Source: Obrimoposthia wandeli
Lineage: Eukaryota
NCBI GenBank assembly: GCA_977020255.1
Contig: CDROCS010003917.1
Coordinates: forward strand, 1 to 64,000
Direction: 5' to 3'
Length of the DNA: 64,000 nucleotides
A program made the translations under genes and the position numbers. The number at the start of each line of letters is the position of its first letter. The stretch's first letter is position 1. Shown here in pieces: positions 1-64,000 of this stretch. The notes beneath the pieces were generated by a model, which was not told the origin of the DNA, ran no database searches, and was given only the letters and a program-made list of their open reading frames with translations.

Positions 1-175
1 TAAGAACGAACACACCTTGAGCTTCTGATGATAGTATCGAGAAAGACCAGGTGTTAATGAATTTAATCAATTAAAAGTAATAGAGCAGCAACGGTATCTA
101 ATAAAAAACGACTAATAAACCTTTGATGAAAGCTCAATATTCGATTAAATGTAAAAACCTTATTTTGCGTGCCAA

Positions 176-1336
176 TCACACTGGGAGATAGTTTAATAAA
201 GCGCTTCGCATACGATTAACGGCCTCTATCACTAAACTCTTGGTACAGCCAAAATTCATTCTAACGTAATTGTTGTCACCAAAGTCTCTACCAGGTGAGA
301 GACCAACCCCTGCTTCTTCAAAGAACAATGCAGGGTTGTCTAATTTAGCAGCTGAGACATCAATCCAAGCTAAATAAGTAGCTTGATTTGGGAGTTACCT
401 TTTAGTCCTGAATAGCGTTGCTGATTTCGGCGGCAGAAGAATAATCATGGTTCTGGCGAAAATATTCAAGCTGTGCCTCAAGCCATTGCTCTCCTTGGGT
501 GTAAGCTGCATATGTTGCTGTATAGCCTAATAAATTGGTGCTAGGTACTATTCCATTGCGTACTCTATTGAATTTTTTGCGGATTGCAGAATCAGCTATG
601 ATTGCAAAAGAACAGCCTAGGCCTGCAATATTAAATGTTTTACTCGGAGCCATTAAAGTTATGCAACGCCTAGCAATTTCATCGTTAAGAGAAGCTATTG
701 GTATATGGCGTAATTGTTTGTCTAATAACAAATCACAGTGAATTTCATCCGAACACAAAATAAGGTTATGCTTGACGACAATATCAGCAATTACCTTAAG
801 CTCTTCATGGGAATAAACGGTTCCGCCGGGATTGTGTGGGTTGCAAAATAATAGAATCTTAGTAGCAGTCGTTATTTGCTGCTCTAAAGCTGCGGAATCA
901 ATTACCCATCGATCATCATTTAGCTTCATTGGAACTTGGGATACTTGTAAGCCTGAAAGGTGCGGAGCAGAAACAAAGGGTGGATATATAGGTGATGGGG
1001 TTAAGGCTGTTCCTCCGCTAGGCGCTGCGGTTCTGCAAGCAAGGTTCAACGCACAAACTAATCCAGGTAACCAAACGATCCAGTCCTCTCTTTAATTCCC
1101 AGTTGGCGCTGGGCAAGCAGTTTAATAATAGTTTGGTTTAATTCAGCAGGAACTGAAGTATAGCCAAATACGCCATGTTCAATGCGTTCCTTTAGAGCTT
1201 CGGTAATAGCTGGAGGTGCCTTGAAATCAGTATCTGCTACCCACATTGGTAAAATAGACTCATCACTGTAGCGTTCCCATTTGGTGCTGTGGGTGTTGCG
1301 TCTATTTATGGGTTGGTCAAAGTTGATTACAGGCAT
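176..1336 (-). CDS. malY: MalY/PatB-family PLP-dependent aminotransferase / cystathionine beta-lyase, split by several indels (probably sequencing errors)
   Basis: ORF 1058..1336 gives the N-terminus (FDQPINRRNTHSTKW, PMWVADTDF, GVFGY). ORF 402..1049 gives the core (CNPHNPGG, SDEIHCD, APSKTFNIAGL). My manual translation below 400 gives the C-terminus QATYLAWID..GVGLSPGRDFG..VRMNFGC..YLPV with TGA at 176-178. Frame breaks near 390-450 and 1060-1110. Confidence 0.8.
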
Positions 1337-1730
1337 GTGCGTGAGATCCTTAAGTTGCGTGAGTTAACGGTTATTATTTGCTACCAGTTTGCTACATGAA
1401 TAAGGAGTAATGCTATGCATAAGCTGCTTAATAGATACTAGTTTATATTTATATCCATCGTTATAAAAGTGTATTTTACAACAGTAGGGTGTTGGATATA
1501 AATTACTTCTGAACATGCTGAAATCATAAATAAAATATGTGAATAATAATAATTAGTAGCAAATTGAGGGTTATTGCAAGTAAAAGCCAAGAAGCTCGTA
1601 ACAAAATTGATGGTAAAACCTAGGCTGCACAATCTGTGATCTTGCTTGTATAGAGTAAATGGTATATTCACTAGTCAGCATTGGTGTTAATAGTTAAACT
1701 GGCTTCTAATTAACGAGTAGGGCAGATTCA

Positions 1731-2774
1731 ATGCAACAACAGCAATTAAGGCATCAGTATTTAGCATCAATGGGTATTACTAGTTGGCTTTCAAGGTGTG
1801 ATTTAACTGCTGCAGAATCACCTGATTGGAAAGCAGATTTTATTTATAATGAAGGTGCCATTGAAAATAGTAGTGTAGAGACGGGTGTGCAAATTAGTAC
1901 GCAAGTGAGCAGAAACGACAGTGTACCAATTAATGAGCATCCATCGCAACACAATAGGGTATCTTTAAATCCTGCTAGATCTCTATCTGACTCTTTAATT
2001 AATAGCCTGAATCCCCTTGCTGAACCGGTATTATCTGCCAATTCTCCGATACCTGTTGAGTTATTAGATAACAGCTCATTGTTGATTGCACAGCAAACAG
2101 CACGAGATACCGTTACTCATTTACCTGTTATACATGAAGAGCTTGCAGGGTCTACCGTTGCTGAATACGCACCAGCAGATCAATCTGAAATAAGCTCAGC
2201 TAAAAGTGAAAACGATAATAGTATGCCTCGTCATATACCGCTGGTGACCAGTAGTGCAAAAGAAGCACCAGTAATGCGTTTAATGTTTTGGCAATATAAA
2301 GATGTGCTCGTTGTTGATTCTCTGCCAACGCAAACAAGAGGCACTTTAGCTTCAGCTCAATATGAGCAGTTATTAACCAATATGATTAAAGCTATGAAAT
2401 TAGATAGTCAGAGAATCGGCTTTGATACTCAGCCTTATGTATTGAATTGGCCTACTTTAGCAGGAGTGAGCATTGATCAGGGCTGGGATCAGGCGCTTTC
2501 TGCTGTACAACATAAGCTAGCAAAGATATTACAAAACTATACGCCTAGTTTAGTGCTTATGTTAGGTGAATCAGCTGCGCAAATGATCATGGCCGTGGAA
2601 GATGATTTTGACGCTTTACGGGGTATTGTTTTTTCGTTGCGCACACAAACCAAAGCAATTACTTCTTACAGTTTAACGCAGATGTTGAATGTTCCCGGCT
2701 GTAAAAAGGAAGTGTGGTTAGATTTGCAAAAGATAATGAACCCCTCTATTCAGCCTTCATCCAATGTTAAGTGA
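1731..2774 (+). CDS. Probable DNA polymerase III psi (HolD)-like protein of the long Pseudomonas type
   Basis: N-terminal RHQYLASMGITSWLSR resembles the psi N-terminal clamp-loader-binding motif. A long low-complexity linker and globular C-terminus follow. It lies directly upstream of rimI, the conserved holD position. Confidence 0.55.
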   Translation: MQQQQLRHQYLASMGITSWLSRCDLTAAESPDWKADFIYNEGAIENSSVETGVQISTQVSRNDSVPINEHPSQHNRVSLNPARSLSDSLINSLNPLAEPVLSANSPIPVELLDNSSLLIAQQTARDTVTHLPVIHEELAGSTVAEYAPADQSEISSAKSENDNSMPRHIPLVTSSAKEAPVMRLMFWQYKDVLVVDSLPTQTRGTLASAQYEQLLTNMIKAMKLDSQRIGFDTQPYVLNWPTLAGVSIDQGWDQALSAVQHKLAKILQNYTPSLVLMLGESAAQMIMAVEDDFDALRGIVFSLRTQTKAITSYSLTQMLNVPGCKKEVWLDLQKIMNPSIQPSSNVK

Positions 2775-2780
2775 CATTTA

Positions 2781-3290
2781 ATGAGCAAATTAACGCTATT
2801 ATCCGCGCAGCCTTCAGCGTTTATAATAAATGAGTTAAACGCAATTCAGAAACTGAGTTTTACGCCTTTTTGGAGCGAATCTCAAATACAACAACAGTTA
2901 GCCAGTGTAAAAAGCCTTAGCTTTGCAATATTTGAAACGGAGAATAAATTAGAGGCTGAGGATTCGCAATGCAAGCTACTGGGTTTTATTTTTTATCGGT
3001 TATTATTTGATGAGGCCGAAATATTACAAGTAGCGGTCAATCCACACTATCAGCATCAAGGAGTTGGCCGGGCGTTAATAACCAAGACGGAAACATACTT
3101 AGTCGAGCAGGATATTAACAGGGTTATGCTGGAGGTTAATGGATCTAATCTACATGCTATTGAACTATACGAAAAAATGGGTTTTGTTTTAGAAGGCACT
3201 CGTAAACGTTATTATCCCAGTAAAAAAGCCAATGGTAAAAGGGAAGATGCTCTGCTTTACGGTTTGAATCTAACGGCTGTAAAGAAATGA
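2781..3290 (+). CDS. rimI: Ribosomal protein S18-alanine N-acetyltransferase (GNAT)
   Basis: DEAEILQVAV..QHQGVGRAL, MLEVNGSNLHAIELYEKMGF..GTRKRYY, REDALL are RimI signature segments. Confidence 0.9.
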   Translation: MSKLTLLSAQPSAFIINELNAIQKLSFTPFWSESQIQQQLASVKSLSFAIFETENKLEAEDSQCKLLGFIFYRLLFDEAEILQVAVNPHYQHQGVGRALITKTETYLVEQDINRVMLEVNGSNLHAIELYEKMGFVLEGTRKRYYPSKKANGKREDALLYGLNLTAVKK

Positions 3291-3294
3291 TTGA

Positions 3295-3957
3295 ATGAGT
3301 TCTGCCGTTTTAAGCGGCTTTAGTTTTTATTTATTTAATGTGGTTTATGCGCTGGCTTTTTTTTACGCCTGTTACTGTTCGCCTTGGAGAAAGTTAAAAA
3401 GTAACATTGCTTTACAGCATCTGTGCTTTGGTACAACGGTCGTGCTCATGATTATTTGGAGTATTCAAGCGGACCTTATCGATGGAGTGAAAATTCATTT
3501 TTTAGGAATGACGGCATTAACTCTTATACTCGGTTGGGATTTAGCGGTGGTTTGTGCAAGTATCGTCTTGGTTGGGTTGCATATTATTTCTGGAGATAGT
3601 GGATCCAATATAGCTGCCAATGGCATTATAACAATTCTTTTGCCTGTGGCTGTGGCCAAAATAGTTTTACATATCGTTTCGAATAAACTGCCGAAGAACT
3701 TTTTTATCTTTATGTTTTGTTGTGGATTCTTTTGTGCAGGGTTGACAGCTGTTTTCACTGGCTGTGCTGTAGCGGCTATATTAGGTTTAAATGAAGTTTA
3801 TTCTTGGTTGAAGATCCAGCAGGATATTATTACTATCATCGTGCTGACTATTTTCCCTGAAGGGCTGTTAAATGGAATGTTACTAACGGCTATTATGACT
3901 TTTTATCCAGATTGGATTCGCAGTTTTGATGCTAAAGAATACATTGATAATCAGTAA
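3295..3957 (+). CDS. ECF transporter S-component-like (CbiM-family) membrane protein
   Basis: About six hydrophobic segments, IHFLGMTALTLILGW, NFFIFMFCCGFF and C-terminal FPEGLLNGMLLT..YPDWIRSFD, typical of the solitary 'ECF permease' family. Confidence 0.65.
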   Translation: MSSAVLSGFSFYLFNVVYALAFFYACYCSPWRKLKSNIALQHLCFGTTVVLMIIWSIQADLIDGVKIHFLGMTALTLILGWDLAVVCASIVLVGLHIISGDSGSNIAANGIITILLPVAVAKIVLHIVSNKLPKNFFIFMFCCGFFCAGLTAVFTGCAVAAILGLNEVYSWLKIQQDIITIIVLTIFPEGLLNGMLLTAIMTFYPDWIRSFDAKEYIDNQ

Positions 3958-4163
3958 TCTAAATAGCAGTTTCAAAAATTGAAATAAACTCAGTATTAAA
4001 AGTAAATACTGAGTTGATGTAAAGAAAGAATACCAGTGGTGTGCCGAAGTAGGCCGGTTTGTATGCAACCTGATAACGAAGACACAGCACAGTAATGCCT
4101 CAAAGCTTATAGATAAGAGCTCATCAATGTGCGGCTTGAGCGATAAGTAATCGCCAGTTTAAA

Positions 4164-4463
4164 TTAATCTTTCTTTGCAAATGCTACATCAAAAGCTGCT
4201 TTTTGCTCTGCTGTTGCAGGTAGTTGATGCTTATCTTTCCAAGTAGCGTAAGGTTCTTTATAAATAATTTCTCTGGCTTGTTCGTAGTTTACTGTCTCTC
4301 CATGTTCAGTAGCAGCACTAGAATACCATTTTGATAGGCAGTTACGGCAAAAGCCCGCCAGTATCATTAAGTCAATATTCTGAGCATCTTTACGCGAATC
4401 TAAGTGTTCGAGTAAGCGTCTAAAAGCCGCTGCTTCTATTTGGGTTTGTGTTTTTTGGTCCAT
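4164..4463 (-). CDS. DUF1244 domain protein
   Basis: IEAAAFRRLLEHLDSRKDAQNIDLMILAGFCRNCLSKWY..AREIIY..PYATWK is the DUF1244 signature. Confidence 0.85.
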   Translation of the reverse strand: MDQKTQTQIEAAAFRRLLEHLDSRKDAQNIDLMILAGFCRNCLSKWYSSAATEHGETVNYEQAREIIYKEPYATWKDKHQLPATAEQKAAFDVAFAKKD

Positions 4464-4507
4464 TTTAATTACTCTCTTTAACTCGTTATAATAATGATTT
4501 AGTTATT

Positions 4508-7202
4508 TTATATGGTTTGTAGCGCGGCGCTGATATGTTTGTCCAGTTGTTTGCAAATCTCGCATTGTAATAAATAGATAAACTCAGGGTCTTCCACAAG
4601 TGCACCGGTGCAATCCGTTATAAAGAAAAGGTCGACTACATGCTCGCCAACAACAGACATTTTAGCCTTGCAAACAATAATATTGTGAGTGGCAAAAACT
4701 TCGCCAATGAGTGCGAGAAGACCGGGTCTGTCAGAGATACATTTCTACTGTAATTAAAACTTGGATCAGTACTGAATTTCACTTTACTGGGGATGGAAAA
4801 TAATTTCATTTGTCGGCTAACTCTACGTCGAATAATAGACGAATATTTCTTAGGGCTAGAAAGTTGTTTAACAATAGTTCTTTTTATCAGTTGTAGGTTT
4901 TTTTCATTATCAGGTATAGATTTGTTTTCTTGTGTTAAAATTGTATAACTGCTAAAAGCATAGTCGCTCTGTGTTTGGTAAATGCGTGCGTCTTGTATGC
5001 TTAGGGATAGCTGATCAACCGTGGCGACAGTGACGGCAAATAGATTATCAGCATTTTTCGTGTAGATAAATACTTCCGATGCGCCTTCATATAGCCTCAA
5101 TGAGGTTTTCTTAATTAACACGACTGTTTTAAACGCGGCAGGACTTTCTATTATTGCTTTAGTGTGCCAGGCGATATTCTTCTTCTGCACCTCGTGGATA
5201 AAGTATTCACTGACAGATGCCCATAAATCTCAATTTTCTGGGATCTAAATTACCAGTAGAGAGTATTTCTAGTGCTTCTTGCTGTACTTGCTCTATCAGG
5301 TCTTGGCGGTTTACAGGGTTGTCTAGACCGCGTTTAAGGGCTATTTTTGTTTCGCTATATAATTGGCGCATTAAAGAGGCGCGCCAGTTGTTCCATAGCT
5401 TATTGCGGCGTTGATGTCAGCGTAACCGTTAATGCATGCTGGGCATCTAAATGGGTAACATCTCCAACGTGTTCAGCAAATGTTTGAATGATTTCAGGAT
5501 CTGAAATGTCTTTGCGTTGCGCTGTCATTGACATAAGCAAATGGCTGCGAACTAACCAAGCAATTAACTGCGAATCCCATTTACCTAAACGGTGTGTTTT
5601 ACAAAACTCTAGTGCATCCAGTGCGCCTAGTTCTGAGTGATCACCGCCTCTGCCTTTGCCGATATCATGATAAAGAGCTGCAATATATAGTAGTTCAATT
5701 TTAGGTAATTGATTAACCACAGCGTGAGCGATTGGAAACTGCTCTTTATGCTCGGGGTGCCTGAATTGGCGGCATTTTCTGATGACTTTAACGGTATGTG
5801 CATCAACAGTATAAATATGAAATAAATCATGCTGCATTTGTCCGACAATTCGACCAAACTCAGGTAAGTATCGGCCTAATATGCCATAACGAATCATTCG
5901 TTTTAGTTCAGTGGAAACGCCGTCTTGTTGCCTGAGAAGTTCCATGAATAGACTGATATTGCGGATATCTGAACGAAAATCATCGTCGATTAAATGCCAG
6001 TGCTCCCTGATTAGCCTGATAGTTGAAGCCCTAACACCTGCAATGCTGCGATCTTGAGCGAGCAGCACAAACAGTTCCATAAGCGCAAAGGGTTGATACT
6101 TGAATACTTTGTCATGAGATACCGCTAAAAAATTATTGTGAAGGTTGAAGCGATTGTTGATGGTTTGAATATCACTTGGTAAATGCTCGTTAAGGCTTTC
6201 TTCAAAATATTGCAGTAAGATATCGTTAAAACCGGTCATCTGCATGGCTATACGGTAATATCTTTCCATGAATTGCTCTACAGCAAGTTTACCTTTTTGG
6301 TCTTTGTAGCCAAAAAAATCAGCGAGACTTCGCTGGTGGTCCAGCAGTAGTCGGTCTTCTTTTTTGTTATTCATCATGTGGAGTGCGTAGCGTATTTTCC
6401 ACAGATAATGTTGGCCATTATTAAGAATCTTTAACTCGGAAGCGGAGATGAATTCGTGTTTGACTAAATCGTCGAGCAAATTAACTGCAAAATAACGTTT
6501 AGCTACCCAGCCTATAGTATGGATATCTCGTAGGCCTCCAGGAGAGTTCTTGATGTTAGGTTCTAAGTTGTATTCAGTGTTATTGGTGCGTTGATGGCGA
6601 CTTTTTTGTTCTGCTGACTTGCCTATTAAAAAATCTTTAGCGCTCCACGCTTGCTCAGAAGCTACTAATTTATACATTCTTTCGCGAAGTTCTTTACTGC
6701 CGGTTATGGTTCTTGATTCAATTAAATTAGTGGCTATCGTCAAATCTAATTTTGATTGTTCAAGGCATTCTTCAATAGAGCGAACACTAGAGCTAACGTC
6801 AAGTTTAATATCCCAGAGGAAGGTTAGAAATTGACTGATGCTCTGTTGGTAAGATTCTGGATCAATATCGTTAAAGAGTATCAGTAGATCAATATCGGAA
6901 TGAGGGTGTAATTCTCCGCGCCCAAAACCGCCAACGGCGATTAAAGATACATGCCCAGAACTAGGCCACGTGAAAAGTTGCCAAGCACTAGTGATAAGTA
7001 AGTCTAAAACTTGGGAACGCCCATAAATCAGCTTTTGAATGGCAATGCCGGCTTTAAATTCGCGATCCATGTTAATGCGCATATCATTCAGTGCTTGCTT
7101 AAAAACCGGGATAGGCTGTTTGCAATCTATTAGTTGTTGTTGAAATTGCTTGAAGTTAAAAAATAAACTGATATCAATTTGTTGAACTAGAGATTGAGCC
7201 AT
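4508..7202 (-). CDS. glnD: [Protein-PII] uridylyltransferase, interrupted by several indels
   Basis: ORF 5400..7202 has [50 protein letters not shown] and [21 protein letters not shown] 4636..5190 has ACT1. My manual translation gives ACT2 ([30 protein letters not shown]) with TAA at 4508-4510. It lies downstream of map as usual. Confidence 0.85.
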
Positions 7203-7590
7203 GATTCATCTTCCCGTTGAGTAATACCAATAATGCAAATTTAGATATGAGAGCCTTTTGTACAGCTCAGCAAAAAACCGATAATTGAGTGTGGTGATGG
7301 CGTGAAAAGCAAGATTTCACCTAAAATGGGATGTATGTTGAGTCCATTCTGGGTTTATATATTAAGCATTGCTACTTGTACAAGTGTTGTTGATTAATTA
7401 TGTGTCACAGTTAGGTCTTAAAAAAGTGTAACCAAAAGAGCTTTGTTGTATCCAATTAACCAGAACGATAAATTTAATAAGTATGACTAGATCGGCAAAG
7501 ATCAGTTACTGATAAAAGTTACCGCTATTCTGGATAGCTAGAGCTCCATGGACTATAAAAGGCGTAATGCGTACAATTAAAGAGTGCTGA

Positions 7591-8361
7591 TTAAAAACTT
7601 TCTTCACTGCGCCTAGTTAAAATTTCCGAGCCATTGGCGGTCACTAAAATAGTATGTTCCCACTGAGCTGATAAGCGTCTATCGTTCGTTTCTACAGTCC
7701 AGCCGTCTTTTTTATTTAGCTTTACTTGGCGTTTTCCAGCGTTGATCATAGGCTCGATAGTAAAGATATTTCCCTCCATTATTACTTCACCTGTCCCAGC
7801 GCGGCCGTAATGCAATACCTGTGGGTCTTCATGAAAACCAGCACCTATACCATGTCCGCAGTATTCGCGAACCACAGAGTAGTGGTGCTTTTCTGCATGT
7901 TGCTGAATGACATGCCCAAAATCGCCCAAGTGAGCACCTGGCTTTACCAGTTCAATTGCTTTGTAAAGGCATTCTTGAGTCACTTCGATAAGGCGTTTTG
8001 CATGAGGAAGAACCTTACCTACATAAAACATCTTACTAGTATCACCGTGGTAACCGTCCTTTATAACGGTGATGTCAATGTTGATAATGTCGCCGCCTTT
8101 CAGGGGTTTGTCGTTAGGGATACCATGGCAAACTACTTGGTTGACTGATGTACAAATAGATTTAGGGAAGCCGTGATAGTCTAAAGGAGCAGGAATTGCT
8201 TTCTGTACATCGACAATATAGTCATGACATATTTGATTAAGCTGATTGGTTGTAACGCCAGTAACGACGTGCTCTTCTATCATTTCAAGTACATCTGCTG
8301 CAAGCTTGCCAGCAATTCTCATTTTGCTGATTTCTTCAGCTGTCTTAATTAATATAGCCAT
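7591..8361 (-). CDS. map: Methionine aminopeptidase type I
   Basis: SICTSVNQVVCHGIP, NIDIT..HGDTS, YCGHGIG..FHEDPQV, FTIEPMIN, SAQWEHT. Confidence 0.97.
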   Translation of the reverse strand: MAILIKTAEEISKMRIAGKLAADVLEMIEEHVVTGVTTNQLNQICHDYIVDVQKAIPAPLDYHGFPKSICTSVNQVVCHGIPNDKPLKGGDIINIDITVIKDGYHGDTSKMFYVGKVLPHAKRLIEVTQECLYKAIELVKPGAHLGDFGHVIQQHAEKHHYSVVREYCGHGIGAGFHEDPQVLHYGRAGTGEVIMEGNIFTIEPMINAGKRQVKLNKKDGWTVETNDRRLSAQWEHTILVTANGSEILTRRSEESF

Positions 8362-8843
8362 TGTGTTTTAATAACCTAAATCTAATGAATTCTGCGCGCA
8401 GGTGTCAGTAAAAGAACCGTTGCAGTGTATTGTTTGTGTTCTTGAAAACAAAAATATAACTAAGCGCGAAATTGGTACGGCCTGAAAACGCCTTAAAGTA
8501 ATACTTGTAAATCAATATTAATTTTGAAAAAAATAAAACGGATAGAGTATTATCGCAAAATTACTATAAAACATCCTGTAATTAAATTACTAATTTAAAT
8601 CTAATCTATTCAAAGCTTGTTTTTTAATAAATATTACGAGCAAGCTCTATTCGGTATCGTGACTTCTAAAGTATTGGTACTAAGTTACATTGTTTTTTAG
8701 TAACGCTTTATTATATATAAAAAATATTTTTTCGAGCACGGCTTTATTTTGTAAACCGAAATTTATGGTCAGTATTAACCTTGTATAGTGTATCGAAATT
8801 CTTAACAGGATAGGAGGTTTTCCTTCATTTAACTGGTTTTTTA

Positions 8844-8860
8844 TGTTATAAAGTGCGCCC
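8844..8860 (+). promoter_or_regulatory. rpsB sigma70 extended -10 promoter with GC-rich discriminator
   Basis: TG-t-TATAAA at 8844-8852 followed by GTGCGCCC, the same architecture as the enterobacterial rpsB promoter. Confidence 0.65.
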
Positions 8861-8890
8861 GAGAATAGATAGGCTATTACTTGGGAAAAT

Positions 8891-8970
8891 CACACACACA
8901 TCGTCACGTCTACTGGGTGCCTTGGAAATTAGTCGAAGGTTAGTATATGGGATGTGTGGACGTCAAACCC
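8891..8970 (+). ncRNA. rpsB 5' leader (t44 / S2 autogenous-control element)
   Basis: CACACACATC..CAC..GGGTGCC..ATATGGGATGTGTGGA..AACCC, with 5'/3' pairing CACACATC:GATGTGTG and the conserved GGGU motif of gammaproteobacterial rpsB leaders. Confidence 0.75.
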
Positions 8971-8992
8971 AAAAATTAAAGGAAAAGATACA

Positions 8993-9711
8993 ATGGCACA
9001 AGTTACAATGCGTGAACTGCTAAAGGCAGGCGTACATTTTGGTCACCAAACTCGTTACTGGAACCCAAAGATGAATCAGTTCATCTTCGGTGCACGTAAC
9101 AAGATTCATATCATTAACTTAGAGCATACGCTTCCTGCGTTAAACGATTCTCTAAGCATTGTTAAGAACATGGCTGGCAACAAGAACAAGATCTTGTTCG
9201 TTGGTACTAAACGTGCAGCGAGCAAAATCATTAAGGAAGAAGCGCGTCGCGCGGGTATGCCTTATGTTAACCACCGCTGGTTAGGCGGCATGTTGACAAA
9301 CTACAAGACAATTCGCCAGTCTATTCGTCGTCTTCGTGAGCTTGAATCACAGGCAGATGATGGAACTTTCACGCAGCTTACTAAAAAAGAAGCGTTGATG
9401 CGTCAGCGTGAAATGGAAAAGCTTGAACGTTCAATTGGTGGTATCAAAGAAATGGGCGGCCTACCTGATGCATTATTCGTAACGATGCTGATCACGAACG
9501 GTTATCAATGCAAAGCTTAATAAGCTTTGGTATCCCAGTTATTGGTGTTGTAGATACAAACAGTAATCCAGATGGTGTTGATTACATCATTCCAGGTAAT
9601 GATGATGCGTTACGTGCAATTCAGATTTACGTTGGATCTATGGCTGATGCTTGTACTGAAGGTGCTGAAGTAGCTGCTGGCGAAAAGAGCGAGTTTGTTG
9701 AAGTAGAATAA
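8993..9711 (+). CDS. rpsB: 30S ribosomal protein S2, frame broken by indels at about 9480-9530
   Basis: [27 protein letters not shown].. in ORF 8954..9520 (ATG at 8993). The C-terminal [31 protein letters not shown] is in ORF 9508..9711. Confidence 0.92.
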
Positions 9712-9755
9712 GCATTAAATTGTTTGTTGCAAAAACAAATTAAGTTATATGATTG

Positions 9756-9784
9756 AAAAAGGGGAGCCGTGCTCCCCTTTTTTT
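9756..9784 (+). terminator. Intrinsic terminator/attenuator between rpsB and tsf
   Basis: AAAAAGGGGAGC-CGT-GCTCCCCTTTTTTT perfect stem with U-tract. Confidence 0.8.
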
Positions 9785-9819
9785 GAATGTTGATTGGGTT
9801 CAATCAAAGGGGCAATAAA

Positions 9820-10677
9820 ATGGCTGTTTCAGCTAAGTTAGTTAAAGAGTTACGTGATCGTACTGGTTTGGGCATGATGGAGTGCAAAAAAGCACTTACT
9901 GCTGTGGACGGTGATGTAGAGAAAGCAATTGAAGAAATGCGTAAGTCATCAGGTATGAAAGCAGCTAAAAAAGCTGGTCGTACTGCTGCTGATGGTGTTG
10001 TATTGGCTAAAGTTGCTGAAGATGGGACTTACGGTGTATTAGTTGAAGTTAACTCTGAAACTGATTTCGCAGCACGTGAAGAAAATTTCTTGAACTTTGC
10101 TCAAACAGTTACAGATGCGGCATTTGCTGCAAAAACAACTGATATTAGTGTTGTAATGACTGATGAGATGGTTGCTGTACGTGACGCATTAGTGCAGAAA
10201 ATCGGTGAAAACATTAGTCTTCGTCGTATTTCTATCGTTGAAGGCGAGTGTGTTGGTGCTTACGTGCATTCAAATAATCGTATTACAGCAATGGTTGCAG
10301 TGAAGGGCGCAAGTCAAGAAGTTGCTAAAGATGTTGCTATGCACATTAGTGCGACAAACCCGCGCGTTGTAAACAAAGATGATATGCCTGCCGATGAAGT
10401 GCAGAAAGAAAAAGATATCATTATGGCGCAGCCTGATATGGCGAGTAAGCCTATTGAAATTGCAGAGAAAATGGTTGTTGGTAGAATCGGTAAATTCTTA
10501 GCAGAGAATAGCCTTGTAGAACAGGCGTTTGTTAAAAATCCTGAGCAGAAGGTAGGCGAAATGGTGAAAGCGGCCGGTGGTGAAATAGTCAGCTTCATTC
10601 GTTTAGAAGTAGGCGAAGGTATTGAGGTTGCAGAAGTTGATTTTGCTACTGAAGTGGCAGCTCAGCTGAAAAGCTAA
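9820..10677 (+). CDS. tsf: Elongation factor Ts
   Basis: [54 protein letters not shown]. Start set at ATG 9820. Confidence 0.97.
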
Positions 10678-10693
10678 TAATTGCTGTAATTTC

Positions 10694-10730
10694 AAGCGCA
10701 TGTGGCTATGATAGTGGCATGCGCTTTTTT
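10694..10730 (+). terminator. Intrinsic terminator after tsf
   Basis: AAGCGCATG..CATGCGCTT stem followed by a T-run. Confidence 0.7.
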
Positions 10731-10797
10731 GTATCTGTTGTTTTAGAATTTAAAGTAAAATCTGAGTTGTTTGATTAATACTAACCGGAGAAATTTA

Positions 10798-11562
10798 ATG
10801 CCTGCTGCTGTGAATAAAAAGCTTTCTCAATACAAGCGAATACTACTGAAATTAAGTGGGGAAGCGCTTACTGGAGAAGAAACTTTTGGTATAGATCCAA
10901 AAGTTTTAGATAGAATGTCACTGGAGATAGGCCAGTTGATTGGTATCGGAGTGCAGGTAGGTATAGTGATTGGTGGAGGTAATCTTTTTCGTGGAGCCGC
11001 ACTAAGCGCTAATGGTTTAGATAGAGTGACCGGTGATCATATGGGTATGCTAGCCACTGTGATGAATTCGCTGGCATTACGTGATTCGTTAGAGCGCGCC
11101 AATATTACCACCAGGGTAATGTCTGCAATTCCAATGAGTGGAGTGGTTGATCATTATGATAGACGTCATGCAATGCGTTACTTGAATCAAGGGGATGTTG
11201 TTATTTTCGCCGCAGGTACCGGCAACCCATTTTTCACGACTGACTCGGCGGCTTGCTTAAGAGGTATAGAAGTAGAAGCAGACGTGGTATTAAAAGCAAC
11301 TAAAGTCGATGGTGTTTATACCGCCGATCCAATGAAAGATACAACAGCTAAGCGATATTTGCATTTAGATTACGACGAAGTGTTGGATAAGCAGTTAGAA
11401 GTAATGGATTTAACCGCTATTTGTTTGACTCGAGATCACAATATGCCTATTAAGGTCTTTAATATGAATCGCCCTGGTGCTTTAGTGAATTTAGTGATGG
11501 GTGGAACAGAAGGCACATTGATAAGTAGCGAAGAATACACTGGAGAAAAGTATGCTGAATGA
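10798..11562 (+). CDS. pyrH: UMP kinase
   Basis: [53 protein letters not shown]. Start set at ATG 10798 after a GGAG RBS. Confidence 0.97.
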
Positions 11563-12109
11563 AATTATAAAAGAAGCTGAAGAGCGCATGCAAAAAAGCA
11601 GCACAGCTTTAGTTGATAACTTTAAGAAAATTCGTACCGGGCGTGCTCATCCAAGTATATTGGATACAGTGATGGTGGATTATTACGGATCAGCTGTGCC
11701 TTTATCGCAAGTAGCTAATATTTCGGTTGAAGATGCACGTACTCTAGCAATAGTGCCTTGGGAAAAGCCTATGGTGCCTGAAATAGAGAAAGCGATAATG
11801 AAATCATCTCTTGGTTTAAATCCTGCAACATCTGGTGAGCGAATTCGTGTGCCTATGCCCGCGCTAACGCAAGAGACACGCAAAGGTTTTATTCGTCAAG
11901 CGAGAGCTGAGGCTGAGAATGCTAAAGTGTCAGTGCGTAATGCGCGACGTGATGCTAATAGCCAAATAAAAGATCTTCTTAAAGAGAAGGAAATCTCTGA
12001 AGATGAAGATCGCAAAACTCAGGATAAAGTACAGCAATTAACTAATAAGTTTGTTGCAGATGTAGATGTGCTCCTTGAGAAAAAAGAAACGGACTTGATG
12101 GAAATATAA
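11552..12109 (+). CDS. frr: Ribosome recycling factor
   Basis: [35 protein letters not shown]. Confidence 0.97.
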
Positions 12110-12154
12110 TGTAGTGGTCGTTTTAGGTTTTAAAGCGACCAGCATTTTAAAATT

Positions 12155-12910
12155 ATGACATTAAAAGCAGAATTAGGCTTATTAGCGGACGTCGACTTAC
12201 CTCAGCATGTTGCAGTTATAATGGACGGTAATAATCGCTGGGCCAAAAAACGCTATTTACCAAGCTTGGCTGGACATAAGGCTGGGGTGAAAAGTGTACG
12301 AAGTGTAATAGAGGGTTGTGTGGAGTTGGGAGTGAAGTCACTCAGCTTATTTGCTTTTAGTACTGAGAATTGGAAGCGTCCAACGCTCGAAGTAAAAGGA
12401 TTGATGGAGCTGTTTGGTATTGCTTTAGACCGTGAAACAAAGAAATTACATAAAAACAATATTCGTTTGATCGTTATCGGTGACAAAAGTCGTTTTAGTG
12501 AATCATTACAAAAGCGCATAAACAATGCTGAGCAACTAACAAAAGACAACGATGGCTTAATCCTTAATATTGCTGCAAATTATGGCGGCCAGTGGGATAT
12601 TGTGGAAGCGGCAAAGCATTTTGCTCGAGACTGTCTAGAAGGTAAATATACAGTTGAAGAGCTGGATACATCGTTATTTAATCAGTATGTACATTTAGCC
12701 GACCAAGCTAAGCCAGATTTATGTATCCGTACTGGCGGTGAAAGTCGCATTAGTAATTTTTTAGTATGGCAAATGGCCTATACAGAATATCATTTTGTTG
12801 ACTGTCTTTGGCCTGATTTTAATAAACAGCATCTTGTTGAAGCAATAAAAGATTTTACTTCAAGAGAGAGACGGTTCGGAAGAACAAGTGAGCAGTTAGA
12901 GGAAAAGTAA
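12155..12910 (+). CDS. uppS: Undecaprenyl diphosphate synthase
   Basis: [46 protein letters not shown]. Confidence 0.96.
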
Positions 12911-12911
12911 G

Positions 12912-13724
12912 GTGCTTAAACAAAGAATAATAACCGCCTGTATTTTAGCTCCAATAGTAATAATTGGAATTTTTTTATTGCCCTTAATGGGGGTTGCTTT
13001 ATTTGTCGCTATTGTCGTGCTTATTGGAGCATGGGAGTGGGGGCCTTTTGTAGGATTGAAAAACACTAGCGCTAGGCTAGGGTTGGTAGCGTTAACAGCA
13101 GCATTATTAGCGGTAATTTGGTTTGGTTTTTTTGATCAGGTAATGGCTGTATTTATGCCTTTAGTCGTTTTGGTGTGGGTAGCGGCATTCTATTGGGTGA
13201 AAAGTTATCCATCAAGTGGGATATGGGATAAAAAAATCGTTGGTACAGCGCTTTGTCTTATATTATTAACAACAACATGGTGGAGCTTATTGCAGCTTAA
13301 GTTGCTCTCTACTGAAAACAGTTGGTTGTTGCTTATATTGCTGCTGGTGTGGTCTGCTGATATAGGTGCATATATTGCGGGAAAAACATTTGGTAAAAAA
13401 AAATTGGCACCCAATGTGAGTCCCGGCAAAACAGTAGAAGGTCTTATCGGTGGTGTAATAGCTGCTTGTGTTACTGCTCTAGTATTTAGCTACCTACATA
13501 ATATGCCTGTACATCAAGCTATCTACCTACTTATTTTAGGGGCTGCGATTTCGATGGTTTCAGTGTTAGGTGATCTTTTAGAAAGTATGTTGAAACGCCA
13601 TGCCGGTTTGAAAGATAGTGGGTCGTTACTGCCAGGTCATGGTGGTGTTTTGGATAGAATTGATAGTTTGCTAGCGGCAGCGCCGCTTTTTTTAATTGGT
13701 CTTCAATGGTTTCCGGTGGCTTAA
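12912..13724 (+). CDS. cdsA: Phosphatidate cytidylyltransferase
   Basis: [60 protein letters not shown]. Confidence 0.96.
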
Positions 13725-15089
13725 TTGGAATTTATTCAAACTGTATTATCTTTTGTTGTTACTTTAGGTGTTCTAGTTACTATTCACGAGTGGGGGCATT
13801 TTTATGTCGCTCGCCTTTGTGGTATCAAAGTTTTGCGTTTCTCAGTAGGGTTTGGCAAGGTACTCTATTCTAGAAAAGACCGCCAAGGAACAGAGTTTGC
13901 TTTGGCGTTAATCCCTTTAGGGGGTTATGTGAAAATGCTGGATGAACGCGAAGGGGATGTAAGCCCTGAGCAGAAAGCGATGGCTTTTAACAATAAAAAC
14001 GTATGGCAACGAATCGCTGTCGTGGCAGCAGGGCCGATAGTTAATTTGTTGTTTGCTGTACTAGTTTATTGGGTGCTTTTTGTCAATGGCGTTAGTTCAG
14101 TAGTGCCTATTGTCGGATCTGTTGTAAAAGATTCTATAGCAGAGCAAGTAAATCTGCCGATCGGTGGAGAGATTTTGCAAATTGATGGTCAGAAAATAAA
14201 ATCATGGCAAGATGTTAATTTAGCTTTGGCAAGACGTATTGGCGAGTCTGGTTCTTTGAGTGTCATAATTCAAGGAGGTGAGGGTCAGGATTCTTTTAAG
14301 CGAGATACTTATAGTATAGAGCTAGAAAATTGGTCTGTTGACTTAGAAAAACAAAGCCCAGTTCATAGTATCGGTATATTACCGATGAGGCCTGAAGTTA
14401 AAGCGGTTTTGGCAAGTGTTAGTCCCGATAGTCGTGCAAACCAAGCGGGTCTAAAGCAGCATGACAAAGTATTAGCAATATCCGGACGTGAGATCAGTAA
14501 TTGGCAAGAATTAGTCAGTCTGGTTAAGTCTTCACCAGAGCAATCTCTGCTATTTAAAATTGAGCGTTTGGGTAGTATCAAAGAAATTTCTATAACTCCA
14601 GCTGAAAAGACGCTAAAATCTGGTCAGAAAATTGGCTTTATAGGGGTTGGTGTTGCGGCACCCGAATGGCCTGAACATATGATAAGAAACTATCAATCAG
14701 GTGTAGTAGAAGGTTTTTTCGAAGGCGTGCAAAACACTTGGAAAATGATGAGTTTAACCTTAGATTCAATTAAAAAAATGATTCAAGGGCTCATCTCTGT
14801 TAAAAATCTTAGCGGACCTATTACCATCGCTAAGGTGGCTGCTCAAAGTGCTCAATCAGGTTTTGAAGCTTATCTAAGTTTCCTAGCCTATTTAAGTATT
14901 AGTTTAGGGGTTCTTAATTTATTGCCAATACCCATGCTAGATGGTGGGCATTTATTTTATTATGCAATAGAAGTGATTAAGGGTAAGCCTGTATCTGAGC
15001 GTATACAAGAGATAGGACTAAGGGTTGGCATGGCGTTATTGTTTAGTATGATGGCAATAGCAATGTTTAATGATGTAATGCGATTATAG
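13725..15089 (+). CDS. rseP: RIP metalloprotease RseP (two PDZ domains)
   Basis: HEWGH zinc motif, FSVGFG, AAGP, NLLPIPMLDGGH. TTG start abuts the cdsA stop. Confidence 0.95.
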   Translation: MEFIQTVLSFVVTLGVLVTIHEWGHFYVARLCGIKVLRFSVGFGKVLYSRKDRQGTEFALALIPLGGYVKMLDEREGDVSPEQKAMAFNNKNVWQRIAVVAAGPIVNLLFAVLVYWVLFVNGVSSVVPIVGSVVKDSIAEQVNLPIGGEILQIDGQKIKSWQDVNLALARRIGESGSLSVIIQGGEGQDSFKRDTYSIELENWSVDLEKQSPVHSIGILPMRPEVKAVLASVSPDSRANQAGLKQHDKVLAISGREISNWQELVSLVKSSPEQSLLFKIERLGSIKEISITPAEKTLKSGQKIGFIGVGVAAPEWPEHMIRNYQSGVVEGFFEGVQNTWKMMSLTLDSIKKMIQGLISVKNLSGPITIAKVAAQSAQSGFEAYLSFLAYLSISLGVLNLLPIPMLDGGHLFYYAIEVIKGKPVSERIQEIGLRVGMALLFSMMAIAMFNDVMRL

Positions 15090-15131
15090 TTAAGTGATAC
15101 GCAATTAATGTACTTAATAGAGAAGAAATTC

Positions 15132-17453
15132 ATGAAAAAACAGTTAGGGCTATTACTCGGTTTTTTGTTTTGGGCTAATATTGCTTCAGCGGCATTTCCA
15201 GCGTTTAAAGTGCAGGATATTCGCTTAGAAGGTATACAAAGCGTAGAACCTGGCATCGTTTTTCATAATTTTCCAATAAGTACAGGGGAGTTTATAACTC
15301 AACAAGTACTGAGTTCAGCTGTGAAAAAGCTATATAAATCTGGATACTTTCAGAATATTGAAGTTGAACGTGAAGGTAATGTATTGATCTTGAAAATGGT
15401 GGAAAGGCCCGCTATAGGTAAGATACGCATCAAAGGCAATAAAATAATAAAAACTGAGCAATTGAAAGAAGGTCTAGAAGGCTCTGGCCTAAAAGAAGGT
15501 ATTGTTTTCAAACAATCAGCCTTGGAACGGATTAAAGCGGAATTACAAACTGTTTACGCTTCCCAAGGACGTTATAATGCAAAAATTGATGCTCAAGTTG
15601 AACCTTTGGAAGGTAATAGAATTGCGTTAAATATTACGATTAAGGAAGGAAAAGTTGCCAAGATAAACCATATTAATATTGTAGGCAATAATGTGTATGG
15701 AAATGAAAGGTTGCAAGAACTTTTTACTTCAAAGCTGCCTTCATTTTGGTCTTGGTTTAGTAAGGATGATCGTTACTCTAGAGAAAAACTTGCTGCTGAT
15801 ATAGAAAGAGTACGCTCATTTTACTTGGATCGCGGTTATATAAACTTCAAGGTGACTTCTACACAAGTTTCAATTTCTCCTGATAAGCGTAGCGTGTTTA
15901 TTAGCATCAATGTTAATGAAGGTGCTAAGTTTGAAATCGGTGAAATTTCTATCAAAGGTGAATTAGTAGTGCCTGAAGCTGATTTACGCAACCAAATAAG
16001 CTTTAAGACGGGGGATGTGTTCTCTCGAAAAAATATTGGCGCCTCTAGTGAAAGTATGTTGAATGTCTTGGGGAATAACGGATATATGTTTGCTGATATT
16101 CAGCCTTCCCCAAGCGTTGTAAGTGATACTGTTGTAGATATAAATTTTTATTTAAGGCCAGGTAAGCGTACCTATGTACGAAGAATAAATATTAAAGGTA
16201 ACGAAAAAACGGCAGATTTAGTGATTCGCAGACAGCTTAAGCAGATGGAATCAGCGCTAGCATCAAGTGAAAATATTACTAAATCTAAAGAAAGTTTAGA
16301 TCGATCCGGTTTCTTTTCAGATGTGTCTATTGCAACAACACCTGTTGCGGGTACTGATGATCAGATTGATGTAGATTTAACAGTACAAGAGCGAGCATCA
16401 GGTAATTTCACAGCGAGTATTGGCTTTTCGCAAAGTGAAAACGTAATCTTAGATTTTGGCATTAGCCAAGACAATTTCCTGGGTTCGGGTAACAGAGTTA
16501 GTGCAAATATTACGAAATCAGAGGTGACAAGAGAGCTGCGTTTAGATTATACCAATCCATTTTATACAGTTGATGGAGTGAGTCGTGGATTTGATGCGTA
16601 TTATAGAAAAGAAGATTTTGCCGAAAACTCATCAAGTAAATATAAAATAGATGAATATGGTGGTGGGGTTACTTTTGGCTATCCTATCAATGAATACCAG
16701 AGAGTGTCAGTTCGCTTTGGCGCAGAAGATATCACAGTAGAACCAAACACAATAACCAGTTCAGAAGTCGCTGCATACACTGCTAAGAATGGCGATAATT
16801 TTATCAATACTAATGCGACACTCTATTGGAGTGAAAACAAACTTAATCGTGGTGTTTTTCCAACCAATGGTCGCAAGCAAACGGTCAGTCTAGAAGTTGC
16901 AATTCCAGGAAGTGATTTAAGTTATTATAAGTTGTCTTATAAAGGATCGTGGATTAAATCGATTACGTTCGACGAAAAGTGGTTAGTGGGAGCGAGAGGG
17001 AATTTAGGTTATGCTGATTCCTTAGGGAATAAGGACTTCCCGTTCTTTAAGAACTTCTTTGCAGGTGGTATAGGTTCAATGCGAGGAGTATCGGCAAATT
17101 CATTAGGTCCAAAAGATAGTGAAGTCGACTCAATTGGCGGTAATGTACTAATAACGGGTGGAGCCGATTTAATATTCCCTATACCTGGGATTGATGATGC
17201 TCAAAAGTATCGCACTTCATTATTTGTTGATGCTGGCGGTATCTTCGCCACTGATTGTTTACCCAAAGGTGACTCTACAACCTCTGTTTGTAATGAAGGT
17301 ATAGACTTACAAGATATGAAGTACTCAGCTGGGTTAGGGTTTACTTGGATAACACCATTAGGACCTCTTACCTTCTCCTATGCTAAGCTGCTTAATAAAA
17401 AAGATGGAGATGACGAGAAAACCTTTGATTTTACTTTAGGCGGTACTTTCTAG
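15132..17453 (+). CDS. bamA: Outer-membrane protein assembly factor BamA
   Basis: Signal peptide, POTRA repeats (YASQGRYNA, FYLDRGY, GNEKTADLVIRR), loop-6 motif MRGVSANSLGP, C-terminal FTLGGTF. Start set at ATG 15132. Confidence 0.95.
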   Translation: MKKQLGLLLGFLFWANIASAAFPAFKVQDIRLEGIQSVEPGIVFHNFPISTGEFITQQVLSSAVKKLYKSGYFQNIEVEREGNVLILKMVERPAIGKIRIKGNKIIKTEQLKEGLEGSGLKEGIVFKQSALERIKAELQTVYASQGRYNAKIDAQVEPLEGNRIALNITIKEGKVAKINHINIVGNNVYGNERLQELFTSKLPSFWSWFSKDDRYSREKLAADIERVRSFYLDRGYINFKVTSTQVSISPDKRSVFISINVNEGAKFEIGEISIKGELVVPEADLRNQISFKTGDVFSRKNIGASSESMLNVLGNNGYMFADIQPSPSVVSDTVVDINFYLRPGKRTYVRRINIKGNEKTADLVIRRQLKQMESALASSENITKSKESLDRSGFFSDVSIATTPVAGTDDQIDVDLTVQERASGNFTASIGFSQSENVILDFGISQDNFLGSGNRVSANITKSEVTRELRLDYTNPFYTVDGVSRGFDAYYRKEDFAENSSSKYKIDEYGGGVTFGYPINEYQRVSVRFGAEDITVEPNTITSSEVAAYTAKNGDNFINTNATLYWSENKLNRGVFPTNGRKQTVSLEVAIPGSDLSYYKLSYKGSWIKSITFDEKWLVGARGNLGYADSLGNKDFPFFKNFFAGGIGSMRGVSANSLGPKDSEVDSIGGNVLITGGADLIFPIPGIDDAQKYRTSLFVDAGGIFATDCLPKGDSTTSVCNEGIDLQDMKYSAGLGFTWITPLGPLTFSYAKLLNKKDGDDEKTFDFTLGGTF

Positions 17454-17674
17454 TAATAACTTAAACTATCAGATGCACAATGTAGATTTTTCTGAGCAAT
17501 GCGTATCTGATAATGTGCTGAAGCACTCAGCACTTAATAGTTAAAGCATGTATAGATAGTGCTAGTAAGTGATGACTTTCGAATATAATAAAGCTATCAC
17601 TGTAGCTATTGGATATTTTCTTAAAGGTTATTTTGGATATTTTTGACGTAAGAAATAAATAATAGAGGTGTTAA

Positions 17675-18718
17675 GTGTTCAGTGTTGCTCAGATAGCCAG
17701 TTTTTTGCAAGCAGATGTAATAGGTGATCATAATCTACAAATAACTAATTTAGCGCCTCTTTCTACAGCAGAAGAAGGGGCTATTAGTTTTTGTGCTCAA
17801 AAAAAATCCCTTCCTACTTTACGTACATGCAAAGCTTCAGCAGTTTTGGTCACTGCTACTGAACAAAGCTCGGTTTTAAATAGTGCTATTGTGGTCGATG
17901 ATCCGTACCTAGCATTTGCTAAAATTAGTCAATGGTTTGATTGGCGAACAAAGTTAATAGCGGGTGTTGCTGATAGTAGTAAAATAGCAGAGTCGGCTAA
18001 CGTCGCCAGTTCAGCTCAGGTATGCCATGGTGTTGTGGTAGGAGAAAACAGCTCAATAGGTGAAAACTGTTATATTGGCCCAAACGTAGTGGTAGCGGAC
18101 AATTGTGTTATAGAGGCTAATACCCGTATTGAAGCGGGTGTAGTGTTATACCAAGACGTTAGAATAGGCGAGAATTGTCATATGCATGCTAATGCAGTAA
18201 TAGGTGCAGATGGGTTTGGGTTTGCTAAAAAAGCGGTTGGCTGGCAAAAAATCTGCCAGTTAGGTGGTGTTCGTATTGGTAGAGATGTAGAAATAGGTGC
18301 TTCAACGACGGTTGATCGAGGCGCATTGTCAAATACAATAATAGGCGATGGTGTCAAATTGGATAATCAAATTCAAATTGGACACAATGTCAATCTAGGT
18401 GATCACAGTGCCGTTGCAGCAAGCACTGCGATAGCAGGTAGTACTAACATTGGCGAAAATTGTACTATTGCTGGAATGTGTGGCATTGCAGGTCATATAG
18501 ATATTATTGCCGGCACGCACATCACGGGTATGAGCATGGTGAGCAACTCTATCAAAAAAGCGGGCGTTTATTCTTCAGGAACAGGCACTGAAGAACACCA
18601 CAGTTGGAAGCGTAATGTAGTACGGTTTCGAAGCTTAGATACTATAGCAAAGCGTATAAAAGTATTAGAAGGGGAAGTGAAAGCACTTTCGCTAGAGGAG
18701 AATAAAGGCAAAGTATGA
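17675..18718 (+). CDS. lpxD: UDP-3-O-acylglucosamine N-acyltransferase
   Basis: [10 protein letters not shown], hexapeptide repeats, [20 protein letters not shown]. Confidence 0.95.
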
Positions 18719-19149
18719 TAATGGACATAAATCAAATTCGTGAATATCTACCCCATCGTTACCCATTTTTATTGGTTGATCGTGTTGAAGAGTTAGTGCT
18801 GGGTGAGTCAATTAAAGCCTATAAAAATGTGACCGTAAATGAGCCTTTTTTTAATGGTCATTTTCCGGAGCAGCCAGTTATGCCGGGTGTATTAATCGTC
18901 GAAGCTATGGCGCAGGCAGCTGGGATTTTAGGTTTCAAAACGATGGATAAAACCCCTCAAGACGGTTCAATATATTACTTTGTAGGGTCAGATAAGCTGC
19001 GTTTTAAGAAGCCGGTCGTACCGGGAGATAGGTTAGATTTATTTGCTAAGATAGTTTCTGAAAAACGTGGTATTTGGAAGTTTGAAGTCAAAGCCGAGGT
19101 TGCAGGTAAAATTGTAAGTTCAGCGACTATTCTTTGCGCTGATCGCTAG
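18715..19149 (+). CDS. fabZ: 3-hydroxyacyl-ACP dehydratase
   Basis: [35 protein letters not shown]. Confidence 0.97.
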
Positions 19150-19158
19150 GTATTAACG

Positions 19159-19947
19159 TTGATTGAAACAAATTCATTAATTCATCCCAGTGCAATAATA
19201 GATCCTAGTGCACAGCTAGCTGATAACGTACAAGTAGGACCTTGGAGCATTATAGGTGCTAATGTGCAGATTGATTCAGGCACGATAATTTCCTCCCATG
19301 TAGTGATTAAAGGTGCTTGTAGAATTGGAAAGAATAATCAAATTTTTCAATTTTGCTCTATTGGTGAAGACTGCCAAGACAAAAAATATCAAGGCGAACT
19401 TACCTATTTAGAAATAGGTGACGATAATGTGTTTCGTGAAAGTTGCACTATTCATCGTGGGACTATACAAGACAAGAGTGTTACTAAAATAGGTAGCCGA
19501 AATTTATTTATGGTTAATGTGCATATAGCGCACGATTGCATAATAGGTAACGATATTATTTTGGCGAATAATACAGCCGCTGCTGGGCACGTAATTATAA
19601 ATGATCGGGCAATATTAGGCGGCTTTAGTGCAATACATCAATTTTGCCATATTGGTAATTCTGTAATGTGTGGTGCCGGCACTGTTATTTTAAAAGATAT
19701 ACCCGCTTTTGTAATGGCCAGTGGTAACCCTGCTAAGCCTTTTGGCATTAATAGTGAAGGGTTAAGAAGGCAAGGTTATTCAGCTGCATTAATTACTGAA
19801 ATTAAGCGCGCTTACAAAATAGTATACCGCCAACAACTTTCAATTGAAGATGCGATATCTAAGTTACAAGCAATGGCAGAAAAGCATGACGCTATTCAGC
19901 TTCTTACTCAATCTTTAGTGCAATCTAATCGCGGTATTATTCGCTAG
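19159..19947 (+). CDS. lpxA: UDP-N-acetylglucosamine acyltransferase
   Basis: IHPSAIIDP, IGEDCQDKKY, RESCTIHRGT, HIAHDC, HQFCHIG. Confidence 0.96.
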   Translation: MIETNSLIHPSAIIDPSAQLADNVQVGPWSIIGANVQIDSGTIISSHVVIKGACRIGKNNQIFQFCSIGEDCQDKKYQGELTYLEIGDDNVFRESCTIHRGTIQDKSVTKIGSRNLFMVNVHIAHDCIIGNDIILANNTAAAGHVIINDRAILGGFSAIHQFCHIGNSVMCGAGTVILKDIPAFVMASGNPAKPFGINSEGLRRQGYSAALITEIKRAYKIVYRQQLSIEDAISKLQAMAEKHDAIQLLTQSLVQSNRGIIR

Positions 19948-21131
19948 TGCCATATGATAAACCAGCTGTTAATAAAAGGCCTCTTCGCGTTGCTATTATC
20001 GCAGGTGAAGCTTCTGGCGATATTTTAGGTGCTGGTTTAATAGAAGCACTTAAAAAGCGCTATTCAGATGTTGAATTTTACGGTATCGCTGGCCCATTAA
20101 TGATTGAACAAGGTTGTTATAGCAAAGTCGCTATGGATCAGCTGTCGGTTATGGGTATTGTAGAAGTGTTATCACGATTGCCAAAATTACTTTCTTTACA
20201 GAAAGGTTTAATTACTCAATTCCTGCAAGATCCTCCTGATATATTTATTGGTATAGATGCACCTGATTTTAATTTAAAAATTGAATTAGCATTGAAAGAA
20301 GCTGGCATATTAACCGTGCACTATGTCAGTCCTTCTGTATGGGCATGGAAAGCTAAACGAATTTATAAGATAAAAAAAGCAGTAGATTTACTGTTAAGTT
20401 TATTTCCTTTTGAAGCGCAGTATTACCAAAAGACAAAGCAAAAAATTGCGTATGTAGGGCATCCATTAGCTGAAATTATCAGTAGTGAATATAATATTGC
20501 AGCTTGCAAGCAAGAGTTTGGCTTTAAACCCGAGGACCAAGTGGTTGCATTACTTCCAGGCAGTCGTAGTAGTGAAATTAAATACTTATTACCGGTTTTT
20601 TTACAAGCGGCTGACATGCTATTAAAGAGACATCCACACATCAAGTTTTTGCTACCTGCCGTAAACCAGCAGCGCTACGCTGAAATTAACGTTTTATTAG
20701 CGCGCTGCCCCCAATTGTCAGTAACACTTGTCTTGCAGCGTTCTAGATCTGTTATGCGCGCGGCTGATGCTATATTGATCGCCTCGGGCACCGCTACTTT
20801 AGAAGCGGCTTTATTAGGTAAGCCTATGGTGGTTGCTTATAAAATGGCAGCATTGACCTATGCCATTTATTCGAGAATGATTAAAACTAAGTATGTATCG
20901 CTACCTAATATTTTAGCTGATGAAATGCTAGTCCCTGAGTTACTACAGCACGAAGCAACGCCAGAAAAGTTAAGTGTAGCTGTTGAGCAAGCGCTTACAG
21001 ATCAAACTAGACGATTATACTTACAATCAAAATTCAAAGAAATTCACAGTCAATTGAACATGTCAGCGAATGAACGGGCGGCTGATGCAATCCAAAGTCT
21101 ATTGAATTCATCTCCTCTAGAAAGCAGCTAA
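19947..21131 (+). CDS. lpxB: Lipid-A-disaccharide synthase
   Basis: IAGEASGDILG, GIDAPDFN, HYVSPSVWAW, LLPGSRSSEI, ASGTATLE. Confidence 0.96.
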   Translation: MPYDKPAVNKRPLRVAIIAGEASGDILGAGLIEALKKRYSDVEFYGIAGPLMIEQGCYSKVAMDQLSVMGIVEVLSRLPKLLSLQKGLITQFLQDPPDIFIGIDAPDFNLKIELALKEAGILTVHYVSPSVWAWKAKRIYKIKKAVDLLLSLFPFEAQYYQKTKQKIAYVGHPLAEIISSEYNIAACKQEFGFKPEDQVVALLPGSRSSEIKYLLPVFLQAADMLLKRHPHIKFLLPAVNQQRYAEINVLLARCPQLSVTLVLQRSRSVMRAADAILIASGTATLEAALLGKPMVVAYKMAALTYAIYSRMIKTKYVSLPNILADEMLVPELLQHEATPEKLSVAVEQALTDQTRRLYLQSKFKEIHSQLNMSANERAADAIQSLLNSSPLESS

Positions 21132-21150
21132 ATAAATTAAAGAGAATTTA

Positions 21151-21744
21151 ATGTTAGATTTAGAGCAATATAAATATATGCTTATGCTAGCGGGTTGCGA
21201 TGAAGTTGGTCGTGGTCCATTAATAGGAGATGTAGTCTCTGCTGCCGTTATCCTCGACCTTGATAGACCTATTGTGGGTTTAGCTGACTCTAAAAAACTT
21301 AGCGAAAAGAAGCGAAACTATCTCTATCAGCAAATTGTAGAAAATGCCCTATGTTATGCAGTAGGTAGAGCTAGCCCTACTGAAATTGATCAAATCAATA
21401 TATTACAGGCGAGCATGCTTTCAATGAAGCGAGCTATTGAAGGGTTAAGTTTGCAGCCCCAGATGGTGTTAGTGGACGGTAATCGATGCCCTGAAATAGC
21501 TTTTCCTTGTGCCGCGATAGTAAAAGGGGATGCAAAAGTTGCAGCGATCAGCGCAGCTTCTATTGTTGCCAAAGTAGTGCGTGATAAAGAAATGGTGGCG
21601 CTACATGAAGCACATCCAGAATATGGTTTTGATCGCCATAAAGGTTACCCAACTAAAGAGCATATGGCAGCCTTGGCAACTTATGGCCCATTAGCAATGC
21701 ATCGTAAGAGTTTTAAGCCAGTACGTGTATTGCTAGAGCGCTAG
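21151..21744 (+). CDS. rnhB: Ribonuclease HII
   Basis: [40 protein letters not shown]. Confidence 0.96.
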
Positions 21745-21819
21745 GTTTTAAAGTTATAAAATTAGAAATAGCATAATGATTAGTTTAAAAATGATACCAA
21801 GTACGGAATTAAAATAAGT

Positions 21820-24800
21820 ATGTCGCAATCATTTGTACATTTACGCACCCATACTGAATTTTCAGTAGTAGAAGGCCTTTGTCGCATTAAAGCTTTAGTT
21901 GGCGCAGCTAAAGATGGGGCTATGCCGGCAGTTGCGGTGACGGATCATATCAATCTGTTTGGCCTAGTTAAGTTTTATAAAGCAGCCACTAGTGCTGGCA
22001 TAAAGCCCATTTGCGGCGCAGATGTACTGGTTATTGATGATAATTTAAAAGACACTCCTTTTTATGTCACTTTATTGGCCCAAGACGCATCAGGTTATCG
22101 TAACTTGATGGAACTAATATCAAGAGGGTATGAACAAGGTCAGAACTTTATTTTAGATAAAGTAATAGTTAAAAAGAGTTGGTTGTTTGAAAAAACAGCC
22201 GGTTTAATTGCATTATCTGCAGCGTCAAAAGGGGAGTTAGGGCGCGCATTATTGACAGAAAACGACATGGCATCAGCCGTTCTTGAACAATGGATGACAG
22301 CCTTTCCCAATCGTTTCTATATTGAATTACATCGCACCGGGCGTAACGGCGAAAATGAGTTAGTGGCAAAAAGTGTCGAGCTTGCAACAGCAATGGGATG
22401 CCCTGTTGTTGCCACTAATGATGTTATGTTTGTCAAAGAAACTGACTTTGATGCACATGAAGCAAGAGTGTGTATTAACCAGTCACGAGTGTTAGAAGAT
22501 CCTAAAAGACCACGCAACTACAGCGAGCAGCAATACTTTAGAAGCAGCGAAGAAATGTGCGAACTGTTTTCTGATATTCCTTCTGCTATTGAAAATACCA
22601 TACAAATAGCTAAGCGCTGCAATATTGAGCTAGATTTAGGGACCTATTATTTACCTAAATATCCTATACCCGAAGGGATGACGATGGATGAGTTTTTCCG
22701 TGATGTCTCTGTAGATGGATTGGAAGAGCGTTTAGCAGTTATTTTAGATAAAAATGATCCAGAGTTTGATGCTAAACGACAAGCTTATTATGACCGACTA
22801 GAGTTCGAGCTAGATATTATCATCCAAATGGGTTTTCCTGGTTACTTTTTGATCGTGATGGATTTCATTAAGTGGGGCAAAGAAAATGATATTCCAGTTG
22901 GGCCTGGGCGCGGATCAGGAGCTGGATCACTAATTGCGTATGCGCAAAAAATAACCGACTTAGATCCGTTAGAATACGATTTACTATTTGAACGATTCTT
23001 AAACCCTGAACGTGTCTCAATGCCCGATTTTGATATCGATTTCTGTATGGATAATCGAGATCGAGTGATTGATTATGTAGCAGAAACCTACGGTAGAGAC
23101 GCTGTTTCCCAAATTGTAACTTTTGGTACTATGGCGGCAAAAGCAGTAGTGCGCGACGTAGCAAGGGTACAAGGAAAAGCGTTTGGATTAGCCGATAAGT
23201 TATCAAAACTGATTCCTTTTGAAGTGGGCATTACGCTATCAAAAGCGCTTGAGATAGAGCCTGCCTTAGCTGAATTTGTAAAAGGCAGTGAAGAAGCGCA
23301 AGAAATAATGGACATGGCGCTCAAGCTTGAAGGTACCGTTAGAGGGACTGGTAAGCACGCAGGCGGCGTGGTTATAGCTCCAACTAAGTTGACTGATTTC
23401 TCAGCTACTTTGTGTGATTCAGAGGGCCAAGGGCTTGTTACTCAGTTTGACAAAAATGACGTGGAAGAAGCTGGATTAGTAAAGTTTGACTTTCTCGGAT
23501 TACGCACCTTAACTATCATTGATTGGGCGCTTAAAACGATCAATGCTAAGCGTAAACAAGAAGGTGAAGAAGATTTAGATATAGCATTAATTGACTTACA
23601 GGATTCTGCCACTTTTGATATGTTGAAGTCAGCAGAAACCACTGCTGTGTTTCAGCTCGAGTCCAGCGGTATGAAGGATCTAGTTTCTAAGCTTTTGCCA
23701 AGTAGATTTGAAGATATCATCGCATTAGTTGCATTATTTAGACCAGGGCCTTTGCAGTCAGGGATGGTAGATGATTTTATCAACCGCAAACATGGCCGGG
23801 CTGAAATGGCGTGGCCTCATGCCGACTATCAATTAGAAAGCCTGCAGCCAGTACTCGAACCGACATATGGTATTATTCTCTACCAAGAGCAAGTAATGCA
23901 AATAGCACAGGTCATGGCGGGCTTTACGTTAGGCGGAGCAGATATGCTGCGCCGAGCTATGGGAAAGAAAAAGCCTGAAGAAATGGCCAAGCAAAGGACT
24001 AGCTTTCTTGCAGGGTGTGTCGCTAATAATATCGATGAAGGCTTATCAGGGAATATTTTTGATTTAGTAGAGAAGTTTGCGGGGTACGGTTTTAACAAAT
24101 CACACTCTGCAGCTTATGCATTAGTTTCATTTCAAACAGCATGGCTTAAAACCCATTATCCGGCACCTTTTATGGCAGCGGTAATGTCTGCCGATATGCA
24201 AACCACAGAAAAGGTCGTTGTTTTTGTGGAAGAATGCCGGCGTATGGGTATTGCGCCAGCCTTACCCAGCGTGCAAAACGGTGGTTATAAGTTTACAGTT
24301 GATGAGCAAGGTGTGATCATTTATGGCCTTGGGGCAATTAAAGGAGTCGGTGAAGGGCCGATAGAAGCGATAATAGCCGCGCGAAATGATGGTGCTGGAA
24401 AATTCGTTGATATGTATGAGTTTTGTGAAAGAGTGGGTGCTAAAAAACTCAATAAAAGAGTTTTGCAAGGATTGATTCGCTGTGGCGCAATGGATGAGTT
24501 AGGCCCTAGTCGCGCAGTAATGATGGCTTCAGTTTCTGATGCTTTAAGAGCGGCTGATCAATCAGCCCACAATGAAAGCTCTGGCATGTTTGATTTATTT
24601 GGTAGTGATGATCAAGAAAAAGCGCGCAACCCTTTTGAAGAAAATCTTAATGTACGTAATTGGACAGACAAAGAACGTTTAAATGGTGAACTCGAAACAT
24701 TGGGATTGTACCTTACAGGGCATCCAATCGATGAGTATGAGAAAGAACTTAAAAATTTTATCAGCAAGAAAATTAGCGAAGTGGCGCCGGCGCGAGGAAC

Positions 24801-25341
24801 AGTACAAAAGATAGCCGGCCTGATTGTCGATCAAAGAGTGATGAAAACTAAAAAAGGCGATAATCTATGCTTTATTACCCTAGATGATAGATCTGCACGC
24901 ATAGAAGTGACTTTGTTTGGTGATGTGTATGAGCAGTTTCGCGACATTATAAAAAAAGATACGGTGGTTGTCATGGAGGGTGAAATTTCAAATGATGATT
25001 ATTCGGGTGGGATTAAAGTACGTGCGAATCGTTTGATAAGTATCCCGCAAGCGCGTTCTCAATACGCACAATCAATTAAAGTGGTTTGTAGTGAAAAGGA
25101 TTTTAAGGGCAGAAAGTTGCAGGAGGTGCAAAAATTACTAACACCTTTTAAAGACCCGCAAGGATTACAATTAGCATTCGACTACCAAATGAGTGAAGCA
25201 CGAGGTGTACTTAATGCAGGTCAGCAATGGCGTGTAACGGCGAGCGATGAATTGTTAATCGCACTTAATGAACGATTTTCTGATAACAGTGTTACTGGTA
25301 ACCCTGTTAGTAAGAGTCCTGTTACGGTATGTTATTTATAA
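21820..25341 (+). CDS. dnaE: DNA polymerase III alpha subunit (no intein)
   Basis: PHP domain (HLRTHTEFS), GPGRGSGAGSL, ERVSMPDFDIDF, KFDFLGL, YGFNKSHSAAY, OB fold. Confidence 0.97.
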   Translation: MSQSFVHLRTHTEFSVVEGLCRIKALVGAAKDGAMPAVAVTDHINLFGLVKFYKAATSAGIKPICGADVLVIDDNLKDTPFYVTLLAQDASGYRNLMELISRGYEQGQNFILDKVIVKKSWLFEKTAGLIALSAASKGELGRALLTENDMASAVLEQWMTAFPNRFYIELHRTGRNGENELVAKSVELATAMGCPVVATNDVMFVKETDFDAHEARVCINQSRVLEDPKRPRNYSEQQYFRSSEEMCELFSDIPSAIENTIQIAKRCNIELDLGTYYLPKYPIPEGMTMDEFFRDVSVDGLEERLAVILDKNDPEFDAKRQAYYDRLEFELDIIIQMGFPGYFLIVMDFIKWGKENDIPVGPGRGSGAGSLIAYAQKITDLDPLEYDLLFERFLNPERVSMPDFDIDFCMDNRDRVIDYVAETYGRDAVSQIVTFGTMAAKAVVRDVARVQGKAFGLADKLSKLIPFEVGITLSKALEIEPALAEFVKGSEEAQEIMDMALKLEGTVRGTGKHAGGVVIAPTKLTDFSATLCDSEGQGLVTQFDKNDVEEAGLVKFDFLGLRTLTIIDWALKTINAKRKQEGEEDLDIALIDLQDSATFDMLKSAETTAVFQLESSGMKDLVSKLLPSRFEDIIALVALFRPGPLQSGMVDDFINRKHGRAEMAWPHADYQLESLQPVLEPTYGIILYQEQVMQIAQVMAGFTLGGADMLRRAMGKKKPEEMAKQRTSFLAGCVANNIDEGLSGNIFDLVEKFAGYGFNKSHSAAYALVSFQTAWLKTHYPAPFMAAVMSADMQTTEKVVVFVEECRRMGIAPALPSVQNGGYKFTVDEQGVIIYGLGAIKGVGEGPIEAIIAARNDGAGKFVDMYEFCERVGAKKLNKRVLQGLIRCGAMDELGPSRAVMMASVSDALRAADQSAHNESSGMFDLFGSDDQEKARNPFEENLNVRNWTDKERLNGELETLGLYLTGHPIDEYEKELKNFISKKISEVAPARGTVQKIAGLIVDQRVMKTKKGDNLCFITLDDRSARIEVTLFGDVYEQFRDIIKKDTVVVMEGEISNDDYSGGIKVRANRLISIPQARSQYAQSIKVVCSEKDFKGRKLQEVQKLLTPFKDPQGLQLAFDYQMSEARGVLNAGQQWRVTASDELLIALNERFSDNSVTGNPVSKSPVTVCYL

Positions 25342-25668
25342 AGGCATATAATTTGTACTTTAATGGTAATCAGGTTTATTTCATTGAGTCGTCTATTAGT
25401 AAGACATAGTTTTAATGAGTTTTGATGTCTCTTTATGATTAGCCAAAATTAAAGGTGATACTGACAGTAATGAACATATCATTTACGATGTAGTCCTAGC
25501 TATTAAGCCGTTTAACAAGTGATAAAAGCAGTAAAATAGTACAGGCGAACAGATAAATTTAAAAGTGGGTAGCATCTTTGCTTTGATTTTGCAGCTTAGA
25601 CTAGTTATCTGCGTAACAGAACGGTAAAATCAGCCGTTAATTGGACACTAAGAGCGGAATACAAGCAG

Positions 25669-26625
25669 ATGAACCCCAACTATTTAGAGTTTGAGCAACC
25701 GATTGCGAAACTAGAGACAAAAATTGATGAGTTAAGACTTGTTGGTGAGAATACCGAAATCAACATATCTGAAGAGCTTTTCAATCTTGAAGAAAAAAGT
25801 AAAGCTTTAACTAAGACGATTTTTAGTGATTTATCTGCTTGGCAAGTGCAACAAATAGCACGTCACCCGCAGCGTCCCTATACCATGGATTTCATTAGTT
25901 ATTTATTTGACGATTTTGAAGAAATACATGGTGATCGTCACTTTGCTGATGACGCGGCACTCGTTTGTGGTATGGCAAGGTTGGACGGCAGAAGCGTCGT
26001 TGTTATCGGTCACCAAAAAGGGCGTGATGTTAAAGAGAAGGTAAAGCGCAATTTTGGTATGCCTAGACCAGAAGGTTACCGTAAGGCATTGCGCGTCATG
26101 GAAATGGCTGAACGTTTTAAAATGCCAATTATTACCTTTATTGATACGCCAGGTGCATATCCAGGTATCGGTGCCGAGGAGCGTGGTCAAAGCGAAGCTA
26201 TTGCGTTTAATTTAGCAAAAATGTCACACTTGAAAACACCAATCATCTCTACTGTCATTGGAGAAGGTGGGTCTGGTGGAGCTCTTGCAATAGGGGTTTG
26301 CGATAAGTTGATGATGTTGCAATATTCCACTTATTCAGTTATTTCGCCAGAAGGTTGTGCGTCTATTCTTTGGAAGAGTGCCGATAAAGCATCGGAAGCA
26401 GCCAAAGTTATGGGTATTACATCTGAAAGATTATCGGAGTTAGGGTTAGTAGATCATGTTATTGCTGAGCCTTTAGGTGGTGCACATCGAGCGCCGCTAG
26501 AATTAGCAGCTTCATTGAAAACCCAATTGATTGAATCATTAGATACACTGTCTGCAATGTCAGTCGATGCACTTTTAGAGCACCGCTATGAAAGACTAAT
26601 GTCATACGGCTTAAACGGCGAATAA
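25669..26625 (+). CDS. accA: Acetyl-CoA carboxylase carboxyltransferase alpha
   Basis: [45 protein letters not shown]. Confidence 0.97.
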
Positions 26626-26637
26626 TATCTAACATCG

Positions 26638-27945
26638 ATGTCTATCACACAAAGCTTTTTAAAACAGTGTCAATCAGTTGAGTTTAGCAACGCTAATTCT
26701 CAGTCACAAAGGCAGGTAAAGCGTTGGGTGATAGCATTAAGTGGTGGGTTAGATTCAATGGTGACATTGGATTTAGCTAGCCAGTTACTTCCTCTACATA
26801 GCATTGTTGCTATACATGTGAATCATCAATTGCAAACTGCTGCGGATGATTGGCAGCAATTTTGTACTAGCCAATGTGCCCAACGAAACATCCCTTTATA
26901 TAGCTTTAAAATCTCTGTAAACGTTAGTAGCGAGAAGCAGCTAAGAGACGCTCGTTATCAGTGTTTTGAAGATTTTCTAGAATCGGGTGATTGTTTGTTG
27001 TTTGGTCATCATGCTAATGATCAAGCTGAAACGGTGTTATTCCGTTTAGTTAGAGGGGCAGGTACAAAAGGTTTGTCTGCGATACCGATACAACGTGACA
27101 TTGGTAAAGCTATGTTATTCCGGCCGCTATTACAGCTAGCTAGGCCAAGCCTTGAGCATTATGCTCATCAGCAGCAGCTCAGCTGGATTGAAGATCCCAG
27201 TAACCAAAGCATTGACTATGACCGTAATTTTATCCGTCACAAAATATTGTTCCCTCTTAAAGAACATTGGCCAAAAGCAAGTGAACAAATAGCTTTGTGC
27301 GCTGAAACACTGGCGATAGAACAGCAAATTTTGGCAAGTTATCTAGCCGATGATGTAGAGCAAATAAGCCAAGGTAATGTGCTTGATTTAGTAAAGTGGC
27401 GTGATTTTGAAAGAAACAAAGCAATAGCATTACTGCGTCACTGGTTGATGGAGACATGCGCAAGCCATGTTTCTAGAAATCAATTACAGCGTACGATACA
27501 AGATGTAATAGAAAGTCGAAGTGATAGCCGAGGTTATTGCAAAATCGGGGCTTATACCGTTAAACGTTTTAAACAACAGTTGTATGTTATCACAACAGAT
27601 CTTGTGATTGAGCCTTGGCCAATAATATCGTTACAGCAAGGGCTCTATAATCTTAACCAAGGATCACTTTCATTCAGCTATCACAATCGAGGTATTAGCT
27701 TTAAAACGGGTATGTACTTGCAAAGTAAAAGCGAAGGGATGAGTGTGGAGGTGGCTGGAAGGGGCCATAAAAAGCTTAAAAAACTATTTCAAGAGTATGC
27801 TATTGCTCCCTGGTTGCGAGAAAATTGGCCACTATTAATGTATGGAGAAGCCGTTGTGGCTGTGCCGGGAATATGCGTTTGTGAAGGCTGGTTGGAGCAA
27901 GGGCAAGAAAAATCATATTTAAGTATAGATTGGCATCCTTTGTGA
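26638..27945 (+). CDS. tilS: tRNA(Ile)-lysidine synthase
   Basis: ALSGGLDS, HVNHQL, RDARY, HHANDQAET, RPLL, DPSN..RNFIR, PPW-like APWLRE. Confidence 0.93.
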   Translation: MSITQSFLKQCQSVEFSNANSQSQRQVKRWVIALSGGLDSMVTLDLASQLLPLHSIVAIHVNHQLQTAADDWQQFCTSQCAQRNIPLYSFKISVNVSSEKQLRDARYQCFEDFLESGDCLLFGHHANDQAETVLFRLVRGAGTKGLSAIPIQRDIGKAMLFRPLLQLARPSLEHYAHQQQLSWIEDPSNQSIDYDRNFIRHKILFPLKEHWPKASEQIALCAETLAIEQQILASYLADDVEQISQGNVLDLVKWRDFERNKAIALLRHWLMETCASHVSRNQLQRTIQDVIESRSDSRGYCKIGAYTVKRFKQQLYVITTDLVIEPWPIISLQQGLYNLNQGSLSFSYHNRGISFKTGMYLQSKSEGMSVEVAGRGHKKLKKLFQEYAIAPWLRENWPLLMYGEAVVAVPGICVCEGWLEQGQEKSYLSIDWHPL

Positions 27946-27971
27946 TTGAGGATTTAAGCGCTTTTTGTTAA

Positions 27972-29669
<1,698 letters not shown>

Positions 29670-29686
29670 ATTTATCGAACTATCAC

Positions 29687-29704
29687 AGGGAGCTTTTGCT
29701 CCCT
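29687..29704 (+). terminator. GGGAGC/GCTCCC hairpin after pyrG
   Basis: AGGGAGC-TTTT-GCTCCCT; the U-tract is weak. Confidence 0.55.
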
Positions 29705-29978
29705 TAATTGCGTTCAGTAGGTAAAGAATTTTAGGCTATTAATGAAGTTTGTTTTAGGTCATGTCGAAACACATTAGATGGCACGAAGTTATTTTTAAAA
29801 AGAGTTCGGCCGCAAGTAAAGAATATATTAGGTTACCAAAGAGTTGCTACAAACAGGGTAAGGCTAAACATGTTGAAGTCAAACTTAATCAGATGCTTAA
29901 GATGACTGGAAAAAATTGTGAAAAGCAATAGTGAAATATTCAATATTTAGCAACAACAGGTTGCTATACCAGGAGTGA

Positions 29979-31274
<1,296 letters not shown>

Positions 31275-31360
31275 TTGAATAGAGTTTTCAATGATCTATA
31301 AAAATAGGGCGTTTATACTCCCGCAGAGTTGGAAGTACTATTGATTGTATGTAGGACTTA

Positions 31361-31392
31361 AGGGGAGCTAAAGCTCCCTCTTTCTTTGTTTT
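31361..31392 (+). terminator. Intrinsic terminator after eno
   Basis: GGGGAGCT-AA-AGCTCCCT stem followed by a T-rich tract. Confidence 0.7.
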
Positions 31393-31439
31393 ATTAATTA
31401 AAAACTTTACACTGTTTGATCTTGAATAACGGAAATTAA

Positions 31440-31724
31440 ATGTATCGATACTTACTGTTAGCACTGTTAATTCTGTTATCTGCCTTGCAGTATCGTATTT
31501 GGTTTGGTGAGGCAAATCGCTTTGAGTTAACAGCCTTGCGCAATGAGATTGAGCAAAAAAACATAGCTAATGACCAGTTACTATTACGTAATTATCAACT
31601 TGAAGCAGAGGTTAAAGATTTGCGTAAAGGTTTAGTTGCGATAGAAGAAAGAGCGAGAAGTGAATTGGGGATGGTTAAACCCGATGAAACTTTTTATCAG
31701 TTGATAATTGAATCAGATCAGTAA
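31440..31724 (+). CDS. ftsB: Cell division protein FtsB
   Basis: TM helix with LQYRIWFG, coiled coil, IEERARSELGMVKPDETFY. Confidence 0.93.
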   Translation: MYRYLLLALLILLSALQYRIWFGEANRFELTALRNEIEQKNIANDQLLLRNYQLEAEVKDLRKGLVAIEERARSELGMVKPDETFYQLIIESDQ

Positions 31725-31756
31725 GGCTATCTAAATGCCCAAGGTTACCGTTAAAT

Positions 31757-32806
31757 ATGAATAGCTACCCAACAGATTATCAATATCTCTATGGAAAACC
31801 TAATTGCAGTGCTGAAATCAGAGCATGTAATGCCGATTTTCAAGTGACAGAGCTTCCATCATTTACCTTAGATGGAGAAGGTGAGCACTGGTATATCAAA
31901 ATACTGAAAAGCGGTGAGAATAGCGATTGGGTAGCTAAACTACTCGCTCAATTTTTTAAAGTAAGCAGCAAGGAAATTGGCTACGCAGGTAAGAAAGATC
32001 GTCATGCAGTTACTGAACAGTGGTTCAGCGTTTGTTTGCCAGGTGTTAAAACTATCGATTTAAAAGGGTTTAATTCTGATACTGTGCAGGTTTTAGATAT
32101 CCAAAAGCATAGTAGGAAATTACGAACGGGTGCATTGAAAGGGAATAAGTTTAAAATTCGCCTAAAAAATGTCAGCGATGACGAGGAGCTTGCTAAGCGT
32201 TTAGCATTGATCTCTCAAGGCGTACCTAATTATTTTGGAGAGCAACGCTTTGGCTTTGGTGGTGCTAATATATCGCGTGGCATATCCTTGCTAAAAGAAG
32301 AGTTTAAAGAGCGTAATAGAAATAAAAAGGGACTATATATTTCTGCAGTGCGTTCTTGGTTCTTCAATCATTTATTATCTAAGCGAATTGAAGAGAAGCG
32401 CTGGTTAGAAATAGTTGCTGGTGATGTTGTCATGCTAGAGGGCAGTAAAAGTCATTTTTTAGTTGATGATATGGCTGCGATTAAGCAAAGAATGACAGAT
32501 TTAGATTTGCATTTAACAGGCCCTTTATGGGGGCGAGGTAGATCGATAGTAACAGAGCAAGCTGAAGCGTGGGAATTGAGTCATCTAGAAGAATATACTG
32601 CTATCACTGAACGGCTTGAGCATATGGGTTTAAGTCAAGAGCGCCGTTCTATCCGCTTATTAGCTAATAACTTAACCTCCGTTTGTGAAGAGTCAGGAAC
32701 CTGGTTACTATCTTTTGAATTACCACCAGGTGCATTTGCAACAAGCGTCTTACGAGAATTGTGTCAATATTCAAATGCAACTACTACCGATAGTGAAGCG
32801 TCATGA
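31757..32806 (+). CDS. truD: tRNA pseudouridine(13) synthase
   Basis: DFQVTE, GEGEH, YAGKKDRHAVTEQW, GNKF, VPNYFGEQRFG, LPPGAFAT. Confidence 0.95.
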   Translation: MNSYPTDYQYLYGKPNCSAEIRACNADFQVTELPSFTLDGEGEHWYIKILKSGENSDWVAKLLAQFFKVSSKEIGYAGKKDRHAVTEQWFSVCLPGVKTIDLKGFNSDTVQVLDIQKHSRKLRTGALKGNKFKIRLKNVSDDEELAKRLALISQGVPNYFGEQRFGFGGANISRGISLLKEEFKERNRNKKGLYISAVRSWFFNHLLSKRIEEKRWLEIVAGDVVMLEGSKSHFLVDDMAAIKQRMTDLDLHLTGPLWGRGRSIVTEQAEAWELSHLEEYTAITERLEHMGLSQERRSIRLLANNLTSVCEESGTWLLSFELPPGAFATSVLRELCQYSNATTTDSEAS

Positions 32807-33552
32807 TTAAGATATTAGTTTCAAATGATGATGGTGTGAAATCGCTGGGTATAAAAGCTTTAGCTGAAACGTTGAAAACAATTGCTCAAGTGCAAGTCAT
32901 CGCGCCGAATAGAGATAGATCAGCTGCAAGCAATGCACTAACGTTAGATCGTCCATTGCGTTCGTATGTACATAATAATGGTTATATTAGCTTAGATGCT
33001 ACACCAGCAGACTGTGTTAATTTGGGGGTCGCAGGTACTTTTGATTTCACACCGCAAGTGGTCGTTTCAGGAATCAATGCAGGTGCTAATTTAGGAGATG
33101 ATGTTCTTTATTCAGGAACCGTTGCGGCGGCAATGGAGGGTCGAACGCTGGGTTTACCGGGCATAGCTGTCTCATTGGCTAATGCACACCCTAAGCACTA
33201 TGAAAGTGCAGCTGCTATCGTTAAAGACTTAGTGCTTAAACTTAAGGGTTTGAAGGTTGCTCCGCGCACCGTTTTAAATGTAAATGTCCCTGATTTACCA
33301 TTAAACAAAATTCAAGGTATTCACGTCACTAGATTGGGCCATAGAGCGGTATCACAGTCACCTATTGAATGTGTAGATCCTAGGGGTGATTTGCTGCACT
33401 GGGTTGCCGGTGTTGGTAGTGCCATAGATAATGGCCCGGGAACAGATTTTTATGCAATAGACAATGGTTATGTCTCTATTACTCCAGTGCATTTTGATAT
33501 GACAAACTACACCGCTATGGATAATGTTGAAAATTGGTTGGAGGAAACTTAG
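32803..33552 (+). CDS. surE: 5'/3'-nucleotidase SurE
   Basis: [38 protein letters not shown]. Confidence 0.96.
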
Positions 33553-34223
33553 TGGCTGAGCAATTTAACCTGCAAGGTAGTGGCATGACATCGCAGCGAG
33601 CCAGAGATAGATTGGTAAACAATCTAAAAGAGAAGGGAATTGAAAACGTTAATGTGTTAAATGCGATTAAAAACACACCACGACATATATTTATAGATGA
33701 AGCTTTAGCTCACGGGGCATATGAAAATAACGCCTTACCAATAGGTTACAATCAGACAATATCTCAGCCTTATATCGTCGCTAAGATGACAGAGCTTTTA
33801 TTAGCCAAAAAGCCGTTACACAAAGTGTTAGAAGTCGGCACTGGTTCTGGTTATCAAACGGCTATTTTGTCGCAGCTAGTGGATAAAGTGCATTCAATAG
33901 AACGTATTAAACCTTTGCAAGAAAGGGCGGCAATACGATTGCAGGCACTGAATATTAGTAATGTAGATTTGCAACACACTGATGGTTGCATGGGTCTAGA
34001 GAAATATGCACCGTACGATGCAATACTCGTCACAGCTGCGCCGGATGAAGTGCCACCTGAATTGCTGGAACAATTAGCTATTAATGGCATTATGGTCATT
34101 CCTGTTGGTGGTAACCAAAACCAACAGCTGAAATTAATTGAAAAAAAATCCGCCGGTAATTTTTCTGTGAAAATAGTAGAATCAGTCAATTTTGTGCCAT
34201 TACTGGCTGGTGTTATCAATTAA
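33552..34223 (+). CDS. pcm: Protein-L-isoaspartate O-methyltransferase
   Basis: [48 protein letters not shown] start at 33552 overlaps the surE stop. Confidence 0.95.
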
Positions 34224-34278
34224 ATTCATTCAAAACCATATTATACTTAATAGCACGTTAATAGACGTAGAGGTTAAT

Positions 34279-35205
34279 TTGCAGCGATCGAGAAAAGATT
34301 TAATTAGTTTGTTTTCCAAAGGATGCATGATGGGAGCTGCGGACGCAGTACCTGGTGTTTCCGGTGGCACTATTGCTTTTATAACGGGTATTTACCAAGA
34401 GCTTATTCTGTCTCTTAGCCGTCTGGGCCCAAAAGTGCTGCAGATATTATACAAGCAAGGGTTCTCACAAGCTTGGTTATACGTCAATGGAAACTTCCTC
34501 GTTGTTCTATTGCTGGGGATGCTAACCAGTATTTTATTACTATCAAACATAGTATTGTTTTTATTACAAAATCAGCCTGAAATGTTGTGGGGATTTTTCT
34601 TCGGTTTGATTTGTGTTTCAACAGTACTTCTAGCTAAAACTATTACCCGCTGGGATGTGTTTAGTGTCTTGTTCTTTATACTAGGTACCTTTAGTTCTTA
34701 TATGCTGACGACATTAGGAGCATCGGTTTTAGAGGTATCAAATACCAATATTTTTTTTGCTGGTATGCTAGCAATTTGTGCCATGATATTACCGGGGATC
34801 TCCGGGTCATTTATACTACTATTGCTAGGTTTATATAGTCATATTTTAGGCTCAATAAAGAGTTTAGATATAGTGACACTAGCGATCTTTGCGGGTGGTT
34901 GTATTAGTGGGCTACTATGTTTTTCTAAGGTACTTAACTGGTTGTTTAGTTGCCATAAAAATACTACCGTTGCATTGTTAACAGGTTTCTTATGCGGATC
35001 ATTGAATAAAGTATGGCCATGGAAAGAAACTTTAACAACAAGAATTAACAGTCATGGTTTGCAGGTTGCGGACTTACAACAAAATGTATCACCGTTTAAC
35101 TATCAACAAGTCACAGGTGGTGAGCCTCAATTATTGATGGTGTGTATATTAGCGTTACTAGCTGTAGTTTTAGTCTTCTCTCTTGAAAAGATGAATAAAG
35201 TATAA
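34279..35205 (+). CDS. DUF368 family membrane protein (undecaprenyl-phosphate translocase family)
   Basis: KGCMMGAADAVPGVSGGTIAFITGIY and MILPGISGSFILLLLGLY repeats. Start set at TTG 34279 after an AGAGGT RBS. Confidence 0.9.
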   Translation: MQRSRKDLISLFSKGCMMGAADAVPGVSGGTIAFITGIYQELILSLSRLGPKVLQILYKQGFSQAWLYVNGNFLVVLLLGMLTSILLLSNIVLFLLQNQPEMLWGFFFGLICVSTVLLAKTITRWDVFSVLFFILGTFSSYMLTTLGASVLEVSNTNIFFAGMLAICAMILPGISGSFILLLLGLYSHILGSIKSLDIVTLAIFAGGCISGLLCFSKVLNWLFSCHKNTTVALLTGFLCGSLNKVWPWKETLTTRINSHGLQVADLQQNVSPFNYQQVTGGEPQLLMVCILALLAVVLVFSLEKMNKV

Positions 35206-35283
35206 TTATATTCTATAAAATAACAGAAATGCCTATTGAGTTTAATAGAGATGAATTAGGCGGAGCCTAAATCATCAAGGGTC

Positions 35284-35395
35284 TAATTCCCCGCCCTTTA
35301 GGGCGTGAACTTGTTAGCACCAATAGTCACTAGAAATACCCCGCTTCACGAAGTGAAGTCGAGCCTAAGCGAGAGGGCTTGCCCCGGGGATCATT
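35284..35395. mobile_element. Candidate non-autonomous IS200/IS605-end-like palindromic element (PATE/MITE-like), no transposase
   Basis: GC-rich island in an AT-rich spacer. It has CGCCC-TTTA-GGGCG at 35292-35305 and an outer CCCCG/CGGGG stem (35339-35343 / 35385-35389) enclosing nested hairpins. The reverse complement reads CCCCGGGGCAAGC..CGGGGTAT, resembling IS200/IS605 subterminal hairpins as I recall them; not verified by search. Confidence 0.5.
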
Positions 35396-35760
35396 ATTAT
35401 TTTTATATCTAAAATTTCGAAATTCTGTATAGATTTTAATTGTTAATCATATGGATAGCTACACTGTTATATTTTATGTAACAAGCTGTCTGAATTTTTT
35501 GTTTTTCTTTAATTAATAAATTATATGCACTCTAATAATGAAAACTACCGAGTCGTATAAAGCCCTCAAATTGGCACTGGCTGAGCAGTATTTAATAGCT
35601 TAATCGAGCACTTCCAAATAGTTACGATTAGTTATAGTATAATAAAAAGTCAGAATACGATAACTTACAATACTAGTTATAAAGTATGAAGATGAGTTTT
35701 AATTTATTGTCATATATCGAAGCGATTTAAAGCAGTATTTAACCAATTTAGAAAAATGTC

Positions 35761-36600
35761 ATGGTGATTGCGATTAACAGTAAAGTTATATTTATAATAA
35801 TATTGTTAATCAATCTTTTAGGCTGTGCTTCTGGATATGCACCAGTGAGTGATATTTCATCTGTGACAGTTGGTTCAAAAAGCCACTCACTAAATCAGAA
35901 GAGAAAGATCAAGCCAAAACTGCCAAATAGCTACAAAGTGAAAAAGGGAGACACTTTGTATTCAATTGCCTGGAAATATGGTCTGGATTTTAAGCAACTA
36001 GCTAAGCTTAACAATATATCTTCAAATAATGTAATCTACAAAGATCAACTGCTGAAGGTAAAGCGAAGCAATAAGCCGTCTGTTACTAAACCTACTTTGC
36101 TTAATAGCAGAAAACCACCGTTAAAAAGTGCAGCTAATGCAAATAAGACAAAAATAAAAGCAACGCAGAGAAGTCCAAAGTCAGTAAAAAAGCCAGCTCC
36201 GAAAAAAAAGCAGCAGAAGCCAGTTTCTTCTAAAACAAGCAGGATGCGCTGGCAATGGCCAGCAAAAGGTAAGCTGATAAATAGATTCAGCCAAGAAAAC
36301 AAAGGACTGGATATAAGTGGTGCTAAAGGTGGGCCTGTTAGAGCAGCTGCATCTGGTAAAGTGGTTTACGCTGGAAATGGCATCATTGGCTATGGTAATT
36401 TAATCATAATTAAGCACTCTCAAGAATACCTAAGTGCCTATGCCCACAATAGTGTCATATTAGCTAGTGAAGATGCGATAGTTAAAGCTGGGCAGAAAAT
36501 CGGCGAAATAGGCAGTAGCGGCACAATTAAAACAATCCTTCATTTTGAAATACGAAAGGACGGTAAACCGGTTAATCCACTGAATTATCTACCTAAATAA
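35761..36600 (+). CDS. nlpD: Lipoprotein NlpD (LysM + degenerate M23)
   Basis: Lipobox LLGC, LysM YKVKKGDTLYSIAW, WQWP, NKGLDI (catalytically degenerate), LHFEIR..GKPVNP. Follows surE-pcm. Confidence 0.9.
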   Translation: MVIAINSKVIFIIILLINLLGCASGYAPVSDISSVTVGSKSHSLNQKRKIKPKLPNSYKVKKGDTLYSIAWKYGLDFKQLAKLNNISSNNVIYKDQLLKVKRSNKPSVTKPTLLNSRKPPLKSAANANKTKIKATQRSPKSVKKPAPKKKQQKPVSSKTSRMRWQWPAKGKLINRFSQENKGLDISGAKGGPVRAAASGKVVYAGNGIIGYGNLIIIKHSQEYLSAYAHNSVILASEDAIVKAGQKIGEIGSSGTIKTILHFEIRKDGKPVNPLNYLPK

Positions 36601-36877
36601 TACCAAGATGTATCTCAGAATATAGAGCGGCTATATCGCTGGAGCGTTAAGTGGAATTCAGCTCAGGTTATGGATCTCTATTTGTGTTCTCAATCTTGGT
36701 TGATTGGAAAACCATGACACGTGAAGTCATGAATCAAGCTCTAACTATTAGATTATCTATTAGAGTCTAATGGTTATTTGAGAAGAGCTGACGACTAGCC
36801 TAAGCGGTGCCTCAGAACCGCTATATAACATATCGTGCTAATGTGCATGTACTGGTGTGAAGTTTTCAAACTGTTTT

Positions 36878-38449
36878 TTATGCTTTCAGTAAAGACAGAA
36901 AGTCCTCAATAGCTTGATCGTTATCAGTATTAACTCTATCTTGGTAAAGCGATTCCGCATCAGTTAAAGGCTGTTGATAACTTAATTGATGAGATAGCCT
37001 ATCTAAAGAAAACTTGCTGTCAGTTGATCGTGTATTGATACCGCGTACTAACCTGGCTTCCATTAATTTATCATCGCATTCACAACTGATTATTTTAATA
37101 TTCACGTTGAGCTGCTTTGCAATATCGAGATACTTTTGGCGGAAATGTTGTTTCAAGAAAGTGCCATCGACCAGCACAGTGTAACCTTGCTTTAACAACT
37201 GCTCTGTTAAGATAATTAGATGCTGAGAAAGACGTGCATTAATTTCAGGACTGTGCAAATCAATATTCTTTCCTTTCTTTTGTAGTTCTTTATGTAATCT
37301 ATTTCGCTCAGTTTCAGAGCGAATACGGATGGCATCAATTGATTCAATAATTTTGCGGCTTAAATGGCTTTTTCCACTCCCAGAAAGACCATGCATTATT
37401 AATAATCTGGCAGTCGGTTTTTTTTGGTAACTTTGGGTTAGTTTTAAGTATTTAATAAATGTAGCATGATTCGCTTGTTCACCTAAAGTCGCAACTTTAG
37501 CGCGGACCATGGACCTAAAGCTTTTATAGAAATTAAGTAGCAATAAACACTGGTAGTCTCCGGTTATTTCTAAATAGCGGTTGAGTGCTAAATTTGCCCA
37601 TTTATGTTTATTGTTAGCTTCTAAATCCATCAATAAAAAAGCCAGATCTGAGCAAGTGTCAATCCATCTAAATTGCAAATTAAACTCAATGCAATCAAAT
37701 AAGCGTAGTTTATCTTGGTAACAAGTGACATTGCCCAAGTGTAAATCACCATGGCATTCTCTGATAAACCCTTGTTGCTTTCTATCTTTGAAAACATCTT
37801 GCAATGCATTGTATTGGACTGTGGTTTGGGCGTATAAGGTGCTTAATTCTCGTTTATCTAGTGGGTCCTGGCAGAAATCTAGCGTGTGCAGAAAATTATC
37901 AGCAACTAATTGCCAAATGTTTTCAGCCTCTCCCCAAGGGCTATTAGAAGCAACTGTAGGCAGTTGTAAATGAAATTGTGCTAGTTGTATCGCTAACTCG
38001 TCAATCCATTGCGTTTTGAATTGATTTACTTGCAATAAATGATCCAAGCCCGCTTCTGGATCAAACTGCTGCATTCGCACTGCAAATTCTAATACAGGTT
38101 CGTTGTCGGCGGGTGTGATTTGTGCACTGATGTCATTGTTATTGACACTTCGATAGTCAGTCGTCGAAACTTGCGGGGTTTCAACGGCGCCGGTAATGAT
38201 CACAACTGCTTGGTATATATCTGGAGCTAAGCGTTGATTGAGGCGCAATTCTTCCTCACAGCAAAACTGGCGCTTTTGTAAACTGGAAAAATCTAGAAAA
38301 CCAAAATTTAGAGACTTTTTAAGTTTGTAAGCATATTGGCCTGTTAATAATACCCAAGATACTTGTGTTTCAATTACTTTAATAGGCAGAGTAACACTAT
38401 GTGGATAGCAAGCAGGGTTTTGCAATGCTTCGATTAAACGCGCTGACAT
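36878..38449 (-). CDS. Bifunctional aminoglycoside-phosphotransferase-like kinase / P-loop (AAA_33) kinase, function unknown
   Basis: IETQVSWVLL, AYKLKK, RECHGDLHLGN, FDCIEFN in the N-terminal domain. Walker A GLSGSGKS and VDGTFL in the C-terminal domain. Confidence 0.85.
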   Translation of the reverse strand: MSARLIEALQNPACYPHSVTLPIKVIETQVSWVLLTGQYAYKLKKSLNFGFLDFSSLQKRQFCCEEELRLNQRLAPDIYQAVVIITGAVETPQVSTTDYRSVNNNDISAQITPADNEPVLEFAVRMQQFDPEAGLDHLLQVNQFKTQWIDELAIQLAQFHLQLPTVASNSPWGEAENIWQLVADNFLHTLDFCQDPLDKRELSTLYAQTTVQYNALQDVFKDRKQQGFIRECHGDLHLGNVTCYQDKLRLFDCIEFNLQFRWIDTCSDLAFLLMDLEANNKHKWANLALNRYLEITGDYQCLLLLNFYKSFRSMVRAKVATLGEQANHATFIKYLKLTQSYQKKPTARLLIMHGLSGSGKSHLSRKIIESIDAIRIRSETERNRLHKELQKKGKNIDLHSPEINARLSQHLIILTEQLLKQGYTVLVDGTFLKQHFRQKYLDIAKQLNVNIKIISCECDDKLMEARLVRGINTRSTDSKFSLDRLSHQLSYQQPLTDAESLYQDRVNTDNDQAIEDFLSLLKA

Positions 38450-38812
38450 ATAGACCCATACAAAAAAAAGTAACTTAATGAAGTCTTTGCACTAAACAGA
38501 AAAGGTCAGTGTTACAAAGGAAAAAAAGCTTAAACCAAGTCTTATAAATAAGTTAGGATTAATAATGCACCTTTTAATGGGTGTAGGGCTTGTTTTTAAC
38601 GTTGAATCAGTGACGCAGTAAATGTGCAAAGGTCTTATTGTAACTAAAGGAGAAAAGCGCTGATATTAAGCTTTATGCTGATATTCACGACAGGTTTTTT
38701 CTGCTCATTGCTGTAAAGAAGCGCATTATACTAGAAAATCGCGTTGAGCTCTATAAAGCTGGATCTTGGAATTGTACAATAGCGGCAAAATCAAATGATA
38801 AAGCTGGAATCC

Positions 38813-41191
38813 ATGGCGAAGAGCAAGCAAACACCTTCTAAAATTAGCAAAAAAACCAAAACAAAAACGAAAAAAAGAGCAAGAAATGTTAGCCTTTTGC
38901 GCAAACTAGTGATTTTTAGCTTAAAGCTCTCTGTTATTCTTGGGGTATTTGCCGCTATAGGTCTGTTTTATTTAGACGCACAAATTCGCGAGAAATTTGA
39001 AGGAAAGCGTTGGTCGATACCGGCAAAAGTATATGCTCGCCCACTTGATTTGTATGCTGGGCTAGCACTTAGCAAAGAAGATTTAAAGGTTGAATTAAAA
39101 GGCTTAGGTTATCGTTTCGTTCAGAAAGCTAACCAGCCGGGGGAGGTTGAAGTTGCGACTAGTAAAGTTAAAATTTTCACCCGTGGATTTGAGTTTTTAG
39201 ACGGCAATGAAGTTTCTCAACAAATAACCGTTAACTTTGCTAATGGCATTATTAAGCGTATTACCGCGCAAAATGGCAGCCCTGTTTCTATTACCCGCCT
39301 AGAGCCTATTTTAATTGGTGGTATCTATCCAAAAAACAACGAAGATCGAGAGCTAATTAGGTTATCTCAAGCCCCTAAAGGCTTAGCTAAAGCATTGATT
39401 GTTACTGAAGATCGTAGCTACTATGATCACTTTGGTATATCTGTGAAAGGAATTGCTCGAGCAATGTGGGTCAATTTGCGAGTTGGCCGTTTTGTTCAAG
39501 GGGGCAGTACTTTAACTCAGCAATTAATCAAAAATTTCTATTTAACATCTGAGCGTACATTGATCAGAAAGCTCATTGAAATGCCAATGGCAATCGTACT
39601 CGATTTTCGCTATACAAAAGATGAGATACTTGAAGCATACTTAAATGAAGTGTACTTAGGTCAAGAGGGCTCCAGAGCCATTCACGGCTTTGGTCTAGCT
39701 GCGCAATATTATTTCTCCAGGCCGATAGGTGAGCTTAAATTACATCAAGTAGCGCTTCTTGCAGCGATGGTGAAGGGGCCATCCTATTATGATCCGCGTA
39801 AAAGGCCTAAAAGGGCTAAACAAAGACGTAATTTAGTGCTGAGTATGATGAAAACTAATGGTGATATTAATGCTAAAGAGTATAAATATTTTAGTGATTT
39901 ACCACTGGGTGTTACTAAGCAAAAAAGTCTGCATAAAGGTGCATATCCCGCATATTTGGATTTAGTAAGGCGCAAATTAAAACAAAGCTATAATGAAGAA
40001 GATTTAAGTTCAGAAGGACTTAGGATATTTACCAGTCTAGACCCTATATCTCAAGCGAAAGCGGAAAAAGCGCTACGCTTGAGTATAAAAAAATTACAAA
40101 AGAAATATGGTAAAAAAGCAAATAACTTACAGGCCAGTATGGTAGTCACTGATCCGCAAACAGGCGAGATTATTACTGTTATAGGGGCGAGTACCAAGTA
40201 TCAAGGATTTAATAGAGCGACTGATGCTATTCGATCAATAGGATCGCTTATTAAGCCTGCGGTATACTTAACCGGGTTACAGCAGGGTTATTCCTTGGCT
40301 TCTATGATAGAAGATGCCCCTGTAGTAATACCTACGCCAGGCGCTAAACCATGGAGACCTAAAAACTTTGATAAAAAAAGTCATGGTAATGTTCCGTTTT
40401 ATTTGGCTTTAGCTAAATCTTACAATCTATCTACAGTTAAGGTAGGTATTGATGTAGGGCTTGATAAAGTAATAGATACCATACATAAATTAGGCGTTGA
40501 GCGAGTGGTAAAAAAATTCCCCTCACTACTGCTGGGTGCTCAAGGAATGACGGCGATTGAAGTTGCTACTATGTACCAAACAATCGCTGCCAATGGATTT
40601 TTGATGCCAATGCGTGCTATTCGTGCGGTTACTGATGCACAGGGTAATGAGTTGTCGAAATATCCATTTAAAATAAAGCAAGTAGTGGATTCCCAATCAA
40701 TATACCAGTTACATTTTGCCATGCAGCAAGTAGTTGAAATCGGTACTGCACGTTATGCTAATAGCAAAATATCCCCCAGTATTAAACTGGCGGGTAAAAC
40801 GGGCACTACTAATGATCAGCGAGATAGCTGGTTTGCAGGTTTTTCAGCCAATAAATTGGCAGTAGTGTGGCTTGGTAAAGATGATAACACTCCCCTTCCT
40901 TTTACCGGGTCATCAGGTGCCTTAAGAGTATGGACAGCTTATATGCAAACTGAAGAGTTATCTCCCTTAGAAAGTGCAGTGCCAGAGGGAATTGAGTTTT
41001 CAAATATAAATTTGGAAACCGGCTTCAGTGTTGATATTGGCTGTGAAAACAGCCTACGTATGCCTTTTAGGACTGGAACAATACCAGCTTATGCTATTAA
41101 TTGCGGTGATGAACAGCTATCAATACCTATAGAAGATAGAGCGGCTAAAAAACCAACGCGTAACTGGCTAGAGAGGTTGTTCAGTAATTGA
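38813..41191 (+). CDS. mrcB: Penicillin-binding protein 1B
   Basis: UB2H region, GT motifs EDRSY..H.G and QGGSTLTQQLIKN, TP motifs SLIK, SYN, KTG. Start set at ATG 38813. Confidence 0.94.
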   Translation: MAKSKQTPSKISKKTKTKTKKRARNVSLLRKLVIFSLKLSVILGVFAAIGLFYLDAQIREKFEGKRWSIPAKVYARPLDLYAGLALSKEDLKVELKGLGYRFVQKANQPGEVEVATSKVKIFTRGFEFLDGNEVSQQITVNFANGIIKRITAQNGSPVSITRLEPILIGGIYPKNNEDRELIRLSQAPKGLAKALIVTEDRSYYDHFGISVKGIARAMWVNLRVGRFVQGGSTLTQQLIKNFYLTSERTLIRKLIEMPMAIVLDFRYTKDEILEAYLNEVYLGQEGSRAIHGFGLAAQYYFSRPIGELKLHQVALLAAMVKGPSYYDPRKRPKRAKQRRNLVLSMMKTNGDINAKEYKYFSDLPLGVTKQKSLHKGAYPAYLDLVRRKLKQSYNEEDLSSEGLRIFTSLDPISQAKAEKALRLSIKKLQKKYGKKANNLQASMVVTDPQTGEIITVIGASTKYQGFNRATDAIRSIGSLIKPAVYLTGLQQGYSLASMIEDAPVVIPTPGAKPWRPKNFDKKSHGNVPFYLALAKSYNLSTVKVGIDVGLDKVIDTIHKLGVERVVKKFPSLLLGAQGMTAIEVATMYQTIAANGFLMPMRAIRAVTDAQGNELSKYPFKIKQVVDSQSIYQLHFAMQQVVEIGTARYANSKISPSIKLAGKTGTTNDQRDSWFAGFSANKLAVVWLGKDDNTPLPFTGSSGALRVWTAYMQTEELSPLESAVPEGIEFSNINLETGFSVDIGCENSLRMPFRTGTIPAYAINCGDEQLSIPIEDRAAKKPTRNWLERLFSN

Positions 41192-41306
41192 TTGATAGAA
41201 TTTAAAGCAATGTTCTTTGTTTTTTATAGATAGGATATTCAATGTTGTTTATTGGGATAAAGGTTATGATAGTTACCAATTTGCATAGTATTAAAAAGGA
41301 TAGATT

Positions 41307-41969
41307 ATGAATAAGATTTTTCGTCTGAGTAGATTAACAATTACTGCTTTTGCGTTATTGGTTTTAGCAGGTTGTTCTGTATCAGGTGTTAATTCTGTAT
41401 CGATAGAAGATCGCTCCATTGCTGGTAATTCAAAGAATGGAGTTAACTCCGTTATCGAGCAATCTGAAGAGGTGGAAGTAACAGCGCTTAACATCAGGCC
41501 TAATTTTAGGACTTCTAACACTCAGGTCATTAATGAGGGAATCAACGAAAGCTCTAGCGTTACAGGTAGTTTGGCAGGGAATGGCACAGAGCAGATGCAT
41601 TCGCAAATCAATCATCAAAGTAAAGCACCTGAAATAGCGGTTAGTGCGCAAAAGCCAGCGACAATTGCCTTATTAAATACTGCAAACTATCAAGCAAACA
41701 GCGGTAGCTTAAGGGCAGCACAATCAAGTTTAGAGCGGGCATTGAGGATATCACCAAAGGATCCTGAGGTTTATCAATCATTAGGAGAAGTGCATAGACT
41801 CCTAGGTGAATATGTACAAGCAGAGCAAATTACCTTAAAAGGGATTGCTTTGGCAGCCGGGCAAAGCAATAAACTACGCCGCTTATGGAGTGCTTTAGCT
41901 AAAATCCGCTCAGAATCTGGTGATACTGCAGGGGCCAATAATGCGTTTCAAAAATCGCAAAGCTATTAA
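41307..41969 (+). CDS. TPR lipoprotein, probable LpoP-type PBP1B activator
   Basis: Lipobox LAGC, disordered linker, C-terminal TPR (AAQSSLERALRISPKDP..AEQITLKG). Immediately downstream of mrcB, as lpoP is in Pseudomonas. Confidence 0.7.
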   Translation: MNKIFRLSRLTITAFALLVLAGCSVSGVNSVSIEDRSIAGNSKNGVNSVIEQSEEVEVTALNIRPNFRTSNTQVINEGINESSSVTGSLAGNGTEQMHSQINHQSKAPEIAVSAQKPATIALLNTANYQANSGSLRAAQSSLERALRISPKDPEVYQSLGEVHRLLGEYVQAEQITLKGIALAAGQSNKLRRLWSALAKIRSESGDTAGANNAFQKSQSY

Positions 41970-42030
41970 GTAGCAATGTTTTTGTTGTAGTTATTTAGCT
42001 CAGGGAAATGAAAATGAGTAAACAACCTAT

Positions 42031-42705
42031 CTATATAGGTTGTTTACTTTCTTTGATGCTGGCTAGTTTTTCAGAAAAATGGCTACACAAAACCAGTAAC
42101 GCATAGGCTAATAAGAAATTGTACCAACTACTACTCATATTAATCAGCTGCTCATTTACCGTTGAAGGTAGAAAATACAATGAAACGAGTACTTCTTTAT
42201 TAAAAACCAGCATGGCTAGTACGAAACAACTTATAGCACTGATGTTTAACAATAATTTCCCTAGTTTTATTCTATTATCAGCCTGATAAAAAATGCTGAA
42301 TCCGATAATTAAGCTTGTTAATACTCCAAGACTAAGGCCATAATATTCTCCAGCGTGTGTTCTTCGAAAAAGCTCAAAGGTTGCCAATAGCGCTAAGCTC
42401 CATCTCCCCCAGCTCGCTCTACTAAAAGTTTTATTCATCATTAAGCTAAGAAACGCTGAAGAAAATAAGGGTAATGCTAAGTACTGCCTTAGATTTTCTA
42501 TCATTAAAGCGAAAGTTTCGCCGTCATTACTATTGGTGTTGACTATTAGTGGAGAAATACTGGCGATGCAAATAAACACTGCACACAAGCAAACAACACT
42601 GGCTAAGACTTTACTAGTGCTTGATAATTTAACGGGTTGTCTAAACAATAGCAGTGCTGCCAAAAGGCTTGCCACTGCTAGAATTAGGCTACTAAAGATT
42701 GCCAT
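42031..42705 (-). CDS. Hypothetical polytopic membrane protein translationally coupled to hemL
   Basis: 224 aa with about 6-7 hydrophobic segments. The ATG overlaps the hemL stop (TAATG). Confidence 0.7.
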   Translation of the reverse strand: MAIFSSLILAVASLLAALLLFRQPVKLSSTSKVLASVVCLCAVFICIASISPLIVNTNSNDGETFALMIENLRQYLALPLFSSAFLSLMMNKTFSRASWGRWSLALLATFELFRRTHAGEYYGLSLGVLTSLIIGFSIFYQADNRIKLGKLLLNISAISCFVLAMLVFNKEVLVSLYFLPSTVNEQLINMSSSWYNFLLAYALLVLCSHFSEKLASIKESKQPI

Positions 42706-43988
42706 TATAAGGTTTTAAATACCTTAGCAGCAGCAGCAATTGTAGCTTCTATATCTGCTTGGGATATTGCTGCTGACATAAACCCGGTTTCATATGCTGA
42801 AGGTGCTAAATAAATACCTTGTGCTAACATTCCTTGGAAGAATTTTGCGAAGCGTTCTGTATCGCATGCAGTGGCTTGCTCAAAACTAGTTACTTGTGGT
42901 TGATCAGTGAAGAAGATACCGAACATGCCACCAATGTAAGTGCTTGTTAATGGTATACCAGCTGCAGCAGCAACCGCCTCTATGCCTTGTGTCAGAAATT
43001 CAGATTTAGCACTTAACTCGTCATAAACACTCGGGTTATCAGTCAGTGCATTTAGCATGGCTAAACCAGCTTGCATTGAAAGAGGGTTTCCTGAAAGTGT
43101 TCCCGCTTGATAAATTGGACCTAAAGGTGCAATTTGTTGCATAATTTCTTTCTTGCCGCCAAATGCACCTACAGGCAAACCACCACCAATGATTTTACCT
43201 AAGGTGGTTAAATCAGGAACTACATTGAAAGCCGCTTGAGCGCCGCCTAAAGCAACGCGAAAGCCTGTCATCACTTCATCAAAGATTAAGACACTCTTGT
43301 ATTCATCGCAGATGTCTCTTAAGCCTTGTAAAAAGCCCTCGACGGGTAAAATGCAATTCATATTGCCGGCTATTGGCTCTACAATAATACAGGCTATTTG
43401 ATCACCTATTTCAGCAAAAGCCTGCTTTACGTCTTCTAAATCATTAAAGCTTAAAGTGATAGTGTGTTCAGCCAAAGACACAGGCACTCCAGGGGAGCTA
43501 GGTGTACCAAACGTTAATGCGCCAGAGCCTGCTTTAACTAATAAAGAATCTGAATGACCGTGATAGCAACCTTCAAACTTAACAATTTTATCTCGACCAG
43601 TATAACCACGCGCGAGGCGTATTGCTGACATTGTCGCTTCAGTGCCTGAATTAACCATACGTACCATTTCAATGGAAGGCATGATTTCACAGACCTTATC
43701 GGCGAGAAGTGTTTCAACAGCGGTGGGTGCACCGAAACCTAAGCCGTTATCTAGGCTTGCTTTTACGGCTTCGATAACAGGTTGATATGCGTGACCTAGA
43801 ATCATTGGGCCCCATGAACCCACATAATCGATGTACTGTTGGTCGTCTTCGTCAAACAGATATGCACCTTCTCCTTTTTTGAAATATATAGGAGAGCCTC
43901 CCACGCTCTTGAATGCACGGACTGGAGAGTTAACGCCTCCAGGAATATGTTTTTGTGCGGCTGCAAATAACTGTTCTGAGCGAGACAT
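42705..43988 (-). CDS. hemL: Glutamate-1-semialdehyde 2,1-aminomutase
   Basis: [56 protein letters not shown]. Confidence 0.97.
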
Positions 43989-44300
43989 AATAATGATCCT
44001 TAAACAAATAAACGGTAAATAATTAATGGATTTGGCGCATTATCCCCTGAACTGGGAAAATGCACCAGTAGTGTTTAAAAATACTGTTTAAAGAGTGCGT
44101 TTAAGGAGGATGTTTTGAGAGCACTATTCTAGGATCATTGCTGTCCGGTTAAAAAGTGTAAACTCTTTACTTACTGATTTGTGGTCTTCTATCATAGGTA
44201 ATTGGATTTTTTAGCTAAATAACACTTGTGGTTAACGTGAAATCAATGAGTTAAAGAACAACAAAAATTAAGTCGGACACTAATGTTCGAGGATAAAGTG

Positions 44301-46025
44301 TTAGAGATATTGTTTGTTGTTGTAGTAACTCTCAATTTGCGCTCTTGTTAATAAACCTGCCAATGCAGCGCTGTGATCATAAACACAAAGTAGATCAGTT
44401 TCTTTGCTGTTCATTAGTTGCAGTGCTTCATGAAGCGTTGCTTTAAGATTAATAGCGGTGACTTCGAAACGTTGCGCAGGGATTCTATTTAGGTCGATTT
44501 CATCAAGAGTAGTAATAATACCTCTGTCCAAGAAACTTTGGATATTCATAACAGGGAATACGCTAGTATGTTGCTCTTTTTGAATAACCACGAGCCACAT
44601 AGCATTTTGCGAAATGATTGTCTTAGCTTGGTGTAATGAAATCCCTGATTGTGAGCATAGGAAGCTTTTACTCATTACTTTTGCAACCGAAGCTCGGTTT
44701 AAAATCTGCGCTAAAGGTTCCAGACGGTAATCTAAACCTTGTGCTTGAAGCGTGGCTAAAAAAGCTGAAGGCATGTTAAATACATAACGAGTGGTTAAGT
44801 TAGCCACGACTATCGCAATCATTCCAGGAAATATAATATTAGGATTATAAGTGAGTTCTAACAGTGCAATAAGTGCTGCTAATGGTGCATTTAACACCGC
44901 AGCCATCATTGCTCCCATTCCTAGCATGGCATATAGACCTACTGAAACGTTGCTGTCTATAAATAGGTTACCAATAATACCAAACATGGCGCCCATCACA
45001 GCGCCTATAAATAACACTGGTCCTATTAGGCCAGCTGGCATACCTAAACCCAAAATAATGGGCGTTAGCAGTATTTTAGCCAGCAAAATTCCCAGTAGTA
45101 ATTGTAAGTCTAGGCGGTCAAAAAAAACATCGGTGATAGTATCGTAACCAGTACCCATTACCTCTGGTTGTATCATCGCCACTAAACCAGTTAAAACTCC
45201 GGCTAACAAAAGTTTATAGCTTAAGTCCCAATCAATTTTAGATTTTGTGAATAACATTAATTTAATGAAAAAGGTACCAAGTAGCCCCGCCAAAACGCCT
45301 AGTAATAAAACCCAGGGTAATTCTGAATGCGATAATATGTTAAAAGCTGGGGCGTCGAAAACAGGTTCTGAAGAGAAGATCATGCGAGTAACAATAGAGC
45401 TGCACACGGCGGCAACTATAATTGGCGTAAAGCCGGCAATAGTATAATCTAAAAGAATAACTTCCATCGCAAAAATAACCCCAGCTAAGGGAGTGTTAAA
45501 AGCGGCAGATATTGCTGCTGCTGCTCCACAAGCTACTAATATGCGCTGCGAATTGTGGGGAATATGTAACCAGTGTCCAAGTAAGCTAGACAAACTAGCT
45601 CCCATATATATAGCAGGTCCTTCTCTGCCAACAGATTGGCCACTTACTAAAGCAATGACAGCAATTATAAACTGTGCGAATAAATTTTTTAATGGGATGT
45701 AACCTTGGTGATATGCTAGTCTTTCCAACAGATGTACTATCCCCACTTTGTTCTTGATTAAAGGCCAGTATCTGTACATTAATGCTAACAACAAGCCGCC
45801 AAAGCTAGGCAAGAAAAATCGTTGATATAAGCTTAAGCTTTCAAAGTTCTCTACGTGTTCTACTAGAAAAAGTGTTAAAGGTAAATCGATTGCCAATCTG
45901 AAAACAGCAATTAATATACCACAAGCAAGCCCACAAATAAGACCTAAAGCAACGAGTTGCGGCAACGCTTCATAACTAGCGAGCTGGTCGCGAAAGTTTT
46001 GCATTGAAAAATTCGTTTTATTCAT
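44301..46025 (-). CDS. ClC-family chloride channel/transporter with C-terminal CBS-like domains
   Basis: GREGP, FNTPLAGVIFAMEV, GLIGP, many TM segments, CBS-like tail. Confidence 0.88.
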   Translation of the reverse strand: MNKTNFSMQNFRDQLASYEALPQLVALGLICGLACGILIAVFRLAIDLPLTLFLVEHVENFESLSLYQRFFLPSFGGLLLALMYRYWPLIKNKVGIVHLLERLAYHQGYIPLKNLFAQFIIAVIALVSGQSVGREGPAIYMGASLSSLLGHWLHIPHNSQRILVACGAAAAISAAFNTPLAGVIFAMEVILLDYTIAGFTPIIVAAVCSSIVTRMIFSSEPVFDAPAFNILSHSELPWVLLLGVLAGLLGTFFIKLMLFTKSKIDWDLSYKLLLAGVLTGLVAMIQPEVMGTGYDTITDVFFDRLDLQLLLGILLAKILLTPIILGLGMPAGLIGPVLFIGAVMGAMFGIIGNLFIDSNVSVGLYAMLGMGAMMAAVLNAPLAALIALLELTYNPNIIFPGMIAIVVANLTTRYVFNMPSAFLATLQAQGLDYRLEPLAQILNRASVAKVMSKSFLCSQSGISLHQAKTIISQNAMWLVVIQKEQHTSVFPVMNIQSFLDRGIITTLDEIDLNRIPAQRFEVTAINLKATLHEALQLMNSKETDLLCVYDHSAALAGLLTRAQIESYYNNKQYL

Positions 46026-46213
46026 TATTGCCTAATACTGGTAATTAGTGGAGGGATGATTAGCTGCCCGTATTTTGTTTTAGTGATATAAAAGTGCTTT
46101 AGACGATGTTTCATCTGTAAGTTGATCCAGATTAAAATATTTATGAGGTATGTAAAAGAACTAATTGGTTGATTTGCTGGTTGTTTGGGAAATGGCTATC
46201 GCTAAAGAGTTTA

Positions 46214-46246
46214 ATACTTGACTAAATTCCTAGGTTAAGGGATAGT
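46214..46246 (+). promoter_or_regulatory. IscR type-1 box overlapping the erpA sigma70 promoter
   Basis: ATACTTGACTAAATTCCTAGGTTAA (46214-46238) matches 20 of 25 positions of ATASYYGACTRWWWYAGTCRRSTAT by hand count. It contains -35 TTGACT, with -10-like GATAGT 17 nt downstream. Confidence 0.7.
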
Positions 46247-46283
46247 CTCAATTCAGAAAACCTAATTGAATTGAGATAAAGTA

Positions 46284-46625
46284 GTGTCCGAATTTGAAGA
46301 TCCGCTAAAATTTAGCAACTCAGCTGTGGCTAAAGTTAAAGTCCTTATTGAAGAAGAAGAAAACGATGATTTGAAACTGCGCTTATATATCACCGGTGGA
46401 GGGTGTGCAGGTTTCTCCTATGGTTTCAGTTTTGTAGAAGAGGTAGCTGAAGACGATACTATTATTACCAAATCAGGGGTTAGTTTAGTGGTAGATGCTA
46501 TGAGTTTGCAGTATCTTACCGGCTCTGAAGTCGATTACAGAGAAGGTCTGCAAGGATCGCAGTTTTTAGTAAATAACCCAAATGCTACAACCACTTGTGG
46601 CTGTGGATCTTCTTTTTCGTTATGA
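46284..46625 (+). CDS. erpA: Fe-S cluster insertion protein ErpA
   Basis: [54 protein letters not shown]. Confidence 0.93.
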
Positions 46626-46646
46626 GTTAAGTGCTTGAATCATGGC

Positions 46647-47810
46647 TCATGCCTGAAAAATAGCACCTAATATACGTTCTCCTTTAGCGCCAGTAGCAGT
46701 TGGTGAGTTACCGCTTAGTCCTGCTAACGTTTGTTTGGCCAGCCATGCAAACGCTGTCGCTTCTACCCAGTCTGGATCTAAGTCTAATTGAGATGTGCTA
46801 GTAACAAGTGTGGCTTGTGGTAATAGTTGTTCTAAGCGCTGCATCAAAAATTGATTGTGTACACCGCCCCCGCAGACAAAAAGTTGTGCCATGGAAAAGC
46901 CTTGCTTCTTGATTTCATTGGTTATCGTAATAGCACTTAGTTCCAGCAAAGTCGTTTGAATATCAACTGATGAAGGAGTGAAATTAAGCTTTTCCAGTGA
47001 GCTTTCTATCCAGGCTAAATTAAACTGTTCTCGTCCTGTACTTTTGGGGATAGTTTGACTGAAAAAATCTAAACTAAGTAATTGTTTAAGTAAATTTTGG
47101 TCAACGATTCCCTGTTTTGCCCAGTCACCGTTATTATCATAACTTCGTTGTTGCTGGTGCATTATCCAAGTGTCCAATAGGACATTACCTGGGCCGGTAT
47201 CAAATCCTATCAACGGTGTTTGAGATCTTTTATCAAGTAAAGTGATGTTGGCCATGCCACCGATGTTTAAAATAACTCGCGATTGTTCATTACTTCTAAA
47301 TATAGCATGATGGAAAGCGGGTACTAAGGGTGCGCCTTGCCCTGCTGCAGCAATATCGCGCTTTCTAAAATCGGCAATCGTTAAAATACCAGTCTGCTCA
47401 GCGACAGTGTTAGCATCGCCTATTTGTAGGGTAAAACTGTGTTTAGGGGTGTTGATAGGACGGTGACGAATTGTTTGGCCATGCAAGCCGATGGCCACTA
47501 TGTTATTACGGCTAAAAGACTCTTTATATTGTTCAATTAGCTGGTTGCAACATTGAGCAAATAGTAAGCCTAATGCTCTGTCCAAGTGTCCAAGCTTTTC
47601 AATCTCATCGTCACTAGTGGAGCATAGTTCTAGTATTTGCTCCTTAATGAGTTGCGGCATATCAAAGCTAGCAGCTGCTATTAGCTGTAGCGATGAATCG
47701 AAACTGACCGCTACAACGTCGATGCCATCTAAACTAGTGCCAGACATCACTCCAAGGTAGATAGAGTTTTTATTGGCTAGTTGTGAGTGTATTGCTGGCA
47801 ATTTTTTCAT
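46647..47810 (-). CDS. anmK: Anhydro-N-acetylmuramic acid kinase
   Basis: GVMSGTSLDGID, HGQTIRH, DFRKRDIAAAGQGAPL, NIGGMAN, FDTGPGN, KSTGRE, VCGGG. Confidence 0.95.
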   Translation of the reverse strand: MKKLPAIHSQLANKNSIYLGVMSGTSLDGIDVVAVSFDSSLQLIAAASFDMPQLIKEQILELCSTSDDEIEKLGHLDRALGLLFAQCCNQLIEQYKESFSRNNIVAIGLHGQTIRHRPINTPKHSFTLQIGDANTVAEQTGILTIADFRKRDIAAAGQGAPLVPAFHHAIFRSNEQSRVILNIGGMANITLLDKRSQTPLIGFDTGPGNVLLDTWIMHQQQRSYDNNGDWAKQGIVDQNLLKQLLSLDFFSQTIPKSTGREQFNLAWIESSLEKLNFTPSSVDIQTTLLELSAITITNEIKKQGFSMAQLFVCGGGVHNQFLMQRLEQLLPQATLVTSTSQLDLDPDWVEATAFAWLAKQTLAGLSGNSPTATGAKGERILGAIFQA

Positions 47811-49521
47811 CACTATTGAAGTTTAAGTTGTCCATAGCCTTTTTGGCGATAAGTTTAAAGGCGGCGAGGTCTTTGGGGTTTAAACCTATAGATTGAGGTA
47901 ATTTAACGGTTAATGGGTTTTTATGTACATTGTTAACTCTGAATTCGTAGTGCAAATGAGCACCTGTAACGGCACCTGTTGCGCCGACGTAACCAATAAC
48001 TTGACCTTGCGTGACTCTGCTGCCTGTTTTAAGTGCTTTATTAAACCCTGACATATGTGCATAAAGTGTTTCTATATTGCCGCCGTGTTGAATAATAATG
48101 GCTTTACCAAAATCACCTTTACGGCCACGAAAGATAATCTTACCATTGCCTGATGCCATAATTGGTGTGCCGCGTTTAGCTGCGTAATCAACACCTTTAT
48201 GCGCTCTGATTTTATTATATATTGGATGTTTGCGGCGTAAATTAAATTTAGAGCTAATGCGAGCAAGCTCTACAGGCATGCGCAAAAAGGCTTTACGCAT
48301 ACTGCGTCCATCGGGGCTATAGAAGCCAGCTTCGCCCTCTGAATTTTTAAAGAACACACCCACTAAACGTTGATTGCCTGTGGTGAATTCAGCGGCGAGG
48401 ATATTGCCGTTTTTTATCTTTGTGCCGTCAATAGTAAGTTCTTCATAAGCTACTTTGAAGCTGTCCCCAGGCTGCACGTCCTGGGAAAAATCAATGTCCC
48501 AGCCAAAAATATTAGTGAAGTTCATCGCGACATTGTTAGATAGGCCCGCGTTTAGTGCATCGACAAAAAAGGAGCTTTCAATATTGCCAGCAACTTGCTT
48601 TATTTCAGTGACAGGACTCTTTTCAAACACATCAACTTTGTAATTAGTTTTATCTAAACGTGTGTATAAAATGTTTTTCATTTTACTAATGATGTAGTTC
48701 ACTTTTATTAAATGCCCACTGCGGATTAAAAAAGCTATTTTCTCGCCTATCTGTAAATTCTTGAATGATTGCTCGTTATTACTAGCGTTGCCTATGTAAT
48801 ACACGTCACTGTGTGAAAGCCCCGCTTTAATGAAAATAGAAGACAGATTATCATCGGCTGCAACAGTGTAATAGACCCAATTGTCAGCTCTGTTTTGATT
48901 ATTGGTAGTTTTTGCCGAGTTTAGTACATCCACTAAAGAAGTGGGTATTCTGGCAGCAAATTTAATAGACTTATCCTCTGTGACGAGGTCCGTCTTTGTT
49001 GAGTCGCTATCTTTGCCAGTAGTAACCGTTTGTTTTTGGCTTTGTAGTTTTGCTACCTTTATTTCAACTTTAAGTTTAATTGTGTCGAGCAAGTAATTAG
49101 TAGTGTTTTGTTCTCTTCTGATACCTAAGACGTCATTGTCCTTTTTGTAATATCTGATTTTACTGAGTTTGCGGTCCTTAATTAGTACTAATAATTGCTC
49201 ATTAGGCATTAGCTTATTAAAAACGTTCTGTGTAGCAGGTGAATCACTGATATTCATCACATCTTTGTCAGTGAGTCCTATCTTTTTGAATATCCAAGTT
49301 AAATTATCCCCTTGTTGTACAGTGTATTTTTTCCAAGCAGAGATAGGAGGGGTTAAAGTGGTTCCTGTGAACTGTTTGTTAGTAGTGGTAGCGAAGCTAG
49401 CCTCAGATAGAGGGGCTATGACTAACATGCATAATAAAGATCGCCACTGATATTTTAACTTGGAATGGTTAATAACGAGTCTAGTAATAATAGTAAGTTG
49501 TAGTTGCATATAATTTAACAA
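47770..49521 (-). CDS. MepM/ShyA-like M23 peptidoglycan DD-endopeptidase with two N-terminal LysM/OapA-like modules
   Basis: Intact M23 zinc motifs HKGVDY and HLH, DIDF..DVQPGD middle domain, conserved position between tyrS and anmK. The true start may be ATG 49509. Confidence 0.85.
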   Translation of the reverse strand: MLNYMQLQLTIITRLVINHSKLKYQWRSLLCMLVIAPLSEASFATTTNKQFTGTTLTPPISAWKKYTVQQGDNLTWIFKKIGLTDKDVMNISDSPATQNVFNKLMPNEQLLVLIKDRKLSKIRYYKKDNDVLGIRREQNTTNYLLDTIKLKVEIKVAKLQSQKQTVTTGKDSDSTKTDLVTEDKSIKFAARIPTSLVDVLNSAKTTNNQNRADNWVYYTVAADDNLSSIFIKAGLSHSDVYYIGNASNNEQSFKNLQIGEKIAFLIRSGHLIKVNYIISKMKNILYTRLDKTNYKVDVFEKSPVTEIKQVAGNIESSFFVDALNAGLSNNVAMNFTNIFGWDIDFSQDVQPGDSFKVAYEELTIDGTKIKNGNILAAEFTTGNQRLVGVFFKNSEGEAGFYSPDGRSMRKAFLRMPVELARISSKFNLRRKHPIYNKIRAHKGVDYAAKRGTPIMASGNGKIIFRGRKGDFGKAIIIQHGGNIETLYAHMSGFNKALKTGSRVTQGQVIGYVGATGAVTGAHLHYEFRVNNVHKNPLTVKLPQSIGLNPKDLAAFKLIAKKAMDNLNFNSDEKIASNTLTTSQ

Positions 49522-49691
49522 AAGATAGTGCCTTTAAATACCAGTTTATAATGAGTTGTCCTGCATGAGTAAGCTCTTAAAATCCTTTTGAGACAATGAA
49601 CATAAGCGTAACTATTTATTGTTCATTGACAGTAGTGCCGCTAGAATAGCTGCATTTTAACTAAATCACAATATAGGCTGTTGAGCAATAT

Positions 49692-51029
49692 ATGAGTAAG
49701 CAAACACTGTTAGAAGAACTTAGTAGTCGCGGATTGATCGCACAGATGACTAGCGAAGAAGAATTAGCCCAGCATCTAGAAAATCAAAGTGTCACATTGT
49801 ATTGCGGATTCGATCCTACAGCAGATAGTCTACATATAGGCAGTTTAGTTCCCCTGTTAACTTTAAAACGTTTCCAGTCTTTCGGTCACAAGCCGCTGGC
49901 GTTAGTTGGCGGAGCGACAGGTTTAATAGGCGATCCTAGCTTTAAAGCGCAAGAGCGCAAGCTTAATGATGATACAACTGTTTCAAATTGGGTTGAAAAA
50001 ATTAAGCAGCAAGTAAGTCAATTTATTGATTTTAATGACAGTGAGAGCAGTGCGCAGGTCGTTAATAATTTAGATTGGACTAAAGATATGGATGTGCTTT
50101 CGTTCTTGCGAGATGTCGGTAAACATTTCTCTATCAACCAGATGATAGCCAAAGAATCGGTAAAACAGCGTATAGATCGCGAAGGTGAAGGGATTTCCTT
50201 TACTGAATTTACCTATATGATTTTACAGTCATACGATTTTCAGCAATTGAATAAAGCTTATGACTGTACTTTGCAGATTGGCGGGTCGGACCAATGGGGG
50301 AATATTACCGGCGGCACAGAGTTAACACGACGCATGAACGGTAAAAAGGCTTACGGATTGACGCTGCCGTTAATTACTAAATCTGATGGCACCAAATTTG
50401 GTAAAACTGAAAGTGGCACTATCTGGTTGTCAGCTGACAAAACTTCTCCTTACGCATTTTATCAATTTTGGATAAACGCCGCTGATGCAGATGTTTATAA
50501 CTTCTTACGTTATTTTACTTTTTTAAGTGTAGATGAAATAGCGGCAATTGAAGAGCAAGATAAATTAGCGCAAGGCAAGCCGCAAGCACAGGCGGTTTTG
50601 GCGCGAGAAGTGACAAAATTGGTGCATGGAGAAGCCGGATTAGACGCTGCTGAGCGCATTTCTAATGCGCTGTTTTCAGGTAGTTTTGATGCGTTGGGAG
50701 AAGGAGAGTTTGCTCAGTTAGCGCATGATGGGTTGCCTAGTTGTCACTTACCAACAGCGTATTCAAAAACAAGCAATGTAGATGATATGTTGATGAGTAT
50801 AAAAGATGTTCCTTTGACTTCGTTATTAGTTGATATTGGAGTTGGCTTTACTTCTGGGAAACAAATCAAAGAGGCTTTGTCGCGAAATGCTTTAACTGTA
50901 AATGGTAAGGCGTATGGGTTAGAGCATAATATGAAAGCCTGTGAAGTATTTAATCCAGAGCATGCAAAATTTTCGGCGTACTTTCTTGTCAAAGTAGGAA
51001 AGAAAAAAAGCTGTATAATAACTATCTAA
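49692..51029 (+). CDS. tyrS: Tyrosine--tRNA ligase
   Basis: YCGFDPTADSLHIGS, QIGGSDQWGNI, KFGKT, C-terminal S4-like domain. Confidence 0.97.
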   Translation: MSKQTLLEELSSRGLIAQMTSEEELAQHLENQSVTLYCGFDPTADSLHIGSLVPLLTLKRFQSFGHKPLALVGGATGLIGDPSFKAQERKLNDDTTVSNWVEKIKQQVSQFIDFNDSESSAQVVNNLDWTKDMDVLSFLRDVGKHFSINQMIAKESVKQRIDREGEGISFTEFTYMILQSYDFQQLNKAYDCTLQIGGSDQWGNITGGTELTRRMNGKKAYGLTLPLITKSDGTKFGKTESGTIWLSADKTSPYAFYQFWINAADADVYNFLRYFTFLSVDEIAAIEEQDKLAQGKPQAQAVLAREVTKLVHGEAGLDAAERISNALFSGSFDALGEGEFAQLAHDGLPSCHLPTAYSKTSNVDDMLMSIKDVPLTSLLVDIGVGFTSGKQIKEALSRNALTVNGKAYGLEHNMKACEVFNPEHAKFSAYFLVKVGKKKSCIITI

Positions 51030-51043
51030 TGCAACTTAGTTGT

Positions 51044-51071
51044 ACCAACCTTGACCTGCATCAAGGTTGGT
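51044..51071. other. Perfect 11-bp hairpin after tyrS
   Basis: ACCAACCTTGA-CCTGCA-TCAAGGTTGGT, with no U-tract on the + strand. Confidence 0.6.
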
Positions 51072-51270
51072 CCTCCCGATGTTCCTCTCATATGTGCTCT
51101 TCACGCGAATATTTAATAACTGAAAGCAACCCTTGAAATGTTATTAATGCAAACTGCAAATTGTTTAAAACAATGACAATATCAATATAGCAGCCATTTC
51201 CTAATTATAAATTAACGCTATTAGCTAAAAAAGCACAGAACACTAGTGGTGTTTATGGCTAACAGTGGCG

Positions 51271-51276
51271 TATAAT
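51271..51276 (+). promoter_or_regulatory. Consensus -10 hexamer upstream of ndk
   Basis: TATAAT about 64 nt upstream of the ndk ATG. I did not identify a -35. Confidence 0.45.
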
Positions 51277-51339
51277 GCAGAGTTTTTTACGCCTAGCAGA
51301 TGCTTGGCAAACTTTAATTTAAATAATGGGAAATAAATC

Positions 51340-51747
51340 ATGGCAATTGAGCGCACGCTTTCAATTATCAAACCAGATGCTGTAGCTAAAAATGTTATCG
51401 GCCAAATCATAACACGCTTTGAAGGCGCGAATCTTAAAGTTGTTGAATTACAACTAAAAAGCTTGAGCAAAGCAGAAGCTGAAGGTTTTTATGCTGAGCA
51501 CAGTGAGCGTCCTTTCTTCGCAGATCTAGTATCATTCATGACTTCAGGTCCTGTTGTAGTACAAGTTTTAGAAGGCGAAAACGCAGTATTAACTAACCGT
51601 GACTTAATGGGTGCTACTAACCCTAAAGAAGCTGATGCTGGCACTATTCGCAGCGATTTCGCTGAGTCTATCGACGCTAACGCTGTACACGGTTCGGATT
51701 CTGTTGAATCTGCTACACGTGAAATTGCTTACTTTTTCGCTAAGTAA
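51340..51747 (+). CDS. ndk: Nucleoside diphosphate kinase (short C-terminus)
   Basis: [39 protein letters not shown]. Confidence 0.97.
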
Positions 51748-51877
51748 GTAACATGAGGTCTTTGCGTATAACTGCGTAAAGATCTCGTATTGATACTAAT
51801 TTCAATACGTATATAACAGTACTAATGCGCCTAAATAAACGCTAAGTACTGGCTTAATTAAAGAGAATAAAATCCCC

Positions 51878-52987
51878 ATGACACAAGCATCAAAAACTAA
51901 CCTACTCGGTATGTCTCCTAAGCAACTGGCCGAATACTTCCAAGCAATAGGGGAAAAGCCATTTAGAGCGACGCAAGTACTGAAGTGGATGCACCAGCAC
52001 GGTGCTGAAAGTTTTGATGAAATGACTAATATTAGTAAATCACTACGTGAAAACCTTAAAGAGCAAGCGGAAATCCGTGAGCCAGAAGTGGTAAGCCAAG
52101 ATATATCTAAAGACGGTACACGTAAATGGGTTATTAGAGTAGACGGTGGATCCTGCGTAGAGACAGTGCTAATACCAGAGGGAGACAGAGGTACACTATG
52201 TGTATCTTCGCAAGTAGGTTGTTCATTGAACTGCAGTTTTTGTTCAACAGGAAAACAAGGGTTTAATCGCAATTTAAGTGCTGCAGAAATTATTGGGCAA
52301 GTGAGAATTGCGATTAAATCATTTGGTCCTATGGACCCTGCTAATAAGCGGATGGTTACTAACGTAGTAATGATGGGAATGGGCGAGCCGCTGATGAATT
52401 TTGAGCGGGTTGTTGCCGCTATGACTTTGATGATGGAAGATAACGCTTATGGCCTTTCTAAAAGAAGAGTCACTTTAAGTACAGCAGGAGTAGTACCTGC
52501 CATCGATAAGTTAGGTGACGTGATCGATGTATCTTTGGCCGTTTCATTACATGCGCCCAATGATGAGTTACGGGATGAATTGGTCCCTATTAATAAAAAA
52601 TATCCAATTAAAGAACTAATTGCCGCTTGTAACCGCTATTTAGAAAAATTAGACGATAAGCGCGTTATCACTATTGAATATACTATGATGGCTGGCATCA
52701 ACGACTTTCCTGAACATGCTGTGCAACTGGCGAAACTGTTAAAGAAAGTGCCTTGCAAGCTCAATATAATACCTTTTAATCCCTTTCCTAATTCTGGTTA
52801 TGAAAGACCTAAAGCGGCGGCCATTGAGATTTTTAAAAACGCGATGCACAAAGCTGGTATACGTACCACTGTTAGACGTACCAGAGGGGAAGAAATTGAT
52901 GCGGCTTGTGGTCAATTAGTCGGTATGGTTGACGATAGAACGAGAAGAACAAGTAAGTTAATTCCCATCGTGCAGCAGGCCAGTTAA
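51878..52987 (+). CDS. rlmN: 23S rRNA/tRNA m2A methyltransferase (radical SAM)
   Basis: [39 protein letters not shown]. Confidence 0.97.
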
Positions 52988-53034
52988 TCTAAACGGGTTT
53001 TATTTTAGATCGATAATAAGGAGTTACTAAAGAA

Positions 53035-53802
53035 GTGCGCAAGTTATTTTATGTATTCAAATTTTTGATGATGTCAGTCTTGCTCACGGCTTGTGCTATC
53101 GGTGCTCCTGATCCAAACGAAGTAGATAAAAGTGAAAAAGCTAAAAAATCTACTGAAGTCGCCATCGAATATTTTAAGTCTGGCGATAATGTCAGCGCGC
53201 GAAATTGGTTACAAAAAGCGATTGAATATGACAGCACATACGCTAGGGCCTATTCAGTATTAGGGACAGTATTCCAATCTGAAAAAGAATGGGAACTAGC
53301 AGAGAAATATTTTAGAAAGTCGATACTAGTAGAGCCGGGCTCTGCCATGTTTCATAATAATTATGGAGCTTTCCTCTACCAAAGAAAAAAGTATGCTCAA
53401 GCTTGCAAAGAGTTGGAAATAGCAACAAAAGATCCTTTTTACAATTTAAGAGCTAATGCCCTAAATAATTTAGGACGCTGTTTCGAAGCTTTAAATCAGC
53501 AGACAAAAGCGACAGAAGCTTTCCAGCGTTCAGTCAATTTAGGTGGTAGAGATCCCGCGGCATTATTAAATTTAGCTAAGAAAATGTTGAATTCAGGTGA
53601 AACCTTTAAATCTAATACAAAATACCAAGAGTTTTTGCAGCTAGTATCAGAGAACAAAGCGCAACATAGCGCCGAAAGTTTGATACTAGGGGTAAAATTA
53701 GCACGTAAAAGTGGTAATCTATCCGAAGTTGTAACTTATTCATTATTATTAGAAAATTTATTTCCAAATCATTATAAAAAATATAAGGAGTCCGCTCAGT
53801 GA
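53035..53802 (+). CDS. pilW: Type IV pilus biogenesis/stability TPR lipoprotein PilW (PilF)
   Basis: Lipobox LTAC, TPR repeats, HNNYGAFL, DPFY. Located between rlmN and rodZ. Confidence 0.85.
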   Translation: MRKLFYVFKFLMMSVLLTACAIGAPDPNEVDKSEKAKKSTEVAIEYFKSGDNVSARNWLQKAIEYDSTYARAYSVLGTVFQSEKEWELAEKYFRKSILVEPGSAMFHNNYGAFLYQRKKYAQACKELEIATKDPFYNLRANALNNLGRCFEALNQQTKATEAFQRSVNLGGRDPAALLNLAKKMLNSGETFKSNTKYQEFLQLVSENKAQHSAESLILGVKLARKSGNLSEVVTYSLLLENLFPNHYKKYKESAQ

Positions 53803-54827
53803 GTAGTATATCTGACGAAGTGTTAGAAACTGAAGATCGTAGTTCTCCGGGAAGTCGTTTACAAAAAGCTAGGGAAATGCTTGGTATCAGCCAAAAATCT
53901 CTTGCCGACGATTTGTATCTACCACGTAACTATATATTGTGGATAGAAGAAGGAGCTTATGAAAAATTACCTAGCATGGTTTTTTGTAGAGGTTACATCA
54001 GAGCCTACGCAAAATTGGTCAACGAGAACGGAGAAGAGTTAATAGAGCTGTTAGACAATATATATGGCAATCAAAATATCAAAGCGCCATTAATGTCAGT
54101 CTCCAAAATTAACGAACAGGTAAAAGTTGGCGATCCCATCATGAAATGGTCTAGCCTATTATTTATTATCATTCTGTGTGGATTAGTTTTTTGGTGGTGG
54201 AAAACACAGTATGGATTAAATGCGCCATTCTTATCTTCCCAAGAGCCTATTGCAGTTGAAACAGCCAATGGAAATGAATTAGTTTTACCTTCTCTGGATG
54301 ACACAGCTGTCATTGAAACTAGTAATGCGCAATTAATAACAGAAAATACTACGGATAGTGTACAACCGTCCGCTACATCAGAGTTGGAAACGTCCAATAA
54401 CGACCAAAGCGAAATAGTAAACAATGGTAACGGTATTGAGCTTGCTTTAAATGTAGTTGACGAAAAAGCTGAAGCTGAACAGTTAATCGCCCTGGAAAAA
54501 ATAGTAGCTGAAATTGAGCCCGAAGCCGTTGAAACTGTAACACAAGCCGTTGCTACTAACGAACTAGCGCCGGCTACAGTAGATGCGAAACTGCTGCAAA
54601 TAGCATTTAATAATGAGTGTTGGGTAACGATTAAAGATGCTCGCGGTAGAGTATTATTTAATGGCATTAAAAAATCAGGCCAACTATTGTCGCTCAGTGG
54701 AGATGCACCATTAAATGTGTCGATCGGACGTGTAGACAGTGTGTCAAAAATTACCTTTGGTGGCGCTGATATTGATCTCAATGATCTGGGTCGTAACAAC
54801 ATTGCAAACTTTAAGCTACCCCTTTAA
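53799..54827 (+). CDS. rodZ: Cytoskeleton protein RodZ
   Basis: HTH (PGSRLQKARE..FCRGYIRAYAKL), one TM segment, acidic linker, C-terminal ECWVTIKDARG domain. Confidence 0.9.
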   Translation: MSSISDEVLETEDRSSPGSRLQKAREMLGISQKSLADDLYLPRNYILWIEEGAYEKLPSMVFCRGYIRAYAKLVNENGEELIELLDNIYGNQNIKAPLMSVSKINEQVKVGDPIMKWSSLLFIIILCGLVFWWWKTQYGLNAPFLSSQEPIAVETANGNELVLPSLDDTAVIETSNAQLITENTTDSVQPSATSELETSNNDQSEIVNNGNGIELALNVVDEKAEAEQLIALEKIVAEIEPEAVETVTQAVATNELAPATVDAKLLQIAFNNECWVTIKDARGRVLFNGIKKSGQLLSLSGDAPLNVSIGRVDSVSKITFGGADIDLNDLGRNNIANFKLPL

Positions 54828-54843
54828 TAATTGGTAAAATAAA

Positions 54844-56103
54844 TTGTCAAAACTTCAAGCGATCAGAGGAATGAATGACATTCTTCCTGAACAATCAGCT
54901 ACATGGCAGTATTTAGAAGAAAAATTTCAGAGTGTTGTGGCAAACTACAGCTATAACGAAATAAGAACACCTGTTGTCGAAAATATAGAGTTGTTTAACC
55001 GTTCGATTGGTGAAGTAACTGATATTATAGAAAAAGAAATGTACTGCTTTGAAGATCGCAATGGCGAACGTCTAGCTATGCGCCCTGAAGGGACTGCAAG
55101 TATTGTAAGAGCAGGCATTGAGCACGGCTTATTGTTCAATCAAACTCAGCGCTTATGGTATCGTGGACCGATGTTCCGCTATGAAAAACCGCAAAAAGGA
55201 CGCTATCGCCAATTTCATCAAATGGGTGTGGAGACTTTTGGAATGGCCGGTGCCGACATAGATGCTGAAGTTATTTTATTATCCGCAGCGCTTTGGCGTT
55301 CTTTAGGGATACTTGATGTACTAACACTTGAACTTAATTCATTAGGAAGCAACGAAGCGCGTGCCGCATATCGTGCTGCACTAGTGGTATATTTAAGTGC
55401 GATTGAAGATCAGCTAGATGAAGATAGCAAAAAACGATTACATACTAATCCATTGCGCATACTAGACAGTAAAGAACAGAGCACTCAATTACTGCTTAAT
55501 GATGCTCCAAGCTTAGTGGACTATTTAGATGATGATGCCAAACAGCATTTTGCAACGCTAACAGGTATTTTAGATAGTGCTGGAATCAGTTATATTGTTA
55601 ATCCGCGATTGGTAAGAGGGCTGGATTATTACAATAAAACAGTGTTCGAGTGGACGACTGATAAACTAGGCGCACAGGGAACAATATGTGCCGGTGGTCG
55701 TTATGACGGTATGGTGGGTCAGTTAGGAGGCAAACCAACGCCTGCTGTTGGTTTTGCGATGGGTGAAGAAAGATTATTGTTGTTGCTAGAAACATTGAAT
55801 AAAGTACCGCCAGCGATAAAGCAACGCTATGATTTATATTTGGCCGCCGAAGATAAAGGTATTCAATCACAATTGATTATTGTTGCAGAAAAGTTACGTG
55901 AACTATCACCTAACTTACAAATCAGAACGCACTGCGCAGGCTTAAAGAATATTTTAGCTAAAGCTCGCCAAAGTGGAGCTGAAAAAATAGCTTTAGTGAA
56001 ATTGAATCACGATGGTGGCTTATCTGCAACTTTATGGTGTGGTGAAGAAGTTCAGCAAAACATCAGCATTGAGCAGCTAGCTTCTTATTTAATAGCTAAA
56101 TAA
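54844..56103 (+). CDS. hisS: Histidine--tRNA ligase
   Basis: [47 protein letters not shown] start. Confidence 0.97.
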
Positions 56104-56204
56104 AAAGTAAAGTAACAAATTAAGTACGAAATATAAAATCACATATTTATTTAAATGGGTTGTAGATTAGCCCTGTTAGTTAGCAAAGATTTAGGAGTAA
56201 TAGA

Positions 56205-56861
56205 GTGACAGAGTTACGCACTGAAGAAGAACAGCTAGATGCCATCAAATCTTGGTGGAAAGATAACGGCAAGTCTTTAGTTATCATGATAGCTGTTGCT
56301 GTATCTGCAGTTTATGGGTACAAAGCTTGGCAGAATAAACAAGTGACCACTAGTGAAAATGCATCTGTGATGTATCAGCAATTAATAGCAGCTGTTGTCC
56401 CAGATCAACAAGCAGATGCGGTAGAAAGCCTTGCTACTTCTAAGCATTTAGCAAAAACACTAAAAGCTGAATACTCAGATAGCCAATATGCAAAATTTGC
56501 CTCTTTATTAATGGCGAAAGTTGCTGTCAATAGCGGTGACTTAACAACAGCACAAGCGGAGTTAGATTGGTTGTTGGCAACTGAGCCTAAAGCCCTGTTA
56601 AAATCTATCGCTTTAATTCGCAAAGCACAAATTTTAGCTGAACAAAAAGAATTTGAGCAGGCATTAGCGTTACTAGCAAGTGTCTCAAGTAGTGCTGTAA
56701 AAGTGCAGGCGGCAGAATTAGAGGGCGATATCTATTTGGCGCAAGGTGATAAAAAGCAAGCACGTGCTGCTTATGAAAAAGCCATAGCCAATAAAACTGC
56801 AGGTAGTAACCAAGCGGTAATATCAATGAAATTAAACGACTTGACCACAGAGGAAGGCTAA
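56205..56861 (+). CDS. yfgM: YfgM family TPR-like membrane protein
   Basis: TEEEQLDAIKSWWKDNG followed by a TM segment and TPR-like helices. Located between hisS and bamB. Confidence 0.88.
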   Translation: MTELRTEEEQLDAIKSWWKDNGKSLVIMIAVAVSAVYGYKAWQNKQVTTSENASVMYQQLIAAVVPDQQADAVESLATSKHLAKTLKAEYSDSQYAKFASLLMAKVAVNSGDLTTAQAELDWLLATEPKALLKSIALIRKAQILAEQKEFEQALALLASVSSSAVKVQAAELEGDIYLAQGDKKQARAAYEKAIANKTAGSNQAVISMKLNDLTTEEG

Positions 56862-58003
56862 TGGTTAAATTCAAGAGAATTTTAGCAGTTGCAAGCGCTT
56901 TACTTTTATTAGCAGGTTGTTCAAGTGACGGTGAAGAAATTAAACCTAGTGCTTTAGTAAAATTTGACTCTGAAAAGAAAGTTAAAGTATTGTGGTCTAA
57001 AAGTATCGGTTCTAGTTTTGGTGATAAATACCACCAACTCACTCCTGGTGTTTCCGGTGACTCTATTGTAGTGACTGATGTTAAAGGTAACGTTTCAAGT
57101 TATGAGTTAACATCTGGAAAATTACAGTGGAAAAAAGCACTTGAGGTTGAAGTTAGCAGTGGTGTGGGTACAGGGCCTAATAATACAGTTGTGGTCGCTA
57201 CCTATACTGGCGATGTTATCGCTATCTCTGCTAGTACCGGTGAAATTAACTGGCAAGTAGCAGTAGGTGGTGAAGTCGTTTCTCGTGCACAACTAAATGA
57301 ACGTATAGTCGTAGTACAAATGGTGACTGGCGATGTTGTTGCATTAGATATCGAAACAGGTGAACAGCGCTGGGTCTATGCAAGTAATCAGCCAAATTTA
57401 ACATTGCGTGGTACTAGCTCGCCCTTAGTTGCTTTAGATGCGACTTTGGCTGGATTAGATAATGGTAAATTTGTCGCTTTAGATAATGAAGATGGTAGTG
57501 TGCTTTGGCAGAAAAGAATTAGTATCGCTAAAGGAAAATCAGATATTGAACGTCTTACCGATATTGACGGACTGCCAATTCTTTACCAAAACGTTATTTA
57601 TATCCCCAGTTATCGTGGTAATTTAACGGCGATAAACCCATTTAATGCGCAAGTGTTATGGCGTAAACCTTACTCTACTTATAGAGGGTTGGCCGCGGCA
57701 AACAATAGTATTTTCTTAAGTGCAGATAACGATGTTGTACATGGTGTTAACGCTGAGTCAGCTGCTGAAATTTGGCGCCAAGATTTATTATTAAATAGAT
57801 CCCTAACATCTCCTATAACCTTGCTAAACCAGGTTGTTGTAGGTGACAAACAAGGTTATTTACACTTTTTGTCACAGGATGATGGTCGTTTTGTAGCACG
57901 TTACAAGCTGGGTGGAGCGTTAGTTGGAGACATGTTAGAAAGAAATAATGTGCTTTATATTTTAAGTAATAATGGCCGCCTAACTGCTCTGACAACAGAG
58001 TAA
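56861..58003 (+). CDS. bamB: BamB beta-propeller lipoprotein
   Basis: Lipobox LAGC, PQQ-like W-repeats, LTLRGTSSP, RLTDIDG.P. Confidence 0.92.
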   Translation: MVKFKRILAVASALLLLAGCSSDGEEIKPSALVKFDSEKKVKVLWSKSIGSSFGDKYHQLTPGVSGDSIVVTDVKGNVSSYELTSGKLQWKKALEVEVSSGVGTGPNNTVVVATYTGDVIAISASTGEINWQVAVGGEVVSRAQLNERIVVVQMVTGDVVALDIETGEQRWVYASNQPNLTLRGTSSPLVALDATLAGLDNGKFVALDNEDGSVLWQKRISIAKGKSDIERLTDIDGLPILYQNVIYIPSYRGNLTAINPFNAQVLWRKPYSTYRGLAAANNSIFLSADNDVVHGVNAESAAEIWRQDLLLNRSLTSPITLLNQVVVGDKQGYLHFLSQDDGRFVARYKLGGALVGDMLERNNVLYILSNNGRLTALTTE

Positions 58004-58128
58004 GTATTTGATCTTCATAGGGAATTCCCAAAAGATCTATAGCAGATAGTACAGCAGTTTTATAACTTCTGTTCTATCCACAACTAGTCTTTCACGTTGA
58101 AAGGCTTTTTTATTTTTGAGAAAGAAAA

Positions 58129-59556
58129 ATGTTACCTGTAATTGCAATAGTAGGTCGACCTAACGTTGGCAAATCGACCCTCTTTAATCGCCTAACAAAA
58201 TCTTGGGATGCGCTCGTAGCAGACATGCCAGGCGTGACTCGTGATCGAAAATACGGAGAAGGACAGTGCTCAGAGCACAGCTTTATCGTAGTAGACACTG
58301 GAGGAATTACAGGGGATGAGCAAGGCATTGATTATAAGATGGCTGAGCAATCACTGTTAGCGATAGAAGAAGCCGATATTGTGTTATTCATGGTAGATGG
58401 CCGAAATGGCTTAAACCCTGGTGATCAGCAAATTGCCAATTACTTACGTAAAACTAAAGACAATGTGCATCTTGTTGTAAACAAAACAGATGGTATTGAT
58501 CCCGATATCGCCGTATCTGATTTTCACAGCTTAGGTATGGGTGAGCCGCTAGCTATCGCAGCGTCACAAAACCGCGGTGTTACATTATTAATTGAATATG
58601 TGTTGAAACCTTTCCCTGAATCAATCCAAGATGACGATCGTCATTTAGGAAAAGGGGTTCGAATCGCAGTAGTAGGTCGTCCTAATGTTGGTAAGTCAAC
58701 GCTTGTGAATCGATTGTTAGGCGAAGAGCGAGTCATCGTTTTTGACGAAGCAGGTACTACGCGTGACAGTATTTATATTCCTTATGAGCGAGATGGCCAA
58801 CAATATACATTAATAGATACAGCAGGCGTTAGACGTAGAAAAAATGTGCGTGAAGCGGTTGAAAAATTTTCTATTATTAAAACATTGCAAGCGATAAATG
58901 ATGCAAACGTTGTAGTGCTTGTTATAGATGCAAGACAAGGCGTAACAGATCAAGATCTGCATATGCTTGGCTTTGTCATGAGCACAGGTCGCTCGCTAGT
59001 TATTACTCTCAATAAATGGGATGGAATGACCAAAGAAGCGCGTAATGATGTTAAAGATCAAATTCAGCGTAAGCTAGATTTTGCCAGTTTTGCACGTTTT
59101 CACTTTATCTCTGCACTGCACGGAACAGGTGTAGGTGAGATGTACGAATCCATTAATGAAGCGTATGAATGCGCTATGATGAAGTGGAGCACTAACTTCT
59201 TAACTACGCTTTTAGGTGACATTGTGCTGGATCATCAGCCTCCTTCACCCGGTGGTCGCAGAATTAAACTGCGTTATGCTCACCAAGGTGGATCAAATCC
59301 ACCGGTAATTGTTGTTCACGGTAATCAGACTGATCAGTTACCAATATCTTATAAAAAGTATATGCAAAATAAGTTTACCAAACATTTAAGAGTGTATGGT
59401 ACGCCTATTCGTTTTGAATTTAGAACTGGTATAAACCCATATGCTGCAGATCGAAACGATTCAACAGGCGCAAAACTAGATAAAAAAGAGCGTTTCCAAA
59501 AGCAGATTCGTAAGCTAAGCAAAACAGCTTCTAAGAAGAATTCTGTTAGAAGATAA
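58129..59556 (+). CDS. der: Ribosome biogenesis GTPase Der (EngA)
   Basis: Two [10 protein letters not shown]-domains, DTGG/DTAG, NKTD/NKWD, C-terminal KH-like domain. Confidence 0.97.
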
Positions 59557-59654
59557 TTAGTTTCATTTAGAAAGCAATTATACAAGAGCATTTCTAAAGC
59601 TCGAGATACTTACTACTGTGTCGTGTTAGGCAGCATAAGTTAGTGAGAAGTTAA

Positions 59655-59693
59655 TTTATAGCAGATAAGCCTAGCGGTTTATCTGCTATAAAA
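59655..59693. terminator. Bidirectional terminator between convergent der and tautomerase genes
   Basis: TTTATAGCAGATAA / TTATCTGCTATAAA perfect 14-bp stem. Confidence 0.75.
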
Positions 59694-59696
59694 AGC

Positions 59697-59906
59697 TTAT
59701 TTGCTTGCTGCTTTTTCTCTCAAATCAGTTACTACTTCTCCTCCTATTCCCCAGTTATCAGTATTTATTTCGTCTATAACAACCACGGTTGTCGCTGGAT
59801 TTTTATTTAAAACATCAACAAGCAGTTGTGTTACCCCGCTGATTAGCTGTGCTTTTTGGTAGGCGGTTACTTGCTCGTCAGTAATTTTAATGTTGACGTA
59901 AGGCAC
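59697..59906 (-). CDS. 4-oxalocrotonate tautomerase-family protein
   Basis: GTG start at 59906 with a GGAGAC RBS gives Pro-1 (PYVNIKIT..TVVVIDEINTDNWGIGG). Confidence 0.88.
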   Translation of the reverse strand: MPYVNIKITDEQVTAYQKAQLISGVTQLLVDVLNKNPATTVVVIDEINTDNWGIGGEVVTDLREKAASK

Positions 59907-60783
59907 TATTTTGTCTCCAGAAATTAATGTTGATGTGCATGATAAAAGACCCAAAACTAACTAATATTAAACCACTTAAAAGCGAAGTATTGGCAGATTC
60001 TGAGAAAAGATAAATGGCCGAAATGCCAGAAATTAATGGCACTATTGCCATTGTCGCTCCCATTGAAGAAGGCCCAATTAACTGTACAGCTCTTACATAG
60101 AATATCATTTGTACTATAGTGGCTAAAAACCCTTGGTAAAATGCCTGCAGCGCAATATCTTGCCAAAGCTCTATGTTTATTTTTTTAGGCGCTAGCGCTA
60201 AGTACCAAGGTAGATAAACAAAACAGGTTAATACTGCCAAGCTTACAGTAGCTTGCCAAGGTGTAATTTCCCAACGCTTGATCAGTACTGAAAATATTGC
60301 CCAGCTTAATGAGCCGCCGATAAGTAATAAGTGTCCTTGCGACAAACTCCCTGTGCTTAGCAAAATTGGCCAAAAAAGTGCCGCGATGCCAACTGTAATA
60401 ATCACTATCGCTAGCCATTTTTGTATACTGGGGCGTTCACCATTAATCAATACAGCGCAGATCATGATAAAAATAGGCATCATACCTGGTAATAAAATAG
60501 CGGCATGTGCAGCACTGGCCATTTGAAAACCTTGAAAGGTAAACACCGCATAAGCTAAGCCACCTACCATACTGCATACCCACAGCCTTTTAGTGAACAA
60601 TTTAAAGCGAAATTTAAACCACCAAATTGGTAACACAATCATAGTACAAGTGAAGTAGCGAATGGCAATAACATCATAGCCATTGAGTTCACTAATACCG
60701 CCTATACGCGAAACTAAAATAAAGCCACTCCAAATAAGCGCGGCTGCAAGGGCAAAGTAATATCCTGGATTTAACTGTTTCAT
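59887..60783 (-). CDS. DMT/EamA-family transporter
   Basis: Two EamA repeats, LIWSGFILVSR, about 10 TM segments. Divergent from a LysR gene. Confidence 0.9.
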   Translation of the reverse strand: MKQLNPGYYFALAAALIWSGFILVSRIGGISELNGYDVIAIRYFTCTMIVLPIWWFKFRFKLFTKRLWVCSMVGGLAYAVFTFQGFQMASAAHAAILLPGMMPIFIMICAVLINGERPSIQKWLAIVIITVGIAALFWPILLSTGSLSQGHLLLIGGSLSWAIFSVLIKRWEITPWQATVSLAVLTCFVYLPWYLALAPKKINIELWQDIALQAFYQGFLATIVQMIFYVRAVQLIGPSSMGATMAIVPLISGISAIYLFSESANTSLLSGLILVSFGSFIMHININFWRQNSALRQH

Positions 60784-60831
60784 ATGAACCTTAAACTGAA
60801 TTGAATGTTAGTATTCTATGCTAGTAAAGTG

Positions 60832-60878
60832 TTCACTAATAATGAATAATAATGAAAGATACATTCATAAAAAATGAA
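60832..60878. promoter_or_regulatory. Twin LysR-type operator TTCA-N7-TGAA
   Basis: TTCActaataaTGAA at 60832-60846 and TTCAtaaaaaaTGAA at 60864-60878, in the divergent DMT/LysR spacer. Both fit T-N11-A. Confidence 0.7.
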
Positions 60879-60894
60879 AATTTAGGTGGTGTAA

Positions 60895-61755
60895 GTGGAG
60901 CTTTCCGATTTAAGGGTGTTTATTCAAGTGGTAGATAGCGGCGGTATTAGTGCAGCAGCAGAAAAGCTGCATAGAGTCCCTTCAAATGTGACAGCAAGGA
61001 TTAAAAGCTTAGAACTAAAAATGGGCAAACAGTTATTTCTACGTGATAAAAATCGGTTGCGTATATCCCCTGCAGGCGAATTACTATTGCCCTATGCTAA
61101 GCGTATGCTGCAAATGGCTCAAGAAACATTGGACGCAATAAGTAACCAAGCGCCCAGTGGAGAGCTACGCCTAGGGGCTATGGAAGCCGTCGCAGCAACA
61201 AGGCTGGTAGAGCCCTTGATGCGCTTTCATAAAAAATATCCACAAGTAAATTTAGAGATCAAAACAGCGCCTACGGGAAACTTGATTAGCCAAGTCCTAT
61301 CAGGTGATTTAGATGTCGCTTTTGTCGCTGATCCACAGCCCGATGACCGCCTAGAGCAATTAGCTGTTTTTACAGAGAAGTTAGTGATTGTTTCGGATTT
61401 GAATTATCCAAGGATTCAGCACGCCGCTGATTTAAATACCGACACTACATTTATGGGGTTTAATGCCAGTTGCGCTTATCGAAATAAGTTAACGCAGTGG
61501 GTAAAGGATGGTGGGAATTATATAAAAGTAATAGAAATAAATTCTTATCATACATTACTCAGCTGTGTAGCGGGTGGTATGGGGATTGGATTAGTACCAC
61601 TGGCCTTATTAGATAATTACCCTTTTGCTCAAAGTTTACAAACCCATCCTATTAGTGCGAGCTGGAGTGATTCAGTTACCCACTTTATTTGGCGAAAAGA
61701 TGCTTTCAAATCTAGCATACAAGCTTTTAATGAGTGTATTGAAAAGAGTGTATAG
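60895..61755 (+). CDS. LysR-family transcriptional regulator
   Basis: HTH (GGISAAAEKLHRVPSNVTARIKSLE) and substrate-binding domain (LRLGAME, GDLDVAFV). GTG start. Confidence 0.93.
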   Translation: MELSDLRVFIQVVDSGGISAAAEKLHRVPSNVTARIKSLELKMGKQLFLRDKNRLRISPAGELLLPYAKRMLQMAQETLDAISNQAPSGELRLGAMEAVAATRLVEPLMRFHKKYPQVNLEIKTAPTGNLISQVLSGDLDVAFVADPQPDDRLEQLAVFTEKLVIVSDLNYPRIQHAADLNTDTTFMGFNASCAYRNKLTQWVKDGGNYIKVIEINSYHTLLSCVAGGMGIGLVPLALLDNYPFAQSLQTHPISASWSDSVTHFIWRKDAFKSSIQAFNECIEKSV

Positions 61756-61928
61756 AAAGGAAAAAATATAAAAGGAATATTTAGAAAACAATAAAATCGA
61801 GTACTCTTTAAACGAAAATGCAGATGACACCAGTAAACTTGCTGCACAAATCTTCTAGCTATATAGGATGATCTAGTTTCTACTTAACAGATTATTTAAT
61901 TCACTCCGGCTGAGACTGAGGTAGCAAA

Positions 61929-62777
61929 ATGCACAACACCAATAATTGGTTGCAGCTACAGCGTGATAGCCATAGTGGCATAGAAACATTGCGTGCTCAT
62001 TTTAAAGGGCATGCCTACGATCCTCACTGGCACGATACTTATTTGCTAGGTTTTACAGAGCAGGGTGTGCAACAATTTAACTGTCGTCGCAAGCTTTGTA
62101 CTTCCATGGCTGGTGGAAACTTTTTAATTGAACCCGGCGAAATCCACGATGGCCGTGCGCCTGAAAATGACGGCTTTACTTATAGACAGTTGTATATCCC
62201 AGCACCTTGGCTTAAGCATGAAATGGCGAGTTTATTTCCTGAACTGCCAGATACCTTGCAACTATCCAGTGCCGCCACTTTAATTGAAGATAAGCGTCTA
62301 ACGAGTGCTATCGCCGCGGCTTTTATGGCTTTGCAGCAAGGTGAATCAGCCATTGTACGTGAGGCCTGCTTAGATCAATTACTGGCTTGTTTGACAGCAG
62401 TTTTGAAGTTACAACAGTTGCATGATAATTCCCACAAAATATCAGTGTTAGCGCGCCAAGCGCGCTCTTTTTTACACGCTAACCTTGAATGCGATATCAA
62501 TTTAGAACAATTAGCCAAACAGTTAAACACCGATAGGTTTCGTATCACGAGAGCCTTTAAGCAAGCTTATAATATTGCCCCGCATGCCTATTTAATCCAA
62601 TTACGCCTTAGTCGAGCAAGGCAGCTATTGAGTGGGGGAGCAGTGCCTGCAGAAGTGGCCGCAAAGCTATGTTTTGCCGATCAAAGTCACTTAGGGCGCT
62701 GGTTTCGCCGTGCTTATCGATTAACTCCAGCACAGTATGCAAAATGCTGTACAAATCTTCCAGACAGGCAGTTTTAA
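61929..62777 (+). CDS. AraC-family transcriptional regulator (cupin + HTH)
   Basis: HAYDPHWHDTY, EPGEIHDG, C-terminal FADQSHLGRWFRRAY.LTPAQY. Confidence 0.93.
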   Translation: MHNTNNWLQLQRDSHSGIETLRAHFKGHAYDPHWHDTYLLGFTEQGVQQFNCRRKLCTSMAGGNFLIEPGEIHDGRAPENDGFTYRQLYIPAPWLKHEMASLFPELPDTLQLSSAATLIEDKRLTSAIAAAFMALQQGESAIVREACLDQLLACLTAVLKLQQLHDNSHKISVLARQARSFLHANLECDINLEQLAKQLNTDRFRITRAFKQAYNIAPHAYLIQLRLSRARQLLSGGAVPAEVAAKLCFADQSHLGRWFRRAYRLTPAQYAKCCTNLPDRQF

Positions 62778-62789
62778 GCGCCACATAAT
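62745..62789 (+). promoter_or_regulatory. Putative AraC-activated promoter for the LysE gene embedded in the araC 3' end
   Basis: 19-bp motif TGCTGTACAAATCTTCCAG (62745-62763) overlaps a -35-like CAGACA (62761-62766). A 17-nt spacer leads to -10-like CATAAT (62784-62789). Confidence 0.5.
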
Positions 62790-62823
62790 AACTTCCCATC
62801 AAACCACATTTTACCATTAAACA

Positions 62824-63444
62824 ATGGAAGCTATTATGTTAAGCCTATATCTGAGTTTTACACTTTTTGCCCTACTTGCTTCAATCACTCCAGGGCCCAC
62901 CAATATTCTTGCGCTAAGCAATGGTAGTAGGGTGGGAGTCAGTGCAACCGTTCCTTTTGCGATAGGTGCAGCAGGCGCTACTGCGTTTATATTGTTTTTA
63001 GCAGCCACAGGATTGGCCAAAGTATTCATTAACTACCCGCAGTTTAAACAAGTGACAGCGCTATTTGGAGCACTTTGGCTCAGTTATATCGCTTGGTGTT
63101 TGTACAAAACAGCGGCATTAAATGCTGCATACTTGCAGCAGCAACTCAATTGGCGACAAGGTGCAGGGATGCAATTCATCAATCCTAAAAGTTGGATGAT
63201 GGCAATCACAGCTACCAGTTTATTTAGTAGCGAAGCGCTCAGCTTATATCAACACAGTGCGCTGTTGGCACTCATTTTCTTTTTAGTAACGTGTCCCTGC
63301 ATTGCTTGCTGGGCAGCACTAGGGAAATTGATACACTCCCAAACCACCCATAAAAGATCACAGCAGTATTTAAACCGGGTGCTTGCGATCGTGTTATTCG
63401 CTACCGTTTGGTGGCTTTACTATAGCGTTGTTTTTTCAATGTAA
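62824..63444 (+). CDS. LysE/RhtB-family exporter
   Basis: SITPGPTNIL, QFINPKSWMMA, six TM segments. The start could be ATG 62836. Confidence 0.9.
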   Translation: MEAIMLSLYLSFTLFALLASITPGPTNILALSNGSRVGVSATVPFAIGAAGATAFILFLAATGLAKVFINYPQFKQVTALFGALWLSYIAWCLYKTAALNAAYLQQQLNWRQGAGMQFINPKSWMMAITATSLFSSEALSLYQHSALLALIFFLVTCPCIACWAALGKLIHSQTTHKRSQQYLNRVLAIVLFATVWWLYYSVVFSM

Positions 63445-64000
63445 ATTGAGAGTAATAAAGTCAATAAGTGAGCGCACCCGCGCACTTTGGTGCTGACGAC
63501 TCGCGTAAACGACATAAATGTCCACTGATTCATTATCATACTGCGTCAGTATTTTTTGCAGATTTCCGGTTTTAATATGCTCATGAACAATAAATTCAGG
63601 AACGCGGGTAATACCTAAGTTATCTAAAGCAAAGCCTAGTTGAATTTCACCATTATTAGTGGTGAAATTCGAGTCAACTTCTACATTATATTTTTGACCA
63701 TCCTTAGAAAAGCGCCAGTTATTTTTATTAGCAGCGTAGGCGTAGCAAATACAATTATGCTTTGCAAGCTGTTGAGGATGGATGATTTTTTCATATTGCT
63801 CAAGATATTGGGGGGAAGCGACAGTAACAATATTTGAAGTGGCCACCTTACGAGCAATCAAACTAGAATCTTCCATTTTAGCGGTGATGCGAATCGCGAG
63901 ATCGAAACCTTCACTGACTAAATCGACCTTGCGATCCGATAAATCTAAATCCAACTTCACTTTCGGATAGTGCACCAAGTATTGGTTGAGCAAAGCGCGT
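63436..64000 (-). CDS. LysR-family regulator (CrgA-like substrate-binding domain), 5' end beyond the window
   Basis: YPKVKLDLDLSDRKVDLVSEGFDLAIR, VASPQYL, HNCICY, SARVRSLIDF. The frame is open to the window edge. Confidence 0.88.
   Translation of the reverse strand, partial: RALLNQYLVHYPKVKLDLDLSDRKVDLVSEGFDLAIRITAKMEDSSLIARKVATSNIVTVASPQYLEQYEKIIHPQQLAKHNCICYAYAANKNNWRFSKDGQKYNVEVDSNFTTNNGEIQLGFALDNLGITRVPEFIVHEHIKTGNLQKILTQYDNESVDIYVVYASRQHQSARVRSLIDFITLNLH

Follow-up and report, generated by a model that had tools for sequence, protein, structure and literature searches.

Introduction

Isoprenoid synthesis by the mevalonate pathway is on record for several cultured genera of the Oceanospirillaceae/Nitrincolaceae. 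A 2026 survey (PMC13001223, Table S1) scored Marinobacterium aestuarii, M. iners and M. sediminicola, together with Amphritea atlantica, A. japonica, Aliamphritea ceti and A. hakodatensis, as 'MEV', the same entry being given to Neptunomonas and Nitrincola, while Marinomonas was scored as 'MEP'. A mevalonate (MVA) gene cluster was described in 2017 from M. jannaschii, M. litorale and M. stanieri (PMC5291501), where the Marinobacterium cluster was found to share its gene order, and more than 50% identity, with that of Ca. Liberibacter, an alphaproteobacterial obligate parasite and in this unlike the organism considered here. The likeness of the two clusters points to horizontal spread of an operon of this type. 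In the literature searched, nothing specific was found linking mevalonate to Osedax symbionts, MED92 or Oceanospirillales, and the pathway goes unmentioned in two taxonomy papers that include in-silico chemotaxonomy.

The Legionellales (Legionella, Coxiella) are also gammaproteobacteria with mevalonate-pathway genes, but of a different order from the organism studied here. An earlier note on this DNA named both genera as mevalonate users, a statement which holds for Coxiella, listed as MEV, and only in part for Legionella, which is not counted as having a complete pathway because phosphomevalonate kinase is absent and HMG-CoA synthase mostly so (PMC13001223).

In Escherichia coli K-12, frr and uppS are separated by dxr, ftsB and truD by ispD-ispF, and rodZ and hisS by ispG. 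Here we compare these positions with those in a 64,000-nucleotide stretch of DNA, referred to as the window, in which the same flanking order is found: frr..uppS-cdsA-rseP-bamA, ftsB..truD-surE-pcm-nlpD and ndk-rlmN-rodZ..hisS-yfgM-bamB-der.

Results

Genes were called by NCBIfam profile scans of the window ORFs and spacers were measured on the sequence itself. The first block consists of frr, encoding ribosome recycling factor (11552..12109; TIGR00496, 217.9 bits), uppS, encoding undecaprenyl-diphosphate synthase (12155..12910), cdsA (12912..13724; NF008635, E 2.5e-65) and rseP (13725..15089; NF008046, 487 bits), all on the plus strand, followed by bamA (15108-17453). The spacers are 45 bp between frr and uppS, 1 bp between uppS and cdsA and 0 bp between cdsA and rseP, the cdsA stop codon directly adjoining the rseP start. 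The earlier note had placed the missing dxr between cdsA and rseP; that junction is indeed empty, although the site occupied in E. coli is the frr/uppS junction, which lacks dxr as well. Since cdsA/rseP is the location that we take dxr to have in Pseudomonas, the 0 bp gap means that the Pseudomonas-type position is also vacant in the window. UppS, the substrates of which are IPP and FPP, is retained as had been claimed, intact and full length, matching TIGR00055 over profile positions 1-228 of 228 with 300.6 bits (cut-off 109.55).

The two other blocks are similarly compact. After eno (29982-31274), ftsB (31440..31724, plus strand; NF002058, 113 bits) is separated from truD (31757..32806, plus strand; NF002153, E 3e-110) by a 32 bp spacer (31725..31756), the site of ispD-ispF in E. 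coli and in outgroup loci; both genes are missing from the window. A spacer of 16 bp (54828..54843), the site of ispG in E. coli, lies between rodZ (53799..54827, plus strand; NF008109, E 9e-41) and hisS (54844..56103, plus strand; TIGR00442, 457.7 bits), and here again ispG is lacking. The gene at 56205-56861 has no NCBIfam match and carries Pfam TPR_21; it was named yfgM from its E. coli-like position. NCBIfam profiles also identified surE, pcm, ndk, rlmN, pilW, bamB and der, whereas lpxD-fabZ-lpxA-lpxB-rnhB-dnaE-accA-tilS-pyrG were named through the Pfam labels of the collinear locus of the metagenome-assembled genome (MAG) 9NakV-11.

Located between pcm and nlpD is a PopT/VCA0040-like (DUF368) gene (34192..35205, plus strand; NF052564, 391.8 bits, below the cut-off of 400), the product of which, as judged from its profile match, is a putative polyprenyl-phosphate transporter and thus, beside uppS, a second gene drawing on isoprenoid carrier lipid. 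Of the 73 family loci described below, 67 have this gene, the remaining six stopping at or before pcm, and a PF04018 match is present in 9NakV-11 and Neptunomonas japonica (L087 and L088).

The earlier report that dxr, ispD, ispF and ispG are missing from intact blocks with tight junctions is borne out, with profile scans, spacers and tblastn in agreement. Junctions of 0-45 bp leave no room for gene remnants. Searches with E. coli Dxr, IspD, IspF, IspG, Dxs, IspE and IspH detected no homologue in the 64 kb (tblastn, E<=10), the lone match being a spurious one of 42 residues inside rseP. NCBIfam and Pfam scans of 50 of the larger window ORFs revealed neither MEP nor mevalonate enzymes, and motifs for GHMP kinases, HMG-CoA reductase and HMG-CoA synthase gave nothing relevant in ORFs of 150 or more residues in the window and 80 related loci.

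Broken genes, including glnD and rpsB, are observed near the start of the window, at 4100-9900. The glnD and rpsB breaks fall where the window differs by indels from contigs of a public run (X1) and thus resemble consensus errors and not decay.

Phylogenetic placement was determined from four proteins, PyrG, Eno, TruD and SurE. By sequence comparison the window is from an uncultured marine bacterium of the Oceanospirillaceae (Nitrincolaceae in GTDB), its enolase having no exact match on record in public assemblies. It is 96% identical to MAG 9NakV-11 over the four proteins and in the tree pairs with L001 (96% identity) within a clade containing Osedax symbiont Rs2, L025 and L004. This clade has Neptunomonas as its sister group and lies among Amphritea, Neptuniibacter and Marinobacterium, placement inside the family being supported by SH-aLRT values of 99-100; the nearest named relatives include endosymbionts of Osedax bone worms. 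The window and 9NakV-11 form an uncultured subclade, sister to the Rs2 clade and listed in neither PMC13001223 nor PMC5291501, with a lower GC content (39.5% versus 43-58% in the rest of the family) and without rpoS after nlpD or skp after bamA, their usual sites. One record labelled as a human-gut metagenome contig (L151) was excluded from every comparison.

The extent to which the gaps are shared by relatives differs between the genes. For ispD and ispF, the comparison covered 73 family loci from Marinobacterium, Amphritea, Neptuniibacter, Neptunomonas, Nitrincola, Pontibacterium and Osedax symbionts, and in every one ftsB and truD lie 3-163 bp apart without either gene, M. jannaschii (L059) and M. 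stanieri (L028) being among them. Both genes are present only in five outgroup loci (L074, L076-L079), and the tight junction maps to a single change on the four-protein tree (SH-aLRT 100). Mapped over these 73 loci and outgroups, the loss of ispD and ispF is therefore ancestral to the family and not specific to the window. For dxr, two relatives share the gap, as frr-uppS-cdsA-rseP-bamA without dxr is also found in 9NakV-11 and the cultured strain Neptunomonas japonica DSM 18939, both (L087 and L088) having cdsA and rseP arranged as in the window. For ispG the counterpart is a single relative, a metagenome contig (L089; 75% HisS identity) in which rodZ directly precedes hisS. The loss had been presented as an event of this particular lineage, a view which does not survive the family-wide ispD/ispF gap and the dxr gap common to 9NakV-11 and N. 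japonica. The order rlmN-pilW-(rodZ)-hisS without ispG was also observed in approximately 20 unrelated metagenome contigs of gammaproteobacteria, 17 of which were placed on the tree, indicating that ispG leaves hisS in some lineages and that the empty rodZ/hisS site is only weakly diagnostic.

Diphosphomevalonate decarboxylase was also sought more widely. A degenerate DNA motif for the enzyme identified one giant-virus contig among viral contigs, and a word-based protein search seeded with the giant-virus decarboxylase domain returned 4160 matches, the 120 of these listed belonging to Bacteroidota, Bdellovibrionota and others. The window's family was not among the matches listed, either for these 120 of 4160 or for a subsequent profile of proteobacterial-type matches, which was dominated by Bdellovibrio. 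Two divergent decarboxylase matches (P0095 and P0119) were rejected, their contigs being from unrelated low-GC bacteria with HemL only ~50% identical to that of the window. A tblastn search of plasmids for the decarboxylase detected Legionella adelaidensis alone, on the replicon of which the decarboxylase and mevalonate kinase genes adjoin ftsB, with fni and eno nearby.

Discussion

Combined, these results make it very likely that an ancestor of the family exchanged the MEP pathway for a mevalonate operon, that the MEP genes were subsequently deleted and that the window organism inherited this state. The mevalonate-only genera Marinobacterium, Amphritea, Aliamphritea, Neptunomonas and Nitrincola have the same conserved blocks and the same empty ftsB/truD junction as the window, and N. 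japonica shares the empty dxr junction too. The earlier proposal that mevalonate has replaced MEP is very probably right because the window nests within a family with mevalonate-only cultured genera and a published cluster; what falls away is the siting of the event in this lineage, as the switch very probably dates from the ancestor of the family and has been documented before. The operon would have entered the ancestor of the Oceanospirillaceae/Nitrincolaceae, probably by horizontal acquisition, after which the redundant dxr and ispD-ispF, and probably ispG, would have been cleanly deleted from conserved housekeeping clusters, leaving the window organism as an inheritor of the MEP-less condition. 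It would accordingly be expected to carry the operon elsewhere in its genome and to produce IPP and DMAPP from acetyl-CoA by means of HMG-CoA synthase and reductase, mevalonate kinase, phosphomevalonate kinase, diphosphomevalonate decarboxylase and IPP isomerase, the products serving UppS in the making of the C55 carrier lipid and also supplying the prenyl chain of quinones.

Some Rickettsiales take up isoprenoid precursors from outside the cell, and the window organism might likewise possess neither pathway and obtain its precursors from a host or neighbours, as the earlier note had suggested in part. The presence of Osedax endosymbionts among its nearest named relatives, the lowered GC content of the subclade, the absence of rpoS and skp from their canonical sites and three broken genes in the first 10 kb are in keeping with such a dependence. 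The empty junctions are nevertheless older than the subclade and are found in free-living cultured genera, the glnD and rpsB breaks match the indel differences to run X1, and the remaining genes of the window are intact housekeeping genes; with the same layout in free-living cultured relatives, we consider scavenging very unlikely. The low GC content and the lack of rpoS and skp at their usual sites leave some room for a narrower version, in which the subclade of the window and 9NakV-11 alone is host-associated and in early genome reduction, its synthesis of isoprenoid precursors having been lost or remodelled; it would then lack a complete MVA operon and rely on a host or partner as other family members do not, a proposal to which we attach a very small probability.

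That the MEP genes were moved and not lost, with MEP still in use alone or beside mevalonate, is similarly improbable. The view is limited to 64 kb of the genome and ispG has parted from hisS in the unrelated contigs noted above, so that the earlier argument against independent relocation is weak for this gene. Against relocation, however, four genes are gone from conserved positions at once, and the dxr and ispD/ispF junctions are also empty in cultured relatives that are listed as MEV and not as 'Both' (PMC13001223). An origin of the empty junctions in assembly, through dropped genes or mis-joined contigs, deserves hardly any credence: although the first 10 kb does contain indel errors, full-length, in-frame genes flank all three junctions, the dxr and ispD/ispF junctions recur in a separate MAG and in the genome of an isolate, that of ispD/ispF is repeated in 71 further public loci and that of ispG is found in metagenome contig L089.

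The ancestral replacement of MEP by mevalonate is a real but ordinary finding, as at least two of the gaps are family-wide and the family is already listed as mevalonate users, and it has little consequence beyond correct annotation. Annotation should treat the window organism as a mevalonate user, with insensitivity to fosmidomycin as the prediction, and in quality checks of bins from this family a lack of dxr, ispD, ispF and ispG should not count as a sign of an incomplete genome. Clean, family-wide excision of MEP genes from at least two conserved clusters offers a textbook example of pathway replacement, and the relationship reported between the Marinobacterium cluster and its counterparts in Liberibacter and predatory bacteria has some interest for evolution; both are already on record.

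Conserved gene order and empty MEP junctions

The housekeeping genes of the window (39.5% GC, zero N) form a long run in the standard gammaproteobacterial order: map, rpsB, tsf, pyrH, frr, uppS, cdsA, rseP, bamA, lpxD, fabZ, lpxA, lpxB, rnhB, dnaE, accA, tilS, pyrG, eno, ftsB, truD, surE, pcm, a PopT-like polyprenyl-phosphate transporter gene and nlpD, with a second run, ndk, rlmN, pilW, rodZ, hisS, yfgM, bamB and der, lying beyond a less conserved stretch. Names were assigned by NCBIfam scans, with yfgM identified via Pfam and those from lpxD to pyrG taken from Pfam labels of the collinear locus in the MAG Oceanospirillaceae bacterium 9NakV-11. In E. coli K-12, dxr separates frr from uppS, ispD-ispF lie between ftsB and truD, and ispG separates rodZ from hisS. 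In contrast, the corresponding gaps in the window are 45 bp (frr-uppS), 32 bp (ftsB-truD) and 16 bp (rodZ-hisS), with 1 bp between uppS and cdsA and 0 bp between cdsA and rseP. No MEP enzyme was detected in the 64 kb by tblastn with all seven E. coli enzymes as queries (E ≤ 10), and Pfam scans of window ORFs lacking an NCBIfam name revealed no isoprenoid enzyme. The absence of MEP genes from tight junctions, as described in the earlier note, is therefore confirmed, as is an intact uppS, which is full length.

The rodZ-hisS junction by itself tells little, because about 20 further gammaproteobacterial metagenome contigs carry rlmN-pilW-(rodZ)-hisS-yfgM-bamB-der without ispG (L115, L116, L120, L128-L131, L138-L141, L147, L149, L150, L155, L162-L166), and none of those that could be placed phylogenetically is closely allied to it. 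Thus, the argument that independent relocation of all the missing genes is unlikely depends mainly on dxr and ispD/F and is weak for ispG. erpA is retained (46284-46625; NF010147, 181.8 bits), with ispG absent from its usual site; in E. coli, IspG and IspH are essential clients of the A-type Fe-S carrier ErpA.

Phylogenetic placement and age of the gaps

Relatives were collected by a TruD-based scan, one genome per species, yielding 80 loci. The top TruD match among these is 9NakV-11 (92% identity), followed by the Osedax symbiont Rs2 and its kin at 70-74%, with Neptunomonas, Pontibacterium, Marinobacterium, Amphritea, Neptuniibacter and Nitrincola below this group at ∼47-56%. In a tree of PyrG, Eno, TruD and SurE, the window pairs with 9NakV-11 (96% identity) in a clade that includes the Osedax Rs2 group. 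Neptunomonas is the sister of this clade, and the two together fall among Amphritea, Neptuniibacter and Marinobacterium. The clade related to Osedax symbionts has a long branch, and GC content is 39.5-39.8% in the window and 9NakV-11 (L001, L087) versus 43-58% for the same region in the remaining family.

The ftsB-to-truD spacing is 3-163 bp in all 73 family loci, including those of Marinobacterium jannaschii (L059) and M. stanieri (L028). Spacings of 1.2-2.8 kb are found only in five outgroup loci (Thalassotalea, Plasticicumulans, two Contendobacter MAGs and one proteobacterial MAG), where tblastn identified the content as ispD and ispF; the tight state corresponds to one change on the four-protein tree. 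Walking upstream from dnaE, dxr is likewise absent from frr-uppS-cdsA-rseP-bamA in two relatives, 9NakV-11 and Neptunomonas japonica DSM 18939, the latter free-living and in culture. The dxr and ispD/F gaps are thus old and family-wide. For ispG, the comparison comprises just one close relative recovered from metagenomes, contig L089, in which rodZ lies immediately 5' of hisS and HisS is 75% identical to that of the window.

Proposed origin of the empty MEP junctions

A survey sorting 4,249 species by isoprenoid pathway lists as 'MEV' in Table S1 three Marinobacterium species, Amphritea atlantica, A. japonica, Aliamphritea ceti, A. hakodatensis, Neptunomonas and Nitrincola, and Marinomonas as 'MEP' (PMC13001223, J Bacteriol 2026). 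M. jannaschii, M. litorale and M. stanieri share with Ca. Liberibacter solanacearum a mevalonate cluster of common gene order and >50% identity, for which ancient horizontal transfer has been discussed (PMC5291501, PLoS One 2017). The trait is therefore family-wide and already on record, and was very probably inherited by the window organism. A literature search returned no paper treating the pathway in the clade related to Osedax symbionts. The mevalonate switch predicted in the earlier note was largely right as an inference, but it is not lineage-specific, given the ispD/F gap throughout the family loci and the dxr gap in 9NakV-11 and N. japonica.

Very probably, a mevalonate operon was gained by the family ancestor, which would then have shed dxr, ispD, ispF and probably also ispG, the window organism inheriting this state. 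IPP is predicted to derive from acetyl-CoA and to feed UppS; recycling of the UppS product would fall to the PopT-like transporter, whose gene is the fourth after ftsB. That the organism has neither pathway and scavenges its precursors is very unlikely, since cultured relatives living free of a host have the same layout. Relocation of the MEP genes within the genome is slightly less probable still, the dxr and ispD/F junctions being empty also in cultured relatives listed as MEV. The probability that the junctions are an assembly artefact is next to negligible, the dxr and ispD/F gaps recurring in 9NakV-11 and N. japonica.

Other features of the window and 9NakV-11

Frameshifts break patB (402-1336), glnD (4164-7202) and the essential rpsB (8954-9790; shift near 9464-9530). 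Small indels at the glnD and rpsB breaks (4733-4747, 5183, 5239, 9482-9526) set the window apart from contigs of a public sequencing run (X1), so the breaks look like assembly consensus or strain-mixing errors rather than gene decay. rpoS follows nlpD in 68 of the 70 family loci reaching that far; none follows it in the window (36601-38794) or 9NakV-11 (L001 14608-16555), both of which have, on the minus strand before mrcB, an ORF of 523 residues whose product contains an AAA_33/zeta-toxin-like kinase domain (window 36878-38449). skp (OmpH) is absent between bamA and lpxD in both (window 17454-17674; L087 5645-5855; spacer ∼220 bp), unlike in N. japonica, where it is present.

Mevalonate genes in other DNA

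An 811-residue protein of a giant-virus MAG contig (IMG/VR GVMAG, 25% GC; L169 2959-5394) combines diphosphomevalonate decarboxylase, animal-type phosphomevalonate kinase (PF04275) and GHMP-kinase (mevalonate kinase type) domains and, judged by these, fuses three enzymes of the lower mevalonate pathway. In Legionella adelaidensis, a replicon deposited as a plasmid (L170 7983-10075) has diphosphomevalonate decarboxylase and mevalonate kinase genes adjoining ftsB, with eno and fni near, in the neighbourhood where MEP users have ispD/F. Metagenome contigs also yielded two compact types of mevalonate operon. A Bdellovibrio-like contig (L171 4740-9858) carries IDI2-HMGR-(299 aa, no Pfam)-MVD-GHMP kinase, and low-GC contigs of marine origin (L174 6872-11194) carry HMGR-(282 aa, no Pfam)-MVD-GHMP kinase-NUDIX; the Pfam-less gene, second or third in these operons, may encode an unrecognised kinase.
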